Assembly (NCBI GenBank): GCA_048938105.1
Contig: JBHLMN010000012.1
Span: 1-64,000, forward strand
Direction: 5' to 3'
DNA: 64,000 nucleotides
Origin: Promethearchaeota archaeon
Lineage (GTDB): Archaea; Asgardarchaeota; Heimdallarchaeia; Hodarchaeales; Hodarchaeaceae
Shown: in pieces, positions 1 to 64,000 of the stretch
Position numbering within the stretch: position 1 is the stretch's first letter
Layout: each line of letters begins with the position of its first letter
Notes under the pieces: model-generated
Databases searched by the model: none
What the model was told of the DNA's origin: nothing
What the model saw: the letters and a program-made list of their open reading frames with translations, nothing else
Made by a program: the position numbers and the translations under genes

Positions 1-2
1 CC

Positions 3-356
3 ATTACTCCTCTTGGAAAAAGAGCTCTTGAAATTTTAGATATTATTAATCGCGAAATAACAGAAGCAGACCAACCTTTATTAAAAGAAGCCTTCCTCTC
101 ACAGAAAGAAACAGGGAAACCTTTAGCTGTACAAGGGATCAATATAGGGATAGGAATGGTTTCTTTCATCATTGTTATTCATATGCTTATTTCTATTATC
201 GCTCTTAATACACCTGATACTCCATTTATTATTTATCCTATACTCTTTATATTACTCGTCGGAGAAATTATAATATTATTATGGTTACTACGTATTCGCA
301 AATCTACTCCAGCCTTTCTTGAACGGTTCTTTAGACATATTAGCGATACAGGATAG
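3..356 (+). CDS. 5'-partial membrane-anchored protein, probably winged-helix regulator with C-terminal TM helices
   Basis: Frame of ORF 156..356 stays open back to the window start (ITPLGKRALEILDIINREI..., like the end of a wHTH wing) and is followed by two hydrophobic segments. Confidence 0.5.
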   Translation: MTPLGKRALEILDIINREITEADQPLLKEAFLSQKETGKPLAVQGINIGIGMVSFIIVIHMLISIIALNTPDTPFIIYPILFILLVGEIIILLWLLRIRKSTPAFLERFFRHISDTG

Positions 357-389
357 TTAAAATTAATCAAAATATATGAGGTAGAAAAA

Positions 390-1175
390 TTGGATCTAAT
401 TCAACCAAAGAAGCATTTTTCAATAAAGAAATTGTTGGAATTACTATTCATGAGTAGTACACTCATTATGATTTTGCCTATTCTAGCTTTTGTAACTATG
501 TTCTCTCATGAGGGTGGCCATGGAATAATTGTGGTTCCAGCGATTATACTCAACCGAGAGATCCCAAAAGTCCCTGTTGAAGGCATGCAAGAGAACCCAT
601 TTAGAAATTTCCCATTAGGGATTTTTTCATTAGTCTTATCTTTTCCCTTAGGTGTTGTAGCTAATGGATTCCTATCATATTTATCTCTTAAAAATGCCAA
701 GCAATATCGAAACAATGAAACGATAAAAGAGTTATTTCTTCTTACAATTTTCCTTTCATTCTGTATTTTAAACTTCAGTGGTATTGTGACTAATTTTTTT
801 GGACAAGATTTCGCTTTTATTATCAAGGATATATTAAAAATCCCTTATGATGAGCAATGGTTCAGATATATTTTGCGTATAATAATTTACATCATTTTTC
901 CACTATTTTTAGCCAAAAAATATCAGTTTGAGATCCACAAAATGTTTATTATTTCTGGAGCTAGCTACTTGGGTTACATACTTGTAGTTGAATTGCTTAT
1001 GCCCCCTTTAGCTCCTATTTTAATGGCTAATTTTTGGTGGTTGTTTATTTTTGGATTACTTATATTACTCGGTACAATGATTTTTCTAATTAAGAATATT
1101 GAATCAATACCAACAATGTCAGAAGAAAAAATGGGTAGGATTGTTTTTAATAAGGAAAATTCACGAATAACTTGA
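390..1175 (+). CDS. Membrane metalloprotease-like protein (M50/M50B-like)
   Basis: HExxH motif (SHEGGH) within a hydrophobic segment; multiple TM helices. Confidence 0.5.
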   Translation: MDLIQPKKHFSIKKLLELLFMSSTLIMILPILAFVTMFSHEGGHGIIVVPAIILNREIPKVPVEGMQENPFRNFPLGIFSLVLSFPLGVVANGFLSYLSLKNAKQYRNNETIKELFLLTIFLSFCILNFSGIVTNFFGQDFAFIIKDILKIPYDEQWFRYILRIIIYIIFPLFLAKKYQFEIHKMFIISGASYLGYILVVELLMPPLAPILMANFWWLFIFGLLILLGTMIFLIKNIESIPTMSEEKMGRIVFNKENSRIT

Positions 1176-1200
1176 AGAACGGTCGTGTATTAATATTTCA

Positions 1201-2034
1201 ATGAAAAATGTTGAAAAAAAAGGTCAATTTCTGACTTTATATTTTCTACTATCCTATATCATTTCTTGGACCTTTTGGGTAGCACTAATTATCGCTTTTG
1301 AATTGAATCTTGGCCCTATTCAAGATATTGTTGATCCTACAAATGATTTTTTTATCAATATTGTTACAAGAATTGGCCTTTTTGGGCCAGTAATGGCAGC
1401 AGTAATTGTTATCTATGTTGAAAACAGAAAAAACGGTCTTCGTGAATTATTTTCTCGTATTAAAAAGTGGCGATTTGGAAAAGAATGGTATTTTGCAATA
1501 ATCTTCGTACCAATAATTCCTGTGCTTTGTGCCCTTTCTGTAAATATTATGATTGACGGTTCGTTGTCTGTAATCTTCAGTTTAAACTTTTTATTTAGTG
1601 CAATAATTCTTTTTTTCTTTACCTTATTCTTTGGAGGTGGACTTGAAGAACCTGGTTGGAGAGGTTACGCCCTTCCAGTGTTACAGTCAAAATTTAACGT
1701 TATTAAGTCAAGTTTGATCTTAGGATTTTGTTGGTGTTTTTGGCATATACCTTTGTTTTTTACGCCTGGATCATCTCGAGGAGGTCTTTCCTCTTTCACA
1801 GGTTTTCTATTAATAGGTTTAGGTATAACATTCATTTTTACGTGGCTTTATAACAATACTGAAAGCGTTTTTGCCACTATTCTGTTTCATACAATGTTCA
1901 ACTTCTCTTCGGAGCTATTATTACCTTCTAACGATAACTCGATTGTAGGAATTGTCTATTTGGTGGTATTATGGTTTTTAGTATTTATCATAGGATTAAT
2001 AAATTATTTGTCTAATCATGACAATGAACAGTAA
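1201..2034 (+). CDS. CPBP family intramembrane glutamic endopeptidase (CAAX/Abi)
   Basis: EEPGWRGY, FWHIP and LFHTMFN motifs; polytopic. Confidence 0.9.
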   Translation: MKNVEKKGQFLTLYFLLSYIISWTFWVALIIAFELNLGPIQDIVDPTNDFFINIVTRIGLFGPVMAAVIVIYVENRKNGLRELFSRIKKWRFGKEWYFAIIFVPIIPVLCALSVNIMIDGSLSVIFSLNFLFSAIILFFFTLFFGGGLEEPGWRGYALPVLQSKFNVIKSSLILGFCWCFWHIPLFFTPGSSRGGLSSFTGFLLIGLGITFIFTWLYNNTESVFATILFHTMFNFSSELLLPSNDNSIVGIVYLVVLWFLVFIIGLINYLSNHDNEQ

Positions 2035-2104
2035 CCAAAAAAGGTAACAAACTACAAGAAAAATGAAATTCAGCCCTTTTAGAATACCATATGATTTAAG
2101 TGGA

Positions 2105-2132
2105 TTTGAGAACAACCAGTCTTTTGCGAAGT
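2105..2132 (+). repeat. dif-like site (class I)
   Basis: tttgagaacaa-ccagtc-ttttgcgaagt. Confidence 0.55.
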
Positions 2133-2181
2133 TGTATTACAAGAGGTATCTTTTTATATATGTTTGAACATACACATACAC

Positions 2182-2403
2182 ATGGTAACAAAAACTATTA
2201 CTATAAAAGAAGAAGCTTATAGGGCATTGAAATCATTACAATTGGAAGGAGAATCGTTCTCGGACACAATTTTACGTATTTCTAGTTCATTTGGCAACCT
2301 CAAAGATTTTTGGGGTGCTGGGACAAAATCCTCAAAAGAATATGAAGCAGAACTTGCAGAAATCGAACAAAGACGGCTAAACTTCTTCCAAGGACGGCAA
2401 TAG
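2182..2403 (+). CDS. vapB: VapB-family antitoxin (DUF217-like)
   Basis: MVTKTITIKEEAYRALKSL...ESFSDTILR signature; immediately upstream of a PIN gene; ATG 2182 preferred over TTG 2164. Confidence 0.85.
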   Translation: MVTKTITIKEEAYRALKSLQLEGESFSDTILRISSSFGNLKDFWGAGTKSSKEYEAELAEIEQRRLNFFQGRQ

Positions 2404-2404
2404 C

Positions 2405-2800
2405 ATGAAGTTTTTAGATACTTCTTTCTTAATCGATGTCATTCGAAAAAGTAAATCTGTAAAAGAACTTTTAAATGAGATCGATGAACACAGACCACAT
2501 GTGACGAATACGATTGTCGTTCATGAATTTTTAGTTGGTGGATATGGAGCTCCAAATCCAGAGAAGGAATTAAAAATACGAAATGACCTTTTGAGTAGAA
2601 TAATTATATTAGACTTTGATCTTGACGCAGCAAATAAATCAGTGGAGCTTGAAGCAGAATTACGAAAGAAGGGGGAGTTAATTGGAGGAGCTGATATACT
2701 TATTGCTGGGACTATGCGCTCGCGCGGAATCAGGACGATTGTAACCAAGAATACTAAGCATTTTGAGAAGATTAGTGGTATTCATATCCAAACATGGTGA
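2405..2800 (+). CDS. vapC: VapC PIN-domain toxin
   Basis: FLDTSFLID, VVHEF, ADILIAGT and TKNTKHF PIN motifs. Confidence 0.92.
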   Translation: MKFLDTSFLIDVIRKSKSVKELLNEIDEHRPHVTNTIVVHEFLVGGYGAPNPEKELKIRNDLLSRIIILDFDLDAANKSVELEAELRKKGELIGGADILIAGTMRSRGIRTIVTKNTKHFEKISGIHIQTW

Positions 2801-2814
2801 TTAATTAATTCTTT

Positions 2815-2842
2815 ATTGTATTAATCCAGCCTTTGACACCGT
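2815..2842 (+). repeat. dif-like site (class I)
   Basis: attgtattaat-ccagcc-tttgacaccgt. Confidence 0.7.
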
Positions 2843-3127
2843 GTATGTGAATTCTAGATATCTCCTTCTGAATCTGTATATGTTATTTTTATCGAAGAAA
2901 TCACCAAGATGAAGGTAGAAGAAAGAACAAATACTAATAAGTTTTGTGATTTCTATTGTTTGAATAGGTTAGCTGAAAATCTAACCAATTCTAGATAACC
3001 TATCGATTTGGAGATTCTGGGTTTTCTTGATATCAGTGGAATCACTATTGAAGAACATCCGAACGATATTAATAGTAAATCCTTAGAGAGATTCAAATCA
3101 AAAGTTTTCGTAAAAATGGGATGAATC

Positions 3128-4534
3128 ATGGACTTGTTTGATGAAGACTTGCTGCTTCTAGGTCTAAAGGAAGGAGAAGATTTTGGCGCAAAATATGTGG
3201 AATTAAGATATCAAGATAAATATCTAGCCAATTTTAGGTATCGAAATGAGGAACTAACCAGTACATTAGGATCGAGAGAAGGGATATGTGCAAGAGTTTT
3301 GATTAATGGTAGTTGGGGGCTTTCTGCGACAAATAAAATATCGAAAAAAGAAATTAAAAATACTGTTCAATCAGCAGCTAAATTAGCTAAGAGTTCAGCT
3401 TCTTATAAAGATGAAAAAGTTACTTTAGCAGAAATAGAAATTATTCAGGATGAACAAATCTCACCAAGAAAGCGACATTTGTTTGATTTATCAACAGAAG
3501 AGAAAATTAAATCCATTATCAATGCGACGAAGGTTCCACAAGATCATCAGTCCATAAAAAGCCTAATGGTTAATTATAACGAGGTTATTGACAAACGAAT
3601 GATTGTAACTAATGAGGGGGCCAAAGTCAGCTGGATCGATATGAAACCTACTCTGATAGCCTATGCAGTAGCAATAGAAGAAGGAAAAATGGCAAGTGGA
3701 TATAGTTCTTGGTCCCATACATGTGGTGCGGAATTTTTTGATTTACACCCAGTGAATGAGGTTGTGGAGAACAGTATGCAGAAAGCAATGAACCTAGTCA
3801 AAGCACCTCTTCCCCCTAGTGGCGAGGCTAATCTCTTATTAGATCAACAGCTTGTAGGAGTGTTTGCCCACGAAGCTATAGGCCACTGTGCTGAAGCTGA
3901 TCTTGTTAGACTGGGGTCATTTACTCAAGGAAAACTTGGTGAACAAGTGTGTGATGAAAGCATTACGATTATAGATGCGCCTGTTGTAAAGGGTTCGGAA
4001 TGGATGGGAGCAGGATGGTTACCATTCGATGATGAAGGTGTAAGAGGAAAAACTACATATATTATTAAGGAAGGCATAATGCATAGTTATCTAACCAACA
4101 GAGCTTATGCAGAAGAATTCGGGTTGGAAGCAACGGGAAATGCAAGAGCATACAATTTTACTGACGAGCCAATTGTGAGAATGCGAAACATATATATTCA
4201 ATCTGGGGACATGACTCTTGATGAGCTATACGAATCAGTAGGTAATGGATATTATCTTAAATCCTTGCAAAATGGTCAAGCAGATAGTTCTGGTGAATTC
4301 ATGTTTGGTGCTGTTGAGTGTTATACGATTAAGAATGGCGAAATTACAGACGAATTATACCAGAATCCAGTCTTAACAGGAAATGCTTTTGAAGTATTAT
4401 CTAATATATTAGGGATAGGAAAAGATTTTGATGTGAATCTCGGAGCAGGATTTTGTGGGAAGGAACAACCTGCAAAAGTAGATGCAGGTGGACCACATCT
4501 TGCAGTAAGAGCAATGCTAGCAGGAGGAGAATAA
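3128..4534 (+). CDS. tldD: TldD metalloprotease
   Basis: FAHEAIGHCAEAD (HExxxH), FDDEGV, PIVRMRN and CGKEQ motifs. Confidence 0.92.
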   Translation: MDLFDEDLLLLGLKEGEDFGAKYVELRYQDKYLANFRYRNEELTSTLGSREGICARVLINGSWGLSATNKISKKEIKNTVQSAAKLAKSSASYKDEKVTLAEIEIIQDEQISPRKRHLFDLSTEEKIKSIINATKVPQDHQSIKSLMVNYNEVIDKRMIVTNEGAKVSWIDMKPTLIAYAVAIEEGKMASGYSSWSHTCGAEFFDLHPVNEVVENSMQKAMNLVKAPLPPSGEANLLLDQQLVGVFAHEAIGHCAEADLVRLGSFTQGKLGEQVCDESITIIDAPVVKGSEWMGAGWLPFDDEGVRGKTTYIIKEGIMHSYLTNRAYAEEFGLEATGNARAYNFTDEPIVRMRNIYIQSGDMTLDELYESVGNGYYLKSLQNGQADSSGEFMFGAVECYTIKNGEITDELYQNPVLTGNAFEVLSNILGIGKDFDVNLGAGFCGKEQPAKVDAGGPHLAVRAMLAGGE

Positions 4535-4535
4535 G

Positions 4536-5942
4536 ATGTCAAGTGAAACCAAAGAATCCTTTCTTGATATTGGCCACCAAGTGATTAAATATGCCAATAC
4601 AAAGGATATTGACGCAACAGAAGTCTTTTTCCATCAGAGGAAAGCGATTCAAGTCCTGACCGAGGGACAATCCATTGCTACCGAGAGGCTTACATCTGAA
4701 TCTGGATTTGCTATAAGAGTACTCAACAAGGATGTCGAAGGATTCTCTTATACAAATAAAACCGATATTAAGGCTCTAGAGTCTTGTGTTGATGAAGCAG
4801 TTAACATAGCTCGTGTTGTTCCACCCACACCTGGAATTAGATTTACGGTACCAACAGATTATCCCCAGATTACGGGTAGATATACCACTTCAATTGCTGA
4901 TTTAACCAGTGAAGAGTTAATTGATAATGCTAAAATGGTACTTCACCCATTAAAAGAAGCAAAAGTTAGTGTAAGAACCAACCTAAGTCAAATAGCGGTT
5001 CATGAAGAGGCTTACGGGATCATTAATTCCTTAGGTGTTGAAGGATATTCAAGATCAAATTGTATTAAAGGACTTTTTCTGGCGGTTGCTCGAGAGGGGG
5101 ATAAAGTGGGATCATTTGTTTTTGATGATTTTTTTGCCCATGAAAGTAATCAAATTAACTTTTCAGAGTTTGGAGAATCATTAACCACAAAAGCCATGCA
5201 AAATTTAGCAGCAAAAACACCTCCTACTATAGATTCAGATGTGGTGGTTTTTAGTAAAAATGGTGTTTTCGAACCCCTTTTATACGTCATCGCACATTCT
5301 ATAAGGGCTGATAGCGTGGATCAAAAAAGATCTATGTGGATGGATCATTTAGCTGATTCAGTTGCAGTAGAAACCTTCACTCTTATAGACGATTCCCATA
5401 ATCCCAGTGCTGGAGGCGGATGTAGAGCCTTTGATGACGAAGGGAATCCTACATGTAAAACCTCAATCATTAAGAAGGGAATTCTTGAAACCTTCCTCTT
5501 CGATGAATTAAGAGCAAATAAAATGGAAACTCAATCCACAGGTAACTCTTGGAGAGGATTGGGAGGAATAAAATTCCTACAACCACCTAGCGAAATTTTT
5601 CCCAACGCTCCCGTAATCTTACCAGGAGACATGGAGACTGAAGAATTCTATGAAGATATAAAACTTGGGATTCAATTTGAATACTTTTCTGGATCCGTTA
5701 GACCAGAGAACGGGATATTTAGTGGGGTGGCAAAAGGAGCTCAACTAATCAGGAATGGGGAATTAGCAGAGCCACTAATCAATGTGTCGATTGGTGGGAA
5801 CATCTTTGACTGCTTAACAAATATCACAGGGCTTTCAAAAGAGACAGAGTTGACTGGAGGGGGATTTATATTGGCAGGTGGCGTATCTTTAACTACTCCC
5901 CTTATCAAAACACATGGAATTAAAATTACGACACAGAAATGA
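4536..5942 (+). CDS. pmbA: TldE/PmbA partner
   Basis: FDDEG and STGN motifs, lacks HExxxH; directly downstream of tldD. Confidence 0.88.
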   Translation: MSSETKESFLDIGHQVIKYANTKDIDATEVFFHQRKAIQVLTEGQSIATERLTSESGFAIRVLNKDVEGFSYTNKTDIKALESCVDEAVNIARVVPPTPGIRFTVPTDYPQITGRYTTSIADLTSEELIDNAKMVLHPLKEAKVSVRTNLSQIAVHEEAYGIINSLGVEGYSRSNCIKGLFLAVAREGDKVGSFVFDDFFAHESNQINFSEFGESLTTKAMQNLAAKTPPTIDSDVVVFSKNGVFEPLLYVIAHSIRADSVDQKRSMWMDHLADSVAVETFTLIDDSHNPSAGGGCRAFDDEGNPTCKTSIIKKGILETFLFDELRANKMETQSTGNSWRGLGGIKFLQPPSEIFPNAPVILPGDMETEEFYEDIKLGIQFEYFSGSVRPENGIFSGVAKGAQLIRNGELAEPLINVSIGGNIFDCLTNITGLSKETELTGGGFILAGGVSLTTPLIKTHGIKITTQK

Positions 5943-6065
5943 GTGTTTTATGCCCAAAATTCGAGTAACTACTTAATAAATTACTCGGAATAGTATTTAT
6001 GTCCCTCTGATCTAGCCAACTTCTTAGTAAACCTTATAGAGAAATCAACCAGAGAATTTTTGATT

Positions 6066-6093
6066 TTGGTGTTAATCCAACCATAGTTTTAAA
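6066..6093 (+). repeat. dif-like site (degenerate right arm)
   Basis: ttggtgttaat-ccaacc-atagttttaaa; left arm and core match the 50609 site. Confidence 0.6.
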
Positions 6094-6317
6094 AAAGATA
6101 AAAATAAACTTCAGAGGGATTTTTTCAAGAGAATAAGACATGGAGGAGGAGTTCTTGAATAAATACCAATGAAGGCACTAAAACCTGCTTCTATAGACAA
6201 AGATTTTTGAGATAAAGTGTTATATCTCTGGACATATCTTAGAAAGCTGAGAATTATGGAAAGATAAACTCAAGGGTCACATTAAGACACCTGGCGCAAT
6301 TTGGGAAGTATTTATTC

Positions 6318-7622
6318 TTGAAAAAGATAAAATTTTTGATTTATTTTCCTTTGATTTTATTACTACTAATAAATCATCAAATAACAAATCCTTCGAAAAT
6401 TACTGTTAAAGCAAATGGTAGTAATTCAAAAGAATTTGGTTGGCATTTGCATAAAATTCATGCTATAGATGCTTGGAAAATTACAAATGGCTCATCTGAT
6501 ATAAGTATAGCAGTTATTGATTCTGGAATTAATTTTAGTCATCCAGAATTAACTCATGCACAGTGGATAAACAAAGGTGAAGATCCAGATGGAAATAATG
6601 GATTAGATGATGATAACAATGGTTATACGGATGATAGATGGGGATGGGATTTTGTGAGTCAAGATAAAATACCCGGTCCTGAACCTAGTGACCCCATTCA
6701 TAGGCATGCTACTTTTATTGCTGGAATAATCGCTGCATCCATTAATAATGAGGGGATTGCTGGGATTGCTTCTAATGTCACTATCATGGATCTTCGAGTT
6801 CTTAAAGATGATAATTATGCTGGAACTACTAATGAAGGATTAGGCGAATCTATTCGTTATGCAGTTGATAATGGAGCAGATATTATCAGTATGAGCTTAC
6901 AATATTATCCCAATTCAACAGTTTATTATGATGATATACAATATGCTGTAGCAAATGATGTTCCTATTGTTTCTATTACAGGTAATACTTGGTTAGCATC
7001 CGGTGGTGGAAAATATTATCAATCATTTCCAGGAGGGTATAATGAGGTAATTTCAGTTGGAGCTACTAATTATACTGACCATAAAGCTGATTATAGTAAT
7101 TATGGCGAATGGACTGAGCTAGTAGCTCCTGTGGGTGATCAAATGTATGATACTCTTGATCACTTGATTAAAAGCACTCATTTAAATGGAAAAAGTTATG
7201 CCAATAGTTATGGAACATCTTACGCTTGTCCACAAGTTTCAGCAACAATTGCTTTAATGAAATCAATCAATTCAGAAGTCTCATATAATGAAATTAGAGA
7301 AATCTTACATGCGACTGCAACAGATCTTGGTATTGCTGGTAAAGATGATTATTTTGGTTATGGAATGCTTAATGTTACTGGAGCTCTTGAAGAATTAATT
7401 GATAAAACAACTACTGTTTCAACATCCACTTCTTCAACAGCTTCTACAAATACCTCCACTTCTTCAACAGCTTCTACAAATATCTCCACTTCTTCAACAG
7501 CTTCTACAAATTCAATAACATCGAGGAATGGAATTGGAGGTTATCCTACAACCATAACTTTGTTTTGCATTTCTTTACTAATAGTTAGTGATCGTATAAG
7601 AAAATACAAGAAGAGAAAATAG
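6318..7622 (+). CDS. Secreted, membrane-anchored S8 subtilisin-like serine protease
   Basis: Catalytic triad motifs AVIDSG, HATFIAG and GTSYACP; signal peptide; S/T-rich linker, TM helix, basic tail. Confidence 0.92.
   Translation: MKKIKFLIYFPLILLLLINHQITNPSKITVKANGSNSKEFGWHLHKIHAIDAWKITNGSSDISIAVIDSGINFSHPELTHAQWINKGEDPDGNNGLDDDNNGYTDDRWGWDFVSQDKIPGPEPSDPIHRHATFIAGIIAASINNEGIAGIASNVTIMDLRVLKDDNYAGTTNEGLGESIRYAVDNGADIISMSLQYYPNSTVYYDDIQYAVANDVPIVSITGNTWLASGGGKYYQSFPGGYNEVISVGATNYTDHKADYSNYGEWTELVAPVGDQMYDTLDHLIKSTHLNGKSYANSYGTSYACPQVSATIALMKSINSEVSYNEIREILHATATDLGIAGKDDYFGYGMLNVTGALEELIDKTTTVSTSTSSTASTNTSTSSTASTNISTSSTASTNSITSRNGIGGYPTTITLFCISLLIVSDRIRKYKKRK
7421..7510 (+). repeat. 30-bp coding tandem repeat x3 (S/T linker)
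   Basis: tccacttcttcaacagcttctacaaa repeated with period 30. Confidence 0.9.
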
Positions 7623-7693
7623 GTAGAAAGAGTCGATCTCTAAACGAAATTTTTCTTGATAAGATGAACTTAAGGTCACATTAAGACAACTGA

Positions 7694-8233
7694 TCAAAGA
7701 GAAGAAAAAATTCTAGTTACCAAGGAGTGAAGGATTCTCGCAAATTCCTTGAAATCATCATTTGGAATAAAATAATAAAATTCGGATGATCCAACCTCCA
7801 GCTGGAGTGGTTCATTAACAATAGGATCATCAGGTGATCTTAGGATTCCAATAAATGCGATTGGAACATCAATGGGATTGATATCTTTGAAACGCTGGTA
7901 TAAGGCCCTTGATGCTTCAAAGGAATCATTACTGTCTTTTAAAAATGCAATAATGGCCCCACTGGAATGAAAATGATGACCAAACATTTTATTATAGAAG
8001 CCGCTTCCAATTGGTTGGACTAGAATTACTTTTACTATTCTATTAACAACAGAGATATCTATTGTTGAAACAACAAGTGACAAGTCTTCAATTGTTTGAC
8101 TTATGGATTGACCATTAAATTTTTGAATCAAAACACGGACTAACGGGAATAATAAATCCACAGGATGGCATAATAGGGAGATGCGAATCATATATTTATT
8201 GGATTGTTTTATGACTGGCAATTGATCCCTCAA
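7694..8233 (-). CDS. Degenerate Ras/Rab-like small GTPase (pseudo-GTPase)
   Basis: Spacing matches the Rab fold (TIDISVVNRIVKVILVQPIGSGFY...SSGAIIAF...DSF...VPIAFIG) but the G1, G3 and G4 motifs are lost. Confidence 0.55.
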   Translation of the reverse strand: MRDQLPVIKQSNKYMIRISLLCHPVDLLFPLVRVLIQKFNGQSISQTIEDLSLVVSTIDISVVNRIVKVILVQPIGSGFYNKMFGHHFHSSGAIIAFLKDSNDSFEASRALYQRFKDINPIDVPIAFIGILRSPDDPIVNEPLQLEVGSSEFYYFIPNDDFKEFARILHSLVTRIFSSL

Positions 8234-8524
8234 ATAACGTGAATTAATGATTATAAATAACTGATGTTCACAAAAGACTTATTCAAAAATCCTTCAGATT
8301 TTTACAAAATTGACTAACCCATCAAATTCATCGTCAAATGTAACAAGATATTCAATATTTTATGATTCCATATAAGCTAAAATGGTACAATCAGTGAAGC
8401 TGAGAGGTTTTTTTGGCCAGTCAGTTAGTTGTTTCCATTTCTTCCAAGATATTCCAAAATGTTTGTCTTCAATTTTCTTAAATTGGACAAATTCTGGTTT
8501 CTGACATGTAACCTTATATGCATT

Positions 8525-8626
8525 AATAACTAAATCTTTCCTCTCTCGCCTCCTTCTCCCACGCTTCAAAGTTTTCCATATATTCTTCTGCTAATTGTCT
8601 TGCATTACTCACTGGCCTTTTTTTCA
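8525..8626 (-). pseudogene. Remnant of the PIN-toxin/antitoxin module (paralogue of 42082-42823) with the PIN gene deleted
   Basis: Reads MKKRPVSNARQLAEEYMENFEAWEKEAREER vs MSNARKLAEEYMENFEAWEKEAKEER at 42330; upstream DNA resembles 42820-42940; boundaries approximate. Confidence 0.75.
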
Positions 8627-8731
8627 TTTCAACCCAATGGTATTTACAATTTTAAGAATTTATAAAGGTATATTGTAATCTTACATCTCAATAAAGAATA
8701 ATAAGCATTTTTGATGGATAATTTGGGTTCA

Positions 8732-8759
8732 ATGTCACAAAAGGCTGGATTAGCACTTA
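8732..8759 (-). repeat. dif-like site (class I)
   Basis: atgtcacaaaa-ggctgg-attagcactta. Confidence 0.85.
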
Positions 8760-8831
8760 CAAGAATTATTAATCAAAAATGATTGTCCTCGAAAAAAAGC
8801 AATTTTTAAATATTAATTAACTGATAAAGAA

Positions 8832-9104
8832 ATGGGGTATGTAAAAATGGGTTGGAAAAAAAATTTAATTATTTTGGCTCTCATCTTTATTTTTTTAGTT
8901 GGATTCATGCTTTTTATAGATGAAATCCGTATTGTTCCGTTTTTAGAAGTTTTAGCTCCACTACTGGATGATATCGGATTCCCTGAACGCATTTTACCTG
9001 ATTTAAGTGCAATTCATATTGCTGGTTTGCATCATTGGATTTTCGGTGTTCTCTTAATGCTAATATCTAGTATAGGATTGGTATATACAATCAAAAAGAG
9101 ATGA
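8832..9104 (+). CDS. Small two-TM membrane protein
   Basis: Two hydrophobic helices, LHHWIFG motif; sole gene between two sites. Confidence 0.6.
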   Translation: MGYVKMGWKKNLIILALIFIFLVGFMLFIDEIRIVPFLEVLAPLLDDIGFPERILPDLSAIHIAGLHHWIFGVLLMLISSIGLVYTIKKR

Positions 9105-9180
9105 TTAAAACAGGAAAAGGGTTATTCTTTTTTGAAACTAAGTAAGAGAGATTCATATAGCTAGAAACCAGGATGCAAAT

Positions 9181-9208
9181 TCGTCGTAAAAGGCTAGTTT
9201 AGGTTAGA
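9181..9208 (-). repeat. dif-like site (class I)
   Basis: tcgtcgtaaaa-ggctag-tttaggttaga. Confidence 0.75.
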
Positions 9209-9263
9209 AAAATATAAACAGATCTAGATCACTATTAGAAAAAGTAGACCAATCATAAGGGCT

Positions 9264-12095
9264 TTATCTTTTCTTTCGTCTTCGTATGAATACTATTAGG
9301 AAACCAAAGACTAAACAAACTTGTAATACTCCAGGAAAAGTACTTGATCTTGTGGTCGTTGTGCTTGATTTAGAAGTTGTTTTATGAATAGAAGTCGTGG
9401 TAGTAGTAGTACTCGAACTAGTATCAGGTTGACTGGTAGTTGTAGTTGTGGTGGTAGTAGTAGTCGTACTAGTATCGGGTTGACTGGTAGTTGTAGTTGT
9501 GGTGGTAGTAGTAGTCGTACTAGTATCGGGTTGACTGGTAGTTGTAGTCCCTGTTGTAGTTGTTGTAGATGGGCTTTCACTAATTTCAAATATATATTCA
9601 AGAGTGGGAGTAGAATAGAATTCGTGAGTGGCAGTAATATCGACACGTTTTGATCCACTGGAGGATAATTCACTACAATCCACAGGAATCAGAGAGAAGC
9701 CAATGGTACCGTTATCCAGAGTAGTTGCTTCCCATCCTTGAGCAGCTATGTTGTATTCAATGACGGCACCATCAATTGCTTTATGCAAATGAGTATCTTC
9801 ATAATACAGAATAATGGTGAATTGCTGATCAGGATCAAATATAGCGTTTTGAGGAGGTTCGATTAACAGTAAATTGGATTCTCCGATAATTGTGAGAGAA
9901 ACTTCCAAGAAACCCACAGCAATCCCATTATGCCAAGATACTTGGACACGAAAAACCCCATATTGAATTACAGTGTCTGAAACATCCCAATCTCCAAGAG
10001 AGAACTCTTGGCCAGAGTTAAACGTAGTTTTGACAAGTGTAAAGTTTAATACATCATTAATGGGAGCTGGACTATAGATACTCAAGTTAATCAGTCCATC
10101 ATTTTGGAATATCGTTTCTTTGAAGCTTACATTGAAGTGTACAATGTCTGAATAATTAACTACGTTTTCAGGTTCAGAACCAAGATAAGAATCGATCGAT
10201 GCTACTAGATTTTCTGAGGAGGCTGTTAAATACCAATCTCCACTCCCAGCATTCAATACGTAAATTTCACTATAACCATTATTCAGGATTCTAACTGATA
10301 CATCATCAGTTCGATTTATTGTCCCATTGAACACATTGATATTATACCAACTGCTAGGAATCGTGAAATTGATCATAGCTGTCTCATTAATGCGGGGATC
10401 AAGATAATTTAATCCTTCAGTATCTGTTACATGCCACAATACTTCTTGTTCGCTTCCCACCGTAAAATTTGAGTTCGCTTTTCCATCGGTTTTCGTATAA
10501 ATAATTTGAACAGAGGTGATTGTACAGGAGACATCCCACCAATCTGCTGATAAGGTGAAGTTTATGGTCCCAGATGGATTCGAGTATTGATCTATTGAGA
10601 GCCAAAAACCAGCTCCGTAACTTGTATTATGCCCAGTAACGGGATTATCGTTTATTTTCAACCCAATTTTCGATGGGATATCATCTATAATGTGTAGATC
10701 TAGTTTTAAATGAAAATCAACTTTTTGACTAAATGCCTCTGCTAAAATCCATTTTGTTGAGGGAAAGGTTTGATAGGTATAACTTCGCGTATCATCCACA
10801 CCATTCCCTTGGGAAATCCAATTCCATTCCCAGTAACCTTCGTGAAGTGAACTAATAATGGTAAATAATCCAATAAACCACGTATTATTTTCTGTTTTCG
10901 AGTTGTCTAAATAAATATGAAGTTCTCTCAATGTAATCCATTCTAAAGACGTAGAATAATCAATAATCCCTAAATCCTGAATAAAATCATTTTTAAGTCC
11001 ACCTGGTTTGCTTACCATGTCACTAGAATTCCATGTTGAATTAAATAAAGCTAGTCTTACAGTAATATTTTCAGGACTATATGGATTATAGAGTTCCACT
11101 GAGACATTTTCGAGAAAACAATTATCCCTAACCTCAAAAGAGGAAGCTGCAGGTACAACATCATCAAATTGCTGATAATTATTATCTGGGCCATCCTCAA
11201 CGATCAACGTTTGGTTGGGAGGAGAAATAGAAGGACTTAAATCAACTTTTAAATGATAATCTCTAGTTCTCTTAAATACATCTTGCCTTAATTGCCATTT
11301 ATTAACAGTGGTGTTATAAAAATAACTCTCGGAATTATCACCATTTGCATCATCGCGTGTGAACCTCCATTCGTGAGTTCCTGGTCCTGATTTAAACACA
11401 GCAATAAACCAGGTCTTATTTTCAGTATTGGAAATATTAAGAAATTCATGTACTCTTGTAACACCCATCCATCCTTCACTTGAAGCTCCTATTGTAAATA
11501 AACCTAATTGAGTACCTAATGCCACTCCGACAGGTTGACTTCTTGATTCTGTACTATTCCATTCAGAACTGAATAAATCTATTCTAATTGTAGCACTATT
11601 AGTTCCCAAATTTCTAAGATATACGGAGACATTTTCTAAATATCCATTACCTTTAATCCAAAATGATGTAGCTTCTGGGTATCCTGAAAGAGGTTCATTG
11701 CCCTGATTTATTCCCTCTTCAATTATCAGTGTTTTATTGGGAGCATAGATCTCCTCAATAGTCATATTCACAAGCGAACTGGGAAAATTCTCAGTAGTAG
11801 GGCAGGGTTCATAAAAAGTGTTATTCAGTGGATCGGAAGTATTTGTGACAGTAATGGGAGAGGACTCAATTAAGGACTGTTGCAAAGTAATATTGCAATT
11901 TTCCCCATTTCCAGTAAAAGTAGGAGTATAATCTGAGGTTATTTCACTCCCCGATAAAATTCTTTCATTTCCAGCATGGTTTAGTGCATGGTAACTGATT
12001 GGATTTAAAATAATAGAATGCAGATTTAAACTAATCATGAATAGAAGAAGAAGCAAGCTAATGCTTCCCCATTGAGTTTTCTTTCCTGTGTTCAT
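9264..12095 (-). CDS. Large secreted cell-surface glycoprotein with duplicated beta-rich domain, Thr-rich linker and C-terminal anchor
   Basis: Signal peptide; internal repeat (NKTLIIEEG..ENKTWFI vs NQTLIVEDG..ENNTWFI); many NxS/T sequons; FPG + TM + RRRKKR. Confidence 0.8.
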   Translation of the reverse strand: MNTGKKTQWGSISLLLLLFMISLNLHSIILNPISYHALNHAGNERILSGSEITSDYTPTFTGNGENCNITLQQSLIESSPITVTNTSDPLNNTFYEPCPTTENFPSSLVNMTIEEIYAPNKTLIIEEGINQGNEPLSGYPEATSFWIKGNGYLENVSVYLRNLGTNSATIRIDLFSSEWNSTESRSQPVGVALGTQLGLFTIGASSEGWMGVTRVHEFLNISNTENKTWFIAVFKSGPGTHEWRFTRDDANGDNSESYFYNTTVNKWQLRQDVFKRTRDYHLKVDLSPSISPPNQTLIVEDGPDNNYQQFDDVVPAASSFEVRDNCFLENVSVELYNPYSPENITVRLALFNSTWNSSDMVSKPGGLKNDFIQDLGIIDYSTSLEWITLRELHIYLDNSKTENNTWFIGLFTIISSLHEGYWEWNWISQGNGVDDTRSYTYQTFPSTKWILAEAFSQKVDFHLKLDLHIIDDIPSKIGLKINDNPVTGHNTSYGAGFWLSIDQYSNPSGTINFTLSADWWDVSCTITSVQIIYTKTDGKANSNFTVGSEQEVLWHVTDTEGLNYLDPRINETAMINFTIPSSWYNINVFNGTINRTDDVSVRILNNGYSEIYVLNAGSGDWYLTASSENLVASIDSYLGSEPENVVNYSDIVHFNVSFKETIFQNDGLINLSIYSPAPINDVLNFTLVKTTFNSGQEFSLGDWDVSDTVIQYGVFRVQVSWHNGIAVGFLEVSLTIIGESNLLLIEPPQNAIFDPDQQFTIILYYEDTHLHKAIDGAVIEYNIAAQGWEATTLDNGTIGFSLIPVDCSELSSSGSKRVDITATHEFYSTPTLEYIFEISESPSTTTTTGTTTTSQPDTSTTTTTTTTTTTSQPDTSTTTTTTTTTTTSQPDTSSSTTTTTTSIHKTTSKSSTTTTRSSTFPGVLQVCLVFGFLIVFIRRRKKR
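9397..9548 (-). repeat. 51-bp coding tandem repeat, about x3 (SQPDTSTTTTTTTTTTT)
   Basis: ctagtatcgggttgactggtagttgtagttgtggtggtagtagtagtcgta unit. Confidence 0.9.
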
Positions 12096-12349
12096 TCAGA
12101 CCCCTCTTGATTTCCTACTCGAAAAAAATTATTTTTCTCTCAAATGAGAATTGGAAAGCGCACAGTGTAAAAAAAAATCAGAGACATATTTAATATTTAC
12201 CCCTGGTAAAAATTTAGAATTCCGTTTAGATGAAATTTGCTTCTGACTTTGGTGATTAAATCGAATTCAACCACTATTAGATCAATTTTTTTTAGAAAAA
12301 GCTAGGTTCACCGAATTAGACCAAAAATAATTGACCTTACATCACACGA

Positions 12350-12377
12350 ATTTCGTCCATAGCTGGTTTAAATTGGT
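12350..12377 (-). repeat. dif-like site (degenerate)
   Basis: atttcgtccat-agctgg-tttaaattggt; resembles the 28671 site. Confidence 0.55.
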
Positions 12378-12621
12378 AGGGTTGGTAACAGTTGAAATTT
12401 AGGTGCTTAAATATGGTTATTCATACTGAATTATGAATAAGTTCCGTCGCCGAGAGTTCTGCGGAGACGTTAAACGCTTGTGGAGAGTTGATAAGACCTG
12501 TATATCAGTAGGCGCACCTCAATGAAGTATGAAGACTAGCACTATCGAAGACTGGTCATAAAAGGCCATAACTGTCCTCATTAGGTAAGTCTTTCAGAAC
12601 GGTATATAATCACAACTTAAT

Positions 12622-12649
12622 AATTGGCAAAAGGCTAGATTAACACTTT
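12622..12649 (-). repeat. dif-like site (class I)
   Basis: aattggcaaaa-ggctag-attaacacttt. Confidence 0.7.
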
Positions 12650-12669
12650 AAAAATATGAAAAGATTATC

Positions 12670-12948
12670 TTATAACATTAAATTTTGTTGTTTACAATTT
12701 TCACTGTCATTATTAGACCAACCACTAATTAATCCAGCAGAAAGCCGTTTGAGCGTCCAGGCAATCACAACCAAAGCAATCAAAATGAAACCAACCGCAA
12801 AAATAAGATCAACCGCAGAAGAAAAAGTCAGCGCAGCACTAAGGGCAAGAATGCAGAGCAACAGCCATAAAAAGCAACAGATCACAGTAAAAAAACACCT
12901 ACGAATATATAATTCCTTGAAATAAAATTTATGATGTAATGTCATCAA
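12670..12948 (-). CDS. Small membrane protein
   Basis: Two hydrophobic helices; overlaps the end of the S41 gene. Confidence 0.35.
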   Translation of the reverse strand: MMTLHHKFYFKELYIRRCFFTVICCFLWLLLCILALSAALTFSSAVDLIFAVGFILIALVVIAWTLKRLSAGLISGWSNNDSENCKQQNLML

Positions 12949-14542
12949 TCACAAAATCGATTAGTTCATTCAAATTACCAAATGAGCTCTCATAATACAC
13001 ATCTGGGTGTGTTCTAAACTCTTCGTTTGCTTCACCATTACTCTCCAGTCCTATGGATGGTGGAGCTCTGATGACAATTTTACTATTGGGTAATGTAAAG
13101 AAGATAGGAGTTGGAATGATTCCATCACCTCCACTTGGAATTCCATAAATCGTAGCAAAATTAGACTCCTTGCAAAAGATAGCCAAGTTCTCCGAAGCGG
13201 AATATGCGATATTATCTATCAATAAGCTAATTGTGCCATTAAAATCAACCTCATTGACTGGTTCAATAATCTGTGTATAGTTATAAATCTCGTAGTTATT
13301 ACCATAAACCTCGGGAGGTAGCGATTCGAAAAAATCAGCTGGAATGGTTCCAGAAGGGAGCGACCAAGCTTGTTCAATTTCTCTTCGGAATTCATTAACG
13401 TATCTCCCATTTTTGTAAGCTAAATATCCTATACGCGTTTTCGTTTCAGTAATCAGTGGTCCAACAATATAATTTCTCCAGTTGCTCGAACTACCCCCCA
13501 CATTCCCGCGGATATCAATAATCAGATGCTGATAATCATCAATCTGGTTAAGAAAATCTAAGATATCTTGAAGATACGGCTCTAAATAGTATGAGAATGA
13601 ACGGAAGTACATGTATGCAACACTCTGGTTCTCCCAGGTATTGAAGATGAGGGGTGAAGACAGTGTTGCAGGATAACAGAAGGGATTCTCATAGGGCTTG
13701 TTGACAATATCGAAAACTACATCATATTCATGGCCAAACTCATTCTTGATTGTAAATAAAGCGTTTCCAAATTCATGTGGAGTGATCGACCAAAGATAGT
13801 GCTTTTCTCTAGCAAAATCCCAGTCTAGATACGCTCTGTCAAAACATTCCAACACAACATCATCGATAGGATTCCCATTTACTTGGAGAATTGTGGACTG
13901 GTTACCATATTTTTCAATCCATGATCCATAACCATCCACAATTCTGTAAACTCCCCGATCATAGACGATTTTCGCATCGTAGCTGACATTAACCATGTTA
14001 TTACAGTATTCATTGTAGATGCTTTTCCAATATGAAGAAGCACTCACAACATTATTGTTGAAAACTTCTTTGCAAATGGGTAACCATGAGCCATAATTCG
14101 ATTGGTAAAGTGAATAATATTCAGGATCTACAATGTTAGTGTGTCTATTTTGCAGAGCTTCGACAGCTTCAGCAATTATAGAGAAAAACTCTACATTATC
14201 TGACGCAGAATTGATTCGATTCTCGTAAACTTCTCTTAAGTCCAGCCAATTATATCCATGAGTTCGATTCTTGAGTGTTAGATAGGGATAATTGTACCGA
14301 ACAAAACTATACAGTGCATGAAAATCTTGTAACCACTCATCAACGCCAATCTCAGTGGGATCTATATCTTTAATGTTCAACTCATACTCATCTGAGGATT
14401 GGTTGAAGTAATAGATGATGCCTATTGTTATCGCTGATATAATCGCAATAAACATTATTGCTGCTACTAAAACTCTTCTTGAGAAACCTTTAAGACGAGA
14501 AGTAAGTCTACTCATATTCTCATAATTCCTTTTGTATTTCAA
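12929..14542 (-). CDS. S41 family peptidase with N-terminal membrane anchor
   Basis: LIIDIRGNVGG, AYSASENLA and TIYGIPSGG motifs. Confidence 0.88.
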   Translation of the reverse strand: MKYKRNYENMSRLTSRLKGFSRRVLVAAIMFIAIISAITIGIIYYFNQSSDEYELNIKDIDPTEIGVDEWLQDFHALYSFVRYNYPYLTLKNRTHGYNWLDLREVYENRINSASDNVEFFSIIAEAVEALQNRHTNIVDPEYYSLYQSNYGSWLPICKEVFNNNVVSASSYWKSIYNEYCNNMVNVSYDAKIVYDRGVYRIVDGYGSWIEKYGNQSTILQVNGNPIDDVVLECFDRAYLDWDFAREKHYLWSITPHEFGNALFTIKNEFGHEYDVVFDIVNKPYENPFCYPATLSSPLIFNTWENQSVAYMYFRSFSYYLEPYLQDILDFLNQIDDYQHLIIDIRGNVGGSSSNWRNYIVGPLITETKTRIGYLAYKNGRYVNEFRREIEQAWSLPSGTIPADFFESLPPEVYGNNYEIYNYTQIIEPVNEVDFNGTISLLIDNIAYSASENLAIFCKESNFATIYGIPSGGDGIIPTPIFFTLPNSKIVIRAPPSIGLESNGEANEEFRTHPDVYYESSFGNLNELIDFVIDDITS

Positions 14543-15204
14543 TAATCTACAATTTCGATAAAATCATTCCATCCATCGGTAGAAAGTTGAACAATTTCAA
14601 TAAATACCACTTCTTCGTTGTTTCTCTTGACGATAAAGTCGTTTAAGAAAGGATATAGAACACTGATCGTCAGAATGATTGCAATTAGTATTCTTATCCG
14701 ATATTCCTGCATCATCATTGATTTTCCCAGATTTTATCCAACCATAAGCTCAAAGCTTTTATAATAGTTGTGTTAAGGGAAGTAAATCTATTAAAATTAG
14801 TCGAAGTAAAGTGGGGTTATTTAGTTTCTTCATATTACCAACATTGAGATTGTTGTACAAATTCGAAATAGTTAAAATGTATATTTGCTTTATATACCTT
14901 CTATATCCCTAAACCTTTGATAAATACCATTTCTCTATATTTTTTGTATATTATTTAGTACATTACATTTGGAGATTTTCATTCTGAATGATTGTCAAAC
15001 TTGTTTCTAGGACATTATTTCAGGAAAAGCCTTGAGAATCCAATTCCCTCCAGCTCATGTAATATCTATAAATTTTGTGCTCTTTCTGCTCTTAGATCCG
15101 TGTATAATGAGTTCTCAGGGATTATCAGCTGCCTTAAATGAAATTCTTTTTTAAAGAAAAAATCCTTACTCTAATGTCAAGAATAGGTAAGGACTTGCTT
15201 AAAA

Positions 15205-15903
15205 ATGGAAAATATCTTAGAAGTGATAAACCTTAGCAAATCTTACGGTTTTAAAAACACCAAAACGGAAATTCTCAAAGGACTCAACCTGTCTATTGCG
15301 AAAGGACAACGTGTTGCTATTATGGGTCCTTCCGGATCTGGCAAAACTACATTATTAAATGTTATATCAGGATTAGATGACGCTGATTCTGGTAAAGTGT
15401 CTATCAATAATAAAAATATTGTAGAGATGAATGCAGATCAGCGTGCGAAGTTTAGAAGAAGAAATCTTGGATTTATTTTCCAGAATTCGAATTTAATTAG
15501 TAGTTTAAGTGTTTTAGAAAATATTTGCTTCCCTTTATTATTAAATAATATTGGAATAAATGAGGCAAAAAAACAAGCCATAGATCTTCTTAAGAGAATT
15601 GGTCTTGAAGAGAAAGTTAATTATGATGTTAAAAAGCTTTCTGGTGGAGAAAAGCAAAGAGTCGCATTGGCAAGAGCTATGGTTTCCCATCCTACTCTTG
15701 TATTAGCTGACGAACCAACTGGAAATTTAGATCGTAGTACAGCGAGAAAAATTGTTCAGTTAGTGGATGAAATGACTGAAGAGTTTGATCAAACGCTACT
15801 TGTAGTAACTCATGACCCCATTGTAGCTAATGTTTGTGATGTTGTTTATTTTCTCAATGGTGCTCTACAGTTAAATAAGGAGAAAGATCTACCTAAAACT
15901 TAA
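15205..15903 (+). CDS. ABC transporter ATP-binding protein (LolD/MacB type)
   Basis: GPSGSGKTT, LSGGEKQR, LADEPTGNLD and VTHD. Confidence 0.95.
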   Translation: MENILEVINLSKSYGFKNTKTEILKGLNLSIAKGQRVAIMGPSGSGKTTLLNVISGLDDADSGKVSINNKNIVEMNADQRAKFRRRNLGFIFQNSNLISSLSVLENICFPLLLNNIGINEAKKQAIDLLKRIGLEEKVNYDVKKLSGGEKQRVALARAMVSHPTLVLADEPTGNLDRSTARKIVQLVDEMTEEFDQTLLVVTHDPIVANVCDVVYFLNGALQLNKEKDLPKT

Positions 15904-15919
15904 ATGGAAGGAATGGGAG

Positions 15920-18766
15920 ATGTTTTTAAATATCTGGATTACTATACAAACGGTTAGAAAGATCTGGAAAAGAGTTTTACTGGGCGGATTAGGAATATCA
16001 ATAGGATTTATGCTTATTTTTACTACTTCAATATTGAGTGATAGTATTTATAGATCAATTCTAGAAGATAATCTTCAAATTCTTCAAGAAACAGATATTT
16101 TGTTATTTTCAGCTGACAACACGAATGGAGGTTTCTTTGATGACTCTATTATCAATGAAATTGAGACAAATAATGAATTATCCTCTTTAATTGATGCTAT
16201 TTCTGGGCAATTGGTTTTTGGGGTAACCCTAATTTGTTCTGAAAAAAACTCAAGTGCGTGGGGAGTATTACACGGAATTAATGTAACTAGAGATCATGAA
16301 TTTGGCCCATTAAATATGGATGGAGAGTCACTTGGATGGAACCAGCTTGAATCTGAAGATGGGTCAATAAATGCAGTTATAACTCAGAATATTGTGAAAG
16401 AGCTTAATATTTCAAAGGGTGATTTAATAAAAATCCCTTTTTCATTGAATAAGCCAAATAAAATAATTCTAGTAGAATTTTCTGTTATTGGCGTATTAGA
16501 TGATGAAGGAAGAGCAAAGAGGAATGATGGATATAATATTTACGTAGATTTGCAAACCTTACAAATGACTCTAAATCTAACCAATAAAATCAATGAAGTA
16601 CTAATAAGTCTAAATGGGGACGTTGTAGATGGATTAGACTATGAAGATACATTTCTAGATGCTCTAAATAGCAATTTACTTAATACTGATAACTGGTCTA
16701 ATATTGGAATTTTTAGAATCAAAAGAAGTGCTTATGATGAGGCTAGAAGTGGAGCGAGAAGTTTTTCTGGGTTTTTTAACGCTTTAGGATTAATTGGAAT
16801 TACATCTGCAGTATTTTTAATTGGAACTATTTATTATATATTGCTAGAAGAGCGTCGTGGAGATATTGCTACCTTAAGATCATTAGGCATGGTAAAATTT
16901 GATATTTTCAAACAGTTTTTTCTAGAGAGTCTGATTACGGGAGTAATCGCGGGAATTATCGGTGTTTTTGGTACAATAATTATAACACACCTCTTTCTAG
17001 AAGCATTGAGTTCCATTTATAAACCTGGTTTTTATTTTATTGGACAGGTAGAACTCTCAAGGCCTTATACTATTTGGATTAGGCTTGAATCTTTGATACA
17101 GTCCTTTATACTTGGTCTTATATTTGTAATGATAATTGCTACATTTGCTTCTTGGAGAATATCATCAATGAATATTATCACTACTTTCCAAGAATTAGAG
17201 ATTGATATAATTCAAAATCCAAACAAGAAAAAAGGTTTGTTTTATTTATTTGCCTCTATAGTTCTTATTTCATTAGGAATCTCCGTTTTACAAACCTCAT
17301 TAATCATCTTTTCTACATTAAGTTCTATTGGAACATTATTTGGATTCTTATTCTTACATGCATGGAAAAAAGAACGATTTCGAACCCTTGGGACTATCTA
17401 TTCATTAGCTATTCTTATACCAACTGTTACTCTTGTAATCTTTTTAGCGAATAGCTCAACCTTTAATTCTGAGAGTTTTCTTTTTATTATATATTCCTGG
17501 TTATACATTTTAATTCTGATGGCAATTCTGGTTGTATTACAACTAAATTCTATTACAAAATTAATAATGAAGTTATCTTTTATTAAATCAAGTCATATTC
17601 TTATGTACTGTCAAGGAAATGTCAACAAATCAAAGGTTAAAATCTTTTTATCCCTTATTATATTTGCTTTAATGGTTTCAGTGATGCAGGGAGTTGTATT
17701 AATGGCTAATGCTTCTTATTATGCAAATGAGGCATCTATGGATCAAAATTGGATGTATGGAGCTGACTTCAGAGTAAATACTGTATTACCTATTAATCAA
17801 TCTGAATGGTATCAAAATCTAGATTTAGAACTGAAGAATAGTATTAGTTATATTGCAGGATGGTCTCGGACAATAGCTAGTATTGAAATGAAGGTTGGAG
17901 AGGAGATGGAATGGTGGTATAATTATACTAAGGATGAAAGTCCTATAATTGGCCTAGATAAGTATAGTAAAGACTTATTCGATATTAGAATCAAAGGAAA
18001 AAGTATATTTGAATCAGAAGATTCAGTTTGGACTAACTTCTTTGATGGCAAAGGAGTTTTAGTCCCTTCATGGTTTGAGTATAACGATTTTCAATTTCAA
18101 GATGTTAATATATCAACAGATATCGGAAATCAGACTCTCCCTGTAATAGGATACATTTTTTCAAGTTCAGGCTCTATTTTCATGTCAAAAAACTTGTTAA
18201 AGTCTTACTTTGTAAATATTACAGGTGATAATATTTTATTTATTAAATTAAAATCAACTAATAATATTAGAGATATTCATGAAAAACTAGAAAGAAGTTT
18301 AAGTGCATGGGGTCTTTCACTAACCAATAGAGTGGAATTTATTAATGATTTGACAGAGGTAATATTAATGGGAACAATTATTTTTGAAGGCTACTTCTCT
18401 ATCGGAGTCTTTTTGGCGTTTATTGGACTCTCATCAATTTTTTACCGAAATATTCAACTAAGATGGCATGAATTTGGTATTTTAAGAGCCATGGGAATGA
18501 GTAGGGCGGAAACAGCGACAGCAATAATTCTCGAGTCTGCACTAATCTCTGCTTTAGCTTTCATTATTGGTACAACTACCTCAGTTATTGTGTTAAAACC
18601 AGCTTTAGGAGCTTTACAGGGTGTATCCTCCTATAATGTTGACATTTTCGCTGTACTTTTTTGGACAATACTTGTAGTATTCAGTTCACTAATTGCGGCC
18701 TTAATTCCGGTTCTTTCTCTAAGAAGAATGAGAGAAATCGAATTGATAAGAGAGATAGGCCAATGA
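15920..18766 (+). CDS. FtsX/MacB-family ABC permease (duplicated)
   Basis: Two ERxxEI(A/G)xLRxxGM-type motifs; large extracellular domains; next to the ATPase. Confidence 0.9.
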   Translation: MFLNIWITIQTVRKIWKRVLLGGLGISIGFMLIFTTSILSDSIYRSILEDNLQILQETDILLFSADNTNGGFFDDSIINEIETNNELSSLIDAISGQLVFGVTLICSEKNSSAWGVLHGINVTRDHEFGPLNMDGESLGWNQLESEDGSINAVITQNIVKELNISKGDLIKIPFSLNKPNKIILVEFSVIGVLDDEGRAKRNDGYNIYVDLQTLQMTLNLTNKINEVLISLNGDVVDGLDYEDTFLDALNSNLLNTDNWSNIGIFRIKRSAYDEARSGARSFSGFFNALGLIGITSAVFLIGTIYYILLEERRGDIATLRSLGMVKFDIFKQFFLESLITGVIAGIIGVFGTIIITHLFLEALSSIYKPGFYFIGQVELSRPYTIWIRLESLIQSFILGLIFVMIIATFASWRISSMNIITTFQELEIDIIQNPNKKKGLFYLFASIVLISLGISVLQTSLIIFSTLSSIGTLFGFLFLHAWKKERFRTLGTIYSLAILIPTVTLVIFLANSSTFNSESFLFIIYSWLYILILMAILVVLQLNSITKLIMKLSFIKSSHILMYCQGNVNKSKVKIFLSLIIFALMVSVMQGVVLMANASYYANEASMDQNWMYGADFRVNTVLPINQSEWYQNLDLELKNSISYIAGWSRTIASIEMKVGEEMEWWYNYTKDESPIIGLDKYSKDLFDIRIKGKSIFESEDSVWTNFFDGKGVLVPSWFEYNDFQFQDVNISTDIGNQTLPVIGYIFSSSGSIFMSKNLLKSYFVNITGDNILFIKLKSTNNIRDIHEKLERSLSAWGLSLTNRVEFINDLTEVILMGTIIFEGYFSIGVFLAFIGLSSIFYRNIQLRWHEFGILRAMGMSRAETATAIILESALISALAFIIGTTTSVIVLKPALGALQGVSSYNVDIFAVLFWTILVVFSSLIAALIPVLSLRRMREIELIREIGQ

Positions 18767-18970
18767 ACAAATAATTATCTAATGAAATAATCTACTAAAT
18801 TCACATTGTTAATTTCGAAATCCTCATCTACATAATTTGAGTGCTTCCTTTTAACTTTTAATTGGATAGATTTTACATTCTGCTGCATTATAAGTATTGA
18901 AATTTCAGCGATGGTGTCATTTGGATTAACAGCCACCGAAAATTAAGAGTTTAGGAAATCTCTTGGATTA

Positions 18971-18998
18971 ATGTCATCAAACCAGCCCTCTATAATTG
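18971..18998 (+). repeat. dif-like site (class II)
   Basis: atgtcatcaaa-ccagcc-ctctataattg. Confidence 0.85.
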
Positions 18999-19224
18999 AA
19001 ATAAGTTATTTGACAATTTTTTTTACTTCTATCTTAAAATGAAATTGAATAAAAATTATGATAGTATTGAGATGGTATGAGATGACCGAGTTCTATTCCT
19101 ATTGGTCGAAAATTTGCACTAATTTTAGGACCTATCTTAATCTTCCTGTTATTTCTTCCATTTAACGATATAGGTAGCTTTTCTTGGTTGAGAAGTTCAT
19201 AATTATCTACATAGAACATGAATT

Positions 19225-20109
19225 TTAATGCTGAATTCTGTCAATGAATAAATTGATGAATTTTCGTATAACTTTCCGCATTACATTAGATCTTGTAATG
19301 ATTCCAGCAAAAGGAGGGGACAATTTATAATATAATTTAATTATTGAATTCCCAAAGGAAGTTTTGCCTAATGATTCATCACGCCAGCCTCGTAAAATAT
19401 CCAGCTTAAGATGAAGTGGATCGCCATATGCAGCAGTTGCAATAAAGCATTTACCGATAATAGGGTTTATAATAACAGGCCTAGCATACAATCTGAGCCT
19501 TCCATAACGTCTAATTTCGAGAAAAAGAAGAAATGGCTCACCGTCTACATTAACACCGCTTTTTGCAACCCTAAGGGGAACAACAACTGGGGAAATTTCA
19601 GATTCAAGATCAAATGTGAACCTGTGCCCCATACGATCACCTGGCCACTCAGTATTGTCTCTTTCAGCTCCTTGGACGTATTGTTCATGTTCAATCCACG
19701 CTCCTTGCACAGGTTCCCAATTCGGCTCAACGTAATCTTGCCATAAAGGTGAATGCTCTTTTGTAGGAAAAGTATCATCACCAGCTGGGAATCTCACTGT
19801 GTAATTACCGCGTTCTCCGTGGCCAAGATATTCTGGAGGATTTAGGATGGAATATGGGTCTGCAACTGATGCTTTAGGTTTTAACAAGTGAAGCTCTAGC
19901 TTATTTGGGATCTCATCAGAATTTTGCCTATTCAAATTCCATTTAATTACTACATTTCCCCAATCGACCTCTGTTTCTGTAGGCGGATACGAAGGAAGGG
20001 TAGGATTCCCTTCAGTAATATTAATCGGATTTACCCTCCCATGATCAACACTATAGATAATTTCAGACTCAATCGTTGTAAAATCCAAATTTCTCACCAT
20101 TCTACTCAA
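19225..20109 (-). CDS. Protein with C-terminal CFI-box-CTERM domain
   Basis: GKCFIATAAYG...LRGWRD...YYKLSPPFA. Confidence 0.8.
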   Translation of the reverse strand: MSRMVRNLDFTTIESEIIYSVDHGRVNPINITEGNPTLPSYPPTETEVDWGNVVIKWNLNRQNSDEIPNKLELHLLKPKASVADPYSILNPPEYLGHGERGNYTVRFPAGDDTFPTKEHSPLWQDYVEPNWEPVQGAWIEHEQYVQGAERDNTEWPGDRMGHRFTFDLESEISPVVVPLRVAKSGVNVDGEPFLLFLEIRRYGRLRLYARPVIINPIIGKCFIATAAYGDPLHLKLDILRGWRDESLGKTSFGNSIIKLYYKLSPPFAGIITRSNVMRKVIRKFINLFIDRIQH

Positions 20110-20469
20110 TGACTAAAATAATTTCCCTCTATTTCTAGAAACTTAATTTCGAAACTAAATTATTTCTATCTAAATTATTACTTATAAAGTTTGACTTGAA
20201 ATGAAAAGTGAATTCTGCTCCAAAAAATAGTATTTAGTTTGAGTCACAAATTCTAACTTCTGAAAAATCATTAGGATTATAAATAATTCTTAATATACTG
20301 CGTCTGGTGTTTTACTACTCGAAAGCTTAATTATCCTTGGAATATTAGTTGGATTCGTTAAGTTAAATGAAGGGATCTCTAGAATCGAAATACTAAATCT
20401 ACCAACCGATCAGACTTTTAGGACGTTTCAAACAAAAAATGTATATGAAGTAAGTGGTCTTAATCTGCA

Positions 20470-20721
20470 ATGTTTACATCTCTTGTGCCCTTAAAGGACT
20501 TATTGGATGAACCAAAAGAGAAAGATAGGTATATGTTTGTGTGGTTTATTTTAGGAGAATTAAGAAAAAGTTTAATATTCCCATTTCCTTATTTCACGAG
20601 TAATGCTGTTTTTGAAAGAAAAAATGATGCGTTAGAGAAAATCATTGTCATTGAAAATGCTAGATCAATATTACAGGGCTTGTGTCCTCATTGTAATGGT
20701 AATTATTCAAAAAACAGGTAG
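20470..20721 (+). CDS. Short hypothetical protein or fragment (CxxC)
   Basis: 83-aa ORF containing CPHC. Confidence 0.3.
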   Translation: MFTSLVPLKDLLDEPKEKDRYMFVWFILGELRKSLIFPFPYFTSNAVFERKNDALEKIIVIENARSILQGLCPHCNGNYSKNR

Positions 20722-20846
20722 ATCAGTTTTCAGAGGGAGAAAGTATTACTTGTAATTATTGCAATCATTCAATTAAAGCGGAATGGGTATCAATGAATCC
20801 CTAATTTGGATGACATGGGTTAGATTGTTTAACATCTAGAAATTTT

Positions 20847-20874
20847 CCGTCGCAAAAGGCTGGATTAACACCCA
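20847..20874 (-). repeat. dif-like site (class I)
   Basis: ccgtcgcaaaa-ggctgg-attaacaccca. Confidence 0.9.
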
Positions 20875-21026
20875 ACTTATAGAAAACCAGTTATCTTAAG
20901 TACTTCACTATTTATCTTAAGTACTTCACGTATCTTTGGGAAGAATAAACAGCAGTATTCAAGAAGAAAAGTATGAAAACGGCAGTTTTCCTTTTTGTAC
21001 AATTTCGTAATGTCATCAAACCAGCC
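20858..21026. mobile_element. Internally deleted copy of the GNAT module 25513-27165
   Basis: 20864-20910 matches 25519-25565 and 20928-21026 matches 27066-27165 with few differences. Confidence 0.9.
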
Positions 21027-21037
21027 TTCTTCATCTA
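21010..21037 (+). repeat. dif-like site (class II)
   Basis: atgtcatcaaa-ccagcc-ttcttcatcta. Confidence 0.9.
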
Positions 21038-21212
21038 AAGCAGTTGGTATCTAAAACTTTTGAAAATTAAATTACAGTCAAAAAAAAATCATGTGACAAA
21101 ACTAGAAAAATATTCAAATCTAAAATCCTTGATTGGGAATAAGTACTAGTAAAAATACATACCTTTAAAATATACATATTCACGGATTCCAATCAACCCT
21201 CATTAACAAAGG

Positions 21213-21518
21213 ATGAAAGAAGTGTTAACAAGAAAGAAAATCATAGATTTTCTGGAAGCTGAAATTCCATTTCTCATGGAGGCATATCATGTTAATACAA
21301 TTGGCTTATTTGGATCTTATGCTCGTGAGGAACAGAGTGAAACAAGCGATTTAGATTTGCTTGTTGAATTTACGAAACCAATCAGTTATTTTAGTCTTTT
21401 CAAGTTAGAAGATTATTTATCAGATAAACTCGGCGTTCATGTCTAAATTGTTACTCCAAGTGGATTAAAAGAATTAATAAAACCAAAAATAATGAGGGAT
21501 ATAGTCTATGTCAAGTAG
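21213..21518 (+). pseudogene. MNT (minimal nucleotidyltransferase) antitoxin with internal stop
   Basis: GLFGSYAREEQSETSDLDLLVEF; TAA at 21444 is followed in frame by the typical MNT tail IVTPSGLKELIKPKIMRDIVYVK. Confidence 0.85.
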
Positions 21519-22584
21519 GACTCCTAAATTATTATTATGGATGATTCTGATTATTCCTATAAGTGTCATTTCTGGTGATACACCCTCTCTTGATTTAGAA
21601 TTGACTAAGGTTGGTGAGATACAAACAGGTGGTGTTGCTGTGGATATTCAGGTTATAGATGACCTGCTATATGTTGCAGATCACCTAGGTTTGTTGATTT
21701 ACAATATTTCTGCCCCTGATTATCCTCAAAAAGTAGGACAATATTTAGATGGTGGAACAGGACATGGAATTCATATAGATGGAAGTTACGCATTCATTGC
21801 TGACCTTGTCGATGGCTTAGAAGTGTATGATATTTGTACCCCAACAAGTCCCCAAAAAATCGGAAGTTATTTCGATAAGAGAATGGTTGTAGATGTATTT
21901 GTTCAAGGGTCATTATGTTATGCTTCTGTACACGGTACAGAATTTGCTGTACTTGATGTTAGTAATCCAGGGAACATTACAAGAATCGGACACTATGATG
22001 ATATAGTAGTTGGGTATAGCATCTATTGTATTAACAATATTGCATTCGTAGCCGATTATGATGCTGGTTTACTAATTCTAGATATTAGTAATGCCAGCAA
22101 CCCTCATTTAATAGGAAAATTTAACGATGGAGACATTATAAGGGCTATTGATGTCGAAGATAACATTGTATTCGCCTCATGTGCAACTGATGGAGGATTT
22201 AAAACCATAAATGTTACTGAGCCATCAAATCCTGTACTACTAGGAGAGTATCAAAACATTAGTTTCGGGATCGGAGTCGATAAAAAGGAGGAATATGCCT
22301 TTGTCTGTGACTATGATAATGGATTGAGAATTTTGGATGTTGATAACCCAGTTAATCCCACCTTAAGTGGATCATACGAAGGGGAAAAGTTCTTTCATGT
22401 ACATGTAGTCAACGAATATGTTTATGTATTACAAAGTGGTGGAATTATTTTAATACTCCAGATAAATAAAAATACTTCCTCTACTTCTGATTCTAGTACA
22501 CCTGGGTATGAACTAGTTTATTTTCTTTTAATTTTTGGGCTAATATCTCTATTACACAAGAATAAGCATAGGAAAAACAAATAG
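21508..22584 (+). CDS. LVIVD-repeat beta-propeller surface protein
   Basis: Repeats such as AFVADYDAGLLILDISNASNP; signal peptide; S/T linker + PGY + TM + basic tail. Confidence 0.9.
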   Translation: MSSRTPKLLLWMILIIPISVISGDTPSLDLELTKVGEIQTGGVAVDIQVIDDLLYVADHLGLLIYNISAPDYPQKVGQYLDGGTGHGIHIDGSYAFIADLVDGLEVYDICTPTSPQKIGSYFDKRMVVDVFVQGSLCYASVHGTEFAVLDVSNPGNITRIGHYDDIVVGYSIYCINNIAFVADYDAGLLILDISNASNPHLIGKFNDGDIIRAIDVEDNIVFASCATDGGFKTINVTEPSNPVLLGEYQNISFGIGVDKKEEYAFVCDYDNGLRILDVDNPVNPTLSGSYEGEKFFHVHVVNEYVYVLQSGGIILILQINKNTSSTSDSSTPGYELVYFLLIFGLISLLHKNKHRKNK

Positions 22585-22735
22585 CTAGAATATCACAACT
22601 GTTCTTCATTTAAGACAGAGGATACTTCCCGCAGCACTACTAAGATATATACTCTCCAAAAAAAAGATTGACTTTTCATGTTATTATTGTCTCAATAAAA
22701 ATAAGAGTTTTGTACTATGAGCTAATATATTTTTA

Positions 22736-22763
22736 ATTTCGTAAAAGACTGGTTTAGAATTCA
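22736..22763 (-). repeat. dif-like site (class I)
   Basis: atttcgtaaaa-gactgg-tttagaattca. Confidence 0.7.
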
Positions 22764-22860
22764 AATCAAGGATAAAAAAGAGTCAGTTGAAAGATGGAAC
22801 TCATAATCGAATTTGCCAGTCAGTAAGAGAAATCTTAAAGAAATATGAGGTCTTTGCTGA

Positions 22861-23991
22861 GTGATTGAGATGAAAAACCGAAAATATGATTTTGAGGACC
22901 TAAATTTTCATCATTTAACCCTTGAAGGGACACATTATGAGGTGGGACAGCAGATGGCCAGGTTATTAAGCACTATCCCGGGATGGAGCGATTTTGCATC
23001 CTCTGGGAAACTCAATCTTAAAAAAGTGCGATTTCCAAGCTTTAAGGAATTATGGGAGTATACAGAAGAGTGTTGTCCAGGAGTGACTCAAGAAATCCAA
23101 GGATTTGCGGATTATTTTAAAGTATCACCTAAAACACATCCTTTTTGGAATTGGACGTTCAATGATTCACTTGGAGGGGAATGTTCACAGTTAGCTGTTT
23201 TATCACGAGTTACTTCAAATCAACACACACTCGTAGGACGGAGTTATGAATGGAATCACAAAGAAGAAGACATGAAATTAATAACTACTAGAATAAAGAG
23301 GAAAGCAGCACATATTGGTTTTTCTTGTCTACTACACGGTCGTCATGATGGTATGAATGAACATGGCCTGGTAGTATCAATGACAGGGGGTGGAATATTT
23401 GGTGTACCATTTAAACAGAGAGGACCCATGTTCTGGTTAACAATAAGGGCCATACTTGACACCTGTACATCAGTAGATCATGCACTCAATTATCTGAGAG
23501 AATTACCAGTGAACGGATATTTTTCCCTTCTTCTCGTGGATCAACAAGCAAATGCAGCTATTGTGGAATTTGCAGAAGAAAAGAAATTCGTTCGCCAAAT
23601 AGGTGACACAGGAGACTTATCATATCTTTTTTCAGTGAATCATTATCGTTCCCCTGAAATGGAAGAATTTAACAAGCTTAATTGTGGAATAATCACTCAC
23701 TCAAAGATCCGTGAGAAATTAATTACGGATTGGTATCAAGGACATACTTCTAAAATTTCTGCGGAGGATGTACGCACACTCTTTGCTACTCTCCATCCTG
23801 AAGGGTTATGTAATCATTTTTACAACGGAGGGTTTGGCACCTTGTGGTCTATGATCTTTGATATCAACCAAATGGCAGTAGATGTGTGTTTTAGTGCGCC
23901 AACCCACAACAAGTATCATACATTCGATCTAACATCTCCTTGTGGAATAACAGAGTATCCTACTACTGTTCCCATTACAGAATGGTATTAA
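22861..23991 (+). CDS. C45 family Ntn-hydrolase (acyl-CoA:6-APA acyltransferase-like peptidase)
   Basis: GTHYEVGQQ, ECSQ nucleophile, VGRSYEW and DGMNEHGL. Confidence 0.88.
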   Translation: MIEMKNRKYDFEDLNFHHLTLEGTHYEVGQQMARLLSTIPGWSDFASSGKLNLKKVRFPSFKELWEYTEECCPGVTQEIQGFADYFKVSPKTHPFWNWTFNDSLGGECSQLAVLSRVTSNQHTLVGRSYEWNHKEEDMKLITTRIKRKAAHIGFSCLLHGRHDGMNEHGLVVSMTGGGIFGVPFKQRGPMFWLTIRAILDTCTSVDHALNYLRELPVNGYFSLLLVDQQANAAIVEFAEEKKFVRQIGDTGDLSYLFSVNHYRSPEMEEFNKLNCGIITHSKIREKLITDWYQGHTSKISAEDVRTLFATLHPEGLCNHFYNGGFGTLWSMIFDINQMAVDVCFSAPTHNKYHTFDLTSPCGITEYPTTVPITEWY

Positions 23992-24124
23992 GATTCTAGC
24001 TAACACATTCTATTTGAGTTTAGATTTTAGATTTCAAGCTGGTCTACCCAAAAGAATTTAGAATTTCCGAAATTAAACGTAAAACCATATCCCTGTTTTT
24101 ATGATAAGAAGTTAGCCTTTATCT

Positions 24125-24152
24125 ATGTCGCCAAAGGCTGATTAGCAGATTT
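24125..24152 (-). repeat. dif-like site (class I, 1-nt core deletion)
   Basis: atgtcgccaaa-ggctg(-)-attagcagat. Confidence 0.75.
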
Positions 24153-24340
24153 CTGTTGTTCACAAATCACCAAAGGGAAGTAAAAACTTGAAGAGTGTTG
24201 ATGACATTCTGTCAATGATAAAAACTCTAGCTAAAATGGGAATAGATCATGCAATCTTTAACATGCGCAATCCATTAGCTGAACAAGAGCCTCTTACGAT
24301 CTTTCGTGATGAAATTATCCCCATCGCTCAGGATTTGTAG
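24146..24340 (+). pseudogene. 3' fragment of a gene, resembling the C-terminus of an LLM-class flavin/F420 oxidoreductase
   Basis: Open frame ...SVDDILSMIKTLAKMGIDHAIFNM...EPLTIFRDEIIPIAQDL* begins at the site; 5' part of the gene is missing. Confidence 0.5.
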
Positions 24341-24523
24341 ATATTATAAGAGAACTTCCTTCCTCGGAATCCATCAAATTAGGCCAGCTTCCTAAACATC
24401 ATATTGTTGTGATATGCCAACAAAAGAATCTCAATAAAGAATTAATAAACTCTGTAAATAGAGCTTATAGTGTTGAAGCTAAATAAACCGACAAGATGGT
24501 TTTATTATTAATCAAATCTGTTT

Positions 24524-24551
24524 ATGTCGTCAAACCAGCCTAAGACAAACG
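24524..24551 (+). repeat. dif-like site (class II)
   Basis: atgtcgtcaaa-ccagcc-taagacaaacg. Confidence 0.9.
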
Positions 24552-24574
24552 TCGTAATATTCTTGATTATAAAA

Positions 24575-24955
24575 TCACAAACCAAATCGATAAATTTTTC
24601 CAGACTGAAGAATACTACATAAAAACTTGATATCATCTGAAGGCGTGCCCTTAAAAGGACTTTCAATAGCATTTTCTTGATGTCGTGGATGAGTATGATG
24701 TGGTTTAGAAGTTACTTCCCATTTGTCATCAAAATTATCGAATCTGATACGATCTAGCTTCTGGGAGGAAAACATCACCACATAGGAATATTGTCCATAA
24801 TTATTATAGCGAATGAAGACTGTCACTCCGCTTTTCAATTTTATTCCTAATTTGCCAGTATCTTCGTCTAGATCAATCTCGGAAATAAACCCTCGTAATT
24901 CTTTGAGAATAATATCATATGCTTTAAGAATTAGTTCCTCAGATAACAAGATCAT
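24575..24955 (-). CDS. DUF6516/TumE-like putative toxin
   Basis: YSY...IRFDN...T-PHHxH motif. Confidence 0.7.
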   Translation of the reverse strand: MILLSEELILKAYDIILKELRGFISEIDLDEDTGKLGIKLKSGVTVFIRYNNYGQYSYVVMFSSQKLDRIRFDNFDDKWEVTSKPHHTHPRHQENAIESPFKGTPSDDIKFLCSILQSGKIYRFGL

Positions 24956-25198
24956 TCACTGTAAGCCAAGTAACAGTTTTTCTATTTCATTTCGTTTATC
25001 ACGTAAATTCTGTAAATCTATTGCATCGTCTTCAGCTTCAGGTAAGGTTCCAGTCTTTGTGCCTTTGATTAATTCGTCAATTGAATTAATATTCCATTTC
25101 CTGAGGATTTTATCAATTTTTTCAGTCAATACACGGAGTTTTGTTTCAATTAAATCTCGTGCTGTTTCAGAATCTAAAGTAATGGACATCTTACTCAT
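24956..25198 (-). CDS. Putative antitoxin of the DUF6516 toxin
   Basis: 80-aa acidic helical protein abutting the toxin gene. Confidence 0.6.
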   Translation of the reverse strand: MSKMSITLDSETARDLIETKLRVLTEKIDKILRKWNINSIDELIKGTKTGTLPEAEDDAIDLQNLRDKRNEIEKLLLGLQ

Positions 25199-25501
25199 TC
25201 CTACAATAGAAACATTTATTTTAAAATGTTATCAATATTCAGATTTAAATTTGAATAAAATTTTTTTTAAACCACTTGTTCAGATAAGTGATAATATTAG
25301 TTAAAAAGATAAAGCTATGGTTAGAATTACACTTTATATTGCCTGAAGAAGACCTTGAAGAGTTAGAATTACATGAGCTTAAACAAATAAGGAAAAAAAT
25401 GGAAGAGGGAGAACGAGCTCGCTGGAAAAAGGAATGAGTGATCAATTACTCAATTTTCTTACATTTTTTATTCTTTTGTGTTTTATAAGATATCCTTTCT
25501 A

Positions 25502-25529
25502 ATATCGTAAAAGGCTGGATTAACACCCA
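25502..25529 (-). repeat. dif-like site (class I)
   Basis: atatcgtaaaa-ggctgg-attaacaccca. Confidence 0.9.
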
Positions 25530-26129
25530 ACTTATAGAAAACCAGTTATCTTAAATACTTCACTATTCTTCTTGCTTCTACAATATTCCACGAATTTTTG
25601 TGGATTATTTGAATAATTCTTTAGTTCTCCTCCCAATATAGCATGGTCTACGATCACTGATCTGTTTGTTTTCCAAAAGAAAGAATAAAAAATGAATGAT
25701 TTTGAAGTGATTTCATGAATTTCGTCAAAATTCATAAAATTGTTGCTGTAGATCAGATAAAGTATTTTAATTTATCTTAAAATCATTTGGTGTTTAATTT
25801 ACTACAAGTGACAATATGAGCATAAACAATACCAAGAAGTTGTACAATCTAAGGATGTAGAGATATTCCAGATTGATATAAAAGTTCTTTCTTATTGATG
25901 TTAATAATAAATTGTTTTCGGAAAGAACGATTGAATCAGCTGTTGTATTTAAACAGCTTGATCCATGAGATATTGATTTGAAATTAAATTCATTTCATAT
26001 CTTCTGCATAACAAGGATAAGTATGAGATTTTCGGTGTTTTCTCTTATTGAAACCATTAGATCAATCAAAAAATAAGTTTTTAAACCTTATAAATCTCCC
26101 TATAATCCAAATTATTCAAACTTGGTGTT

Positions 26130-27086
26130 GTGAAATTGGAAATACATGTGAATGAATGGGAAAAAGTCCAACTTGACAAAACTGCTAGGCTAATTTTTGA
26201 TTCCAGGCTTGGAGCTTTAGGTGAAATAAACACCGTTGTTATAAGACTAAAATCATTACGAATGGAATTATCTCCGAATCCTGTGTATATCATTCAAGCC
26301 GTTGAGAAAGAAAAGCTGGTTGGTTGGTTAATGCTCCATCTAATGAATGGTTCAACAGTTGAATTAAACCCTGGTTCACTTCTAAAGGGACACCCTGTAA
26401 TTTCACCAGAGATGAATTTTCATAAAATAAGTTCTAGATTGATAGAAGAAGCTATAAATTGGACTAAAAAGGAAAAATTCAAAAAAATTGACCTCACTAT
26501 TCCGATAGAAGAAGAAGAAGCCAAGAACAGGGATTTTCTAGATTTTTACGGAACTTATGGATTCAAGAAGACATACTTCTGCATGCAATGTGAACTTTTT
26601 GAGCAGAAGATTGATCAAGTTATGATTCCTGAAGATTTTGAGATCAAACAACTTAAAATGCTTAACCATGAAGACATATACAGATGTTATTATGATGCGT
26701 TCAATACTGGTCAATCTCCTTTCTTTTTTGAGCAAAGCGAAACAGAAAAAAGGGATTATTTTGACACTTTACTCACGGAAATCACTTTAAATGAAGAAGC
26801 ATCTCTAGCAATTCTGAAAGGTAATCAGCTCGTAGGTTTTACACTTGTCGCTCCCATATTCGGTGAAACCAATAAACATCTAAATTGCATATGTATTCGT
26901 CCAGATTTCAGAAAAAAAGGATTAGGAAGAAATCTTCTTGCTGCTACAATGAAGAAGGTTGTTAAACAAGGAAATAGAACAATGACCTTATACACTGATG
27001 TATTTAATACGCGGGGAATAGATCTTTATCAAAAAAATGGATTTAAAGAAGGAGGTGGGACTATTACGTATCTTTGGGAAGAATAA
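26130..27086 (+). CDS. Tandem GNAT acetyltransferase
   Basis: CIRPDFRKKGLGRNLL and N..GIDLYQKNGF; degenerate N-terminal GNAT. Confidence 0.9.
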   Translation: MKLEIHVNEWEKVQLDKTARLIFDSRLGALGEINTVVIRLKSLRMELSPNPVYIIQAVEKEKLVGWLMLHLMNGSTVELNPGSLLKGHPVISPEMNFHKISSRLIEEAINWTKKEKFKKIDLTIPIEEEEAKNRDFLDFYGTYGFKKTYFCMQCELFEQKIDQVMIPEDFEIKQLKMLNHEDIYRCYYDAFNTGQSPFFFEQSETEKRDYFDTLLTEITLNEEASLAILKGNQLVGFTLVAPIFGETNKHLNCICIRPDFRKKGLGRNLLAATMKKVVKQGNRTMTLYTDVFNTRGIDLYQKNGFKEGGGTITYLWEE

Positions 27087-27148
27087 ACAGCAGTATTCAA
27101 GAAGAAAAGGTATGAAAACGGCTGTTTTCCTTTTTGTACAATTTCGTA

Positions 27149-27176
27149 ATGTCGTCAAACCAGCCTTCAGTACCGA
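27149..27176 (+). repeat. dif-like site (class II)
   Basis: atgtcgtcaaa-ccagcc-ttcagtaccga. Confidence 0.9.
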
Positions 27177-27265
27177 AAACAATTAAACTATAAAAACTAA
27201 TCAGATAACCAAGTATCGTTATTACAATTCTAACATTCTTTCTAATCAGGTGCAATCGAGCTTTC

Positions 27266-28528
27266 CTATAAACCAATTTTCAATGTAAAGAAACGTTCTC
27301 TGCGTTTTGTGTAATTGAAAACCGTCTTATAAAAATCAAAGAGCTCTTCATAATTTCGAAAGTTATATCTCTCTTTAATATCCTGAAATGGCTGCCTAGC
27401 GACCTATTTCTGAAATTTAGGACGATTTACATCTGGACAGACAATGAAGAATCTAGCATCTACAATGATTGTGTTATAGAGTCTAAGTAATGCATCTCGC
27501 ATATTTCCCCTGTGTTCAACCTCAAAGAAGAAGAATGGTGGCACAGATTTATACCAAATAGCATCAATAGCCCGAATATCTGTGATACTAGACAACTTTT
27601 CTGGTACTTCTCTTAATGTAGCGATTTCCCTTAATTGGATGTTGAAAGCAGTTTTGGAAGGATCAGCCACATAAGTATTATAACCTAATAGATTGCCTAT
27701 TTTTACAATGTAATAAATTGCTTCGCAATGATCTTGAGGTAGCTCTTCTTCTGGACTTAAAGACGATTCCTCATCTTCTTTTGTTGGTTCTGGTTCATCT
27801 AAGGTTTTTTCAGGTTCATCTTTAGCAAACTTTGCATACTCTCCCAATCGTTTATCACACATCCAATGACAAAACATATCGAACAATGTATATTCATTAA
27901 ACAAATCGCAGTTGATTTCATCAATCATATGCTTTATTATTTCAATATTTCTGCGATAATTTGATAATGAATTGTCAATGGCCTTCTTTTCAAGAATATA
28001 ATTGACTGTGTCAATATTTTTGGAATTAATTAAGAAAAATTTAGGATTTAAATGGAAAAAAGTTGGTGTCAACATTCCCGATTTGAATCCTCTTGATAAT
28101 TCCTTATTTTTTTCGAATTTTTCTAAAATCTCCCAGTTATCTTTATCAATTAGCTCAAACACAAGTTCAAAGATAGCTTTAGCAACTAAAGTTCAATTCT
28201 CTGGTTTTTGCCAATTTTCCTTTTCAAACCAAGATTTCACATCTTTCGTGATTGCAGACGATACACTAATCCTACATCTGTTTTCACGATTGTGATTAGT
28301 ATTACTATAAGGTAGTAGCTTTTTTAGAACATCTTCAGTTATATCTTCTCCCTTTAACTTCATATTTTTAATTTGATCCCAATATTCTTTCACTAGCTGG
28401 CTTTCTTCACGATGCTTAACTAAATGGTCTTTTCCTTTTTCTTTTTGGAGATATAACATCTCAAACTCGGAAATATAAGCATTTATTAACTCCAATCTTT
28501 CAGCAGACAACATCATTGAGGTCCCCAC
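27266..28528 (-). pseudogene. Restriction-endonuclease-like gene (C-terminal PD-(D/E)XK) broken by two in-frame stops
   Basis: ORFs 28193..28528 and 27404..28162 share a frame (KPEN*TLVAKAIFEL); the frame continues after FQK* (VARQPFQDIKERYNF...); IDAIW...FEVEH motif. Confidence 0.75.
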
Positions 28529-28670
28529 TATCCTTTGAGATTTATTTCTTAAAAGGGTGAGTATTATCTTATGATCTGCAAAATTAACCTTTTCATAACA
28601 TTATTCTGAGAGGTGATAAGCAAATTTATACACAAATTATTTACCTAATAACTATTAATCAATGTATATA

Positions 28671-28698
28671 ATGTCGTCTATGGCTGGTTTAATAAAAT
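28671..28698 (-). repeat. dif-like site (class I variant)
   Basis: atgtcgtctat-ggctgg-tttaataaaat. Confidence 0.8.
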
Positions 28699-28732
28699 TC
28701 TTGTTAGGTTCAGCTAAATGACCGTTATTTGT

Positions 28733-30457
28733 TCATTGGAAATTAACCTTCATGAACTCATGAGGGAAATCAAGTGCATTGAAGAATAAAGGGGTTCCAG
28801 AGAAAGATAAAGGAGAAATTGGACCAATCGTCATGAAAGGAAATTCTCGTTTTCCAAGAGCACTTTGTGGATCTTTAAACATCTGATAGAGTTTCAAGGC
28901 TTCGTTTTGACCTCCTATGATTTCCAAGAGCGCCTGTCTTTCTATACCCCAGCTAAGACCAAATCCAAACAGATAAATACGGATTTGTTCAACTATTCGT
29001 CTATCTAAGCTAGATAGAGTCTGACTAATAAACATCCAACCAAGTCCATACTTTCTAGTAGTTCGGACACCATCAATGAATCTTGCTTTTAGTAATTCTA
29101 AGTCTTCTATTGGTGATTTTTCTCGTGGGGCTAGTCGGTGAGCTTCATCGATTACTACTAAGGTGTTCAGGAGATTCCCTGCTTTGTATGATTCCTCTGC
29201 AATGTTAGTTAGCTGTTTAACAAATTCTCCAATTACGATGAATTTTATTGTCTCATTCCAAAATAAATCATCAGGAATTGCCATTTCTGATAGGTCAATG
29301 ATGCTAATATTCCCCTTTTCTTCTTGAATCTCCTTTACAAGTTTCGAAATTATAATTGAGTATTCTTTTCCTTCATATTTAAACAGATTACAGACTTTGT
29401 TCCATTTTTCTTTTATTTCAGCTTTATTATCTTCACTAAAAGAATCACTAACCCGATTTCTCAAATCTTGGGAAGAATAAATTCTTGCGATGATTGATTC
29501 TTTTTTCATCTCAAACCAGAATCTTTCAAAAGCCCCGTCTTTGTAGGTTTCCCATGTTTTAATCGATTTTGGATTTTCACATTTTAGAATTCGAACTAAT
29601 TCATTCGCAGCTTGCATTTGATTTGTTTCATGGTGGATCCCAAGATCTTTAAAGAAATCAGAATAAATCATAATCTTTTTAAATAGATCCCAACCGCTAA
29701 GTACAAGATTATGTAAACTAACAAATTTAACCTTTTTGTTGAAGGTCTGTGTTATTAAAGATCGAATTTGAGGATTACTATTGATTTTTTCAGAGAATTC
29801 TCCTTGAGGATCCAACACAAATAACCCCATCTCTGAATGTCGTGCGTAAGCAAGCATAATCATCAGGGAGAGATACGATTTTCCTGAACCAGTTTTACCA
29901 AATACTCCTAAGTGATAAGCTTCATTTGCTCCCTGTTCTCCCTTACCAAAATGTTTGAACCACATAGGCATTTTAATGTCAGTACCATAAGATTTTCCTA
30001 AATAGAATAGTTGATCACTCAAATGTGCAAATAATGAATTCATTATGTCCTCATTAAACAATTTTACTGGTGTACCAGTTGGGGGAATAGTACCAAGGAT
30101 ACTTGGTATAATTTCTTGCGACTCTGACGAAAACACAGAACTAACAGTCATCTGGGCTAGGTGAACATCTTGCTTTTCAGTAATGGGAGCAATTGTACCT
30201 TTCTGCCGTATAAGTCCGCGAATAGTTGGATCTTCGGACCAAGTGTTTCTCATTGTAATTTCTGTAAACTGACTTAACGCAAAGTGCTCATTCTCGTTTT
30301 GAAGATAGTTAAAAATTCCTAAATTTCCAATGAGTCTTTCATTAATAGCTGTTTCTAAAATATCTACATTTATTCGCCCTGTTGAGGAGGGAGAACCAAT
30401 AACACCAACTGATTTAGCGCTGTTGACTATGTCTTTTAATTTTTTATTATTTATCAT
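28733..30457 (-). CDS. herA: HerA/FtsK-family ATPase (DUF87) with N-terminal HAS-barrel-like region
   Basis: HLGVFGKTGSGKS, LDPQGEF, VVIDEAHRL and RKYGLG..ISQ. Confidence 0.88.
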   Translation of the reverse strand: MINNKKLKDIVNSAKSVGVIGSPSSTGRINVDILETAINERLIGNLGIFNYLQNENEHFALSQFTEITMRNTWSEDPTIRGLIRQKGTIAPITEKQDVHLAQMTVSSVFSSESQEIIPSILGTIPPTGTPVKLFNEDIMNSLFAHLSDQLFYLGKSYGTDIKMPMWFKHFGKGEQGANEAYHLGVFGKTGSGKSYLSLMIMLAYARHSEMGLFVLDPQGEFSEKINSNPQIRSLITQTFNKKVKFVSLHNLVLSGWDLFKKIMIYSDFFKDLGIHHETNQMQAANELVRILKCENPKSIKTWETYKDGAFERFWFEMKKESIIARIYSSQDLRNRVSDSFSEDNKAEIKEKWNKVCNLFKYEGKEYSIIISKLVKEIQEEKGNISIIDLSEMAIPDDLFWNETIKFIVIGEFVKQLTNIAEESYKAGNLLNTLVVIDEAHRLAPREKSPIEDLELLKARFIDGVRTTRKYGLGWMFISQTLSSLDRRIVEQIRIYLFGFGLSWGIERQALLEIIGGQNEALKLYQMFKDPQSALGKREFPFMTIGPISPLSFSGTPLFFNALDFPHEFMKVNFQ

Positions 30458-30463
30458 AGATTT

Positions 30464-31591
30464 TCACCCCCATTTAGAACGATATCCGTGCATGGCAAGA
30501 TAAACGTTATTTACATCTCCGTCCCATTGTCTAGTCATGTTTTGAGTTGCAGCTTTACGCAAAGCAGGCAAAGCTACTCTTAAATGCTTAACCATTCTAT
30601 CTGCAAGGTATAATGGAAATGGTTCGAACATTCCAGGAGCATCACACTGTAATTTCAGTGTTTGAAACAAAAGAGATAGTTGATTTTGATCAGTTACGAT
30701 AGGTTTCATTATTTCTAATCGTATTACAGGAAAAGATCTTGAAGGTCTATAATAGAAAACAAAGGAATCATTTAATAATCTTTCAATATCATGGAAAATC
30801 TTACCAGTACTATTTATGGGGATTGCTACATCCTGAAGATCCATTTTATATGGAAAAATCAGCTCTCCTCCTTCTAATACGAATGATAATAAGCCTCGGT
30901 CTTCATATCTGAGCATATTAAATTCTTTACAGATTTCCTTCTTCGTTGTATACTTTGGGACGCCCACATAGGACTTTCCTCCATTATATTCTAGTAATTT
31001 CTTGTAATTTTTAATTGCACTAGGTAGTTGATCAAGAAATTCCTGTTTGAGAATCTCAGGAACGTTATCTAAAGCATTCAAGGCCTTTTTGAAATGAACC
31101 ACTGGTGTGCTTAACGAACCATCGAAAAAAACGATATTATGTGGAGCTTTACTAGCAAGTTCGAGTTCCATACACATCATAAGAGCTCCAGCAACTTGGC
31201 GAGTGGAATCACTGTGACTAATGGAATAGATTTTTGAAAGATGGTGTGGACGTTCCCATTCAGCTGTTGATTTAGGGGGGATTAATCCCTCCACTGCAAC
31301 CCCTGCTACCGCAAGAACATCAACTGATAACAGATTTTCAATAATGAAAGAACCATCAACTCCACAAGTAGTAGGAAGCTCTAGATCATTAGGAAAGTCA
31401 GTATCTTTCATTAAGTAATTTTTTTCCAGCAATTTTTCTCTCAGATTATCTTTCTTGTTAATTATATTTCCAAAAGAAGTAGAAAGCTCATGACTCAGAC
31501 CTGTGCATTGGTTTAACATTTCTTTAACTAACGATTGGGGTAGTTCCGTAAATGGATACGCAACTGAACTACCTAAGCTTAAAATTTCCAC
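30464..31591 (-). CDS. nurA: NurA-family nuclease
   Basis: CGVDGS, MELELA, FFDGSL, GVPK and EPFPLYLADRMVK; upstream of herA. Confidence 0.88.
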   Translation of the reverse strand: MEILSLGSSVAYPFTELPQSLVKEMLNQCTGLSHELSTSFGNIINKKDNLREKLLEKNYLMKDTDFPNDLELPTTCGVDGSFIIENLLSVDVLAVAGVAVEGLIPPKSTAEWERPHHLSKIYSISHSDSTRQVAGALMMCMELELASKAPHNIVFFDGSLSTPVVHFKKALNALDNVPEILKQEFLDQLPSAIKNYKKLLEYNGGKSYVGVPKYTTKKEICKEFNMLRYEDRGLLSFVLEGGELIFPYKMDLQDVAIPINSTGKIFHDIERLLNDSFVFYYRPSRSFPVIRLEIMKPIVTDQNQLSLLFQTLKLQCDAPGMFEPFPLYLADRMVKHLRVALPALRKAATQNMTRQWDGDVNNVYLAMHGYRSKWG

Positions 31592-31778
31592 CTCTATTTA
31601 GTGAGCTCCAGTATTTTTCATGAAAATAAACCCAGAACTAATTCTATTATGTAAGGATCTGGTGGAATTAAAATGAGGGTGTGTTCTACATGATACTCTG
31701 ATAAGCAGAGGAATATTATGTTCCTTCAAATGTAATGTAAGGTTATACAAAGATATAATGGTTTAACTAGATCTCGAT

Positions 31779-31806
31779 ACATCGTCAAACAAGCCTTCCA
31801 TTCGTT
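31779..31806 (+). repeat. dif-like site (class II)
   Basis: acatcgtcaaa-caagcc-ttccattcgtt. Confidence 0.75.
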
Positions 31807-31873
31807 TGTAATAAGAACTAATTATAATCACTATTAATTAGGTTTTTAATAGGAAATTTAGTTTTTGATGAAT

Positions 31874-32347
31874 TTATAATCCCTGTAAAAGCCACTCTTT
31901 CAATACATCAAATATAGGATCAATAGCCTGTAAACGATGTAAAAACTGTTTAAAATTCTGGATCCGTTCAACATGGGGAATATCATGTAATTGAACAGGA
32001 TCTGTAGGAAGTCCATAAGTTGTTATATCCACATTATGTTTTTGAGATCGAGAAAGAATCCATGCTTCAATGTAATTTGGAATAATGATCAATTTTATAT
32101 TTTCTGAATCTTGACGACGCATTAAGCGAAGATCTTCATTATTATCAATCTGTACATAATTCCTTAGATCCTTTGGTTGTGTACTTGTAGGATCTTCATC
32201 AACCATTCCGAGTGTACCAAAACCTTTCCGAAGACTATTTATGACTCTTCCTTTACCCGATTCATGACGAATCGAGGTAGCTGGAATTTCAAGAGATTGA
32301 ACAAAATAGAAATCGAGATCACATTCAACTACGATCACCCAAATCAC
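31874..32347 (-). CDS. Small TOPRIM/DUF4435-like partner of the AAA ATPase
   Basis: VVECDLD, GMVDED and IEAWIL acidic motifs; 4-nt overlap with the ATPase gene. Confidence 0.55.
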   Translation of the reverse strand: MIWVIVVECDLDFYFVQSLEIPATSIRHESGKGRVINSLRKGFGTLGMVDEDPTSTQPKDLRNYVQIDNNEDLRLMRRQDSENIKLIIIPNYIEAWILSRSQKHNVDITTYGLPTDPVQLHDIPHVERIQNFKQFLHRLQAIDPIFDVLKEWLLQGL

Positions 32348-33351
32348 ATCTTATAGAATGAGCTGATATTAAAGAATGGATCTTTTTCTGAATCTAAAAT
32401 GTCCTCAACTTCAGATGATGACAAAGATGTAAGTTTAGTTTGATAATCTTCAAAATAGGTAACAAAAGTGTTTGTAGTAGCTTTAGGTGCCTTAGCAAGA
32501 ATTGAAGTCAAGAAATATGGATTATGGGTAGCAATAAAGTACTGATTTCGTGTGTCTAGGGCGATTTTTTCTGCAAGAAGTTTTGTATAATAAGGAAACA
32601 CATGTCCCTCTGGTTCTTCGAACACTAGAATAGAATCTTTATTTGAATTGATCGCAAACATATAGAAGATCATATGTCTTAATGTATTTGATGTGACGAT
32701 ATAGGGATATAAAATAATAGTATCATTAACTTGTTTCTGGATTTCAAAATTAAGGTCTTGTGGTTTGAAAACAAGACTAAAACCGAAGTCTTTAACCATT
32801 TGTTGTATTAATGATCTGTGGGCATTATTACCATAAATCACAGAGAACAAATTAGATCCGTTTGGTGGTAGTAAAAACTCCCTCATTTTACTTTGGAATT
32901 GAATGAGATTTTTGAAACGATAGAATTTTATTGCTTTGAGTAAAGGAAGAATTTCAGTTATAAAATGTCCTGTGGAACTTCCACCTGCATATTCCCCGTT
33001 ATGATTAAACCTAGCTTCACCTTTTGAGCTAGACTCCTGAAGAATAAAAACATCATATTCATATCGCAAAGAGAATGTAATATGGTTGATTCGCATTATA
33101 ATTGAATTTTCGGTTAAATCATCATAAAAAAGATTAGATATGTTTTGAAATCGTACAAAATCACTTAATATTGAAGGATCATAACCCCATGCACTAAGGA
33201 GACCTAAAACTTCTAATAAATTAGATTTACCTGAATTAGGTTCACCTATGAGGAGGTTAATTCGCTGGGGTTTCATTTGTAATTCTTTTATTGATTTGAA
33301 ATTAGAAATAGCCAGATTCTTGATCATCATGAGGAAACCTCCTTTGTGCAA
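32344..33351 (-). CDS. ABC/AAA ATPase (AAA_15/AAA_21, OLD/AbiEii-like)
   Basis: ISNFKSI, LIGEPNSGKSNLLE, VFEEPEGH and IATHNPY. Confidence 0.9.
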   Translation of the reverse strand: MHKGGFLMMIKNLAISNFKSIKELQMKPQRINLLIGEPNSGKSNLLEVLGLLSAWGYDPSILSDFVRFQNISNLFYDDLTENSIIMRINHITFSLRYEYDVFILQESSSKGEARFNHNGEYAGGSSTGHFITEILPLLKAIKFYRFKNLIQFQSKMREFLLPPNGSNLFSVIYGNNAHRSLIQQMVKDFGFSLVFKPQDLNFEIQKQVNDTIILYPYIVTSNTLRHMIFYMFAINSNKDSILVFEEPEGHVFPYYTKLLAEKIALDTRNQYFIATHNPYFLTSILAKAPKATTNTFVTYFEDYQTKLTSLSSSEVEDILDSEKDPFFNISSFYKM

Positions 33352-33598
33352 AATTATTATTTAATCAACCATAAATGCCTTTCTAATCCTTCCTTATCAA
33401 TTATGTGGATATCCATCAAAACTTTATCCAATAGTCTTCTTTACAAATTTAAAATCAGAATATAAGTAGGATTTTTAAACTAAAATGAACTTTGAATTAA
33501 TAAATTCAATATATAATGGACTTTTTTCACTTCCTAAAAATAGTTTTTCAACAAATTTTTCTAAATTAGAATAGTACTGATGAAAATATATAGGTTGA

Positions 33599-33626
33599 AT
33601 GTCGCAAAAGGCTGGTATAGATAGCA
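33599..33626 (-). repeat. dif-like site (class I)
   Basis: atgtcgcaaaa-ggctgg-tatagatagca. Confidence 0.88.
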
Positions 33627-34296
33627 AAAATGCCTACTATACATCACCCCATTCTTCTATACTTGATTTTGGTTGAGAGCTCATCATAAAATAGAAGTAG
33701 TATAAATCCTGACTCCAAAGTTTTTGATAATTGGGAGAATGCAATCAAAATAAAGGCTAGAATTAATCAAATTGTATCAGAGTTTTGAATTAATATTAAG
33801 CCGAGAATACAAGGGAAACCACCGCTCCAACAAGAATTGTGGCAATTCCAGAGGCGCAAAGTATCGAATTTATGGAATACGTTGCTAATGCGACTGTGAA
33901 AGCATCAAATGACATTTTCAATACTCTTTTCATTTTTTTTGCTCCATGGATTCTTGTATTTCGGTGGCAGCATAAAGAAATGAGAGGACTTCTCATTTAC
34001 ACAAGCTCGTGAATTTTTCCTTCTTAAGAATCAGGAGCCTTGTGGTTTCCCGGATTCATCGAACCTGCCAAATATTCCAATTGTATTACTCCTAATAAAG
34101 GTTTGCACAAACATATTTCTGGTATGAAAGGTTATAACATAATCACTTGTACCGTCAAATATTATAAACACATTTATGTTCGAGTGATAATATTGCTACA
34201 AACAGAATCAAAAGAATATAAGAAAAAAGATGATTAAGATAAAGTAATACCTGTTTATTTAGACATTGGTTTCGAGAAAACAAATTTTACAAGTGA

Positions 34297-34324
34297 ATGT
34301 CGTCAAACCACCATTATCCCACTG
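34297..34324 (+). repeat. dif-like site (class II, 1-nt core deletion)
   Basis: atgtcgtcaaa-cca(-)cc-attatcccac. Confidence 0.8.
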
Positions 34325-34565
34325 TTTTATTATTACAACAATTGAAAAACATTGAGGAGGATTAAAAAAAGTTTCTCAGAATTCAAGTTCAATACTTATT
34401 TCTACCATGGTATTCCCATTGCAATAAAGAGAATTTTTCTTAGCCTTTTCAATATCTGCAATTACATCATTAGAAGGATGGGGGGAATATAAATCTGACG
34501 CAGATGCGAACACCTAATGTTTCGAAGGAAAAAAGGGAATTAATGAATATATTGTTTTACTTTTT

Positions 34566-34593
34566 TTTTCGTAAAAGTCTGGATTAGCACCTT
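34566..34593 (-). repeat. dif-like site (class I)
   Basis: ttttcgtaaaa-gtctgg-attagcacctt. Confidence 0.8.
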
Positions 34594-34693
34594 TGGAAAA
34601 TATTTAATGTCAATAATTGAATGATATTGTTTTACACTATTTTTACTAGCCATTATTCAGACAAATTCTTTTAATAAAACTTCTCTACAATTT

Positions 34694-37288
34694 TCATGTG
34701 TCAAAGACACCTTCTTTTATTTTTAGAGGATTTCCTACTAGGAGAAGTTTGACTTCCCCTTGATATTTCAAAGATTTCAGTGAATTTGGTATTTTTTTCA
34801 ACTTATTATAAGACAAATTTAATTGTTTGAGTCTATTTAGTTTCTTTATCGATTCTGGGACATCAATCAGTTGATTATATGATATATTTAAGTTCTGTAA
34901 TTTCTCGAGGTGGCCAATTGTTTCTGGTATGTGTTTTAATTGGTTGTTCCATAAATTTAAAGATTTTAGTTCGGTGAGGTGAGTGATTGTATCAGGTATC
35001 TGTGTTAGTTTGTTATCTGCTAGATCTAAGTTCTGTAATTCCTTGAGATGACCAATTGTTTCTGGTATGTGTGTCAGTCTGTTACTTGACAGATCTAAAT
35101 CTTTTAATTGAGTGAGACGGGTAATTGCGTCAATAAAATTGGTTAGTTGATTGTCTGATAAATTTAAAGATCTTAATTGTGTAAGATGGGTAATTGTGTC
35201 AGGTAAACTAGTCAATAAATTATCTGTGAAGTCCAGATCTTGTAAATGGGTATGTTGTTTTATTGTCTCTGGTATTTGTGTCAGTTGGAGATCAATTAAA
35301 TCTAGATCATAAAATTGATCCAGTTGGTCAGTCGATTCAGGTTGGTTAGTCCTTTGTTTATTTGATAGATCAATAGAAATCAAGTTTCCATTAGTATCAG
35401 GATAAAGATAATCAGAATACGGTGAAGATATATTGGAATTTGAAATTAATTCGAATAACAATTGAGGAATAATCCAACGGTTCTTTCCTGATTTAAGAAT
35501 GGTCCAAATCCATAACTCTTCCCAAATTTCTTTTGGATTTGTACGATTGAATTTTTTCTCTAAAAATTGGTTGGTTTTTTCTATTTCTATGTTTAAAATA
35601 TCTCTTGATCTCTTCAAAAGTGATGAATCGTCACATTGCTGGATAATACTCTTGTACCAATGAGCTAAATTAGTATGAGGAAAAATCCAGTGCTTGTTTT
35701 CCATTTTTCCAATAGATATCAAACCAATTATTCTTGCTATTCCACCTAATCTTTTCCTAATTCGTTTTTGGAGTTTTTTGCCTGGGATTCTGTCAAAATA
35801 CGATTGAACAATTGCTATACGAGCAAGTTCATAACCTATCTTGATAATAATTCGTTCTTGTTCACTAGTGTCGAATCGTTGAGTTTTTCTTTTGTTATAT
35901 TGCAGATAATGATTTATTGAGCTGTGTAAGGTACTCAACAGGATCTTTTCATATAACGTCTTTAAATGATCCAATGTTATTGTCTCATGACAAAACGGGT
36001 CATTTGTCTTGATGATTAGGTCTGACCAACTACTTAATGCCAATCTGGTCAAAACTAGATCGTTTTCTGTTAAACTAATGAAGTGTTTTCGTAATGCTTT
36101 ATAAGGAGGTAAATCCTGTAAATTTCTATCAACAATTGTTGCTTTAAGTAAGGCATCGCAAGACAAAAGAAAATGAAACTCTATTTTTGCATTTTCCATC
36201 CATTGATCTTCAATAAAAGGATTTTCTTCAAGTGGTCGTGATAGAAACCAGGTATGAATTTTTATTGTTTTGTTGTCTTGCTGATTTGCATTATATGATA
36301 AAGTATCACAGATTTTACTTATATTTTTCATAGTTCGGAATGGATCGGTTACCAAATGGAGATCATCCAACACAAAACATATAATTTGATGTTTATTCCA
36401 ATCTGCTTCTGCGATCAGTTTAATATCTTTTTCTAAGGTTTGACTCGTAATATAAGGATCGTCCCAAGTCTTTTCTTTGAATGAATAGTAAAAAGAGTTG
36501 AATTGAAATTCATCTGCCCCTAAATAACGATTCTTTGTTTCAAACATGACTTTACTGAAGGGCTGTTTACTTAAGTCTCTCTCATTCAAAAGATCCTCTA
36601 AAAATGCCATCATGCCTAATGCTTGACTAGTTTTTCCTCCTCCTGCTGATTCTGTTGTAAACGCGACTTGATAATTCGAAAAGGCCTCGATTAAGCGTTT
36701 AAACGCTTTTTCTGAAATTGGTGCCCAGCTTCTAAAATCTGTGAGTGTAACCCAAGGATATAATTCAGAAGTAGTTTTGTTCTTTATCCTAAATATTAAA
36801 GGTGTTTCTTTTAAGTATGATAGACTAAGCTTTGGGGATTTCTTCACTTTTTGCTTTATGGGAATATAATTCTCTGGTTTTAAGACTTCTAATATTGATA
36901 GAACTATCTGCTTCAATCCTTTTTCGGTTTTGATTGCGCTAAGATTAGCTAAAAATGGAGAATGGTGTAAAAAATCGTCACGTGATATTCCATGCCAGAT
37001 TGGCAAAATGAACTTACCCTCTTTGATTTGTCTTTGGATCAAACCATCTAGTTCATATTCAGGCCATTCTTTTGCAAAAAATGCTTGGCTAAAAACAACA
37101 ACGGCAAATCGTGATTTCTGAATTCCTTCGTCTATTTTTTTTCTTAAATTATCCCCGAGAGTTAAACTTATTTCATCATAAAAAACCTTTATTCCATGTA
37201 ATTCTAGATCTTTTGCTAATGGTTTTACAAGCTCCTCCTTGTCTTCAGAAGCATGACAGATAAATAGATCATATGTGAATTCAGACAT
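34694..37288 (-). CDS. TIR - P-loop NTPase - leucine-rich repeat protein
   Basis: TIR (YDLFICHASEDK, FYDE, EWPEYELDGL, ILPIWH); Walker A-like SAGGGKTS and Walker B FVLDDLH; about 8 23-aa LRRs (LxxLDLSxNxLTxIPETIGxL). Confidence 0.88.
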   Translation of the reverse strand: MSEFTYDLFICHASEDKEELVKPLAKDLELHGIKVFYDEISLTLGDNLRKKIDEGIQKSRFAVVVFSQAFFAKEWPEYELDGLIQRQIKEGKFILPIWHGISRDDFLHHSPFLANLSAIKTEKGLKQIVLSILEVLKPENYIPIKQKVKKSPKLSLSYLKETPLIFRIKNKTTSELYPWVTLTDFRSWAPISEKAFKRLIEAFSNYQVAFTTESAGGGKTSQALGMMAFLEDLLNERDLSKQPFSKVMFETKNRYLGADEFQFNSFYYSFKEKTWDDPYITSQTLEKDIKLIAEADWNKHQIICFVLDDLHLVTDPFRTMKNISKICDTLSYNANQQDNKTIKIHTWFLSRPLEENPFIEDQWMENAKIEFHFLLSCDALLKATIVDRNLQDLPPYKALRKHFISLTENDLVLTRLALSSWSDLIIKTNDPFCHETITLDHLKTLYEKILLSTLHSSINHYLQYNKRKTQRFDTSEQERIIIKIGYELARIAIVQSYFDRIPGKKLQKRIRKRLGGIARIIGLISIGKMENKHWIFPHTNLAHWYKSIIQQCDDSSLLKRSRDILNIEIEKTNQFLEKKFNRTNPKEIWEELWIWTILKSGKNRWIIPQLLFELISNSNISSPYSDYLYPDTNGNLISIDLSNKQRTNQPESTDQLDQFYDLDLIDLQLTQIPETIKQHTHLQDLDFTDNLLTSLPDTITHLTQLRSLNLSDNQLTNFIDAITRLTQLKDLDLSSNRLTHIPETIGHLKELQNLDLADNKLTQIPDTITHLTELKSLNLWNNQLKHIPETIGHLEKLQNLNISYNQLIDVPESIKKLNRLKQLNLSYNKLKKIPNSLKSLKYQGEVKLLLVGNPLKIKEGVFDT

Positions 37289-37351
37289 TTATCTTACCTT
37301 ATAAACAACATCTGGTCACTAAGAGCAACAAATAACAATAAAATCATCTCT

Positions 37352-38440
37352 TCATAAATCTTGCAAGAATTTATCCAGACTATGAAGCTCTGAAACCTCT
37401 AAAAGATTATTAGCTGTCATTGTATTTTGATATTGTTTCACATTCTTATAGAACCGTGGGATTGCACGCGAATGTTCTTTAAACTCTCCTTTTTTCATAT
37501 AACCAACGAAATAAATGTTGGTATCGTATATCCATATATTCTCCCAATCATTTTGAAGAATACATACTTTTTCTCGTGTTTTCCTCCTTACTTTAAAACC
37601 GAATTTTGGTTCAATAATCTCTCTAGGCATATCAGTTTCTGCTTTAATTGTTAAAGTTCCTTGAGGAATCATTCCATTAGGTACATGGACATAGAAAAGT
37701 TGAAAGAAACTGTTTTGCGTTTTAGATTTTGGAGGGTTGCCTTTTAAAATTACTTTTTCAAACATAAACTTTCTATAACTTGATGTTCCTCCGATTACGA
37801 TTTCTTTACTATGATCATCTTCGTTATTGGAGATGATAGTGATTCGACCGAGTTGGGATGGTCCATAGGCTTTTATGAACTTCTGAGGTTTCACCCATGC
37901 ATATTCCCAAAAGGAGTGTATAAAGTATTTTTTGTATCTACTTTCTTGGAATGAATCAAGGTCAATACAACCATTATCTGGAGTTAATTTACCAGTTACA
38001 AACGCAAAAATGTAGAAATCATCGTCTATCATTGATTTAGCTTTCAATTGATCTGATGGTACTAAAGCTGCACAATCTAGAAGCCATTTGGTAGATGAAG
38101 GAGATAAATCCCCAATATTCTTTGATTCTAGATAAGAAGAATCAAGATCTAGAAAAAATGATTTGATATCACATTTGTGAGTGTTTATAGTAAGACTATA
38201 ACGATCAACATCGTACCACTTGGTTCCCCTTTCTTTTTCATACATTACGTTTTTAGTTTCTAGTAACTCTTCAAAAGCAAGTTCAGGAATGATTCCCTTT
38301 ACAAGATTTTTCATCCGGTAATATGGATTTGCGCTTGACATTCTATTAAAGGTCGAGTTTAAAGCTTTTTCTGCATATTTTATACCTTGAAGTATCCATT
38401 TGTCTTTGGTTTCTATGTGTATTATATCTTCATCAAGCAT
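37352..38440 (-). CDS. Hypothetical protein, possible PD-(D/E)XK endonuclease
   Basis: GIIPELAF...D...KCDIKS arrangement resembles an REase active site. Confidence 0.45.
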   Translation of the reverse strand: MLDEDIIHIETKDKWILQGIKYAEKALNSTFNRMSSANPYYRMKNLVKGIIPELAFEELLETKNVMYEKERGTKWYDVDRYSLTINTHKCDIKSFFLDLDSSYLESKNIGDLSPSSTKWLLDCAALVPSDQLKAKSMIDDDFYIFAFVTGKLTPDNGCIDLDSFQESRYKKYFIHSFWEYAWVKPQKFIKAYGPSQLGRITIISNNEDDHSKEIVIGGTSSYRKFMFEKVILKGNPPKSKTQNSFFQLFYVHVPNGMIPQGTLTIKAETDMPREIIEPKFGFKVRRKTREKVCILQNDWENIWIYDTNIYFVGYMKKGEFKEHSRAIPRFYKNVKQYQNTMTANNLLEVSELHSLDKFLQDL

Positions 38441-39003
38441 TTTTTATCTCTCATAGCATGAAAAGTTTGTGGTTTTAGCTAAAGTAAAAACTTTTCTCTG
38501 CTTTAGTGTACGTAAGTATAAATCGGATTCTAATCACTTTTTATTTGGCTTCTGAAAGAATACACAATGGATTATAATTTTGAAAAACTGTTCTTTAATA
38601 GGCTTAAAACTTCTTTAATCTTATCTCTTGGATTCATTTTTCTACTTTTCATTTTGAAACGATAAACCCTCATCAAGAGTCTAGGATCTTAATTTCAGAG
38701 ACATTAACAGAAATGGGTGTTACAAAGGGTAGTTTAATTAATCTAGATACTAATGGAACTTCTGAAAAAGCACATTGTTAAACTAACCTCCCAGATATTT
38801 GTAAAAAGTTCGATAGCTATTTTCTAGTTTGATCTAAGTTAATTTATTAATTTTTTACACAGATAAGATAAGAGTAAATGGACTTTTAATAGCAAATTAA
38901 AGAGATAAATTTTAGTTATAATGATTAGATAATGCTTTATTATTCAATTGAACAATAGCTAGAAAAGTCGATTAGTATAATCATTAGCTTTATTCGAAAA
39001 GAA

Positions 39004-39981
39004 ATGGAATTGAGATATGTTATGTATCAAGACTATATTATTTATCTTCGTCAAGGAGCAGACCGATGGAATACTTGGCGTCATAAAAATCCTAGAATAA
39101 AACCTAATCTATCACGACAGATATTTCCTAAACTTGATTTGTCAGAATTTGACTTTTCTTACACCGATTTTTCCAACTCGAATCTTTCTGAATTGAACCT
39201 ATCAGAATCAGTGTTGTATAAAGCTAATTTTTCATATTCTGATCTTTCTAATACCGATCTTTCGAAAACAAGCCTATATTATACTACTTTTTTTCGAACT
39301 GATCTAAGGAATACTAATTTTTCTCTATCTAAACTACGTGGTACGAGTTTCACTTTCACTGATCTTAGTCAATCTAAATATTTAGATACAATCGAACATC
39401 AAGGTCCGAGCAGCATTGATATCTCTACTCTTCATCAGTCAAAAAAACTTCCTAAAAGCTTTTTACGGGGATTAGGAGTTCCTGAACTGTATATCAGGAA
39501 TCTTTCAGTATTTATTACACATGAATGGCAATTCTATACCTGTTTTATTTCCCATAGTAGTCATGATAAGGCTTTTGTACGAAAGCTTTATAATGCTCTT
39601 CAACATCAAGGAATCCGTTGTTGGTATGATAAAGAAGATGCTACATGGGGGAAAGAAATCAAACCGATTCTTAATGAAAAAATCGAAGAGTTTGACAAAG
39701 TTGTGGTTGTTTGCAGTGAAGATTCCCTCAAATCAGAATGGGTAAATCATGAGATTGAAAGAGCTTTGCAAAAGGAAGAAAAGAACCGAGAAATCGAATC
39801 TATACCTGAAATCTTATTCCCTATAATAATAGATAAGTCCCTCTCTAATTGGCTAAATCATCTAAAGAAGTTTGGAGTAGAACGTATTATCGGGGACTTC
39901 TATGATTGGAGGAGTCCAATAAAATTTAATCAGAGCCTCACACGATTGGTGCAGGCCTTAAAGAGTGATTCCCCACGATAA
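39004..39981 (+). CDS. Pentapeptide-repeat + TIR domain protein
   Basis: WNTWR then (S/A)NLSx/TDFSx repeats; TIR CFISHSSHDKAF, WYD and SEWVNHEI. Confidence 0.9.
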   Translation: MELRYVMYQDYIIYLRQGADRWNTWRHKNPRIKPNLSRQIFPKLDLSEFDFSYTDFSNSNLSELNLSESVLYKANFSYSDLSNTDLSKTSLYYTTFFRTDLRNTNFSLSKLRGTSFTFTDLSQSKYLDTIEHQGPSSIDISTLHQSKKLPKSFLRGLGVPELYIRNLSVFITHEWQFYTCFISHSSHDKAFVRKLYNALQHQGIRCWYDKEDATWGKEIKPILNEKIEEFDKVVVVCSEDSLKSEWVNHEIERALQKEEKNREIESIPEILFPIIIDKSLSNWLNHLKKFGVERIIGDFYDWRSPIKFNQSLTRLVQALKSDSPR

Positions 39982-40044
39982 TACAATAATGTAATCTAAC
40001 CCTAACTTGGATTTTATAAAACTATGATTTTCTTTATTACCTCC

Positions 40045-40458
40045 CTACTCATGATATGCAGTATATTGAAAAGCATGAGTTAAGGCTCTTCTTATATTTA
40101 TTCTGTCCCACTGAAAGATAGGAATACTCTTAGTCGAAATGAGGTGTGGTGGTACGAAGCGATTTGGAGTAACAACAATAGCTGCAATTCCGATATGTAG
40201 AGAACTCGCCACTGATAATTCATGGTCGACCCACTCACTTTGAAAGGTATTTTGTCCAAGTAAACAAACCAAAGCACGGCAGGGATTAATCAATTCATTG
40301 AGATATTTTCGCACTTCATCATACCCATATATTCTATAATCCTCTCGTGCTGAAATCGGGGTATGATTAAATTTGGCATTGGGATTTTGCATTAGTCCTT
40401 CAAATGCTTCTCGATAGTCTCGATCTTTTTCCTTATAACTAACGAAAACTTTTGCCAT
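40045..40458 (-). CDS. Stand-alone TIR domain (ThsB/MTH538-like)
   Basis: KVFVSYK, LVCLLGQNT and SEWVDHEL. Confidence 0.85.
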   Translation of the reverse strand: MAKVFVSYKEKDRDYREAFEGLMQNPNAKFNHTPISAREDYRIYGYDEVRKYLNELINPCRALVCLLGQNTFQSEWVDHELSVASSLHIGIAAIVVTPNRFVPPHLISTKSIPIFQWDRINIRRALTHAFQYTAYHE

Positions 40459-40665
40459 ATTTTCTACGCCAAAGTATTACTTAATTTCTAGTTAAGAAGG
40501 AATACATCATATACATGTTCGAAAAGTTTATTTATTATACTTATTAGATTCTTCCTAAAAATCCTTCAACGATTAATAGCACTATAAAGTAAAAAGGTTG
40601 AGGGAATTAAGTTATCCAAATAAAGAATCAAAATTGTGTTATCAATAAAAACATGGGGAAGTTAA

Positions 40666-41202
40666 ATGACTAAGCGACACAAAGTATTTTTATGTTTTCA
40701 TCATGAAAATGATGAGAACTATAAGAACCAATTCGAGCAAAAATTTGGTAGTTTGTATGTATCAAAATCAGTGGAGATAGGAGACATTGATCCTAATTTA
40801 AAAACAGAAACAATAAGACGTAAGATAAGAGATGAATATTTAAGAGATTCAACTGTAACAGTTGTTCTTGTTGGCAAAGAAACATGGAAAAGAAAACATG
40901 TGGATTGGGAAATTTCTTCTAGTATTCGACATACTCAATACAATCCTAGATCTGGTCTCCTAGGACTTATTCTGCCCACACATCCAAATTTTTCTACAGA
41001 AACATATGATCCGCATATCATTCCTCCACGATTATATGATAATATTGAATGTGGATTTGCTAAAATTTATAATTGGACCGATGATGTTTCAACAATTGAA
41101 CAGCGTATCCATGACGCTTTTCAACGTAAGGATAAAATTCTACCAGACAATTCAAGATTACTCTTCAAGAATAACCGCTCTGGGGATAAATGGCAAGATT
41201 GA
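40666..41202 (+). CDS. Stand-alone TIR domain (ThsB/DUF1863-like)
   Basis: HKVFLCFHH, IRDEYLRDSTVTVVLVG and RKHVDWEI. Confidence 0.88.
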   Translation: MTKRHKVFLCFHHENDENYKNQFEQKFGSLYVSKSVEIGDIDPNLKTETIRRKIRDEYLRDSTVTVVLVGKETWKRKHVDWEISSSIRHTQYNPRSGLLGLILPTHPNFSTETYDPHIIPPRLYDNIECGFAKIYNWTDDVSTIEQRIHDAFQRKDKILPDNSRLLFKNNRSGDKWQD

Positions 41203-41332
41203 AAAAACAAATTTTCCAATTAGAACTAATCTCAGTTTAAATTCGTCTTTTTCCTTAGTATCATTTAAAAAGAGAAATTTAGCTCCTCTTGGAACAGAAA
41301 ACCTTTTCTCATATTTAAATGAGGAGTTTATT

Positions 41333-41863
41333 ATGCCAAAAGTAAAAGAGGTTACTGTTAATATCGGAGTTAAGGATGTTTTTTCAATAAGTGGTACTTT
41401 TGTTCCAAACAAAAATGAAGAAGAGGCTGCCTGGGAATTATATGTAGAATTGATAACCCGAATCACAGTTGTTAAGCTAAAAAAAGACAAAGGTTTTCTG
41501 AGAGAAGCATTAAATTCTTATCATAGTTTATTTAAGACAACAAGGGGAATTATGCGGGAAAAAGGCCCAGATTTAGCAAGACCCAAATCAAGTAGTAAAA
41601 TTACACTTGGTTTAATAGCTGTTTCAGTTTTAAATTATGTTTTAAGGCCATTGCTGACAGAATGGCACCCAATTTTAGAAGATTATGAATCGACACGTCC
41701 AAAAAACCTTTCACGAAAAGCTCATGAAGATAAATGGGAAAACAACAAAGACCTAAGAGATAAAATTGCTGAGACTAGAGAAACTTTACTACATTATGCC
41801 CAGCTACTTGCTGATATTGCAAAAGTTGAACCAATCCACATTGTTCCAGCTCCTCTTACCTAG
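41333..41863 (+). CDS. Conserved-looking helical hypothetical protein downstream of the TIR gene
   Basis: GAGGAG RBS before ATG 41333; AAWELYVELITRI...LRPLLTEWHP. Confidence 0.7.
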   Translation: MPKVKEVTVNIGVKDVFSISGTFVPNKNEEEAAWELYVELITRITVVKLKKDKGFLREALNSYHSLFKTTRGIMREKGPDLARPKSSSKITLGLIAVSVLNYVLRPLLTEWHPILEDYESTRPKNLSRKAHEDKWENNKDLRDKIAETRETLLHYAQLLADIAKVEPIHIVPAPLT

Positions 41864-42006
41864 AGGGATTAAGAAGTTCCAGTGTTGAAATTATTTCAAA
41901 TTGATAAACATCCACATTGCGAATTGTTGGTTCTCATTCATGTAATTTATAACAGCTCATATCTAATTACAAATAATCTGTACAACTATGGAATTTTTTT
42001 TCTCAA

Positions 42007-42034
42007 ATGTCGTCAAACCAGCCTGAGAGAAGCT
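42007..42034 (+). repeat. dif-like site (class II)
   Basis: atgtcgtcaaa-ccagcc-tgagagaagct. Confidence 0.9.
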
Positions 42035-42081
42035 TTCTGAGGGAATAGAAGCCCCTAAGAAAGATAATTAATTGTAAAATA

Positions 42082-42330
42082 CTACCCTCTAGAGACTCCT
42101 AGCTCATCTAACAAGTTAACAAAGTCCAAAACACTCATCTCAGCAATGGAAGCGGCACCTTCATAAAGTCGAAATTCAACAAATAATTTAATTGCCTCAA
42201 TCTGCTTTTTAGTACATTTATTCTTAATTAAATCCCAATTAACTGATTTTCGCCTTTCTTCTTTCGCCTCCTTCTCCCAAGCTTCAAAGTTTTCCATATA
42301 TTCTTCTGCCAATTTTCTTGCATTACTCAT
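42082..42330 (-). CDS. UPF0175-like antitoxin
   Basis: C-terminal AIKLF...GAASIAEMSVLDFVNLLDELGV HTH; overlaps the PIN gene. Confidence 0.65.
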   Translation of the reverse strand: MSNARKLAEEYMENFEAWEKEAKEERRKSVNWDLIKNKCTKKQIEAIKLFVEFRLYEGAASIAEMSVLDFVNLLDELGVSRG

Positions 42331-42823
42331 GATTACCATACCTTTGTTTTATACGAAAAAGATCTTTGGTTGAGTAAGTGCCAAGGAGTTTATCAAAAAA
42401 ATCTATTTTAATCTTACCCAATTCTAATAATCGAGTAAAGAAATAAGTACCTCTGAATATTTTGACTTCGGAATATTCTTGATGATGTTTTCGTATATAC
42501 CAGGGGGCAAAATTATCACTAATAACGAGGAAATATCCCCGCGATAGAGACAGAACTAATGTTTCAATTTCACTAACATGTTTTCCAGCATATTGAGAGG
42601 AAAATTCTTCATGTAATACATTGAATCTTTCTCTTTCAGCTGTTGTCAATTCTTCTTTCGTCATACAATTCAATTTCTCTAAATCACGATGAAATTGAAA
42701 AGATTCCTTCCATACTTCTGGAGAAATTAATATTTCATCAAAAACATCACAAAGATACTTTATAACTTCCAATCTCTTTAGATTAACTAGAAAAGAAGTA
42801 TCTAGCACCGTTTTTTCTTTCAT
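42323..42823 (-). CDS. PIN-domain toxin (DUF3368-like)
   Basis: VLDTSFL, ISPEVWKE, SEIETLVL and ISDN. Confidence 0.8.
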   Translation of the reverse strand: MKEKTVLDTSFLVNLKRLEVIKYLCDVFDEILISPEVWKESFQFHRDLEKLNCMTKEELTTAERERFNVLHEEFSSQYAGKHVSEIETLVLSLSRGYFLVISDNFAPWYIRKHHQEYSEVKIFRGTYFFTRLLELGKIKIDFFDKLLGTYSTKDLFRIKQRYGNHE

Positions 42824-42927
42824 TTCAACCTAAGGGAATTGTAAGATTTGAGAATTTATAAAGATATGTGGTTATCTTATGTTACAATTTAGATTTGTTG
42901 AAGTTTTTGGTGAATAATTTTGAACTA

Positions 42928-42955
42928 ATGTCGTAAAAGGTTGATTTGCCACATA
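42928..42955 (-). repeat. dif-like site (both arms fairly close to consensus)
   Basis: atgtcgtaaaa-ggttga-tttgccacata. Confidence 0.8.
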
Positions 42956-43065
42956 TTAGTTTAAAAATGATATTTCAATAGTAATGTCTCTTGATCCCTT
43001 GGAAATTGCATCCCTGTTTCCTTATATTATAAAATAAGGAGAAAAATCATTTTAGACTATATTCA

Positions 43066-46000
43066 TTAATTTAAATACTCAGATTTTTTAATGATTATAA
43101 TTTCTTCTTTCTTATAATCAATTTCAATAGTTAATTTATTTTTTATCTTTATTACACTATAAATTAAATCTAGAAATTCGAGAGTCTCTTCAATATACCA
43201 CTTTGGTTTTAATTGCTTATCTAATATTAAATTTGGTTGAAGTAGTTTTTCCAATCTTAAAATTGAGGTTTCATTTTCATATATTTGAATATCTTGTAAA
43301 TTAGATAAAATGTGTGAATTCCATGGACAGGGGATTTTTTCAGAAAAGACATAGAAATAAAACTGATCTAATCTCTCAACAAGTTCAAGTATATCTGATG
43401 TCCATGGGTTTAGATTTCTACCCATTAATATAACACGTTTTTCGATATTATCGCATAATTCCTCAATAATTTTTAGAAATTCAATTTTTTGTTCTGTTTT
43501 CACTGTATTGAGGAATTTAATAATTCTAAAATAGTCTCGCAAATCTAAATTTGCTAATATTTCTCTCTCATCAATATTTGGAATAGGAATATAACTTTCA
43601 AAGCTTTTTAGTCTTTTATTTAAATCTTGAGGTAATCCTCGTCTCCATTTATTATCTCCAAACAATATTCTTGTATAATTAAAAATAAAATTCTTTAATT
43701 TTTCTTCAAGAATGACTTTAATTTTGTTAATCGCTAAATCAAAATTATTACTTTCTACATTTCTCCTGATATCATTGAGAAGAATTTTATCCTCTCTCCA
43801 AATTCCCTTTCCCTTCAATGAAAACCAAATATCCCACTGTACAAACCTTTTTAATCTTGAAACCAAGTCCTTAATTGTTGACAAGTAATCTGAAATTAAT
43901 CTAGTTTTATCATCTAAAGAAGGACTTATTTTTAACATAAAAGATTTTAATAATTTTGCAAAATACGTGACTACTTCCAATTCATACCAAGAATTTTCAT
44001 GAAATTCTAATGCTTCTTCGTAATTCTGTACTTCGGAATCACATTGAATTACATAAGCCATTAAGAGCGAAGAAAATGATTCTTGAATTATTTCAACATT
44101 AAATTTCGCTAATGATGATTCTTTGGCAATTCGTAATGATTTGGAGAATTGATATACTTCTTTATACCCTCTGGCTGCACTGACTAATTTTTCAATAAAA
44201 GCACTTCCATATTCTTCTCCCCTCTTAATTGTATTCTCAAGGGCTAGTAATACTTCATCTTCATATTCTTCGGGTATTTCTTTAACAAAGTAAAGAGATG
44301 GAATAATATTGACAGGATTTACACTATAGATATGGTTTATTTTATTGAAATAGTCATTACAATTTTCATTTATAGTCCATGATGGTTCCTGATCCGTTTC
44401 TTTCTTTATTAACAGTCCAACGGAGAAAAGATGAATAATTAATTCTCTGTTCTTAAGAAAATCGTAACTTCCCTCAATAATCGGATCACTCAACCATATA
44501 TCTTCTAAAACTTTAATTAATCGTTCAAATGTATCACGATTTGATTCTGTTCTCGTTTTAAGTTCTTGAAAAGCCTTATGTAATTGGTTATGGCTTCTTT
44601 CAATATCTTTTCTTGCATTTCTTATTTCAACATCATCTTCTCTTATTGTTATTGAATCTTCTGTAAATTCCAATCGTTTAAATCTCTTGATAAGAATTTC
44701 AATATAATCACGAAAAGTCTTGATCGGACGACCAGGATGTTTTTCCATTTTGGACAATCTAACTAAGTAATCTCTTGTGATAGAAGGAGCATTCTCGACC
44801 TCAATTGAAAATACTTTGAGTCTATGATTTATCATTGCTAAAGCTTCATCAATAGTAACTGAAGACATTGGATGATAATCATCAACACTCCCAGATATTG
44901 ATCTATCTCCCTTTATTCTCTGCGAAAGCTCATCAATCGCAGAAAAAAAGAAAGAAGTAGAGATTTCATGAGAAAAATCTTTTCTATAAATTTGAAGAGA
45001 TGTTATAAATCCAATAATCTCTTCCATATACTCTCCAATACTTGAATGCTTGTAGATATCTTCAATGAAAATTATTAATGCCTTTTTAACCGTTGATAAG
45101 GTTTTAAGCATAATAAGGCAATCTTCTTCAGGATCTATTTCTTCTGGAGTATAATCAAATTCATTTTGATGTACTTTTTTCAAGTGTGAACGTAATTTTA
45201 CGAAAAATTTTCTCTTTATTTCAACTACTCGCTCTCTTGCGTCTAAAGAAAAGATTATCACAATTGTATCATTATAATGCAGATTGATTAATCGATTCAT
45301 ATATTGAAATAATGTTGTTTTTCCAGATCCAAAAGCACCGTAAACACACATTGTTATGTTCTTAATGGAGGAAAAATTCCTTAGAATCGCATGTTTGAAT
45401 TGGTTTATCGAATTTGTTGGATAGATTATTTCATCATAGTATTCAGGATTAATATTACTTAATCCATCTTTAGATGGAAAAGGATTTTCTTTCAAACCAA
45501 GCCGTTTATACCAATCTAAATATTCAATGTTATCCTCGACTTCTTCTGAGGGAAGAGGAGGAAGGAATTCAACAGGACGATCTTTATATCGTTCTATAAC
45601 TGAGGCACTTCTCTTTCTATATTTTTCGAGTTCTTTAGTCATTGTAGATAATTCTTTTTGTAATTCAATTAATTTAATATCCTTTCTACGTCTTGAAAGA
45701 TGATCCTGAATGCTCTCTTCTCGTGATTCAAAGTATCTTTCATTATAATAATCTAATATTCGATTATGATAATACTGAATTTGTTTTAAAAGAAAAATTT
45801 CTTTCAAAGCTTCATATAATTTTTCAAAATTGATAATTAAATCCTTTGAAATTAAATATTTCAGAAAATTTAAAGCAAAATCCTCAATATTAAGGCTAGA
45901 AACAGATTTCATTTGCTTTCTAATTGTTATCAATTCTTCTTTTGAGTTCGCTCTTGTAATCTTCTTTTGATTTCTATAAAAAAAGATTTCTAATTCTTTT

Positions 46001-47013
46001 GTGATTTCATAATCCTTTAGAGGATCAGAAATTTCTTCAGAAATTTCTTTCTCTCTATAAGGTAAGCTAAACCTTATGATACCATCTTTCCTTGCTTCTG
46101 GAGAAACTGAAGTATCACTTGGGCAAAAATTAAGGCCTCTTTCAGTATGAAAATAAGAATGAATCCCTCTAGCGGTATATGGATCATAATCAAGAATAGA
46201 GAATCTATACCTATATTTTTCTGGATTCCTCTTTTCAGGTAAATAAAGTGTCCCCATAATGAATGTTATATATTCTCTTTCTCTAGAAATTTCTTTTTTT
46301 ATATAAGAATCAGGATAATGCTCATGGCCAACAACTACTATATCAAAACTTTTCCCAATTTTCATTTCTAAGTTGCGACGATTGTTAGGATATAAGCAAT
46401 GAGGGGGATGGTGTTGTACTAAAATAGACAAATTAAAATCATTTTTATCTTTAAAGGTATCTTTGATACCGTCAATATGAATAAAGGATGGCAATTTATC
46501 TTGGGCTAAAGAATTTGCTAAACATGAATTGAGCGATGTGATATTTATCTTGAATTTACTAATATCTACGGTTTTAGTGTAACCAAAAATTGAGTGTTTT
46601 TCGCATAAAAATCGTTCTTGAAATCTGATATAATTACTGAAGGCGTTATCTACATGAACTTTAAAATCAGAGGAGGAGAAAATTTCTTCAAATTTCATAC
46701 TATTTGGTGTTTCTATATATTTAAAAGCTGTACCTAATGAATCACGGTTATAGTCATGATTTCCAGGTGTAAAGAAGAATCTAGAGCTATCAATATTAAG
46801 ACTGTGTCTTAATCTTTCAAAAAAGAGTAACGCCTTATCATATTGATCAACTTTCCCTTCTGATGTAATGTCTCCTGGTACAACGACTAAGTCAACTCTA
46901 TTTTCAGCTACAATCATTTGATCAAAATGGTTAATAATTTTATCGAAAATTCTGTCTTGTAGATTATCATTACTAACCATATGAAGATCTGAAAAGATAG
47001 CTATTGTAACCAA
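43066..47013 (-). CDS. Metallophosphoesterase - P-loop NTPase - helical/Swt1-HEPN-like multidomain defence protein
   Basis: FSDLH, VPGD, PGNHD, HHP and GHEH; LKENPF then YGAFGSGKTT and IFIEDI; KWRRGLP...LDLRDYFRII. Confidence 0.8.
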   Translation of the reverse strand: MVTIAIFSDLHMVSNDNLQDRIFDKIINHFDQMIVAENRVDLVVVPGDITSEGKVDQYDKALLFFERLRHSLNIDSSRFFFTPGNHDYNRDSLGTAFKYIETPNSMKFEEIFSSSDFKVHVDNAFSNYIRFQERFLCEKHSIFGYTKTVDISKFKINITSLNSCLANSLAQDKLPSFIHIDGIKDTFKDKNDFNLSILVQHHPPHCLYPNNRRNLEMKIGKSFDIVVVGHEHYPDSYIKKEISREREYITFIMGTLYLPEKRNPEKYRYRFSILDYDPYTARGIHSYFHTERGLNFCPSDTSVSPEARKDGIIRFSLPYREKEISEEISDPLKDYEITKELEIFFYRNQKKITRANSKEELITIRKQMKSVSSLNIEDFALNFLKYLISKDLIINFEKLYEALKEIFLLKQIQYYHNRILDYYNERYFESREESIQDHLSRRRKDIKLIELQKELSTMTKELEKYRKRSASVIERYKDRPVEFLPPLPSEEVEDNIEYLDWYKRLGLKENPFPSKDGLSNINPEYYDEIIYPTNSINQFKHAILRNFSSIKNITMCVYGAFGSGKTTLFQYMNRLINLHYNDTIVIIFSLDARERVVEIKRKFFVKLRSHLKKVHQNEFDYTPEEIDPEEDCLIMLKTLSTVKKALIIFIEDIYKHSSIGEYMEEIIGFITSLQIYRKDFSHEISTSFFFSAIDELSQRIKGDRSISGSVDDYHPMSSVTIDEALAMINHRLKVFSIEVENAPSITRDYLVRLSKMEKHPGRPIKTFRDYIEILIKRFKRLEFTEDSITIREDDVEIRNARKDIERSHNQLHKAFQELKTRTESNRDTFERLIKVLEDIWLSDPIIEGSYDFLKNRELIIHLFSVGLLIKKETDQEPSWTINENCNDYFNKINHIYSVNPVNIIPSLYFVKEIPEEYEDEVLLALENTIKRGEEYGSAFIEKLVSAARGYKEVYQFSKSLRIAKESSLAKFNVEIIQESFSSLLMAYVIQCDSEVQNYEEALEFHENSWYELEVVTYFAKLLKSFMLKISPSLDDKTRLISDYLSTIKDLVSRLKRFVQWDIWFSLKGKGIWREDKILLNDIRRNVESNNFDLAINKIKVILEEKLKNFIFNYTRILFGDNKWRRGLPQDLNKRLKSFESYIPIPNIDEREILANLDLRDYFRIIKFLNTVKTEQKIEFLKIIEELCDNIEKRVILMGRNLNPWTSDILELVERLDQFYFYVFSEKIPCPWNSHILSNLQDIQIYENETSILRLEKLLQPNLILDKQLKPKWYIEETLEFLDLIYSVIKIKNKLTIEIDYKKEEIIIIKKSEYLN

Positions 47014-47287
47014 TGATGGATCTCACCCCATCAATTAATTCTAATAGATGTTACAAGTATTCGTATATTATTATTGAATCATAATTTAAAAGCTTAACTT
47101 GGGTCTCGGTGTCTTTTAATTTTAGGTTGTATATAGATAATGTCAAATAGTTTCATAAAGATAATAGAATAAAATAATTACAATTATGACAATAGTTTTT
47201 GTAATAAATTATCATTATAAATTAAGATGGGATAGTTTAAAAGAGGCTTCTTTGATCTAACTAAACCACCTTGAGGGAAGTAAAAGA

Positions 47288-48661
47288 ATGAATCAGAGGG
47301 GTTATTCTTCTAATAACCAGATTTCCAAGTTCAAGTCTTTATTGAAAGAATATCCTTGGGACTTCATGGGATTTCTAATCCTTGCATTACTTATCCCCCG
47401 AATCTATAGTTTGACAAACACTTTTTGGGTTGGCCATATTGATTATAGTGCTCTTGCAATAGCAGAACAGTATGAATTTATGGGGATTCTAATAGAGATC
47501 GTGAATGAAACACTTCCTTTTGGTATCCTAGCGTTAGTAAGCCAGAATTTTAAGAGTCGGGAGAATATTGTGAAACAACTTGTTGCTGGTATAGCTTTAC
47601 AATTAATCCTTTCAATTAGTATGGCAGCATTAATCTTTCTCAATATCAACCAGTTTGTTGATTTCATAGGGACTGCACCTGAGCTAGTAGATCAAACCAT
47701 CTCTTACCTATCCTTACGAGCTATAGCGCTTCCCTTTACGTCAATGGCTCTACTTTTAATCGTTGGATTAAAGTCAATGGATCGAGCAAAGCTAGCTTTA
47801 GGAATTGTGTGTGTGAATGTTGCTATTAACATGTTATTAGACCTGTTTTTGGTCTCACAACTCCCCTTTTCCCTCCAATTAGGACTAAATGGTGTAGCTT
47901 TAGGCTATTTACTCTCAAATATCACTTACTTCATAGTTTCAACAATAACGTCTGTCCGAACACTCCAACTCAATAGAACAGACCTCACAACCAACCACAT
48001 TAAAAGCCAAACAAAACCCCTATTCACCATTGGGGGATGGACTGGAATAGACTCGTTTGTACGGAATTTCTTTTACTTTTTTGTTCTCCAGATTCTGAAT
48101 TTTATGGGTCCTAACCAATTTGCTGGATTTCAACTCTTTCAGCGCCTAATGTGGACAGTGTTAATACCAGTGATTGCACTCGCGGATGGTACAAGTATTC
48201 GTGTCGGAAATTACTTAAAAACAGACACAGCAAACCGAAATATTCCCCGTTTGCTATTCATGTCTTGTCTTCTTGCATTTGCTATTGTTGGCGGATTTGG
48301 ATTAACAGGACTTGTAACGATAGACGCAATGGGCTATATTTTCACTAAAAACCCAGATGTTGTACGCTACTCTAGCGAAATGTTCTTTTGGCAGATAATT
48401 CCTTATATGCTATTTGCAGTAGCCATGAACTTACGCGGATTATTCTTTGGAACGGGTAAAACGTACTATATCTTAATTATCAGTATAATCCTCAATCTGG
48501 CTATTATTTTCCCATTCTTCATCATGATTGATGCTGCTATTCTCCCACAGGCGTTTGGAACGATTATGTTGATGTTTGTTCTTGTTGATGTAGTTGACAT
48601 TGTGGTAACCTATACATTAGTTCATAGATTATTGGGCCGTCTCTTCCTCAAACAGTACTGA
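47288..48661 (+). CDS. MATE family efflux transporter
   Basis: About 12 TM helices; NMLLDLFLV...GLNGVALG and RVGNYL. Confidence 0.88.
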   Translation: MNQRGYSSNNQISKFKSLLKEYPWDFMGFLILALLIPRIYSLTNTFWVGHIDYSALAIAEQYEFMGILIEIVNETLPFGILALVSQNFKSRENIVKQLVAGIALQLILSISMAALIFLNINQFVDFIGTAPELVDQTISYLSLRAIALPFTSMALLLIVGLKSMDRAKLALGIVCVNVAINMLLDLFLVSQLPFSLQLGLNGVALGYLLSNITYFIVSTITSVRTLQLNRTDLTTNHIKSQTKPLFTIGGWTGIDSFVRNFFYFFVLQILNFMGPNQFAGFQLFQRLMWTVLIPVIALADGTSIRVGNYLKTDTANRNIPRLLFMSCLLAFAIVGGFGLTGLVTIDAMGYIFTKNPDVVRYSSEMFFWQIIPYMLFAVAMNLRGLFFGTGKTYYILIISIILNLAIIFPFFIMIDAAILPQAFGTIMLMFVLVDVVDIVVTYTLVHRLLGRLFLKQY

Positions 48662-48675
48662 AACAAAAACCTAAT

Positions 48676-49650
48676 TCATTTTTCTTTTTCGTGCATCGAG
48701 GGTCTTGATCCAGAGGGATATTGAATATTTTCCTGCATAATAACAGTATTATAATAACTTTGAGTATTATCATAAGATCTTAAACAATTAACTTCTTCTA
48801 TTAATTCTAAAAATGATTTTAATTTTAGTCGCTGATAATTTTTGTCATAATTCTGGATAAGCGAGTTAAGATGATTGAAATGGACATAACTCCAATCATC
48901 AGGAGAACTCTCTACCAACTGAAGTCGTTCTTTGATACGATTTTGAAAGATCTTTTGGGGAAGGATTCGAAGATGGTTAACAAATACATTTGGTTCGTTA
49001 GGAGGAAGATAAACTTTATTCTTATGAATAAAACGATGGAATCCTGATACAGTACGGAGTTCAGAAATAAGGGGAAGTGTCTGATCCGAAACATGTAGAA
49101 TATAGTCCTTATAGAAAGGGTCTCCCCATAAATCACTGATCTTCCCTTTTAGAGCTTGGTTTCTAACTAAATTAAGGATTTGCTTGGGAGTCAAATCAGC
49201 TTGAAAAAGATTAGGAGTAAGATACCAGTCAAAAAAAATCGTCCGTAACACAGGATATTGAGTATATTGATCAAGAAACTGTGAGAAATTTTGAAAAGAA
49301 TCTAACCATATAAACTCATCTGCATCAGGAAAAACCCACCAATTATCATCAGAATGGACGCTTTTTCCAACCACCCAGTCAAGTATAAAATTACAAAAAG
49401 TAGTTTGTTGTTGATAGTTAGAATGTCTGTATTTTGGGTCAAACAGAACAAGGTGAACTAGGTTAGTCTCTGATTCCCACTTCCTAACAATATCTAATGT
49501 TCCATCTTTGGATCCACAATCAAAAAGATATATCCTATCTGCTCCTAATGTCTGATAATGATGAAAAAAGGTTTCAAGAAGATATTTCTCATTCAATGTT
49601 CTTAAGACAATGTATAGAGGCATGATAACACAGCTATATTTTCTGTACAA
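48676..49650 (-). CDS. GT-A fold glycosyltransferase family 2 (Glyco_tranf_2_4-like)
   Basis: NEKYLLETFFHHYQTLG, FDCGSKDGT and VFPDADEF. Confidence 0.82.
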   Translation of the reverse strand: MYRKYSCVIMPLYIVLRTLNEKYLLETFFHHYQTLGADRIYLFDCGSKDGTLDIVRKWESETNLVHLVLFDPKYRHSNYQQQTTFCNFILDWVVGKSVHSDDNWWVFPDADEFIWLDSFQNFSQFLDQYTQYPVLRTIFFDWYLTPNLFQADLTPKQILNLVRNQALKGKISDLWGDPFYKDYILHVSDQTLPLISELRTVSGFHRFIHKNKVYLPPNEPNVFVNHLRILPQKIFQNRIKERLQLVESSPDDWSYVHFNHLNSLIQNYDKNYQRLKLKSFLELIEEVNCLRSYDNTQSYYNTVIMQENIQYPSGSRPSMHEKEK

Positions 49651-49679
49651 TTAAAGTAGTAAGGTTAATGATTCTTTGT

Positions 49680-50474
49680 TTATTCCTTAATTCTAATTAG
49701 TTCCTCTACTTCTGTTGTGAGAAATGTCAGTTGTGAAAGCATACTGATACACTGGTAAGGAGAGAGAAGTTTTGTACTATGTTGAGCTCGATTCCGTAGT
49801 TCCCGTAAGAAATGAAATCCATGAAAAAATGTCTGTAAGATTGTCTTCCGATCATCTGACATTGATAATTTTGCTTGAATCATATGGAGTACATTCATTA
49901 AGTCAGACCACCGATCATGTGTATTAATATAACTCCGAATATCTCCCATCCCTTTCGTACCTTTAAAGATAGTTGGAATAGTTTGTCTGATCACAGTAAA
50001 GAAGAAAAACTCTGACACTAATGCTAGTTTTGAAGCAGCTGTTGAATCATCGCTCTCTATTATTGCACGCAGTGCATAAAAATATTCGTCCTGATGTTCC
50101 TCATCCAGATATTGAAGGATATTAAACATTGTATTTCCATTAAATTGATTTGCTAGAATTACACAGGGATCGTTATTCCCAATGTAGCTTCTTGATTGAA
50201 CACCTCTCAACTTAATATAATGTTCCTCTCGTGTGAGTTGAAATACATTCGTTCCCAATGAAACATTACCAGAAGAAAACTTCAATATAACTGATTCAAT
50301 TTTCCCTTTTATATTATTTGTCACCAAATATTCATATTCTTTGTGCTTGACGTAGTTAAATCCTTCTTCAGGGTACATATGGTCAAGGAAAGATTCTAGT
50401 GTGTCAATAGCAGTGTTCAGAGGAAATATCAACACAATTTTATCTTCTAGCTGCACAAACATGGAATTTTCCAC
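49680..50474 (-). CDS. Hypothetical protein with C-terminal HEPN-like motif
   Basis: LRELRNRAQH (R-N-x3-H) in a helical C-terminus. Confidence 0.5.
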   Translation of the reverse strand: MENSMFVQLEDKIVLIFPLNTAIDTLESFLDHMYPEEGFNYVKHKEYEYLVTNNIKGKIESVILKFSSGNVSLGTNVFQLTREEHYIKLRGVQSRSYIGNNDPCVILANQFNGNTMFNILQYLDEEHQDEYFYALRAIIESDDSTAASKLALVSEFFFFTVIRQTIPTIFKGTKGMGDIRSYINTHDRWSDLMNVLHMIQAKLSMSDDRKTILQTFFHGFHFLRELRNRAQHSTKLLSPYQCISMLSQLTFLTTEVEELIRIKE

Positions 50475-50608
50475 CTAATTAGTTGTCCCCATTTTTTAAT
50501 AAATTTTTAACCTATCTATTCAAATTATTTGGAATTATTTTAAAAAGGAACACACTGCATTATAACCAGAAATAAACTCGAAACAGATAATCTTTACATG
50601 AGTCAGTA

Positions 50609-50636
50609 ACGGTGTTAATCCAACCTTTTGCGACAC
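50609..50636 (+). repeat. dif-like site (class I)
   Basis: acggtgttaat-ccaacc-ttttgcgacac. Confidence 0.9.
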
Positions 50637-50843
50637 ATAATCAATAAGGAACTCAGATATAGATTTAAAACTCTAAATTATCCTATTATCCTCACACACA
50701 TTACACCCAATGAATGATTCTTGTTTTAATACTAAATGAGAAAGCTAAAGATAGAGATTAGGATGCCAGGGATAGTCCATAGTTTGATAATTCGATAAAA
50801 AGAAAGGAATGGATTTCGAATATTTTCTGATGTAGCTGGTGAG

Positions 50844-51890
50844 TTAAGGATCTAGAGAATGAATTTTCCTTTCAGAGTCAACCAATCGTATTTTATGTTC
50901 TGAAACATCCTCCATCCTTCGACCCCGCCATGTCCAACTAAGATAATATTCACCTGATTGAGAGGTTAATCTAACAACAGCAGAATAAGCGAGTAAACTG
51001 AGGAGAAGAGACCGAATCCGTTCAAGATCAAGCTGCTTACTCACTTCTTTTTCAATCCTACTTTTATATCCAGGTTTTTTAATATGAATTGCTTCAATTC
51101 CTTCTTGAATCGCTGATTTGCATTGATCTTTATCATTAGTAATAAATAAAATAGGAAGACTCGTATTTTGACGAATGAAGTCAACTTCATAACGAATAAG
51201 GCTATCGTGAACAGCATTTAGAAAAGGACTTTGTTCAAGAACTTTAGGGGAGTGGAGGACATGACTTGGTTTTACAATAATAACTGGTGCCCACTTATGT
51301 AAAGCGTCAACTTCATAAGTACCTTTCAATCCAAGTCTTCCTCTTTCATTTGATAGACTGGTCATAAGATCAGGAGTATATTTACCAAATCTAGAATTCC
51401 AAAGGTCCGCTAAGAGTGGCCAAGTTTGAACTGCTTGTTCAAAGAAATTTTCCACATCGGATGGAAGGCGAGAGGAATAGGTAAAAGGTCTCATACTATG
51501 AATTTCATATTGAATTGAACGTGCAAACAAAACCAAAACTGGGACAATATCATGGGGGCTTACAGCTAATCTCTTAAGAAATTTTGTTAAGAATCCTGGA
51601 ATGATTAAGTTTGTATCAGGTGCAATCCCTTTTACTCGATGAGGAAGAGTTTCTCTCCTAACCCATTCTTCAAGCTCATTTTCAGATTCACTAAAAATCA
51701 AATCAGCTTCCCAGTAAAGATGAGCTAAATCATTCTTATTCCAATTGGGAGAAGAACAGATTTCTTTTCGGGTTTTATCATAACAGATTTGCAGATCAAC
51801 CCATTCCCAAGAGGATTCTTGAATGACATGGAATTTCCAACAGGGATTCTCCGAAAAACACTCATTGAGAAGATTAATAAGAAGCTTCAT
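50844..51890 (-). CDS. PIN-domain putative ribonuclease
   Basis: APDTNL, IQYEI, HDSLIRYE and LFITNDKDQ..A..EGI acidic tetrad. Confidence 0.65.
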   Translation of the reverse strand: MKLLINLLNECFSENPCWKFHVIQESSWEWVDLQICYDKTRKEICSSPNWNKNDLAHLYWEADLIFSESENELEEWVRRETLPHRVKGIAPDTNLIIPGFLTKFLKRLAVSPHDIVPVLVLFARSIQYEIHSMRPFTYSSRLPSDVENFFEQAVQTWPLLADLWNSRFGKYTPDLMTSLSNERGRLGLKGTYEVDALHKWAPVIIVKPSHVLHSPKVLEQSPFLNAVHDSLIRYEVDFIRQNTSLPILFITNDKDQCKSAIQEGIEAIHIKKPGYKSRIEKEVSKQLDLERIRSLLLSLLAYSAVVRLTSQSGEYYLSWTWRGRRMEDVSEHKIRLVDSERKIHSLDP

Positions 51891-52471
51891 TTACGAACCA
51901 TCCGAACATTGTCATCTAATTGTTCAAGTGAGGTAAAAATCGTTTCATAAGCATCGAAACCGAGTTCATAAAGCATTTTATTCAAATTATCAGGAGTAAA
52001 ACGTTTAAGCCAGTAATAGGCAATGTCATAAGAACAATTAGGTCTATTTTGCTTCAGGATAATAATACTTAACAAAGCTGAACCAGTCATAATCTTACGT
52101 CCTGCAGTTATGTCAAAAATTACACGATCGCCATCTTGAATAATCTTGTTTGCAGCTGAAACAATTAAAGGAACATTTGCACCAAGATCATGTTCGTAAA
52201 TATCTATCAACTCGTGATCTTGTGAGTGAATCCTAATATTTATTATTGATTGAAGTTTGTCAAGATTTCGAGTATTAGCTTGGAATCGTTCGATTACTTG
52301 ATTAATATCACTTGAAGTACGATCGGGAAACGGTTGGTCTTCTGAAGATCCTATGAAAAAATAACAATCAACTCTTATCCCCTCATCTAGTGTTAAAAGA
52401 TGAGATGCCATGGCATTAGCAACTGCTTGAGGAGTAGTACCAACAGTAAAAAACATTTTGATTGAACCCAT
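51887..52471 (-). CDS. Stand-alone CARF domain protein
   Basis: FFTVGTTPQAV and IFDITAGRKIMT (CARF motifs I and II). Confidence 0.8.
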   Translation of the reverse strand: MGSIKMFFTVGTTPQAVANAMASHLLTLDEGIRVDCYFFIGSSEDQPFPDRTSSDINQVIERFQANTRNLDKLQSIINIRIHSQDHELIDIYEHDLGANVPLIVSAANKIIQDGDRVIFDITAGRKIMTGSALLSIIILKQNRPNCSYDIAYYWLKRFTPDNLNKMLYELGFDAYETIFTSLEQLDDNVRMVRK

Positions 52472-52515
52472 TAAGGAACACCTTTATTTAATTGCTTAAA
52501 ACTATTAATCAATTC

Positions 52516-53193
52516 TTAAGGTAACGAAATAACAGTATCAACTTTTTTTTCAGGTAAATAGAATCGTCTTAACCCATATTCCTTTGCTAGAATGTATAAG
52601 GACAGCGTGTGGATTTTAGTTAAACCAGTAATGTCGGTAATAATGGAATAGTTTAAGATAATGTCATCAATGACTTGTTTCATTGTTTGGTAGGTCGGTT
52701 CAAACTCAAGTAAGGGAACCTCAATTAATTGAGCTTCTGAATGTATCCTTTGCAGATTTAACCAGTTGTCATCATTCTCCAAAATTTCAATAATTTCAGT
52801 TGTTGTAAAAATGAAAAGTGCTTTAAATGCCCATCCGTGAGACTTTAATCTCTCAATAGACTGATTTAACTGTAATCCTGAATTTTTCTTGCCAACCATA
52901 CCTAAATATGCATATTTTTGTGTATTTTCGAAATATCGTCTTGCTCGTTCGATAAAACGCGGTGAGATACGAAGATAAATGGCTTTAGTTCCAGGTTGTT
53001 TTTCTTTAACTACGATATTACTTTCTAGTAGTATATTAAGATGATGGCGGGCGTTAGTTTCAGATATTTTTAGATAATCAATATATAATGATTTGAAATC
53101 AGTTAAACCTTGATTAAGTAACGTTTCAACAAATTTCTTTCGTGTTGCTTCTTTTAGTGATTCCACGAAAATGGTATAAGGTGGATCATCCAT
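52516..53193 (-). CDS. wHTH-CARF transcriptional regulator (Csa3-like, reversed domain order)
   Basis: ArsR-like HTH (ISETNARHHLNILLESNIV); CARF motifs YLGMVG and ITDITGLTKIHT. Confidence 0.78.
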   Translation of the reverse strand: MDDPPYTIFVESLKEATRKKFVETLLNQGLTDFKSLYIDYLKISETNARHHLNILLESNIVVKEKQPGTKAIYLRISPRFIERARRYFENTQKYAYLGMVGKKNSGLQLNQSIERLKSHGWAFKALFIFTTTEIIEILENDDNWLNLQRIHSEAQLIEVPLLEFEPTYQTMKQVIDDIILNYSIITDITGLTKIHTLSLYILAKEYGLRRFYLPEKKVDTVISLP

Positions 53194-53233
53194 TTTCCTT
53201 CACTAGAATATGATATCATTTTTCCCTTTATAA

Positions 53234-53299
53234 TATATTCGCTATATACACTAGCGAATATAATAATATTTATATACGCTATATACAATAGAGTATATG
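53234..53299. promoter_or_regulatory. Tandem palindromic operator in the divergent promoter
   Basis: Perfect TATATTCGCTA-N7-TAGCGAATATA (53234-53262) and a second copy TATATACGCTA-N7-TAGAGTATATG (53271-53299), period 37 bp. Confidence 0.75.
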
Positions 53300-53318
53300 G
53301 AGAAAGGGATTAAGAAAT

Positions 53319-54248
53319 ATGATTGGAAATAAGGCAAATAGAATTTTCATTGAAAATAAGCATTGTAATGAGCCTTTACATAACATAGAAAGAGGGGATG
53401 TCTCACAAAAACTCATAAGTGTGAATTATCATCTGACAAACGCCTGTAATTATCAATGTAGATTCTGTTTTGCGCGATTTCCTCAATCACATAAAATCTT
53501 GCCATTAAAGAAAGCAAAAAAGCTAGTAACACAGCTCTCAATGCATGGAACTAAAAAAATAACGTTTGTAGGGGGAGAGCCCCTTCTTTATCCACAGTTA
53601 GGGGAATTAATCCGTTATACGAAAAACTACAATATTACTACAATGATAATAACCAATGGATCACTTTTAGATTGTGTATATTTAGAATTATATGAAAAGT
53701 ATATAGATTGGATCGGCTTTAGCCTCGATTCAAGTATTGATGTGGTTAATGATACACTTGGGCGTCGCCTAAAAAATAGTCGAAAACAGAATTTAACCCA
53801 TATTCAACGTGTTCGTTCTTTGGTACCCACCGTAAAAAATTTGGGAATTAATGTAAAAATAAATACTGTAGTAACATCGTTGAACTGGCAGGAAGATATG
53901 AACTGGTTAATCAAGGAATTAAAACCAGATCGATGGAAAGTATTCCAGGTTCTAAAAATCGATGGAGAGAATGATAGGGATATCAGCCCTTTACTGATCA
54001 CACCAAGACAATTTCAACATTTTATCTTTCGTCATCAAAATTGTAACCCAAATAAAGAATCCAATGACGCAATGATGGGCAGCTACATCATGATAGATCC
54101 ATTAGGCAGATTTTTTGATAATACAAATGGGTACCTTACTTTTAGTCGTCCGATTCTTGAGGTTGGAGTAGAAAAAGCATTTAGTGACATACAGTTCTCA
54201 TTAAAAAAATTTTATCAACGAGGTGGGCATTATAATTGGGACACTTGA
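53319..54248 (+). CDS. Viperin (RSAD2-like radical SAM antiviral enzyme)
   Basis: SVNYHLTNACNYQCRFCF, KITFVGGEP, KINTV, RWKVFQVL, SYIMIDPLGRFFDN and FYQRGGHYNW. Confidence 0.93.
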   Translation: MIGNKANRIFIENKHCNEPLHNIERGDVSQKLISVNYHLTNACNYQCRFCFARFPQSHKILPLKKAKKLVTQLSMHGTKKITFVGGEPLLYPQLGELIRYTKNYNITTMIITNGSLLDCVYLELYEKYIDWIGFSLDSSIDVVNDTLGRRLKNSRKQNLTHIQRVRSLVPTVKNLGINVKINTVVTSLNWQEDMNWLIKELKPDRWKVFQVLKIDGENDRDISPLLITPRQFQHFIFRHQNCNPNKESNDAMMGSYIMIDPLGRFFDNTNGYLTFSRPILEVGVEKAFSDIQFSLKKFYQRGGHYNWDT

Positions 54249-54278
54249 CCAAAAAGAATCTTTTAAGCAGGTAAAAAG

Positions 54279-54413
54279 ATGATAAAAAAATCAGGAAAAA
54301 AAATTATGGCGAAAGAAGCAGCTACTAGAATATAGTCTCATACAGATCGTACAGGACGGACTCAGCAGTTCAAAGCCCAAGTTCAAAGAGCTGTGAGTAA
54401 AAAACGGAAATAA
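54279..54413 (+). pseudogene. Small basic protein (EAAxRIQS-type, SMP-like) with internal stop
   Basis: MIKKSGKKIMAKEAATRI*SHTDRTGRTQQFKAQVQRAVSKKRK; TAG where CAG is expected. Confidence 0.4.
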
Positions 54414-54432
54414 GACGAATTTTCGTCTTATT
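54409..54432 (+). terminator. Inverted repeat, possible terminator or processing hairpin
   Basis: aataagacgaa-tt-ttcgtcttatt. Confidence 0.45.
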
Positions 54433-54564
54433 CTCCATTTCAATGATAAAATCTAATCTTAAATACATCATCAAGAGATAAATTTCAAGTTTCTCTTACT
54501 AATAGAGAAATATAGAGATATATTTAAAAGAAAAATGGCATTTAAATTATTTTATTAGAGGAGA

Positions 54565-57357
54565 TTGAGAGAAGTCTTGTCTTATCTTTACTATGAGAAC
54601 TTTTCTGATGTGATGACTAAAGATCAAGCAAGAGCTATAATGTGGGGGATTTACGATAATTTAAAACCATATTTCGGATTTATTGAATCAATAATGAGAG
54701 TTGCAAGTAGAAAGGTGTTATCAGTTGAGGTAGAACCTTTCCCATTAGAAGATCTCATCTCTGAAGAACTATTTGAGATAATTGATGAATCAAAGATTAC
54801 CAAAAAAGAGGAAATATTGAGTCTTTTAAATCAAGAAGAGATAAGGAAAAAATTTGATCGTCAATTAAAATGGATCATTAAACTTGTACAAGAAGAAAAA
54901 GGAGCCCTATACAGAATTATTGATGATCCTGATGATGAGAAGATTGATAGAACAAAAGATGAATTTTTGGCCGCTGAAGAAGTTTATTTAACGAGTAAAG
55001 TAAGGGATGCGAGACGAATTGAGGTATTAACAAGCTATTCCCCTTATGATATTATTGTATTCAAAAAAAAGTGGTTACCAGAAAAAGAAGGAAAATTCAA
55101 GATCTATCTTAGATCTAATCTATACCAATTACAAATGATCTTGGATTCTTTACGGATCCTACAAAATAGACCAATGGATTACAATCGAAATTTAGTTAGA
55201 TTGATGGAAAATATTAATCATGTCCAATTTGACGATTTAGAGAATTTTAAAATAGCTGATAAAGAATGGATGTTCCTTAGCGATCCCAATCGTGAGGGTA
55301 CGAAAGTTCAAAGAGAATTTGTGGAAATTAGCTTAGCCACTCCAGATTTTGCATTATTAGAAGGACCTCCAGGCTCAGGAAAGACAACAACAATCTGTGA
55401 AATAATTTGTCAAGCAATAAAAAGGGGACAAAGAGTTCTATTGGTTGCCTCGACACATGTAGCCGTTGACAACGTCTTAGAAAAACTAATGGATGAAAAT
55501 TCTCATTATTTTAGTGAAATAAAACGAACCGTATTACCGATTCGAATAGGAAGATCAGAACGGATATCTGATTTAGCAACAAAATATCATGCAGAGACAT
55601 TTTGGGAGTCTGAACGAAAAAGATTACGCAGAAGATTGGAACAATTTAAGGAAAGAACAGAGTCTCAAGAAGAAATGTTAAAACTTCTGAGATCATCGGA
55701 AAAACTGATTAATATTCATATGAAAAATGTATTTATTCGTGCAGCAAACTTAGTTTGTGGAACAACCATTGGCATTTTGCGCCATCCTGAAATTTACAGG
55801 ATCAGACGAGGAGGAACAACTCTTTTACCTTATGATCTTTTGATTTTAGATGAAGCGAGTAAAACAACATTTCAAGAATTTCTTGTTCCATCATTAGTAG
55901 CAGGTCGATTTATAATTGTTGGGGATATACGTCAATTATCCCCATTTGTTGATGAGGAGGGAGTTGTATCTAATTTACAAGAAATTTCAGTTTCGGAAGC
56001 TTATTGGGTAACATTAATTAACAATATTAGAAATTCTGAAAAAGTTAACAAAGGAAATAAATACATTGTTCAATTAAAAGAAAATTTAACTGAAAAAGAA
56101 GTGAAAATCATCAAAGAGCTAATACCAAATGATATACCTTGGATATTGCTTTCAGAAGAAAAAAAAGTGGATTCTTTACAATTATTAGGATCTACAATTA
56201 TCATTGGGACACTTAATTCTTTAATTCTACATGAAAAAATGTTACCTCTCAATGTAAATTGGATGAATGATCAAGAAAATTCCATACTCAGTCCATTAAA
56301 TAAAAAATCAGTTCTTCAATCTTTGGACACTTGGCAAAGGAGTTTAAAAGCCTGTAAACAAATGAAACCACCTATAAGCGAAAAGTATGCAAATGATGAG
56401 CAATTTGAAGAAGCAATTGGATGGCGACTAATCCGTGATTATGAGCTTAGATTAATAAAGGATAATCGATATAGAGAGGAAATTGAAAACCTCATCCCAC
56501 AAAATTGGTCTAATGAAGAAAAGAATAATTTTCGATCAATCTTAAACGGTCTGAAACGATTAGCTTTTCCATCAATTATTGAATTGTTACAGAAAGGTTT
56601 TGAACGAAGTTATATACAGAAAGAAAGAGATCTAGGTTCCTGTCTGACAGATGGAATTCCTAGAGTTTTTTTAAATAAAAGACATAGAATTTTGCAGTAT
56701 CAACATAGGATGCATCCAGAGATTTCTGAATTTCCAAGAAAACAGTTTTACAATGATGAAGCCCTTAAAGATATTCCTGGATTAGAGCATGAGCGAGAAT
56801 TAAATTTCAAGAATTATCAACATGCCATATTATGGATTGATGTACCAAGAAAAAAACTAAAACCGAGTATGGTGAAGATTAAAAGTAGGAGGCAATTTAA
56901 AAATAGTAATGAAGATGAAGCTAATGTAATAATATCTGAGCTTAAAGATTTATTAAATCCAAGAAAACTCATTCCAAGACAAGATGGAAGACCTTGGGAG
57001 ATAGCAATACTTCCATTTTATAAAGGCCAGGAACGGTTAATCAGGTTCAAACTTCAAAGATTATTTAGTTCAAACCGAAAACGAACATTTTTCAACAAAA
57101 ATCGAACAGTACGGGTTGAATTATGTGTTGTAGATCGATTCCAAGGGCATGAAGCTGATATTGTTTTTTTATCTTTAGTACGTAATAGCGGGGTGGGATT
57201 TCTAGATACACCTAATCGATTAAATGTCGCACTCACACGACCGCGTTACCAACGTATTATTGTTGGAAATCGTTTACATTTCATTCGACAAGGCCGATCT
57301 GAGTTATTACGAAATTTAGCTGAAGAAACTCCTTATAAGAGATATTATCGGGGTTAA
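54565..57357 (+). CDS. Superfamily 1 helicase (Upf1/DNA2-like, AAA_11/AAA_12)
   Basis: EGPPGSGKTT, STHVAVDN, ILDEAS, VGDIRQL, QHRMHP, VDRFQGHE and NRLNVALTR. Confidence 0.93.
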   Translation: MREVLSYLYYENFSDVMTKDQARAIMWGIYDNLKPYFGFIESIMRVASRKVLSVEVEPFPLEDLISEELFEIIDESKITKKEEILSLLNQEEIRKKFDRQLKWIIKLVQEEKGALYRIIDDPDDEKIDRTKDEFLAAEEVYLTSKVRDARRIEVLTSYSPYDIIVFKKKWLPEKEGKFKIYLRSNLYQLQMILDSLRILQNRPMDYNRNLVRLMENINHVQFDDLENFKIADKEWMFLSDPNREGTKVQREFVEISLATPDFALLEGPPGSGKTTTICEIICQAIKRGQRVLLVASTHVAVDNVLEKLMDENSHYFSEIKRTVLPIRIGRSERISDLATKYHAETFWESERKRLRRRLEQFKERTESQEEMLKLLRSSEKLINIHMKNVFIRAANLVCGTTIGILRHPEIYRIRRGGTTLLPYDLLILDEASKTTFQEFLVPSLVAGRFIIVGDIRQLSPFVDEEGVVSNLQEISVSEAYWVTLINNIRNSEKVNKGNKYIVQLKENLTEKEVKIIKELIPNDIPWILLSEEKKVDSLQLLGSTIIIGTLNSLILHEKMLPLNVNWMNDQENSILSPLNKKSVLQSLDTWQRSLKACKQMKPPISEKYANDEQFEEAIGWRLIRDYELRLIKDNRYREEIENLIPQNWSNEEKNNFRSILNGLKRLAFPSIIELLQKGFERSYIQKERDLGSCLTDGIPRVFLNKRHRILQYQHRMHPEISEFPRKQFYNDEALKDIPGLEHERELNFKNYQHAILWIDVPRKKLKPSMVKIKSRRQFKNSNEDEANVIISELKDLLNPRKLIPRQDGRPWEIAILPFYKGQERLIRFKLQRLFSSNRKRTFFNKNRTVRVELCVVDRFQGHEADIVFLSLVRNSGVGFLDTPNRLNVALTRPRYQRIIVGNRLHFIRQGRSELLRNLAEETPYKRYYRG

Positions 57358-57359
57358 AA

Positions 57360-58454
57360 ATGAAGATAACATTAAAAAGAAGGGTGGAGGTATTATCTTA
57401 TGCAGTTCAGATGACAATATTCGAAGAGGAGGATAGACCAGAAATCATTCCACTTCTAAGGACTTTATCAGAAGCCAATGAAACCAACATAAATGTAATC
57501 GAATATCTGCAGAATAATATTTTCATAGACCTTCCTGTTGCTTTTATAAAGAACATTCTTATTGAATTAAGATTGATGGGGTTAATTTTAGAGGATAATA
57601 CTCTTTCAAACAGAGGTAAACAAACATTAGAGAAAGGAGAGGTGATGGTACCTCGTACAGGGCCTTATAGAGTCGATATAGTTGACGATCCTCTAATCAA
57701 ACAAGTTATTATAGATTATAATCCTTTGAATCTAAGTCTAAAAGACGATTTATTTTCACAAGACGATGACTCGAGACAAACAATAGAAATTCCCGATTTT
57801 TTGAGTAATACGATAGATACTCGCGTAAGTACTATTGAAAACAACTCGCGAACAATAGATATCAAGGAAATCCAAGAAAGAGGTTCAAAATTACATAGCA
57901 AACATCAACTAGAAATTACTCTTCAATTTTTGAATAGCTATACTCAGCTTATAGTAAATTATAGAAATCATACAAGAACACTTGAACTCCCTTCAAATTT
58001 TAATGAAAATAAACTCATTGATCGTTTATTAACCTCAATATCATCAGAAGCAGATCTAACTAGATGGCGAATCGAGCAATCTCCAGAATCATTAACTATT
58101 ACAGAACTAAGTCGGTTCAAAAAAAATTTCAATCTGCCCTCATTTGAAATTGAAGAATTGGGTTATTTTTCCTTTGTCACATTACAAGACATTGAGATCT
58201 ACCCTGATAACGATCAAAGTGCACGACAATGGGCAATTGATCTATTTCTTGAAGAGTTATCAGATTATGTGATTAATAAGAGATATCTTGATTTATGGAA
58301 TGATCTAATCTACAAATATCCAGTATTGGGGGAGTATGAGTATGTAATTCCAACGCTTAAAGAACTTTGGTCTGGTGTACAATTTGGATCTCAGAAATAT
58401 TGGTTCTTACGAGCAGGAACAGATATGAGACTTGGGGAGGTAATTCAAGAATGA
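57360..58454 (+). CDS. Hypothetical protein in the helicase-PLD operon (N-terminal wHTH-like)
   Basis: Tightly coupled to both neighbours; ELRLMGLI...LSNRG. Confidence 0.7.
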   Translation: MKITLKRRVEVLSYAVQMTIFEEEDRPEIIPLLRTLSEANETNINVIEYLQNNIFIDLPVAFIKNILIELRLMGLILEDNTLSNRGKQTLEKGEVMVPRTGPYRVDIVDDPLIKQVIIDYNPLNLSLKDDLFSQDDDSRQTIEIPDFLSNTIDTRVSTIENNSRTIDIKEIQERGSKLHSKHQLEITLQFLNSYTQLIVNYRNHTRTLELPSNFNENKLIDRLLTSISSEADLTRWRIEQSPESLTITELSRFKKNFNLPSFEIEELGYFSFVTLQDIEIYPDNDQSARQWAIDLFLEELSDYVINKRYLDLWNDLIYKYPVLGEYEYVIPTLKELWSGVQFGSQKYWFLRAGTDMRLGEVIQE

Positions 58455-59980
58455 TTGAAAGGTATGAAAAAGATTTTTCAAAACAGTTAAACACAAATAT
58501 CCCACCACATTGGCGAGTTAGGGAAACTGAATCATATAAAAGACAACCCACCACAAAGCGAATCGTAGCAATAGGGGGAGGAGATAACCGTTTTCGGTCA
58601 TTACTGATTAATGCAATTAAAGAAGCTCAGCATACTATCATGCTTTGTTCATTTATATTGAGCGATGAACAGATAATTGAGGAGATCTTAGGAGCTGCTG
58701 ATCGCGAAGTCCGATGCTATTTGATGTTTTCTACTGAAACACAGTTAAAAAAGGAGTACCGCGAAGACATGACAGAGTTTGATCAAAAGACACTTGATGC
58801 TCATAAAAAAATGCTTGACCAACTAGTAGGAAAAGCATTAGCTCGTACAAATGAACATTTACATGCTAAATTTTTACTGATTGATTATAGTTTTCCCTCA
58901 CAAAAAGGGTTCATAAGTACTGCTAATTTTACATATGAAGCATTAACACGAAATCAAGAAATTGGGATTATTCTTACAGAAAAAGAAATCAATGAAGTTT
59001 TTGAATTTTTTAGATTTGGATTTTGGTCCGAAAGTAATCAAGAATTATTACGGATTAGGAGTTGGGATGATGTTAAGAGAGAACATATCAATGTAAACAA
59101 TAATTATTTAAGGATCAGGACAACAACTGTTCAAAATCAGGGAATTAAAAATGAAATTTTTAATTGTATCAAAAACGCACGTGGTTCGCTGATTGTTGCA
59201 AGCTATGGATTCGATGTTGACCATGAAGTAGCAGAAGCTTTGTATCAAAAAGCACAAACAAACGAACTCACTATAATAACACGTCCTAGGGACAGAAACA
59301 TGCCATTTATCGAAAAACTCTCAAATTCAGGAGCAACCATATTCAGTTTCAACTTCTTACATGCAAAATTCATTTATGCTCCGAAAGAAAAATATGGATT
59401 TATCATGACAGCAAATATCGAACCTCGTGGATTAGATACTGGTTATGAAGTTGGAATATTGCTAAATGAGGAGGATTACTCTGAACTTAATGTGATCATC
59501 AATGAATGGCTCAAACATGCTCCTTTGAAGTGGGAAAAAGGTGGAAATGTGCAAATCCTATCTCCAGGAAAAATATTGATACCAAATGGAAAGGAATCCG
59601 AAGAAAAAGAAATCATTCTTGAGTATTCTCTGCCAATTGAAGAAGAGTCTCCACCAGACCTTTTCAAAATGAAGAAACTAATGGAATCTCCCCCTAGAAT
59701 CCCTGAAAAAGTACCAGGATTATTACCCAAAGTAATAAAAGTAAAAAAGATTATTAATCCTCCAATTTTACCTAAAAATGCTGTGAAGATTGATGCAAAT
59801 GAATATTGGAGAAATACATCAAGTAAAGCAGAGTTGAAAAAGAAAAAGATTAAGAAATTTCCTATAACAGTTTATAAACTAAAAAATAATTATTATGGGA
59901 TCATTAAATCGTGGAAGGAATTTGAGAAGGTGAATAATCATCCCGATCTACCAAAAAATATTATATTCATTTCGGAATAA
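58451..59980 (+). CDS. Phospholipase D-family nuclease (two HxK motifs)
   Basis: HLHAKFLLID...STANFT and LHAKFI...TANIE; ATGA overlap and GGAGG RBS favour start 58451. Confidence 0.88.
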   Translation: MIERYEKDFSKQLNTNIPPHWRVRETESYKRQPTTKRIVAIGGGDNRFRSLLINAIKEAQHTIMLCSFILSDEQIIEEILGAADREVRCYLMFSTETQLKKEYREDMTEFDQKTLDAHKKMLDQLVGKALARTNEHLHAKFLLIDYSFPSQKGFISTANFTYEALTRNQEIGIILTEKEINEVFEFFRFGFWSESNQELLRIRSWDDVKREHINVNNNYLRIRTTTVQNQGIKNEIFNCIKNARGSLIVASYGFDVDHEVAEALYQKAQTNELTIITRPRDRNMPFIEKLSNSGATIFSFNFLHAKFIYAPKEKYGFIMTANIEPRGLDTGYEVGILLNEEDYSELNVIINEWLKHAPLKWEKGGNVQILSPGKILIPNGKESEEKEIILEYSLPIEEESPPDLFKMKKLMESPPRIPEKVPGLLPKVIKVKKIINPPILPKNAVKIDANEYWRNTSSKAELKKKKIKKFPITVYKLKNNYYGIIKSWKEFEKVNNHPDLPKNIIFISE

Positions 59981-60100
59981 CCAATACACTTTGTTTAAAT
60001 AATACAAAGTATAAGTTTGAACCAATTTCACAATGTGTAAAGAATAAGATATTTTTATAAGATTTAAACGAAAAATATTATGCAAAAAAAATATTGTTAA

Positions 60101-61543
60101 ATGTTTAGAAGGGACTCATGGATGAGATTCAGAATAAATGGGAATGTTGTTCAACTACTAACAAATCAAAATTGGACTAATGTTTTTCAACAAAATAATC
60201 CATATCAACGAGTTGGTATATCCTGCTATACAGAAAAATCTCTCATGGGAGGGTGGGTCAATCTTCCTCTCTCATTTCCTTTTGAATTTGAAGCTTTAAG
60301 CTATACTAATCGCCGATTTAATAATTTGGTTGTTCTTGAAATTACAGTTGAACGATTCACTCAGTTAAAGCAGCTCTCACACCAATTGATTGATTCCTTT
60401 ACAGATTATAGTTATAAGGGTGGACTCAAAAGACCATTAGTTTATGAAGTATTAAATGATTTCCTCATAGAATTACCTCATTTCAGAGACAATATGACCC
60501 TACTTCTTCAAAAGGTAGAAACTGAGTTTTCTTGGCAAGATGCTACTCAATATAATTGGAATGAAATTCGCGGAGATATCAATCACTATACAAATATTGT
60601 TCAAGTGAATCACTTGCCTTCAGAGTATCAAAAAATATTTAGAAAGCTTTATCATGAATTAAAAGATTTAGAAAATGTGTTTAATCCGAGTGTTGTTTTT
60701 AAGCAAGTATTTAAACGTGAGTTTGATAAATATAGTGATATATTTGAAGAAATTGTTAATCAATATACTAAACCAAACTTAGATTTACAATCCCTTTCAA
60801 TTATCTATGAAGATATTAATACATTGGATTCAAATGTTAAGGGACTTTGGGAACAGATCAATGATTATAATAGAAACTATGCAAATTCTGTGAATGAATT
60901 GAAGAATGAGCTCTTGAATAAAATTAGTCACTTAAAAAATAAAATCCAAAACGAATATCATGAACTAGAACAGCTCCATCAGCTAAAACAAAAGCGGAAA
61001 GCTATTGAACAAACAATTCTTCAACAATTAAAACTTCTAACACCAGGAATCCAAACACTCTTGACACGTATTAGCGAGTTGACTGACATTGATAAAAAAA
61101 TTGTTGAAGAAACCATAATCAGATTATTGGAGAGGTTCCCCGATTTAGGAAGTTATGATAAAGTATCTCAGGTCTTCATACTTGGGCAAAACATGCCAAC
61201 AGAAATTAATTCTATTTTAGATAATTATCCAAAACCCTCATTCGAAGATATTATTGTAAACCTAGAAAAAGGGAAAGAACCCGATAATGAACAACTCTAT
61301 TTCATTGTTGGAAGGTTACATAAAGAAATAGAATCTGTAATTCGAACATTAGTAGGAAACGAATCTAATAATGATTTTAAAGACAATATTAATCAGGCTT
61401 TTGATCAAGAGTACATTAATAAGAACGAAAAAGATGTTCTTCACGCATTTCGTAAAGCAAGAAATATACTAATGCACGAGGAAGGGGAATCTTTTCCTCT
61501 AGAGTTGATTCTGAATGTTAAAAGCATTCTCGAAAGATTATGA
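60101..61543 (+). CDS. Coiled-coil protein with C-terminal HEPN-like domain
   Basis: Heptad-rich middle; LHAFRKARNILMHE (R-N-x3-H). Confidence 0.6.
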   Translation: MFRRDSWMRFRINGNVVQLLTNQNWTNVFQQNNPYQRVGISCYTEKSLMGGWVNLPLSFPFEFEALSYTNRRFNNLVVLEITVERFTQLKQLSHQLIDSFTDYSYKGGLKRPLVYEVLNDFLIELPHFRDNMTLLLQKVETEFSWQDATQYNWNEIRGDINHYTNIVQVNHLPSEYQKIFRKLYHELKDLENVFNPSVVFKQVFKREFDKYSDIFEEIVNQYTKPNLDLQSLSIIYEDINTLDSNVKGLWEQINDYNRNYANSVNELKNELLNKISHLKNKIQNEYHELEQLHQLKQKRKAIEQTILQQLKLLTPGIQTLLTRISELTDIDKKIVEETIIRLLERFPDLGSYDKVSQVFILGQNMPTEINSILDNYPKPSFEDIIVNLEKGKEPDNEQLYFIVGRLHKEIESVIRTLVGNESNNDFKDNINQAFDQEYINKNEKDVLHAFRKARNILMHEEGESFPLELILNVKSILERL

Positions 61544-61578
61544 ACAAAAAATTTATCGTTGAATTCCTCACCCTTTTA

Positions 61579-61606
61579 ATTTTATCAATCCAGCCTTTTA
61601 CGACCT
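61579..61606 (+). repeat. dif-like site (class I)
   Basis: attttatcaat-ccagcc-ttttacgacct. Confidence 0.85.
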
Positions 61607-61609
61607 AAT

Positions 61610-62151
61610 TTAGGGATAATCAGTTTTTTGATAAATGATTCTTGCATCCTCCTCCCATACTTTAGTTATACTTAGAAACCAAGCTAACATCCGCTTATCC
61701 CACCGCCTATGCTTTTGAAAAAGAGTCCAATCAAGTTCTAAAATCTGAACTAGTTCAAGCTCATCATCTAATTTCGTAATAATCACATATTCAAATAATC
61801 TATCATCTTCAATATTTGAATCTGGCGGATTAAGGGTATGAAAAACGCCAGTTTTCTTCGTCGTAGGATGAGTAATGGTTTTTATTGAATACCGCTCTCC
61901 ATTCCTGCTCAATGCGTCGACATTCCGTGTCCCTTCGGGAGTAGCTACTAATTTTGGTAGATTTGGAGTATCATTGTAAAATTTTATTGCTACTTTCTCT
62001 CCTTTCTCCCCAACAATGTTTTTGTCCGTACTAGAGCTCTGGTTTTAAGTTCTTTTTTTATTAATGCAAACGAGATCCATAACAATTCATCTTCTAAATT
62101 GGAAATGAATTCTCGCAATTCCTCTTTGGATTCCAGTTTCTTCCCCTTCAA
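61610..62151 (-). pseudogene. Frameshifted PD-(D/E)XK endonuclease-like gene
   Basis: ...ELKTRALVRT / NIVGEKGE...NVDALSRNGERYSIK; frame change at the T5 run 62019-62023. Confidence 0.6.
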
Positions 62152-62422
62152 GTATCTAATAATTTCTGAGGCTTAATTAATTTATAAATGAATAGCAGTT
62201 TCTTATTACATTTGATTTGTATCTCAATTATATATTAAAATCTAACAAAGAACGATATCTTCTAGTAGAAGAATTATTATAATTGAATGAGAAATTACTC
62301 CTCGCGAAGTGTAAAAATTATTGAAAGTGAAGAGATAAAAATCAATGTAGAATTTTAATTAACCACGTATTTCTTTATATTCTATATTTTTTAGACCAAG
62401 CATAACAGTAGAGGGATTCTCA

Positions 62423-63097
62423 TTGAGTAAGAAGATCAATCAAAAAGAAATTGAGAAACTAGCGATATTAATTGCACTTGAAGCAGAAGAAAAATCATTT
62501 CCTACTTTTCAAATGTTAATATCAAGAGCAGGGTTTCTATCAAGACCATTGTCTGAAAGAGACCTAAAACTAGAAAACATTAGAAATTCTTTAAATGAAT
62601 TAACAAAACTAGAACCTAGGAAACCTCCAGAAATTACTCAACAGGGTAGAAAAGAACTGTATGATCCTAAAAATAGAGATTTAATAATACAAATTCTAGG
62701 AAAATCGATGGAAGATATTGGAAATCAGTTCTTGGGTTATGGGGGTTTCATGGATAGATTAACAAAACGTATCCCTAATGATATTCATACACTTGAAAGA
62801 GAATTAAGCATTTCATTAGATGAGTTTCAAATATTATTGAGAGAAATCTATCATGAAGTAAATGCAGAAGAATCCCGATTTCATGGATTACTGCCATTAG
62901 ATCTAATTAAAAAGAAAATTAATCAAAAAAAACCTAATTTGACATTAGATGATATCAATAGGTTCCTTTTAATGATGGAAGAAGAACGAATTATTGATCT
63001 ACAAATTGCTTATGATGCCAGTTCAATTAAGGAACCAGAATTTGGAATTGAAATTCCAGGAAGAGGATTAATATATTTCCTAAAATACCGTAGCTAA
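62423..63097 (+). CDS. Hypothetical protein with C-terminal winged-helix-like domain
   Basis: LLPLDLIKK...DINRFLLMMEEERIIDL...GRGLIYF; upstream of an ATPase. Confidence 0.7.
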   Translation: MSKKINQKEIEKLAILIALEAEEKSFPTFQMLISRAGFLSRPLSERDLKLENIRNSLNELTKLEPRKPPEITQQGRKELYDPKNRDLIIQILGKSMEDIGNQFLGYGGFMDRLTKRIPNDIHTLERELSISLDEFQILLREIYHEVNAEESRFHGLLPLDLIKKKINQKKPNLTLDDINRFLLMMEEERIIDLQIAYDASSIKEPEFGIEIPGRGLIYFLKYRS

Positions 63098-63113
63098 AAG
63101 GAGGGGAAAATTG

Positions 63114-64000
63114 ATGATTGAAGAAGTTCAGAAAGCAATTTATTCAGCAAGTAATCCTTTTAGAAAAACCAATGTTAAATCAGCATGGGAAGATGATATA
63201 TTTGATGTAGAATCCTATAACTCTAAATGTTTCAGTGAAATTATTAATGAAATTAAGGAGATCTCTCATAAGGAATATAGTTCATTTATTCATTTGATTT
63301 TGGGAGAAGTAGGTTTAGGAAAAACTCACATTTTGGCACGATTGAGGAAAAAAGCTATAGAAGAGAACTTCTATTTTGTCGAGATCGAACCTGTACCTAA
63401 TCTTGACAAATTTTATATGCACATCTTGCGAGAATTTTCATCAAATTTGAGAAAAAAGATACCAGATTCAGATTTTACTTTTCTAGAGGAACTAGTTGCT
63501 AATCTTCTATTTCAACAAATGGAAAAAGCCTTAAAAAATAAGAAAAAGTTTAAAAAACTTCTCAATGAACTTCGTAAATCTCCTACTAAGATATTTAAAC
63601 TCAAACTATCAGAAGATGATCTTAACGATATAAAAGACACAATGATATTTAAAATTAGTAAAGATTATCCTGGTATTGAAGTTCAACTTGTTCAGATTCT
63701 ATTTGAAGCTATTAATCCAAGAAAATTCCTTTATGCAATCAAATGGTTACAGTGCGAAAGCCTATCTGAAGAGGAGATGAAACTTATTGGAGCAACAATT
63801 TCAATAGAAGAGGAGAATATAGCTTTTAATGTAATGAAATCACTTCTTGATTTAACTGATAAGATTGTAGTATTTGCTTTTGATCAGATTGAATCAATTG
63901 AGAAGAGTTTTGGTATAGTTGGATTACAAAAATTCTTTCAAATGATTGTGAATATCTATAATACATGTAAGAATCATCTTTCCATAATTATGGTTCAAAC
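63114..64000 (+). CDS. 3'-partial P-loop (AAA-like) ATPase
   Basis: GGAGG RBS; SNPF, LILGEVGLGKTHILARLR and VVFAFDQIESI; frame open to the window end (absent from the ORF track). Confidence 0.85.
   Translation, partial: MIEEVQKAIYSASNPFRKTNVKSAWEDDIFDVESYNSKCFSEIINEIKEISHKEYSSFIHLILGEVGLGKTHILARLRKKAIEENFYFVEIEPVPNLDKFYMHILREFSSNLRKKIPDSDFTFLEELVANLLFQQMEKALKNKKKFKKLLNELRKSPTKIFKLKLSEDDLNDIKDTMIFKISKDYPGIEVQLVQILFEAINPRKFLYAIKWLQCESLSEEEMKLIGATISIEEENIAFNVMKSLLDLTDKIVVFAFDQIESIEKSFGIVGLQKFFQMIVNIYNTCKNHLSIIMVQ

Follow-up and report, generated by a model that had tools for sequence, protein, structure and literature searches.

Short recombinase-type sites divide a Hodarchaeales genomic window into swappable modules, many of them antiviral

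The window, a stretch of 64,000 nucleotides of DNA from the Asgard order Hodarchaeales, carries a series of self-contained gene units, and annotation with Pfam and PADLOC confirms those named in the original prediction: VapBC and TumE toxin-antitoxin pairs, a TldD/PmbA pair, HerA-NurA, a TIR cluster, and a pVip viperin (E 2e-88) together with CARF-like proteins, an MkoA-like helicase and a DrmC-like PLD protein. Between these units lie 24 short recombinase-type sites, which divide the window into swappable modules, many of them antiviral. The same prediction had listed 24 copies of the underlying motif, all intergenic, and both number and placement hold: the motif is present at 24/24 positions, every copy falls between ORFs as judged from ORF positions and Pfam annotation, and scanning the entire window with a more permissive score turned up no extra sites. 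The counts are far above chance, with six matches to ATGTCRTCAAACCAGCC at ≤2 mismatches (0.02 expected) and nine to CCAGCCTTTTRCGACAT (0.01 expected). In a wider set drawn from this genome and its relatives, 141 of the 147 sites are outside ORFs of at least 70 amino acids.

Every site has a single strong arm of 11 nt (ATGTCGYMAAA) and an asymmetric 6-nt spacer (GGCTGG), with the other arm weak or missing; conservation ends at about 26 nt, and nothing beyond the site is conserved. The two classes distinguished earlier are correct. In class A (ATGTCGYMAAA-GGCTGG-ATTARCACC) the strong arm is 5' of GGCTGG and the weak arm is ATTARCACC or, alternatively, TTTAGRTTA; in class B (ATGTCGTCAAA-CCAGCC-variable) the strong arm is on the opposite side of the spacer, the plus strand reading strong arm, CCAGCC and then variable sequence. 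Strong and weak arms have inner TTT-K-R / Y-M-AAA positions in common, and GGCTGG and CCAGCC are the only spacers enriched after strong arms. The window contains eleven class A sites on the plus strand, four on the minus strand, seven class B sites and two hybrids, with four of the 24 decayed (Table 1). Class B spacers are inverted relative to those of adjoining class A sites in 7/7 cases in the window and on 10/11 contigs of relatives, G002:C84 being the one contig that violates the rule; why class B retains the exact reverse-complement spacer can be explained only by inference.

Table 1. Recombinase-type sites, modules and the polarity-flipped segment of the window.
Feature	Position	Strand	Description
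Site	2105..2132	-	class A, decayed; strong arm and spacer GACTGG; right arm non-consensus
Site	2815..2842	-	class A; right arm ATTAATAC; left flank and site match C39:250460-250508 and G003:C47
Site	6066..6093	-	hybrid GGTGTTAAT-CCAACC-unrelated; right arm and spacer without strong arm; left end of polarity-flipped segment
Site	8732..8759	+	class A; G020:C101 homology begins within spacer (8746)
Site	9181..9208	+	class A2; right arm TTTAGGTTA, then TATA-like box
Site	12350..12377	+	A2-like, weak; decayed
Site	12622..12649	+	class A; spacer GGCTAG
Site	18971..18998	+	class B; right flank same as at B site G018:C77:13497
Site	20847..20874	+	class A; start of 163-nt GNAT-module remnant
Site	21010..21037	+	class B; breakpoint of leftward homology (27149) and rightward homology (C43:8385, G020:C429)
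Site	22736..22763	+	class A2
Site	24125..24152	+	class A, decayed; spacer minus one base (5 nt); homologous to C5:1502 site
Site	24524..24551	+	class B; left edge of TumE toxin-antitoxin module
Site	25502..25529	+	class A; right edge of toxin-antitoxin module, left edge of GNAT module
Site	27149..27176	+	class B; right edge of GNAT module
Site	28671..28698	+	A2-like; strong-arm variant GTCGTCTAT
Site	31779..31806	+	class B; spacer CAAGCC
Site	33599..33626	+	class A; strong arm perfect; right arm TATAGATAG
Site	34297..34324	+	class B, decayed; spacer CCACCA
Site	34566..34593	+	class A
Site	42007..42034	+	class B; left edge of toxin-antitoxin-like module
Site	42928..42955	+	hybrid ATGTCGTAAAA-GGTTGA-TTTGCCACAT; strong arm, spacer, degenerate inverted strong arm; right end of polarity-flipped segment
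Site	50609..50636	-	class A; spacer GGTTGG
Site	61579..61606	-	class A; right arm ATTGATAAA
Toxin-antitoxin module	24535..25512		89% identity to G003:C109:1746-2742, there between B and A sites with other neighbours
GNAT acetyltransferase module	25513..27159		deletion derivative at 20858-21020; same module start at C39:258171
Polarity-flipped segment, 36.8 kb	6083..42938		18/18 internal sites of plus polarity; inversion inferred

With inverted arms of about 11 nt around a 6-nt spacer, as in Xer/dif sites, these are sites of the 11-6-11 tyrosine-recombinase type. Other loci of the genome carry complete 11-6-11 palindromes whose arms are identical to the strong arm, and 19 of 20 relatives have 2-10 palindromes each with the same arms and other spacers. 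The palindrome predicted by joining the conserved arms of the two classes exists as well: the exact joined site, TGTCGTCAAACCAGCCTTTGACGACA, has one occurrence, in a relative (G017:C82:264-289); no other GGCTGG site is fully palindromic, and in this one an A-site left flank is paired with a B-site right half. The palindromes elsewhere in the genome, with their matching arms, lend further weight to the dif-like reading, as does the recurrence of the arm just upstream of xerA, discussed below. No chromosomal dif site was identified, and the term dif-like therefore rests on the architecture and on that upstream half-site.

This genome, of 5.85 Mb, contains about 75 sites, almost all of them in roughly 215 kb (3.7%) of accessory arrays on six contigs (C63:2-73 kb, C39:190-271 kb, C43, C5 and C13; contig-end links C5-C63, C39-C1 and C43-C13). 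They are not distributed genome-wide, and a finding that would have refuted the original prediction, operators near core genes throughout the genome, did not materialize. Class A is present in 17/20 genomes of the genus (Hodarchaeales/Heimdallarchaeum type), being rare in other families, and class B in 16/20; we note that these are metagenome-assembled genomes (MAGs), in which assembly errors at repeats are possible.

The modules range from 0.1 to 11 kb, each with its own promoter, and are joined by the sites into large chromosomal arrays; their cargo includes toxin-antitoxin pairs, defence systems, proteases and transporters. Genes adjoining the sites run in either direction in approximately equal numbers, with no fixed distance or direction to the sites. 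Homology between the duplicated GNAT modules stops at sites, an A-to-A module is common to G012:C235 and G002:C48 with different outer flanks, and whole modules recur in other species with other neighbours, which favours the original prediction, where a comparison of module order among related MAGs had been called for. A comparison of flank homology among the 147 sites yields 14 pairs that match on the left only, 11 that match on the right only and none that match on both sides, with strong arms accompanying the left flank and weak arms the right. In all 25 one-sided pairs homology ends at the spacer, as expected of strand exchange at that position, although this evidence is comparative and not biochemical. 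Breakpoints between relatives thus coincide with the sites as had been forecast, and, as far as sequence comparison can demonstrate it, the flanks on the two sides assort independently of each other at the spacer and have had separate histories.

A larger rearrangement is recorded in the polarity of the sites. Outside the polarity-flipped segment the flanking sites, contig C5, and C63 up to 72.7 kb are all of minus polarity, and the two hybrid sites lie exactly at the switches. Undoing the inversion turns the left hybrid into a class A consensus, and at G003:C47 the left module and strong arm are the same as at the right hybrid, but are followed by CCAGCC. We infer that the hybrids are the reciprocal products expected of a single inversion, in which a class A site recombined with a class B-like one; the right arm of the right hybrid matches an inverted strong arm only with one gap, however, and the partner in the inversion could therefore be a secondary site and not a true class B site.

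The motifs are thus core-type tyrosine-recombinase sites, and probably those of the chromosomal XerA, with catalysis inferred in the absence of an enzyme assay or read-level junctions. The xerA gene (C14:173949-174839) encodes a clear match to the NCBIfam XerA_Arch model (283 bits, cut-off 220), and the best solved relative of the protein is Pyrococcus abyssi XerA (4A8E). A perfect strong-arm 10-mer is located 14 nt before its start, where 4e-4 would be expected given 59 such 10-mers genome-wide, and the strong-arm sequence recurs just upstream of xerA, in either orientation, in 13/15 genomes (12/14 relatives); this half-site might be bound by another protein. No PF00589 gene is present on any array contig and no recombinase gene adjoins any array, in agreement with the proposal that the recombinase is encoded outside the window.

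The most serious competitor accepts the sites as recombination sites but attributes their use to a dedicated integrase encoded elsewhere, either a 289-aa Xer-like protein (C56:201270-202139) or a broken one on C45, and we regard this as a minority possibility. Two further PF00589 genes are indeed present in this genome (G000), and a second Xer-like recombinase, with scores of 90-105 bits, is found in roughly half of the genomes of the genus. Against these stand eight site-bearing genomes of the genus in which XerA is the only PF00589 match, although the MAGs are incomplete and a missing second recombinase is weak evidence. The C56 protein falls far under the XerA cut-off and has no strong-arm motif adjoining it, the C45 gene has an internal stop, and it is upstream of xerA that the strong arm has been kept.

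Readings that dispense with recombination at these sites fare much worse. That the motif is an operator of a DNA-binding regulator, or a chromatin or SMC boundary element, with module boundaries a side effect, is very improbable: palindromes with variable spacers at single loci genome-wide, often just downstream of genes, and the half-site in one promoter region, that of xerA, would suit such a role, but in 25/25 informative pairs the spacer is exactly where flank homology breaks off, the sites keep no constant distance from genes and no constant direction to them, a single spacer family is present in multiple copies, and hybrid sites occur at inversion ends. We give equally little credence to the sites being leftover copies of a target-gene 3' end, deposited by repeated integration of an element or homing-endonuclease cassette. 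One frame does read Arg-Lys-Arg-Leu-Asp-stop, with TAA, TAG or TGA at the stop position in most copies, but this pattern is a consequence of the arm consensus TTT-K-R. None of the copies in G000 holds the end of an ORF longer than 45 codons, the first site of the G009 array is 50 nt after a gene with no long ORF ending there, no intact founder gene ending in a class A site was found at the head of an array, the same arms are found as perfect inverted repeats, and class B is incompatible with a gene tail. Least credible of all are transposon or MITE ends, with terminal inverted repeats GGCTGG-WTTRAC around A-to-B units, for although A and B spacers are inverted copies and the 163-nt A-to-B unit is MITE-like, that unit arose from the GNAT module by deletion, the arrays contain no target duplications or transposase, C39 arrays have co-directional A sites only, B-to-A intervals are mobile as well, and both flanks assort independently at every site type.

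As recombination sites, most probably of XerA, the arrays most closely resemble the pdif or xrs modules of Acinetobacter Rep_3 plasmids, on which XerC/XerD act and in which many dif-like 11-6-11 sites, with one arm well kept and the other poor, surround self-contained accessory modules, often toxin-antitoxin pairs (PMC11705084, PMC6449649). In both systems adjoining sites are often inverted, so that there is no simple module excision, the same module occurs between the same sites in different contexts or replicons, and a housekeeping Xer recombinase is encoded elsewhere, this role of XerA being inferred here. The arrays accordingly qualify as pdif modules in the general sense of Xer sites around discrete accessory modules that recur elsewhere, but not in the strict sense of plasmid-borne sites with XerC/XerD arms in Acinetobacter. 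They are archaeal and chromosomal (contigs to 273 kb, with approximately 215 kb of arrays in one genome), there is a single XerA instead of XerC and XerD, and no FtsK, one dominant spacer is used in both orientations, there is a half-site class (class B), the cargo is largely antiviral defence, and there are also long co-directional runs (C39) that would permit integron-like excision.

Integrons and CALINs, including archaeal ones, likewise consist of gene-cassette arrays separated by recombination sites, with cassettes common to species in different orders and many arrays lacking an adjoining integrase (PMC9668308). We nonetheless reject an integron identity. Eight sites folded as single-stranded DNA gave no attC hairpins (z-scores -0.18 to +1.34), and no IntI was found, XerA, the only universal tyrosine recombinase, scoring 173 bits on the integron-integrase model against a cut-off of 265; nor is there an IntI with attI and a common promoter beside an array. 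The sites are simple double-strand-type sites of 26-28 nt, and in place of co-directional promoterless cassettes there are genes with their own promoters in either direction. The earlier description of a pdif/integron-like platform is therefore supported as to the platform, which is integron-like in function, and not as to hairpins, IntI or a common gene direction. Archaeal dif has the 11-6-11 form and is cut at the spacer ends (PMC8371274), and XerA/dif dimer resolution (Cortez 2010; PMC8371274) has the 11-nt inverted arms, the 6-nt spacer and a single XerA, of which the protein here is a clear orthologue; but a chromosome has a single dif, and both of its arms are good, whereas here there are some 75 sites with one good arm each and gene shuffling in place of dimer resolution.

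In the mechanism that we propose, crossover would take place inside the spacer or at its edge; the strong arm would move with the DNA of one side and the weak arm with that of the other. Two class A sites in direct order would allow a module to be excised or inserted. The A and B spacers are inverted, and so a module flanked by A and B could not be deleted, but A x A and B x B crossovers acting as a pair, with another copy of the DNA as partner, might swap it, as has been proposed for pdif; recombination of A with B would invert the intervening DNA, producing one site with two strong arms and one without any. XerA as catalyst, any circular intermediates and the route of cell-to-cell transfer are all inferences. 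Still more tentatively, A and B may have arisen when inversion divided a single palindromic XerA (dif-like) site in two, each module carrying exactly one strong arm, with the arms and "private" spacers making up a genome-wide set of mutually incompatible sites. If true, this would be a natural multiplexed cassette exchange by a housekeeping chromosome-resolution enzyme.

Xer-driven gene mobility is known from bacterial plasmids and phages, and the arrays would extend it to archaeal chromosomes and to a single-enzyme XerA system, which lends itself to study in vitro because a single protein together with 28-bp sites ought to be enough. No archaea are placed closer to eukaryotes than the Hodarchaeales, whose modes of gene gain and loss are unresolved; the sites offer a concrete, testable mechanism for part of this gene flow, and part of the cargo, viperin and TIR proteins among it, consists of defence genes that have counterparts in eukaryotes. 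If the more tentative split-palindrome reading is true, these archaea would by this exchange be passing immune genes, viperin and TIR among them, from species to species. We found no published description of the system in literature searches, nor in the paper on the closed genomes of the genus (PMC8813620). Between species, some modules show higher identity than a core gene does, which on the strength of these identities alone we count as apparent transfer between species: the module at 22821-23998 is 85% identical to its counterpart in G004, compared with 69% for xerA and 72% for the TldD/E pair, and in the comparison with G014 the values are 92% for a module and 78% for xerA.

The dif-like motif is present at all 24 positions at which the original prediction placed it, and each of the 24 falls between open reading frames, as had been claimed. 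Within the window, the pattern previously designated class II is matched six times (up to two mismatches; 0.02 expected) and the class I pattern nine times (0.01 expected), and score-based scanning of the full window added no sites to the original list. On a single strand, the predominant form (class A) opens with the strong arm ATGTCGYMAAA, continues through the spacer GGCTGG and closes with ATTARCACC as its right arm, with conservation ending at about 26 nt and none beyond; an alternative right arm, TTTAGRTTA, is frequent in the genus and is usually followed by the TATA-like AAAAGTATATAC. Class B sites have an identical strong arm, then CCAGCC and then unrelated DNA, such that in spacer orientation the left arm is absent and the right arm is a perfect inverted strong arm. 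We typed 147 sites from the arrays of this genome (G000) and 51 contigs of relatives, of which 109 are class A with either right arm, 26 are class B, eight have only a strong arm, three only a right arm, and one has two strong arms; every common site type, on these counts, contains exactly one strong arm.

The array sites of G000 (5.85 Mb, 65 contigs) are located almost entirely in C63 (the window is C63:1-64000) at 2-73 kb, C39 at 190-271 kb, where all are co-directional, C43, C5 and C13. Three contig pairs overlap by 77 nt at their ends (C5 with the start of C63, C39 with C1, C43 with C13), and the total array length is ~215 kb. A genome-wide operator, which would have refuted the original prediction, is ruled out because the sites cluster in these few array contigs and are almost absent elsewhere. 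Of the spacers that follow strong arms, GGCTGG and CCAGCC alone are enriched. Of 20 genomes from the genus, 17 carry class A sites and 16 carry class B sites, with hardly any class A sites in other families; the genus belongs to the Hodarchaeota/Heimdallarchaeota and includes the closed genome CP070695, in keeping with the Asgard-archaeal host originally proposed. A metagenome search for class A sites yielded only nine matching contigs, all short, and no perfect palindromic CCAGCC site on a donor element was found in IMG/VR or JGI metagenome contigs.

The division of the window into self-contained functional units is borne out by Pfam and PADLOC (see table), and genes are oriented more or less at random with respect to the sites. 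Homologues of TldD/E and of the first module lie in site-free DNA in the relatives G004, G017, G009 and G018, and no ancestral junction was obtained from these. The array TldD/PmbA pair is only 72-73% identical to the copies in site-free DNA of G004 and G017, and has the appearance of two housekeeping-type genes that the array has captured.

Locations of array segments, module units and other features of G000
Feature	Location	Remarks
Minus-polarity sites	C5 and window 2105-6066	
Plus-polarity sites	window 8732-42928	
Minus-polarity sites	window 50609 to C63:72.7 kb	
VapBC	window	module unit (Pfam/PADLOC)
TldD/PmbA pair	window 3128-5942	Pfam/PADLOC
Subtilase and S41 peptidase	window	Pfam/PADLOC
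ABC transporter pair	window	module unit (Pfam/PADLOC)
TumE toxin-antitoxin pair	window 24525-25526	Pfam/PADLOC
GNAT acetyltransferase	window 25502-27165	Pfam/PADLOC
HerA-NurA	window	module unit (Pfam/PADLOC)
AriA/GajA-like ATPase	window	module unit (Pfam/PADLOC)
TIR cluster	window	module unit (Pfam/PADLOC)
pVip viperin (E 2e-88), CARF-like proteins, MkoA-like helicase, DrmC-like PLD nuclease	window	Pfam/PADLOC
Tandem repeats, three 30-nt units	window 7422-7511	in frame, end of subtilase gene
Tandem repeats, 51-nt units	window 9393-9566	in frame, gene for 943-aa protein, minus strand
~160-nt repeat	window 12442-12604	inside array, between sites 12350 and 12622
Conserved 176-nt stretch	window 24164-24339	between A and B site
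50-codon open frame	window 24188-24340	in conserved stretch
Interrupted class A site	C39:249487-249607	~84-nt insert in spacer, inverted ends (CAGTACTTCGCA ... TGCGAAGTACTG)
xerA	C14:173949-174839	
Strong-arm 10-mer	C14:173925-173934	14 nt upstream of xerA start
Palindromic sites	C14:86372, C14:250385, C28:1274, C63:92681, C2:22049, C4:241, C11:34801, C47:22211, C53:77809, C53:230099	

Judged from sequence comparison, the sites are crossover points. When the distal flanks of all site pairs are compared, homology is confined to the left flank in 14 pairs and to the right flank in 11, and no pair has it on both sides; the left flank is tracked by the strong arm, the right flank by whichever right arm the site has, including the inverted strong arm of class B. 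The TumE module is 89% identical to G003:C109:1746-2742, which is likewise bounded by a B and an A site and has different neighbors, and a deletion derivative of the GNAT module, 163 nt long, is found at 20847-21026, with homology stopping at the sites, and a third copy of the module start on C39. The class B site 21010 is the exact start of homology to C43 and G020:C429, and in G003:C47 the module left of site 42928 runs on through the strong arm and then into CCAGCC instead of GGTTGA. An A-to-A module is common to G012:C235 and G002:C48, with differing outer flanks. In the proposed comparison of module order between related genomes, neighbors differ at the sites; they do so even in G003, a close relative (91% identity in the 5' part of xerA), so that module order changes fast. 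With G004, one module (22821-23998) shares 85% identity, but xerA only 69% and the TldD/E pair 72%, and with G014 another module shares 92%, as against 78% for xerA; module identities exceeding those of xerA and, for G004, TldD/E point to putative transfer between species. Interpretation of A-to-B units as MITEs was rejected, the 163-nt unit having proved to be a GNAT module with a deletion. An origin of the sites as gene tails (frame Arg-Lys-Arg-Leu-Asp-stop) was rejected, as no founder ORF was found, and the stop pattern in that frame follows from the arm consensus.

Site polarity switches twice along C5 and C63, and the switch points coincide with the only two half-hybrid sites in the window. 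Site 6066 has a right arm, the spacer CCAACC and then unrelated DNA, and site 42928 has a strong arm, the spacer GGTTGA and a degenerate inverted strong arm, the right arm matching an inverted strong arm at 9 of 10 positions with one gap allowed. With the limit that this arm is degenerate, the two match the reciprocal products expected of one inversion, in which a class A and a class B-like site, aligned at their spacers, would have recombined once and inverted 36.8 kb. Undoing the inversion restores 6066 to GGTGTTAAT-CCAACC-TTTTACGACAT, the class A consensus, and turns every strong arm of C5 and C63:1-73 kb in the same direction. Independent support is provided by the one fully palindromic GGCTGG site, in G017:C82, which combines the left flank of a G004:C63 class A site with the right half of a class B site. 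We infer that class B sites may have originated by inversion between a palindromic and a secondary site, which would leave one A-like and one B site, their strong arms facing in one direction. This co-directional rule holds for all seven B sites in the window and in ten of eleven contigs of relatives, with one contig breaking it. Because no two B sites adjoin one another, the role of B seems to be that of an internal swap point, and not that of the site on a free circle with one site.

The recombinase was predicted to be encoded outside the window, and no array contig contains any of the three PF00589 genes of G000. One of these is XerA, scoring 283 bits on NCBIfam XerA_Arch (cut-off 220), with Pyrococcus abyssi XerA (4A8E) as its best solved relative. 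Archaeal dif is an 11-6-11 site cleaved at the spacer ends (PMC8371274). The strong arm also forms the arms of perfect 11-6-11 palindromes, each with a spacer of its own; 19 of 20 relatives have 2-10 of these per genome, as against 0-1 for a control pattern. A perfect strong-arm 10-mer also lies just upstream of xerA, where 4e-4 would be expected from the 59 copies genome-wide, and 12 of 14 relatives likewise have such a half-site upstream of xerA, its orientation and surrounding sequence varying; this suggests XerA autoregulation. A second Xer-like integrase as the enzyme is an unlikely possibility; XerA is the only tyrosine recombinase found in eight genus genomes (MAGs) that carry sites. 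From these three links between XerA and the sites (palindrome arms, upstream half-site, sole recombinase) we consider it the probable enzyme, its catalysis being inferred in the absence of biochemical or read-level data. Serine recombinases of the genome are IS607-like, located away from the arrays, and unsuited to an 11-6-11 site.

Outside the window, G000 contains perfect or near-perfect palindromic sites of the form TGTCGYMAAA-N6-TTTKRCGACA, each with its own spacer, all intergenic and often just downstream of a gene end. One of them may be dif, for which a turn in GC skew close to C14:86372 is no more than suggestive; no chromosomal dif was identified among the palindromic sites of the MAGs examined. 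The TCATNN-spacer sites were rejected as dif as they are not syntenic between species, as was a CAAGAC-spacer site that lies inside a coding gene (G009:C1:3452204-3452229; orthologue at C36:45.3 kb). The latter is a perfect palindrome kept in at least nine genomes, its coding sequence reading ...SVAKQDFDDT..., and could either serve as an intragenic attachment site or have arisen in the coding sequence by coincidence. A repeat beside one palindromic site has no Rfam match. Palindromic sites with the same spacer (TATCTG, CTGGCA, CATCAA) often occur in different species without common flanking DNA.

The closest analogue of these arrays is provided by the pdif/xrs modules of Acinetobacter plasmids, in which most gene-flanking sites are inverted or differ in their central regions, no excision has been observed, and exchange is thought to run via cointegrates at compatible sites (PMC11705084). 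The logic is similar, but the Hodarchaeales arrays are in an archaeal chromosome with one recombinase, and have a single dominant spacer in both orientations together with half-sites. The proposed pdif/integron-like platform is integron-like in function only, and membership among integrons fails, there being no hairpins, no IntI and no common gene direction (PMC9668308); folding of single-stranded sites gave no attC-like hairpin (z -0.18 to +1.34). Co-directional runs of A sites, as on C39, would nonetheless also permit integron-like excision. Literature searches recovered no published description of the system, and such sites go unmentioned in the closed-genome paper for the genus (PMC8813620).

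Two further elements within the array are noted here. The ~160-nt repeat is multi-copy in every genome of the genus, with at least ten copies in G002 and G013, and in G000 is also found at contig ends beside IS607/TnpB-like fragments; it looks MITE-like. The 176-nt stretch is 80-87% conserved in C5, G001, G014 and G016, and because its 50-codon frame has no long ORF upstream, it probably represents the residual end of a gene in a module that has been emptied.

Follow-up and report, generated by a model that had tools for sequence, protein, structure and literature searches.

An array of gene modules with two classes of putative Xer recombination sites in a Hodarchaeales archaeon

Junction sites and cargo of the array

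The window analyzed here, 64,000 nucleotides in total, comes from an archaeon of the Hodarchaeales (Asgard), which has been proposed as the archaeal order nearest to eukaryotes. It probably represents part of a chromosomal array of gene modules joined at 28-bp sites, each consisting of two 11-bp arms that flank a 6-bp spacer, or core (11-6-11), and sequence conservation is restricted to these 28 bp. Two classes of sites are distinguished: R sites combine arm A with the core GGCTGG and a conserved second arm, and F sites combine a top-consensus arm with the R core in inverted orientation and a nearly free side. The sites of the window are the following.

2105..2132, - strand: R site, core start 2116, opposite polarity, poor right arm
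2815..2842, - strand: R site, core start 2826, opposite polarity
6066..6093, - strand: arm-less site, core start 6077; arm A absent, core GGTTGG, arm ATTAACAC; left boundary of the proposed inversion
8732..8759, + strand: R site, core start 8743
9181..9208, + strand: R site, TTTAGG right arm
12622..12649, + strand: R site, arm A decayed
18971..18998, + strand: F site, core start 18982; strong arm, core CCAGCC, free right side that recurs in G022
20847..20874, + strand: R site, core start 20858; arm A, core GGCTGG, arm ATTAACAC
21010..21037, + strand: F site, core start 21021; the module on its right recurs in C43 and G023, beginning at the site
22736..22763, + strand: R site, core start 22747; core variant GACTGG, TTTAGA-class right arm
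24125..24152, + strand: R site, core start 24136; 1-base deletion at the border of core and right arm
24524..24551, + strand: F site, core start 24535; left end of module 24525-25526
25502..25529, + strand: R site, core start 25513; arm ATTAACAC
27149..27176, + strand: F site, core start 27160
28671..28698, + strand: R site, core start 28682; right arm intermediate between the ATTGATAA and TTTAGA classes
31779..31806, + strand: F site, core start 31790; core variant CAAGCC
33599..33626, + strand: R site, core start 33610; TTTAGA-class right arm
34297..34324, + strand: F site, core start 34308; core variant CCACCA
34566..34593, + strand: R site, core start 34577; core variant GTCTGG, arm ATTAGCAC
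42007..42034, + strand: F site, core start 42018; right side recurs in G022 and G023
42928..42955, + strand: near-palindromic site, core start 42939, counted as R in the order; two strong arms, of which the right one has lost 1 base by deletion; core GGTTGA; right boundary of the proposed inversion
50609..50636, - strand: R site, core start 50620, opposite polarity, core GGTTGG
61579..61606, - strand: R site, core start 61590, opposite polarity, arm ATTGATAA

All 15 sites between 18971 and 42955 that the first-pass annotation had reported are present, in the F/R order and with the left-hand strong arm it described, and with a single R-R exception. An independent scan with matrices trained solely on sites outside this contig recovered 14 of the 15, leaving the site at 24136, with its 1-base deletion, below threshold, and added no site within 18971-42955 that could randomize the order. 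Of the possible extra sites, those at 24191 and 25730, where only an arm matches, and a weak F-like one at 18599 are at background level. All 15 sites lie outside open reading frames of at least 80 aa, as do 25% of all positions. The arm motifs originally proposed hold in part. The strong arm ATGTCG(T/C)(C/A)AAA is indeed on the left, but only 7 arms match this consensus exactly, the rest being off by a few bases; the right arm, described as variable or ATTARCAC, is near-random at F sites, where its 11 positions together carry about 3 bits, but falls into conserved classes at R sites (ATTARCAC, TTTAGATW and ATTGATAA). A further distinction is the C at position -4 of the arm, found in 37 of 38 F sites vs 51 of 172 R sites (p = 1e-15). 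Across genomes, the sites are nearly invariant, with one dominant core common to the genus. In addition, the arm is present in scattered palindromes, whose spacers are unrelated, and at a gene start.

The modules within the block carry the following cargo.

20864..21020, + strand: empty R-to-F module, with both ends of module 25519-27159 and without the gene of the latter
21508..22584, + strand: LVIVD-repeat protein
22861..23991, + strand: peptidase C45/AAT-family protein, in the sole R-to-R module of the stretch
24575..25198, - strand: two small genes, one of them weakly matching the TumE toxin; a possible toxin-antitoxin pair
26130..27086, + strand: GNAT acetyltransferase
28733..31591, - strand: NurA nuclease and HerA helicase
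31874..33351, - strand: AAA_15/AAA_21 ATPase and partner gene, defence-like
34694..41863, no strand assigned: TIR-LRR protein, pentapeptide-TIR protein, ThsB-like TIR proteins and two unknown genes
42082..42823, - strand: two small genes; a homologous module end is found at 8536-8747 and in G017

The array genes occupy both strands and are thus not co-oriented with the array; many sites face the 3' ends of genes. Module 24525-25526 is 89% identical to a module of G017, with homology limited by the two sites. One contig of 205 kb bears arrays, as do three loci of a complete 4.9-Mb chromosome, and a plasmid location was not encountered. The right half of the stretch is not an assembly artefact because one 21.9-kb unitig, derived from the probable source run, extends from 27080 past 43500. 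Among the read runs, only this one holds the stretch; two sister runs contribute 2 and 12 reads, a very low depth at which no circles or inversions were seen. The single joint listed from the reads reflects a second copy of the module ends at 20858-21021 and no deletion. An Rfam search of the stretch yielded no match, no R site was found in viral contigs, so that viral carriers are not supported, and literature searches of incomplete coverage, including two papers on Asgard mobile elements, retrieved no published description of these sites.

Crossover position, polarity and core order

To locate the crossovers, we compared 55 site pairs that share one flank; none of these pairs shares both, and the pairs are clustered and hence not independent. 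In upstream-sharing pairs, the left arms are more similar than the right arms (identity 0.88 vs 0.52), whereas in downstream-sharing pairs the relationship is reversed (0.76 vs 0.86). Flanks swap at the core and each arm follows its own flank, which bears out the original assignment of these sequences to crossover sites of the Xer/dif type. The flank comparison shows that crossovers evidently occur in the 6-bp core and that the arms belong to the module ends, with which they move. The F/R class is preserved in all flank-sharing pairs except two (among upstream-sharing pairs, 19 R-R and 2 F-F lack a switch), and both exceptions involve one site of G017. One module end, which in the present genome lies beside the palindromic site and is joined to GGTTG or GGCTGG cores, has the core CCAGCC in G017. 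Plain core-homology exchange cannot produce both orientations at one end, and this case counts against the explanation favored below. Crossover at the arm/core border without core homology, which the G017 exception raised, was rejected as the main route because the core class is kept in nearly all pairs.

The polarity reported at first holds throughout the window: the strong arm is on the left from 8743 to 42939 and on the right at 2116, 2826, 50620 and 61590; site 6077 is oriented like the latter four, but its arm is lost. The strong arm lies on the same side whichever way the core is oriented. Outside this contig, 143 of 150 neighbor pairs from 16 genomes have the same polarity, and in metagenome contigs the figure is 19 of 19 (roughly half of the metagenomic hits to the F pattern, isolated hits on high-GC contigs, were excluded as fortuitous). 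The proposal that modules end in a strong arm on one side thus extends beyond the window, and same-side polarity is a genus-wide rule.

The alternation of core orientation fared differently. It is real in this stretch, where 13 of 14 neighbors alternate: a runs test on the 15 sites as chosen gives p = 0.0023, and the best 15-site stretch of 31 in the joined array gives p = 5e-5, a figure that includes the local F excess. Given the make-up of the 8743-42939 block, the absence of F-F pairs has p = 0.025. Elsewhere, however, R-R runs dominate: the 143 same-polarity pairs outside this contig comprise 110 R-R, 30 R-F or F-R, and 3 F-F pairs (2.3 expected). With F-F pairs at chance level, F-F avoidance was rejected as a rule, and alternation does not stand as a design principle. 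Nor do inverted cores appear to serve as a block on excision, as had been suggested, because direct repeats with identical cores are not depleted outside this contig (0.54 against 0.55). Alternation is therefore a local pattern and not the growth rule of the arrays. F sites account for 7 of 18 sites in this block vs 31 of 193 elsewhere, and the alternation probably reflects a block unusually rich in paired modules, with no obligatory step; the F excess itself counts against the explanation favored below.

The best explanation for the polarity flip of the window is a single inversion of 37 kb in which an R site would have recombined with an F site; the sites at its two ends, 6077 and 42939, both carry the uncommon GGTTG core. 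When this putative event is undone, the two ends become a textbook R site and a site of the F type, and one polarity holds throughout the array. One instance of the predicted R x F inversion that rebuilds a palindromic site is accordingly visible in the window, and further palindromic sites lie at polarity changes in G012 and G007. Some polarity changes in relatives, however, lack the predicted palindromic or arm-less site, which counts against our explanation. Both kinds of sites are far rarer than random arm pairing predicts (4 palindromic sites seen vs about 32 expected); therefore, exchange would occur mostly between R and R and between F and F. Sites with two strong arms seem to be short-lived, given that three of the four seen are damaged.

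Recombinase, proposed scheme and alternatives

XerA is the likely enzyme of these sites, as judged from gene distribution and sequence features. The xerA gene (C14:173949-174839) encodes a protein with the R, K, HxxR, H and Y motifs, that is, with intact catalytic residues. XerA is the only recombinase common to the array-bearing genomes (69-91% identity), each of which has one conserved xer gene, and no conserved second recombinase was found among them. Between genomes, the other recombinases mostly have 22-40% identity, and none of them recurs in the complete chromosome G016; serine recombinases are sporadic. PF00589 had no match on this contig, and hence there is no IntI in or near the array; matches to PF01580 (FtsK) are short and weak only. 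An arm scoring at least 13.5, in either orientation, lies at the xerA start in 16 of 20 genomes, whereas in this genome 1 of 1700 gene starts, and no start of another recombinase, reaches this score. This arm could be the site of a separate regulator, which counts against the case for XerA.

In the scheme that we consider the probable one, a two-class array of the XerA type, the single XerA of the host would read 11-6-11 tyrosine-recombinase sites between modules. Modules would move by like-with-like crossover, R x R or F x F, through excision and integration or through cointegrate exchange between arrays, which would keep polarity; R-to-F and F-to-R modules could move only in pairs or via double crossover. 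An R x F crossover would be rare and, in cis, would invert a block, leaving one site with two strong arms and one arm-less site. We propose that F sites function because their top-affinity arm compensates for a poor partner. As to their origin, our tentative first guess, which could almost as readily be true as false, is capture at a chance core by the top-affinity arm; a core flip at a palindromic site through template switching is our second and rather unlikely guess.

In the growth mechanism that follows from the original proposal, one palindromic strong site walks along the array or captures weak incoming sites through successive inversions; cores would then have to alternate, and no module could be excised alone. 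The alternating run does stop right at the near-palindromic site 42939, the proposed geometry of an R x F inversion holds and the local alternation is significant, but as a general rule this model is already largely refuted by the prevalence of R-R runs, the chance level of F-F pairs and the persistence of identical-core direct repeats. Strong-by-weak pairing does not apply to all sites, as R sites carry two conserved arms. Furthermore, every F site would need its own strong arm, and strong arms differ between homologous F junctions and are inherited each with its own upstream flank; therefore, one site cannot supply all F arms. The single matching partner of 42939 is the distant 6077, and one event accounts for it. 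Together with the rarity of palindromic sites, this makes growth from a single strong site quite improbable. The palindromic site could instead be an attI-like anchor whose 6-bp core occasionally flips by template switching between the inverted arms, a process that would also perfect the left arm, with modules added beside it and the orientation at that time fixing R or F. Such an anchor would explain the exact reverse complementarity of the F and R cores, the uniformity of F arms and the position of palindromic sites at converging polarities; moreover, the only module end with both core orientations adjoins a palindromic site and has an F-type arm in G017. Yet this is one switch against the 19 R-R and 2 F-F pairs without any, the arm-less 6077 with its matching rare core is unaccounted for and a source of F-type right sides is still needed, so that we regard the anchor as improbable.

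It is very improbable that a dedicated mobile-element integrase encoded at another locus, for example the 289-aa recombinase on C56, takes the place of XerA. A second tyrosine recombinase is encoded in about 11 array-bearing genomes, the C56 enzyme lies among sites of a sister CGTTGG family and one enzyme of G023 adjoins an R-like site; however, these enzymes form several unrelated groups, in contrast to the near invariance of the sites, only XerA was found in five site-bearing genomes (G013, G017, G011, G006 and G024; 83-95% complete), and the arm is located at the start of xerA and not at the starts of these enzymes. The motif could also be taken for a transcription-factor site, with the pattern a by-product of gene layout, given that all sites are intergenic and that the arm recurs in scattered palindromes and at a gene start; this is almost certainly wrong in view of the exact exchange of flanks at the core, the conservation of the asymmetric core, the many sites facing gene 3' ends and the occurrence of empty modules.

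Relation to known systems and implications

The closest comparison is with the pdif (xrs) dif-module arrays of Acinetobacter Rep_3/OrfX plasmids, which are recombined by XerC/XerD (PMC13141974, PMC11705084). Shared features are 11-6-11 sites between modules, with crossover in the spacer and arms inherited with modules; a host recombinase and an array without an integrase; inverted neighbors that make modules mobile only in pairs; inversion between inverted sites whose spacers are identical or differ at one base; empty modules; and toxin-antitoxin-like cargo. A further likeness is a site-targeting insertion sequence (PMC10132070). The analogy with pdif drawn at the outset thus holds for sites and crossover but not for polarity: the XerD arm of pdif changes side at every site, C and D arms swapping places (PMC13141974), whereas the strong arm here never does. 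Alternation, obligate in pdif with its C and D modules, is not so here. The present array is chromosomal and archaeal, with one xer gene and no distinct XerC and XerD, one dominant genus-wide core, neighbors that are mostly direct repeats and F sites with only one recognizable arm.

Archaeal XerA/dif, the chromosome dimer resolution system (PMC2958812, PMC8371274), resembles the present one in the 11-6-11 layout, the single XerA with intact catalytic residues and, possibly, the lack of a clear FtsK. However, dif is single-copy with two good arms, whereas here there are dozens of sites with another core, and F sites are one-armed. A candidate dif is a separate palindromic site that has the same arms and the core GTCTTG and lies within a conserved gene in 9 genomes; in the complete chromosome, the several arrays are far from it. 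Integrons and CALINs, archaeal ones included (PMC9668308), are likewise polar tandem arrays of swappable accessory and defence modules; the array described here differs in having no IntI in or near it, short sites of the double-stranded type whose asymmetric core is conserved, two core orientations, genes on both strands and modules that can comprise several genes and reach 7 kb.

IMEX elements (CTX, TLC, GGI) use host Xer at dif. The present modules share with them the use of a host Xer enzyme and sites with one poor arm, but contain no replication or phage genes, have no match in viral contigs and do not form arrays at the candidate dif.

These results provide testable rules for an undescribed archaeal gene-shuffling system, namely, which sites recombine, how polarity is retained and what traces cross-class events leave. 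In Xer biochemistry, it would be novel for a symmetric recombinase alone to maintain a polar array that includes one-armed sites. We also consider, as a somewhat unlikely extension, that the Hodarchaeales XerA captures genes de novo, the top-affinity arm of a module end directing crossover at a chance core in foreign DNA, with F sites as the scars. If so, the array would be a host-run gene-capture platform without an integrase of its own, in which arm strength, rather than two different recombinases, sets polarity. With TIR, TIR-LRR, NurA-HerA and ATPase defence-like genes among its cargo, the system may be one of the main ways in which Hodarchaeales acquire and exchange immune genes.

The 15 sites of the array stretch and the two site classes

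The stretch 18971-42955 contains 15 sites of 28 bp (11-bp arms flanking a 6-bp core) at the positions, in the order (F,R,F,R,R,F,R,F,R,F,R,F,R,F,R) and with the arm side reported in the first-pass annotation, where F denotes core CCAGCC and R core GGCTGG. All 15 are intergenic; a scan with matrices trained on sites outside the host contig recovered 14 of them and added none in the stretch. The strong arm, AATGTCGYMAAA (arm A), occupies the left side throughout the block 8743-42939; elsewhere in the window it is on the right. The alternation among the 15 sites is significant (p = 0.0023), and F-F pairs are absent from the whole block (p = 0.025, given the block make-up). A possible decayed R site (12350-12377; core AGCTGG at 12361, + polarity) lies outside the stretch.

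The array sites are a real feature. Of 20 genomes of the genus, 15 carry them; the two genomes from the other family do not. A collection of about 250 sites from 16 genomes, with about 35 more from metagenome contigs, resolves into two classes. R sites combine arm A, whose outer five bases are loosely defined, with core GGCTGG; their right arm is conserved and falls into three kinds (ATTARCAC, TTTAGATW or ATTGATAA). In F sites the arm is near-perfect, the core is inverted and the right side carries about 3 bits of information. A C at position -4 of the strong arm is found in 37 of 38 F sites vs 51 of 172 R sites. One-sided arm conservation, originally ascribed to all sites, thus holds for F sites only. 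F sites are enriched in the window block (7/18 vs 31/193 elsewhere, p = 0.025).

The window begins a 205-kb contig of the 5.85-Mb host genome (35% GC) and shares its opening 77 bases with the end of contig C5, which bears five additional sites. Its accessory genes are unrelated, encoding peptidases, an ABC exporter, GNAT, NurA-HerA, an AAA ATPase pair and the proteins listed below; no recombinase gene was found in the window.

34694-41202, four TIR-domain genes in one module, including one for an 864-aa TIR-LRR protein of an architecture reminiscent of eukaryotic immune receptors
54565-59980, within module 50620-61590, a helicase gene strongly matching Mokosh (MkoA), then an unknown gene and one with a PLD domain, probably a defence system
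12444-12604, a repeated element present in about 10 genomic copies, frequently at contig ends, presumably resembling the 3' end of IS607/IS605-type elements

Polarity, alternation and a probable 37-kb inversion

Same-side polarity is the rule across the genus, and alternation is not. The strong arm is on the same side in 143 of 150 neighbour pairs outside the host contig and in all 19 pairs in metagenome contigs. Neighbours outside the host contig are R-R in 110 cases, R-F or F-R in 30 and F-F in 3, the last against 2.3 expected; a within-contig shuffle was concordant (4 F-F vs 4.2). Alternation therefore stands as a local property of the stretch, which lies in a block rich in F sites, not as a general one. 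Identical-core direct repeats are not depleted outside the host contig (0.54 vs 0.55 by chance) and, therefore, excisable single modules are not purged, which gives no support to the proposal that alternating cores block single-module excision.

A crossover in cis between an R and an F site would invert the intervening DNA, producing a site with strong arms on both sides and another with no strong arm. Both predicted products are present in the window, at its two polarity changes:

42939, strong arm, core GGTTGA, second strong arm minus one base
6077, no arm A, core GGTTGG, arm ATTAACAC

They have in common the GGTTG core, which is uncommon (about 5% of R sites). Reversing the inversion on paper turns 6077 into a textbook R site and 42939 into an F-type site, and gives the whole array a single polarity. 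This supports the first-pass suggestion that inversion rebuilds a palindromic site, although through a single 37-kb event rather than a neighbour-by-neighbour walk. Three other palindromic sites occur in related genomes:

G012, intact, the sole exact match among 185,579 genomes
G023, with a one-base deletion
G007, interrupted by an insertion sequence

Those of G012 and G007 are also located at polarity changes. In all, the palindromic sites number four and the arm-less sites no more than seven, compared with about 32 of each expected under random arm pairing; therefore, cross-class exchange is rare or its products are short-lived.

Crossover points, the putative recombinase and related sites

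Comparison of flanking sequences shows that the sites are crossover points, because 55 site pairs share one flank and none share both, each arm tracks the flank on its own side (left arm upstream, right arm downstream), and the F/R class is preserved in all pairs except two, both due to one site in genome G017. Whole modules recur with their ends at sites (for example, 24525-25526 in G017, 89%), and 20858-21021 is an empty copy of 25513-27160. Strand exchange within the 6-bp core by a tyrosine recombinase is the established Xer mechanism (PMC8371274), and this pattern of flanks, arms and modules would be its expected trace.

An arm matrix derived from ten scattered palindromes of the host genome, independently of the array, gives a match of at least 13.5 no more than 120 bases from the start of xerA in 16 of 20 genomes examined from the order; the match can point either way, and in some genomes it overlaps the start codon. 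This score is reached at 1/1700 gene starts of the host genome and at none of the starts of other recombinases. The host XerA-like protein is 79-91% identical to homologues in Hodarchaeota- or Heimdallarchaeota-named records, which assigns the host to the Hodarchaeales, among the Asgard archaea. XerA is the only recombinase common to the array-bearing genomes; the others form several groups, mostly 22-40% identical, with none in common with the complete chromosome G016. These observations point to XerA as the putative enzyme acting on the sites and do not favour a dedicated integrase. The arm at xerA might instead be the site of a separate regulator; if it is bound by XerA, self-repression is possible. 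Top-scoring copies of arm A lie at or over the start codon (L001:1135-1152, just upstream of xerA, and L048-L066). XerA of G019 and G020 (L058, L061) contains an in-frame insertion of about 130 aa that includes a duplicated stretch, and neither an arm at xerA nor GGCTGG sites were found in these genomes with the patterns used here. The third tyrosine recombinase gene of the host genome (L003, 5.9-kb contig C45) is broken by a stop codon, and the contig may be contamination.

In a candidate dif (L076-L092), the same arms form a palindrome around core GTCTTG; in nine genomes it lies within a conserved gene about 190 codons long, with synonymous positions nearly frozen. The host orthologue (C36:45312) has a single good arm, the other being altered, and the host protein carries short insertions there; partial copies of the 5' part of the gene are located at C36:44335 and C53:227297. 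Further related elements were observed:

C2:22059, C4:251, C11:34811, C14:86382, C14:250395, C28:1284, C47:22221, C53:77819 and C63:92691, among about 10 intergenic two-arm palindromes of the host genome with unrelated cores, several 35-90 bases past a gene end, in one case that of radA
host genome, an additional class with arm A opposite TTATAATTGTTAAAG
C56:188082-200736, C53:230109, C37, C61, C3 and C30, host members of a sister family (core CGTTGG, arm ATGTCGTATAA) found in most genomes of the genus, with a 289-aa recombinase among the C56 sites
L266:11926, a CGTTGG site inside a GGCTGG array
L149:11975-13257, host C39:249506-249585, L182, L194, L214 and L223, an insertion sequence (392-aa DDE transposase, PF01609) or its 80-bp miniature form, both with ends CAGTACTTCGYA

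The latter elements target the 6-bp core with a 4-bp duplication, hitting R, F, palindromic and CGTTGG-family sites; they parallel the IS1202 family at pdif sites, but here the insertion is inside the core.

Proposed exchange model and comparison with other arrays

Core crossover, typed module ends, the same-side strong arm and the two site classes emerge from the sequence comparisons. Under the mechanism we propose, XerA would recombine sites of one class with each other (R x R, F x F), so that polarity would be conserved, and rare R x F events would produce block inversions. R-to-F and F-to-R modules would exit only in pairs or by double crossover, the same constraint as for the C and D modules of Acinetobacter (PMC13141974). 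A top-affinity arm may permit F sites to function despite a poor partner. Growth from a single strong site recombining repeatedly with weak incoming sites, as suggested earlier, fails because every F site requires its own strong arm, and these arms come with different upstream modules.

Two origins of the F sites may be considered. Capture at a chance core agrees with their free right side, whereas a core flip at a palindromic site agrees with the exact core inversion, the uniform F arm and one module end observed with both cores, although a single case supports this second origin.

The array resembles pdif arrays in its working but lacks their obligate alternation, their switching of arm side, their XerC/XerD pair and their plasmid location. 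Identity of the array sites with dif itself was rejected, as was an integron. No published description of this system was found in the literature searched; what is new here is the F class, the same-side rule that extends across both core orientations, a probable inversion for which both expected scars are present, and the failure of alternation as a general rule.

Follow-up and report, generated by a model that had tools for sequence, protein, structure and literature searches.

A Full-Length Acetyltransferase Module and Its Emptied Copy

The window, i.e., the whole 64,000-nucleotide stretch of DNA that was analyzed, contains a full-length gene module at positions 25505 to 27168 (plus strand), whose only gene encodes a GNAT acetyltransferase and is preceded by approximately 0.6 kb of upstream sequence. 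The gene (26130 to 27086, plus strand) encodes a protein of 318 amino acids with a GNAT domain at residues 195 to 307. No specific subfamily model reached its cutoff with this protein, and its N-terminal half had no domain match. Exact-protein look-ups of the window GNAT, a 77-amino-acid nucleotidyltransferase, and a 294-amino-acid left neighbor returned no record, and no RNA family of Rfam was matched in the window.

A shorter version of the module is present at 20850 to 21029. This 180-base stretch corresponds to the full module (25505 to 27168) with an inner 1498 bp (25568 to 27065) removed and is confirmed as the emptied shell of the 1.66-kb acetyltransferase gene module. The original prediction had described the segment between the sites at 20847 and 21010 as a copy of the GNAT module lacking about 1.5 kb, and both an ungapped comparison and BLAST bore this out. 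In the left retained block (20850 to 20912, plus strand), 61 of 63 bases are identical to 25505 to 25567 by the same two comparisons; one mismatch falls in the site arm (20853) and the other inside the module (20900). The right retained block (20928 to 21029, plus strand) matches 27066 to 27168 with two mismatches and one single-base indel, the latter being an extra G at 27109 in the long copy. These figures are compatible with the earlier estimates of 1 mismatch over the left 47 bp and about 3 differences over the right 100 bp or so (102 bp as measured here). Within the 5.85-Mb genome to which the window belongs, the two blocks were recovered with BLAST E values of 1e-41 and 6e-23, and no third copy of the module was detected in that genome by BLAST.

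Similarity between the two copies ends abruptly on either side. Their left flanks are unrelated immediately to the left of the TCG of the site (20850 and 25505), and their right flanks part 3 bases past the CCAGCC core. Likewise, the adjoining modules showed no mutual similarity in self-BLAST comparisons, either on the left (18988 to 20850 versus 24541 to 25505) or on the right (21027 to 22739 versus 27166 to 28674), as had been anticipated in the claims that similarity decays outside the cores and that the flanking modules differ. Besides the GNAT module pair, a self-BLAST comparison of the window revealed only one other dispersed repeat.

The segment missing from the short copy (25568 to 27065, plus strand) has the hexamer ACTATT at both edges (25562 to 25567 and 27060 to 27065), in agreement with the microhomology that had been proposed for the deletion. 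At the joint itself (20891 to 20929, plus strand), an 18-base unit is present twice (20891 to 20908 and 20912 to 20929) with TAT in between; this local duplication, also part of the original prediction, can be read directly from the sequence. From this arrangement, the joint is taken to be the scar of a templated deletion, either of the slippage type or by template switching. As the right retained block still carries the last 7 codons and the stop codon of the GNAT gene, along with a T-rich terminator-like stretch, the difference between the copies arose by deletion from a full module rather than by a gene entering an empty module.

Architecture of the Bounding Sites

Both copies are bounded by a pair of short sites. 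The left site of the short copy (20847 to 20874, plus strand) belongs to the class with a strong left arm and has the core GGCTGG (20858 to 20863) followed by the right arm ATTAACACC. Its arm scores 9 of 11, and its core and right arm are identical to those of the left-class site of the full module (25502 to 25529, plus strand). The right site of the short copy (21010 to 21037, plus strand) has the same strong arm, here with a private G-to-A change at 21019, next to the inverted core CCAGCC (21021 to 21026), and its far side is unconserved. The right site of the full module (27149 to 27176, plus strand) again combines the strong arm with the core CCAGCC (27160 to 27165).

The motifs of the two site classes had 14 and 7 matches in the window, compared with 0.43 and 0.04 expected. 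When the sites are oriented so that the core reads GGCTGG, left-class sites show a strong arm of 11 bases on the left (consensus, ATGTCGYAAAA) and, on the right, an arm of moderate conservation (ATTARCACC). In right-class sites, the left side is not conserved, and the strong arm, on the right, is the reverse complement of that left-class arm. Read on the plus strand, both classes run from the arm to the core, with GGCTGG as the core of the left class and CCAGCC as that of the right class. The left class fits an 11-6-11 layout of 28 bp; the right class shows one conserved arm only. The two classes alternate between 18974 and 42931, with the single exception of an extra, degenerate left-class site at 24128, and from 8.7 to 43 kb the strong arm lies on the same strand side at every site, with only the core flipping.

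All of the sites in the window are intergenic, and the variable position of the core would be the second of a codon (GGC, GAC, GTC); on these two grounds, a reading of the motif as coding sequence was rejected. Sites of different modules share nothing past their 28 bases, and the two GNAT copies therefore have module sequence, and not just a site, in common. Hairpin potential was absent from 90-base windows around 14 sites when both strands were folded with DNA parameters (mean z score of -0.03 relative to shuffled sequences). No site combining two strong arms with this core was found in the genome of the window (G000) within 2 mismatches. On another contig of the same genome (G000:C39:217882-270548), eleven left-class sites all point in one direction and lie 0.6 to 13 kb apart, unlike the alternating array of the window.

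The inverted ends of the module could also be those of a terminal-inverted-repeat transposon, the short copy then being a miniature nonautonomous derivative. The module does end with an inverted repeat of 8 to 11 bases (AAGGCTGG, then A/T and TT), and the short copy retains the ends only, as miniature elements do. However, target-site duplications are lacking, since every copy has different bases flanking its two ends, and neither the module nor its neighbors encode a transposase domain. Furthermore, the conserved arm is not placed alike relative to the repeat at the two ends (outside at one, inside at the other), and the same sites bound unrelated neighboring units on both sides. A transposon origin is therefore scarcely credible.

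The Same Module amid Different Neighbors

A protein search led to a GNAT protein of 98% identity, and the members of its cluster led to three outside contigs that carry the full-length module at 98.4 to 98.7% identity with other neighbors. The module occupies positions 122 to 1780 of L019 (JGI 3300041075; window 25506 to 27165; 98.7% identity), positions 1496 to 3155 of L020 (NCBI GCA_048886065.1; window 25505 to 27166; 98.4% identity), and positions 722 to 2365 of L018 (Logan SRR30758828; window 25505 to 27150; 98.4% identity), with the match running to the contig end in the latter two. The similarity begins at 25505/6 and ends at 27165/6 in L019 and L020; L018 halts at its own contig end (27150). 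Outside the module, L019 carries a Ras/Roc GTPase gene and L020 carries a hydrolase gene and a TetR gene. Nothing in the outside-module DNA of the three contigs matched the neighbors of the module in the window, and almost nothing matched the genome of the window. As L018 and L020 have a common left flank, they are counted as one lineage; both derive from the study that also yielded the source sample, and the outside contexts number two rather than three.

The module is thus known from four contexts (two in the window and two outside lineages) with a single pair of boundaries (25505/6 and 27165/6), with the reservation that L018 and L020 reach the contig end at the right. Over these contexts, similarity starts at the left site and stops either at the last base of the right core or 3 bases past it. 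The left arm differs by context (TCGT, TCGC, and CCGT), whereas the sequence from the core inward stays constant with the module; at the right end, the arm moves with the module and the sequence past the core does not. As the arm varies by context and the core-inward sequence is constant, the crossover would fall in or beside the core at both ends. The original prediction held that the sites delimit a unit that moves whole and that then decayed at this locus, and the recovery of the full module with the same boundaries amid different neighbors in L018, L019, and L020 (98.4 to 98.7% identity) supports this claim. Because the same module, with the same ends, has different neighbors in other organisms, the view that two short recombination sites bound movable gene units is supported. 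A single unit is seen four times amid different neighbors, its two ends unchanged, and one of the four is a decayed shell.

Alternatively, the sites could be mere conserved intergenic repeats (protein-binding or transcription signals), and the boundaries could result from homologous recombination or gene conversion acting on short identity. Arm and core together do provide 14 to 25 bases of near-identity at every junction, and no recombination intermediate was seen. However, patches this short are poor substrates for homologous exchange, and the breaks fall within a few bases of the 6-base core in every context. Moreover, inverted arms, an asymmetric core, and the combination of constant arms with variable cores constitute the anatomy of a tyrosine-recombinase site and not that of a promoter or terminator. 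We consider this alternative unlikely.

The intact module was not found in a DNA search of 40 representative related genomes. This search returned only the GNAT gene, at 73% identity and without sites nearby, in two of them (G012 and G017) and site-only matches elsewhere. A scan of metagenome contigs with the GNAT protein yielded only distant GNATs of 22 to 30% identity.

Relationship and History of the Copies

Pairwise divergence among the long copy, L019, and L018/L020 is 1.2 to 1.5%, with 13, 8, and 13 private changes, respectively. In the 165 bases that it retains, the short copy lacks all 3 states private to the long copy as well as both of those private to L018/L020, and its one own change relative to the compared lineages is in the right arm. 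Judged by these positions, the short copy is a fourth lineage, near the root of the module lineages. As it carries none of the three private states of the long copy, a recent duplication within this genome is excluded. The earlier statement that the module had been "copied or re-acquired" therefore stands only in part: it may have been re-acquired or anciently duplicated, but the short copy did not arise recently from the resident long copy, with which it has 0 of 3 private changes in common. These patterns would be best explained if the module was acquired separately, or duplicated long ago, and the short copy then underwent a slippage-type deletion. In addition, a 711-base contig from run X6, a mangrove metagenome, joins position 27165 (the right core) to sequence resembling 21189 to 21231, which is part of the right neighbor of the short copy. 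About 167 bases of the contig are unaccounted for, compared with 162 expected. This contig is a hint that the locus now occupied by the short copy formerly held a full module; if it is colinear with 21027 to 21231, the decay would have taken place in situ.

As the genome is a metagenome-assembled genome with 7% contamination, the short copy could in principle be an assembly artifact, i.e., a mis-join at repeated sites. Contigs from the probable source run stop in the shared blocks (20883, 20942, 25525, and 27095), and among those listed none bridges the short copy. However, these stops fall where a k-mer assembler must break, at an exact repeat of 43 to 46 bases, and depth is present across 20886 to 21216 in the preassembled contigs of the probable source run. 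A mis-join also cannot create the private features of the short copy (the duplicated 18-mer, the G at 20900, and the A at 21019), and three positions at which the short copy differs from the long copy match the outside copies. A mis-join is thus very unlikely, although read-level proof of the short copy is missing and the preassembled contigs neither confirm nor contradict its junction.

Distribution of the Sites and Candidate Recombinases

Of 20 other genomes of the genus, 17 contained the left-class site; it was not detected in any of 19 genomes from other genera of the class, and the backwards control gave no matches. Sites in which both arms are strong, with a wide variety of cores, were found in 19 of the 21 genomes of the genus. 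Throughout the genus, the layout is one of two inverted-repeat arms around an asymmetric 6-base core, the arms being constant and the cores variable. A scan of viral contigs for the left site returned one match in 2.9 million contigs, which is approximately the level expected by chance.

A site in another genus genome (L050; G017:C82:264-289) has both strong arms around the core CCAGCC, the form expected from recombination between a left-class and a right-class site. Its flanks have no homologue in G000, and no inversion product can be demonstrated from it.

Sites with both arms and the core CAAGAC are present at G009:C1:3452204, G003:C157:4376, G013:C30:3876, and G002:C94:8223 and are syntenic in G009 and G003. 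The CAAGAC site is a better candidate for the true dif of the genus than are the sites of the window. The latter are many, clustered, and variable across the genus and do not meet the criterion of one syntenic site per chromosome that characterizes archaeal Xer/dif. In the genome of the window, the flanks of the CAAGAC site lie approximately 4.4 kb further apart (G000:C36:39816-46633), only a one-armed site (45312) is left, and no clean left junction is discernible.

No recombinase gene is present in the window, and only three tyrosine-recombinase genes (PF00589) were found in its genome. One of them, on C14, scores above the cutoff of the archaeal XerA model (283 bits; cutoff, 220), and its closest relative is the XerA of P. 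abyssi (4a8e). A second intact Xer-like gene (C56:201270-202136) encodes a protein of 289 amino acids that scores 119 bits on the XerA model, and the third gene, on C45, has an internal stop. Among tyrosine recombinases, XerA alone is found throughout the genus, and no other enzyme has a distribution matching that of the sites; the role of XerA is an inference from this co-occurrence, without activity data. No integron integrase (IntI) was identified in the genome, as the best score was 173 bits (cutoff, 265) and the match was XerA itself.

The same module system might instead be run by a dedicated integrase, namely, the Xer-like paralogue on C56, the broken C45 gene, or one that was not assembled. 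The presence of a second intact Xer-like gene and of a third with an internal stop in G000 is in keeping with such an enzyme. However, no integrase gene lies within or beside the window array, and proteins closely related to the one encoded on C56 were detected in just 4 of the 20 other genomes of the genus (70% in G012; 42% in G002, G008, and G017), compared with 17 to 19 for the sites. We therefore regard a dedicated integrase as doubtful.

Proposed Route of Module Exchange

We favor, with a probability of approximately 0.75, the reading that the short copy is an internally deleted version of a discrete module from a pool that is shared across the genus, whose members are exchanged by site-specific recombination at dif-like sites, and that one copy then slipped. 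What was observed directly is that a copy exists with precise boundaries, that the module stands in four contexts, that two site classes nearly alternate, that the sites are spread across the genus, and that neither hairpins nor an integron integrase is present; this reading starts from these observations.

In the proposed mechanism, a site would consist of a conserved 11-base recombinase-binding arm beside a 6-base crossover core, and like-typed sites with the same core would recombine. As the ends of a module carry reverse-complement cores, recombination between them would result in inversion only and not in excision as a circle. A module would be placed or replaced by two crossovers, one per like-typed site, with integration or cointegrate formation at one site as the first step and resolution at the other as the second. 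Such a two-crossover route has been proposed for single dif modules in Acinetobacter (PMC13141974). The genome would have received the GNAT module twice, or duplicated it long ago, and one copy would have lost its inner 1.5 kb via replication slippage or a microhomology event that left both sites intact. That the strong arm keeps to one strand side whatever the direction of the core suggests that the decisive strand exchange is carried out by the monomer bound there. It is inferred only, from the sites and the gene content, that a tyrosine recombinase makes the breaks, that the host XerA is that enzyme, and that the route has two steps. No recombination product, whether circle or inversion, was seen directly, and the single recognizable arm of the right class is unusual for a Xer-type site and counts against this explanation.

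As a tentative extension that merits consideration, the genus may run a natural cassette exchange in which XerA acts on two one-armed site classes with reverse-complement cores. Perhaps only the strong-arm strand would be exchanged, with replication finishing the reaction, and two-step swaps, between genomes, of modules that cannot excise would build chromosomal defense and accessory islands without an element-borne recombinase.

Comparison with Known Systems

The closest analogue is provided by the plasmid dif (pdif) modules of Acinetobacter, which depend on XerC/XerD (PMC13141974, PMC6449649). In both cases, short sites of the 11-6-11 type, a layout that only the left class clearly fits here, bound small modules of accessory genes, including toxin-antitoxin modules and modules without an open reading frame, and partners are chosen (here by inference) by identical 6-base spacers. 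Likewise, the same module is found between the same sites in different contexts, a criterion met by the GNAT module; successive sites are inverted, such that a single module cannot excise and two crossovers are needed; and no recombinase is borne by the element. However, pdif modules reside on Rep_3 plasmids, whereas the window is archaeal and probably chromosomal (205-kb contig), and a single Xer protein, XerA, is present here instead of two. Furthermore, the two site classes are not mirror images, one of them having a single recognizable arm, and the same sites form same-direction arrays elsewhere in the genome (C39). As the strong arm lies on the same strand side at every site, there are no C and D modules, and the C/D alternation of pdif is not met.

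Integron cassettes, including those of archaeal integrons (PMC9668308), also form promoter-poor arrays of single or few genes that are bounded by recombination sites and shared between genomes, and empty or decayed cassettes occur among them. In contrast to integrons, no IntI is present (173 bits versus a cutoff of 265), the 28-base sites are of the duplex type and lack hairpin potential, unlike the folded attC sites of 55 to 140 bases, and orientation alternates in the window array. The archaeal integron paper concerns attC and IntI (PMC9668308), both of which are absent here. The modules resemble IMEX (PMC5357621) in lacking an integrase of their own, in using a dif-type site, and in having hybrid sites with one well-conserved arm. 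However, an IMEX is a single element at the one dif of a chromosome, whereas the sites described here number in the dozens, have several different cores, and form arrays of unrelated modules.

In the literature, no published account of dif-like modules in archaea was found. If XerA runs the system, the modules would be an archaeal, chromosomal counterpart of the Acinetobacter dif modules and would explain how Asgard archaea assemble and reshuffle defense islands. The modules between such sites in the window include TIR, viperin, HerA-NurA, and toxin-antitoxin modules.

Neighboring Modules in the Window

The unit to the right of the short copy (21011 to 21545) has relatives of 84 to 89% identity at G000:C43:8385-8912 and G020:C429:2002-2541, which in each place start at a right-class site beside unrelated DNA. 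This multicopy segment holds the gene for the 77-amino-acid minimal nucleotidyltransferase, and the similarity stops near the start of an LVIVD-repeat gene and not at a site.

A second gutted module, of the toxin-antitoxin type, accounts for the other dispersed repeat of the window. Positions 8536 to 8611 correspond to 42254 to 42329 (93% identity) and positions 8618 to 8747 to 42814 to 42943 (72% identity). Approximately 480 bases, comprising the region of a PIN-like gene, are missing from the short version (8536 to 8747), and both versions (8536 to 8747 and 42254 to 42943) end at a left-class site.

The degenerate left-class site at 24128 has the core GGCTGA, and the bases that follow match a module start at G000:C5:1515. 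The adjacent 24142 to 24527 looks like a small gene-less module that may have fused to its neighbor. Immediately to the left of the GNAT module lies a module with a toxin-antitoxin pair (24575 to 25198, minus strand), which consists of a TumE-family toxin gene and a small upstream partner of the MJ0235 family. Further along the array, genes encoding a HerA-like ATPase and a NurA-like nuclease (28733 to 31591, minus strand) form one module between the sites at 28674 and 31782, which is followed by an AAA_15/AAA_21 ATPase module at 31874 to 33351.

Follow-up and report, generated by a model that had tools for sequence, protein, structure and literature searches.

Does an Asgard archaeon carry, on a single polypeptide, the TIR, nucleotide switch and LRR order of the plant TNL receptors, and what is the module between the two recognisable ends? 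The question was raised by one gene in a stretch of 64,000 nucleotides of a Promethearchaeota contig, the window of this analysis. A sequence-only reading had described its product as a TIR-NTPase-LRR protein and considered it notable if the host were an Asgard archaeon. The host is of this affiliation: the TldD protein encoded in the window is 79-80 % identical to those of Hodarchaeota MAGs.

The gene, its TIR domain and its leucine-rich repeats

The gene (34694..37288, minus strand) encodes a protein of 864 amino acids, P0001, with the parts TIR, NOD-like module and LRR. Its reading frame was found exactly as first proposed, with an ATG start and 864 codons free of internal stops (34694-37288); for DNA of 32 % GC, with an estimated ~0.08 stops per random codon, this length is far beyond chance. 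The G+C content of the parts coding for TIR, centre and LRR was 0.33, 0.32 and 0.32, that of the window 0.33. An identical protein with the same neighbours was present on a 21.9-kb Logan contig. The Shine-Dalgarno-like element AAGGTAAG lies ahead of the start, and the TIR domain begins at residue 4, immediately downstream of this plausible ribosome-binding site. Judged by its sequence, P0001 is an intact one-protein candidate antiviral sensor in a Hodarchaeota (Asgard) archaeon. The order of TIR, P-loop module and LRR had been recognised correctly, with Pfam TIR_2 at one end, the central motifs and LRR_8/LRR_14 at the other, and the motif strings were present as described: WPEYEL at residues 75-80, SAGGGKTS at 212-219, VLDDLH at 304-309 and FPH at 537-539.

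The TIR domain (residues 4-139; 36872..37279, minus strand) is of the bacterial AbTir/TcpB/PdTIR type according to Pfam, PADLOC and PDB matches. TIR_2 covered residues 9-100 with an E-value of 2.4e-19, the PADLOC models PDC-S66 and ThsB1 matched with 1.2e-54 and 1e-30, and the PDB sequence search yielded AbTir (7uwg) with 2.1e-38 and 8g83 with 4.6e-38. In this search bacterial TIRs had E-values of 1e-32 to 1e-38, whereas plant TIRs reached 5e-8 to 3e-6, the latter being the value for ROQ1. The identity to the bacterial NADase AbTir was ~53 % in a hand count on the printed alignment. Within the motif W-P-E-Y-E-L, Glu79 (codon 37052..37054, minus strand) pairs with the sole Glu of the AbTir motif W-T-N-Y-E-L and the preceding Trp is also conserved, so that the N-terminal TIR with a Glu in catalytic position was borne out. 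The AbTir alignment predicts Glu79 as the catalytic glutamate of the NADase site; the catalytic Glu of AbTir is E208 (PMC10022894), to which E79 presumably corresponds by number. The domain is a TIR of the NAD-cleaving type, with a predicted activity. The proteins with the most similar TIRs, ~490 aa long, were considered as truncated relatives of P0001 and rejected, because their TIR is located C-terminally behind an unrelated N-terminal region.

The LRR sensor (residues 636-864; 34697..35383, minus strand) was recognised by LRR_8 (2.1e-27) and LRR_14 (1.5e-20), and a tandem period of 69 bp is visible in the coding DNA. Eight canonical 23-aa repeats were delimited by eye (661-846), in agreement with the about eight first counted, together with a degenerate N-terminal and a partial C-terminal repeat. 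A post-LRR domain is absent, as the protein ends ~19 residues past the last full repeat. The repeats are 37-50 % identical to those of bacterial ROCO and TIR-LRR proteins.

The central region

Between both ends lie ~490 aa. A linker together with an N-terminal extension of the central module (residues 140-205; 36674..36871, minus strand) had no Pfam, NCBIfam or PADLOC match. It is followed by a putative nucleotide-binding domain (residues 206-380; 36149..36673, minus strand), proposed on the basis of motifs, hhalign, and Atlas features and structure. By sequence, this domain contains the strand beta1 with Walker A, YQVAFTTESAGGGKTS, at residues 206-219, a canonical hhhhDD Walker B, IICFVLDD, at 300-307, and the sensor-1-like motif WFLSRP at 346-351; a motif L-L-S-x-D-A-x-x-L spans residues 374-382 (all on the minus strand). 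Motif syntax and the Atlas model suggest that residues 381-635 (35384..36148, minus strand) form the helical and winged-helix part of a NOD plus a helical spacer. Here the conserved-His motif W-I-F-P-H-T-N-L-A-H-W-Y is located (residues 534-545; 35654-35689, minus strand), with IFPH 536-539 as the winged-helix F-x-H motif. The Walker A (ESAGGGKTS) retains GK[ST], but its first position is Glu instead of Gly or Ala; the Asgard Pfam-NACHT protein L049 likewise lacks the first Gly and has Ser there. The successive spacings of Walker A, Walker B, SRP and F-x-H are 89, 44 and 189 residues, compared to ~85, 39 and 200 in the Asgard NACHT protein L040. A regular expression of these four motifs, composed post hoc with the P0001 sequence already known, matched 0 of 20,000 shuffles and, among the 4206 genomic ORFs, P0001 alone, and was present in two (L049, L050) of the eight long Asgard Pfam-NACHT proteins left out of the pattern writing. 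On sequence inspection, the protein has no MHD, GLPL, NKxD or DxxG motif.

A word search with residues 140-680 among 5.8 billion proteins returned P0001 itself alone, exhaustive phmmer against 1.84 billion representative proteins gave matches at the first LRRs only, and a six-frame search of 399 Asgard genomes two chance-level matches. Phmmer of the centre against the ORFs of its own genome found nothing, and for the whole gene neither 20 genomes of the genus nor 399 Asgard genomes yielded an orthologue. No STAND-family HMM of Pfam (searched in three sub-pieces) or NCBIfam matched residues 140-650 even at E <= 10, nor did NB-ARC (Pfam PF00931, E <= 10) match P0001. A Pfam match of the centre to ORC1_wHTH (0.03) was judged as noise. 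Applied to the whole genome at E <= 10, the NACHT and NPHP3_N models matched dozens of generic P-loops, P0001 not among them. PADLOC recognised only the TIR of P0001, its Avs and TIR-NLR models remaining silent, and PDB sequence searches with residues 140-680, 190-370 and 370-630 revealed nothing relevant. In the Asgard genomes, a NACHT search at E <= 1e-18, a threshold that was too strict, found nothing, and an NB-ARC search at 1e-8 one locus.

Alignment of the centre by hhalign to purpose-built profiles gave P values of 0.008-0.02: 0.014 for an nSTAND1 profile of 20 Bacteroidota loci, with the P-loop alone aligned, 0.015 for the ~415-aa Asgard NACHT-like proteins and a marginal 0.02 for the long Asgard NACHT proteins, with which Walker A, Walker B and SRP were set in register. 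Compared pairwise with L049 and L050, the centre reached significance neither in BLASTP nor in hhalign. An AF2 model of residues 130-690 from the single sequence without alignment had a pLDDT of 34.7 and was unusable. The ten best Pfam-bearing language-model neighbours all belonged to STAND or related AAA families (NPHP3_N, NACHT, NB-ARC, nSTAND3, AAA_16), a concordance that one third of shuffled proteins obtain likewise. The best neighbour had a score of 0.92 and 179 features in common in the ESM Atlas, none of whose figures was measured on protein parts. The ESMFold model of the Atlas (pLDDT 0.58) had MalT-type STAND proteins as neighbours, with a TM of ~0.5 over 300-340 residues within 142-634. 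Motifs and models together make a STAND (NACHT-like) fold of the centre likely; because AF2 without an alignment failed and the hhalign values were marginal, we do not place it higher. Of the STAND-like centre proposed from its P-loop, helical region and FPH motif, the motifs stood, while an HMM, a PDB sequence or a confident fold did not come to its support.

Genomic setting, proposed mechanism and competing explanations

P0001 is part of a variable, site-delimited defence island. Within 20 kb are HerA-NurA, an AriA/GajA-like ATPase, three more TIR genes and a PDC-S60-like phosphoesterase. The four TIR genes share one 7.4-kb module (34586-42006) that has recurrent sites at both edges: a copy of the 18-nt site B (34568..34585, plus strand) 110 nt past the P0001 stop codon, and at the opposite edge a copy of the 18-nt site A (42007..42024, plus strand). 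Repeat counts in the window were nine for site B versus 0 expected, and seven for site A versus 0.04 expected. Island synteny was not observed across 20 same-genus genomes. P0001 lies in this island beside a gene-free stretch of 1.3 kb with three site copies inside. In the same module a ~176-aa product is encoded at about 41333-41863, and in a neighbouring pentapeptide-TIR protein the TIR was matched by the PADLOC TIR-NLR model PDLC03015. For the whole window Rfam gave no match, and tRNA genes were not found.

Upstream of P0001 and co-oriented with it, after a spacer of 63 nt, P0002 (37352..38440, minus strand) encodes a protein of 362 aa with a PD-(D/E)xK nuclease fold that carries an inserted beta-sandwich; Foldseek of its model against the PDB gave no match at E <= 0.001. 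Around its homologues one finds helicases, an RNase_T exonuclease, a toxin-antitoxin pair or a peptidase, but no TIR or STAND genes. Because the homologues have these other neighbours, a role as dedicated partner of P0001 was rejected, and P0002 is probably an independent island gene.

We consider it rather probable that P0001 is a single-polypeptide NLR-like (STAND-type) antiviral sensor, composed of an LRR sensor, a divergent NACHT-like switch and an AbTir-type TIR effector. The C-terminal LRR solenoid would sense the ligand and the N-terminal TIR would act as effector. The central module of ~430 residues would be a switch of the P-loop NTPase class, NACHT-like but strongly diverged and built of a nucleotide-binding domain, a helical domain and a winged helix with an ADP-contacting His. 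In the resting state the NOD module may keep the protein monomeric and bound to ADP. It would be released once the LRRs bind a viral protein, and nucleotide exchange would lead to oligomerisation, gathering the TIRs into composite active sites around Glu79. Cleavage of NAD+ at these sites, resulting in depletion or in cyclic-ADPR isomers, would leave an infected cell no longer able to support the virus, an abortive infection. In this scheme we infer for P0001 the STAND fold, a dependence on nucleotides, oligomerisation, NADase activity and the antiviral role. Bacterial TIR-NACHT and NACHT-LRR proteins act in phage defence, and a mutation of the winged-helix His causes hyperactivation (preprint 10.1101/2022.07.19.500537); H539 of P0001 would be the counterpart of NLRC4 H443.

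The failure of all profile and PDB searches on the centre and the non-canonical Walker A with its leading Glu would also suit a TIR-X-LRR sensor without a working NTPase. Its centre would be a degenerate pseudo-NTPase or an unrelated alpha/beta and helical scaffold for spacing or oligomerising, with the TIR under the control of LRR-ligand clustering as in simpler TIR-LRR proteins. Such proteins without a NOD exist, e.g., P0024, whose TIR covers residues 1-135 and whose LRRs begin at about 170, and P0028, from an Asgard (Promethearchaeota) MAG. We regard this explanation as unlikely, since GKT, hhhhDD, SRP and F-x-H follow one another in the canonical order and at the canonical distances, the language-model and ESMFold neighbours are uniformly STAND, and L049, a genuine Asgard NACHT protein, has the same Walker-A deviation. 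Descent from a ROCO protein, an LRR-Roc-COR chain with TIR whose GTPase has decayed, is suggested by the closest LRR relatives, which are mostly bacterial LRR-Roc-COR proteins, several of them with TIR (P0031, P0035, P0048, P0064, P0068, P0125, P0129). The Roc and COR models of Pfam recorded for these relatives (PF08477, PF16095, PF25497) were however silent on P0001 at E <= 10, which speaks against the Roc/COR remnant named as a possible refutation in the sequence-only reading. The lack of NKxD and DxxG and the STAND rather than Ras-like Atlas neighbours point in the same direction. In ROCO proteins the LRRs precede Roc; P0001 with its C-terminal LRRs has the opposite domain order. Such a remnant is hardly conceivable.

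The four TIR genes in one site-bounded module of 7.4 kb and the ThsB1 match of the P0001 TIR lend some colour to a different role, that of a signalling sensor in a multi-TIR Thoeris-like module (34586-42006). The TIR would emit a nucleotide or small-molecule signal to an effector of an undescribed kind, either P0002 or the ~176-aa product. The co-orientation of P0002 63 nt upstream, with the Shine-Dalgarno-like element before the P0001 start, is compatible with co-transcription, and the inserted beta-sandwich could bind a ligand. Against this, the module genes have no ThsA-type domain (SIR2, SLOG, Macro) in Pfam, NCBIfam and PADLOC, neither TIR nor STAND genes accompany the P0002 homologues, and AbTir-type TIRs deplete NAD+ unaided, with 2'cADPR as a product that does not stimulate ThsA (PMC10022894). 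We take this role to be quite improbable; if true, it would mean a Thoeris-like system in an archaeon that has an NLR among its sensors and an effector of a new class. A non-functional recent chimera or a decaying gene might be expected of a singleton without a found orthologue in a recombination-prone island, adjoined by the 1.3-kb gene-free stretch with its site copies. The unbroken 864-codon frame in AT-rich DNA, the complete set of catalytic and structural motifs, the start of the TIR right after a plausible ribosome-binding site and a G+C content that is even across the parts and equal to that of the host make this very unlikely. A near-identical donor is missing in the genome as well, with the best TIR 32 % and the best LRR 41 % identical. 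Signs of the recent chimera that had been named as a second possible refutation were not seen.

Known systems and origin

The proposed single-polypeptide sensor with a NACHT-like switch has its counterparts in bacteria. Among bacterial NACHT proteins, C-terminal LRRs (bNACHT16) as well as N-terminal TIRs have been described (preprint 10.1101/2022.07.19.500537), TIR-NBD-(LRR/WD40/TPR) proteins occur in plants and bacteria (review, PMC9153377), a validated TIR-NLR defence system exists (PMC9122126), and 'Rst2TM TIR-NLR' is listed among the systems commoner in Asgard genomes than among the remaining prokaryotes (PMC11291487). The premise that prokaryotic sensors usually are TPR, WD40 or ankyrin repeats and that TIR-NB-LRR is the plant layout was thus overstated. 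An exact-phrase literature search for 'TIR-NACHT-LRR' and 'TIR-STAND-LRR' retrieved plant papers only, and no described prokaryotic chain joining TIR, NOD and LRR.

The bNACHT proteins, especially bNACHT16 and the TIR-bearing ones, share with P0001 the tripartite plan of effector, NOD and repeat sensor, with an N-terminal TIR or a C-terminal LRR in the family, a motif syntax with SRP sensor-1 and F-x-H His, and the setting in defence islands; P0001 differs in a centre missed by the NACHT HMM, its archaeal host and the Glu first in Walker A. Bacterial nSTAND1-LRR proteins (P0038, P0121 and the Cytophagales locus L032) have a STAND module followed by ROCO-like LRRs; they lack a TIR, and Pfam detects their NODs. 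The Rst TIR-NLR (PMC9122126) and the Avs or antiviral STAND proteins would resemble P0001 as single-gene TIR and STAND antiviral proteins, yet neither PDLC03015 at E <= 0.1 nor the Avs models matched it. Thoeris has in common the ThsB-like TIR (ThsB1 1e-30), whereas a ThsA-type effector (SIR2-SLOG or TM-Macro) is absent from the module. The NADases AbTir, TcpB and PdTIR (PDB 7uwg, 8g83, 4lqc, 3h16) share the ~53 % TIR identity and the catalytic Glu with its preceding Trp; in P0001 the TIR forms the N-terminal end of a putative sensor of 864 aa. As a group, these NADases are short TIR proteins with coiled-coil N-termini.

With the plant TNLs ROQ1 and RPP1, P0001 shares the N-to-C order of TIR, NOD and LRR, the catalytic Glu of the TIR and, as expected logic, an oligomerisation-induced NADase activity. 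In contrast to them, it has no NB-ARC match, MHD or GLPL, its TIR is bacterial-type (2e-38 to AbTir versus 3e-6 to ROQ1), and its repeats, only ~10, are 23-aa ROCO/SHOC2-like LRRs without a C-JID or other post-LRR domain. With 864 residues it falls short of two thirds of the ROQ1 PDB chains in length (1306-1328 residues). The bacterial-type TIR and the motifs, which are like those of NACHT and not of NB-ARC, fit a convergent likeness to plant TNLs. Of the two origins once offered, convergent or ancestral, the former was retained and the latter is at odds with the bacterial-type TIR, the lack of an NB-ARC signal and of an orthologue in the 20 same-genus and 399 Asgard genomes. P0001 looks like a lineage-specific reshuffle of parts known in bacteria and not like an ancestor of plant receptors; nothing supports the idea that its orphan NOD stands for an Asgard lineage with ties to the ancestors of the eukaryotic NLR switches, which we hold for extremely unlikely.

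TIR-NOD and NOD-LRR combinations are already known in bacteria, and P0001 would be a further case. Of the archaea known so far, Hodarchaeales are among those nearest to the eukaryotes, therefore any NLR-like receptor there bears on the assembly of eukaryotic innate immunity. The putative NOD of P0001 is invisible to the HMMs of Pfam, NCBIfam and PADLOC, thus HMM-based surveys of NLRs in archaea will undercount genes of this sort. If active, P0001 would offer a compact TIR-NLR of 864 aa for mechanistic work. With a switch as proposed, parts of bacterial type can come together in an Asgard archaeon in the full plant TNL order of TIR, NOD and LRR, and P0001 would support the tripartite NLR plan as a recurrent convergent design, neither a plant invention nor a vertical inheritance.

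Domain layout and TIR domain of P0001

The gene P0001 is an intact open reading frame on the minus strand (34694-37288) with a product of 864 residues. A TIR domain covers residues 9-100 (Pfam TIR_2, 2.4e-19) and LRRs occupy residues ~680 to 855 (LRR_8, 2.1e-27; LRR_14, 1.5e-20). Eight canonical 23-residue LRRs (LxxLxLxxNxLxxIPxxIxxLxx) were counted by eye at the C-terminus, flanked by a degenerate first and a partial last repeat; the 69-bp period of the coding DNA corresponds to these 23-residue units. The strings named in the sequence-only reading were all recovered: WPEYEL (75-80), SAGGGKTS (212-219), VLDDLH (304-309) and FPH (537-539). PADLOC matched the TIR alone (PDC-S66, 1.2e-54; ThsB1, 1e-30).

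The TIR belongs to the bacterial AbTir/TcpB/PdTIR group (PDB 7uwg, 2.1e-38; 8g83, 4.6e-38; 4lqc, 1.8e-32), whereas plant TIRs matched more weakly (5e-8 to 3e-6). By hand count, 54 of 102 positions aligned to AbTir are identical, and Glu79 is in register with the Glu of AbTir WTNYEL. The catalytic residue of AbTir is E208; AbTIR produces 2'cADPR and reduces the NAD+ level of cells (PMC10022894). The likeness to AbTir and the aligned catalytic Glu predict that the P0001 TIR is likely a competent NADase.

The central region

The centre of P0001, ~490 aa between TIR and LRRs, is a sequence orphan: its sole match in an index of 5.8 billion proteins was P0001 itself, and exhaustive phmmer against 1.84 billion representatives matched the first LRRs alone, with no homologue of the centre. 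No credible homologue was present in 399 Asgard genomes, none among the ORFs of the own genome, and PDB sequence searches gave no match. Pfam, NCBIfam and PADLOC were without a match even at E <= 10; the NACHT and NPHP3_N models, run over the whole genome, hit many generic P-loops and not P0001. AF2 without an alignment yielded an unusable model (pLDDT 35). In hhalign against three purpose-built STAND/NACHT-like profiles, P was only 0.014-0.02, and the P-loop was the starting point of all three alignments.

Feature, structure and motif comparisons indicate that the centre is quite probably a NACHT-like STAND NTPase. The ten best family-bearing neighbours of P0001 by ESM Atlas language-model features were all STAND or related AAA families (top score 0.92, 179/256 features in common). 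Structural neighbours of the Atlas ESMFold model were MalT-type STAND proteins (TM ~0.5; 300-340 residues aligned, spanning 142-634). Beta1 and Walker A (YQVAFTTESAGGGKTS) are followed by Walker B (IICFVLDD), sensor-1 (WFLSRP), an LLSxDAxxL motif and a winged-helix motif (WIFPHTNLAHWY). The spacings agree with those of L040, an Asgard NACHT protein; hhalign placed Walker A, Walker B and sensor-1 in register with its PGSGKST, LLLIIDG and IIYSSRP, and the winged-helix motif near its FIHRQFQEFLA. Of the genome's 4206 ORFs (150 aa or longer), a four-motif regular expression with these spacings matched P0001 alone; it matched none of 20,000 shuffles and two (L049 and L050) of eight long Asgard Pfam-NACHT proteins. 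The expression was written post hoc, after the P0001 sequence, so its result speaks only against a chance origin of the collinear motifs and does not establish membership. The first Walker-A glycine is absent in L049, as in P0001.

L049 (G085:C9) and L050 (G147:C10) are open frames of 1749 and 1037 aa with Pfam-NACHT matches; the Walker A of L049 is non-canonical (SEGGSGKTS). Many Asgard genomes have in common a conserved NACHT-like protein of ~415 aa that bears the motif DEPLRKICITGPTGSGKTT.

Two other origins had been proposed as objections to a STAND receptor. Roc/COR Pfam models are on record for LRR relatives of P0001, but they are silent on P0001 itself and its domain order is the reverse, which excludes a Roc/COR remnant. 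A recent non-functional chimera is unlikely because composition is uniform (G+C 0.32-0.33 in all three parts, equal to the window), all motifs are intact, and the genome holds no near donor, the closest TIR and LRR being 32% and 41% identical.

Genomic neighbourhood

TldD from the window is 79-80% identical to Candidatus Hodarchaeota MAG proteins, bearing out the Asgard host. The genome (5.85 Mb, 99% complete) was grouped with 20 same-genus genomes. P0001 sits in a defence island: within 20 kb lie HerA, NurA, an AriA/GajA-like ABC ATPase, three more TIR genes and a PDC-S60-type phosphoesterase. The HerA-like ATPase (574 aa) and NurA (375 aa) form an isolated pair (28733-31591, minus strand), with no mre11 or rad50 among the ORFs scanned, and adjoin the ABC ATPase (32344-33351). 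The phosphoesterase gene (43066-47013, minus strand) encodes 1315 aa with an N-terminal calcineurin-like phosphoesterase domain (PADLOC candidate system PDC-S60, 7.9e-23) and an internal P-loop. DNA-level synteny of the 20-kb stretch was absent from the 20 same-genus genomes; scattered pieces alone matched, none spanning P0001.

Two recurrent 18-nt sites lie between the gene modules of the window. Site A (ATGTCGTCAAACCAGCCT) has seven copies, all on the plus strand (18971-42024; 0.04 expected), and site B (GTCGCAAAAGGCTGGATT) nine, seven plus and two minus (8734-61604; 0 expected). They have an arm in common, GTCG.CAAA followed by CCAGCCT or its reverse complement, and the array looks like cassettes bounded by recombination sites. 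The 1.3 kb downstream of P0001 (33352-34693) is without an ORF >66 aa, carries three recurrent sites (33601, 34297, 34568) and possibly represents several cassettes that are empty or have decayed. The stretch 42075-42938 is partly repeated at 8536-8747 (93% over 76 nt) and, unlike the rest of the island, recurs in two same-genus genomes (G067 and G068, 83-91% identity); it is thus possibly a small cassette, either mobile or associated with the sites.

Besides P0001 and P0002, the module 34586-42006 contains the remaining three TIR genes: a pentapeptide-repeat-TIR gene (39004-39981, plus) and two ThsB-like TIR genes (40045-40458, minus; 40666-41202, plus), followed by a small ORF of no recognised family (probable start ~41333, region to 41863). 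No ThsA-type effector was recognised in the module. A Thoeris-like, multi-sensor reading of the four-TIR module is kept as an improbable rival. P0002 (37352..38440, minus) encodes a 362-aa protein of the PD-(D/E)xK nuclease fold 63 nt upstream of P0001 on the same strand; a Shine-Dalgarno-like AAGGTAAG just precedes the P0001 start. The P0002 family comprises ~44 proteins, mainly from Chloroflexi, with two Asgard members (53% and 41% identity); D91 and K93 are invariant, E53 nearly so. The genes beside its homologues encode either helicases together with an RNase_T exonuclease, a peptidase, or a toxin-antitoxin pair; at the loci inspected, no homologue neighbours a TIR or STAND gene. P0002 was rejected as a dedicated partner on this ground and is treated as a separate island gene, with P0001 as a putative single-gene system.

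Relation to known receptors

The sequence-only reading took TIR-NB-LRR as the plant layout, a premise that holds in part. Bacterial NACHT proteins with an N-terminal TIR or a C-terminal LRR (bNACHT16) have been described, some with demonstrated phage defence, and mutation of the winged-helix His renders bacterial NACHT proteins hyperactive (preprint 10.1101/2022.07.19.500537). A review lists TIR-NBD-(LRR/WD40/TPR) proteins in plants and bacteria (PMC9153377), a TIR-NLR defence system has been validated (PMC9122126), and 'Rst2TM TIR-NLR' is listed among the systems that Asgard genomes carry more often than other prokaryotes do (PMC11291487). nSTAND1-LRR proteins are present in Bacteroidota. A prokaryotic protein joining TIR, NOD and LRR in one chain was not found in the literature. 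Among the 120 best full-length relatives of P0001, ranked chiefly by LRR score and thus not a census, TIR+NB-ARC+LRR occurred only in plant TNLs; the prokaryotic TIR+LRR proteins were without a NOD or carried Roc-COR.

What P0001 shares with plant TNLs is the layout. Of the proposed 'convergent or ancestral' receptor, the domain order and the convergent alternative stand and the ancestral origin does not, the TIR being of bacterial type: the resemblance is convergent. The putative NOD has diverged past the reach of current profiles. Most probably P0001 is a functional NLR-like sensor for abortive infection, specific to its lineage and built from bacterial-type modules.
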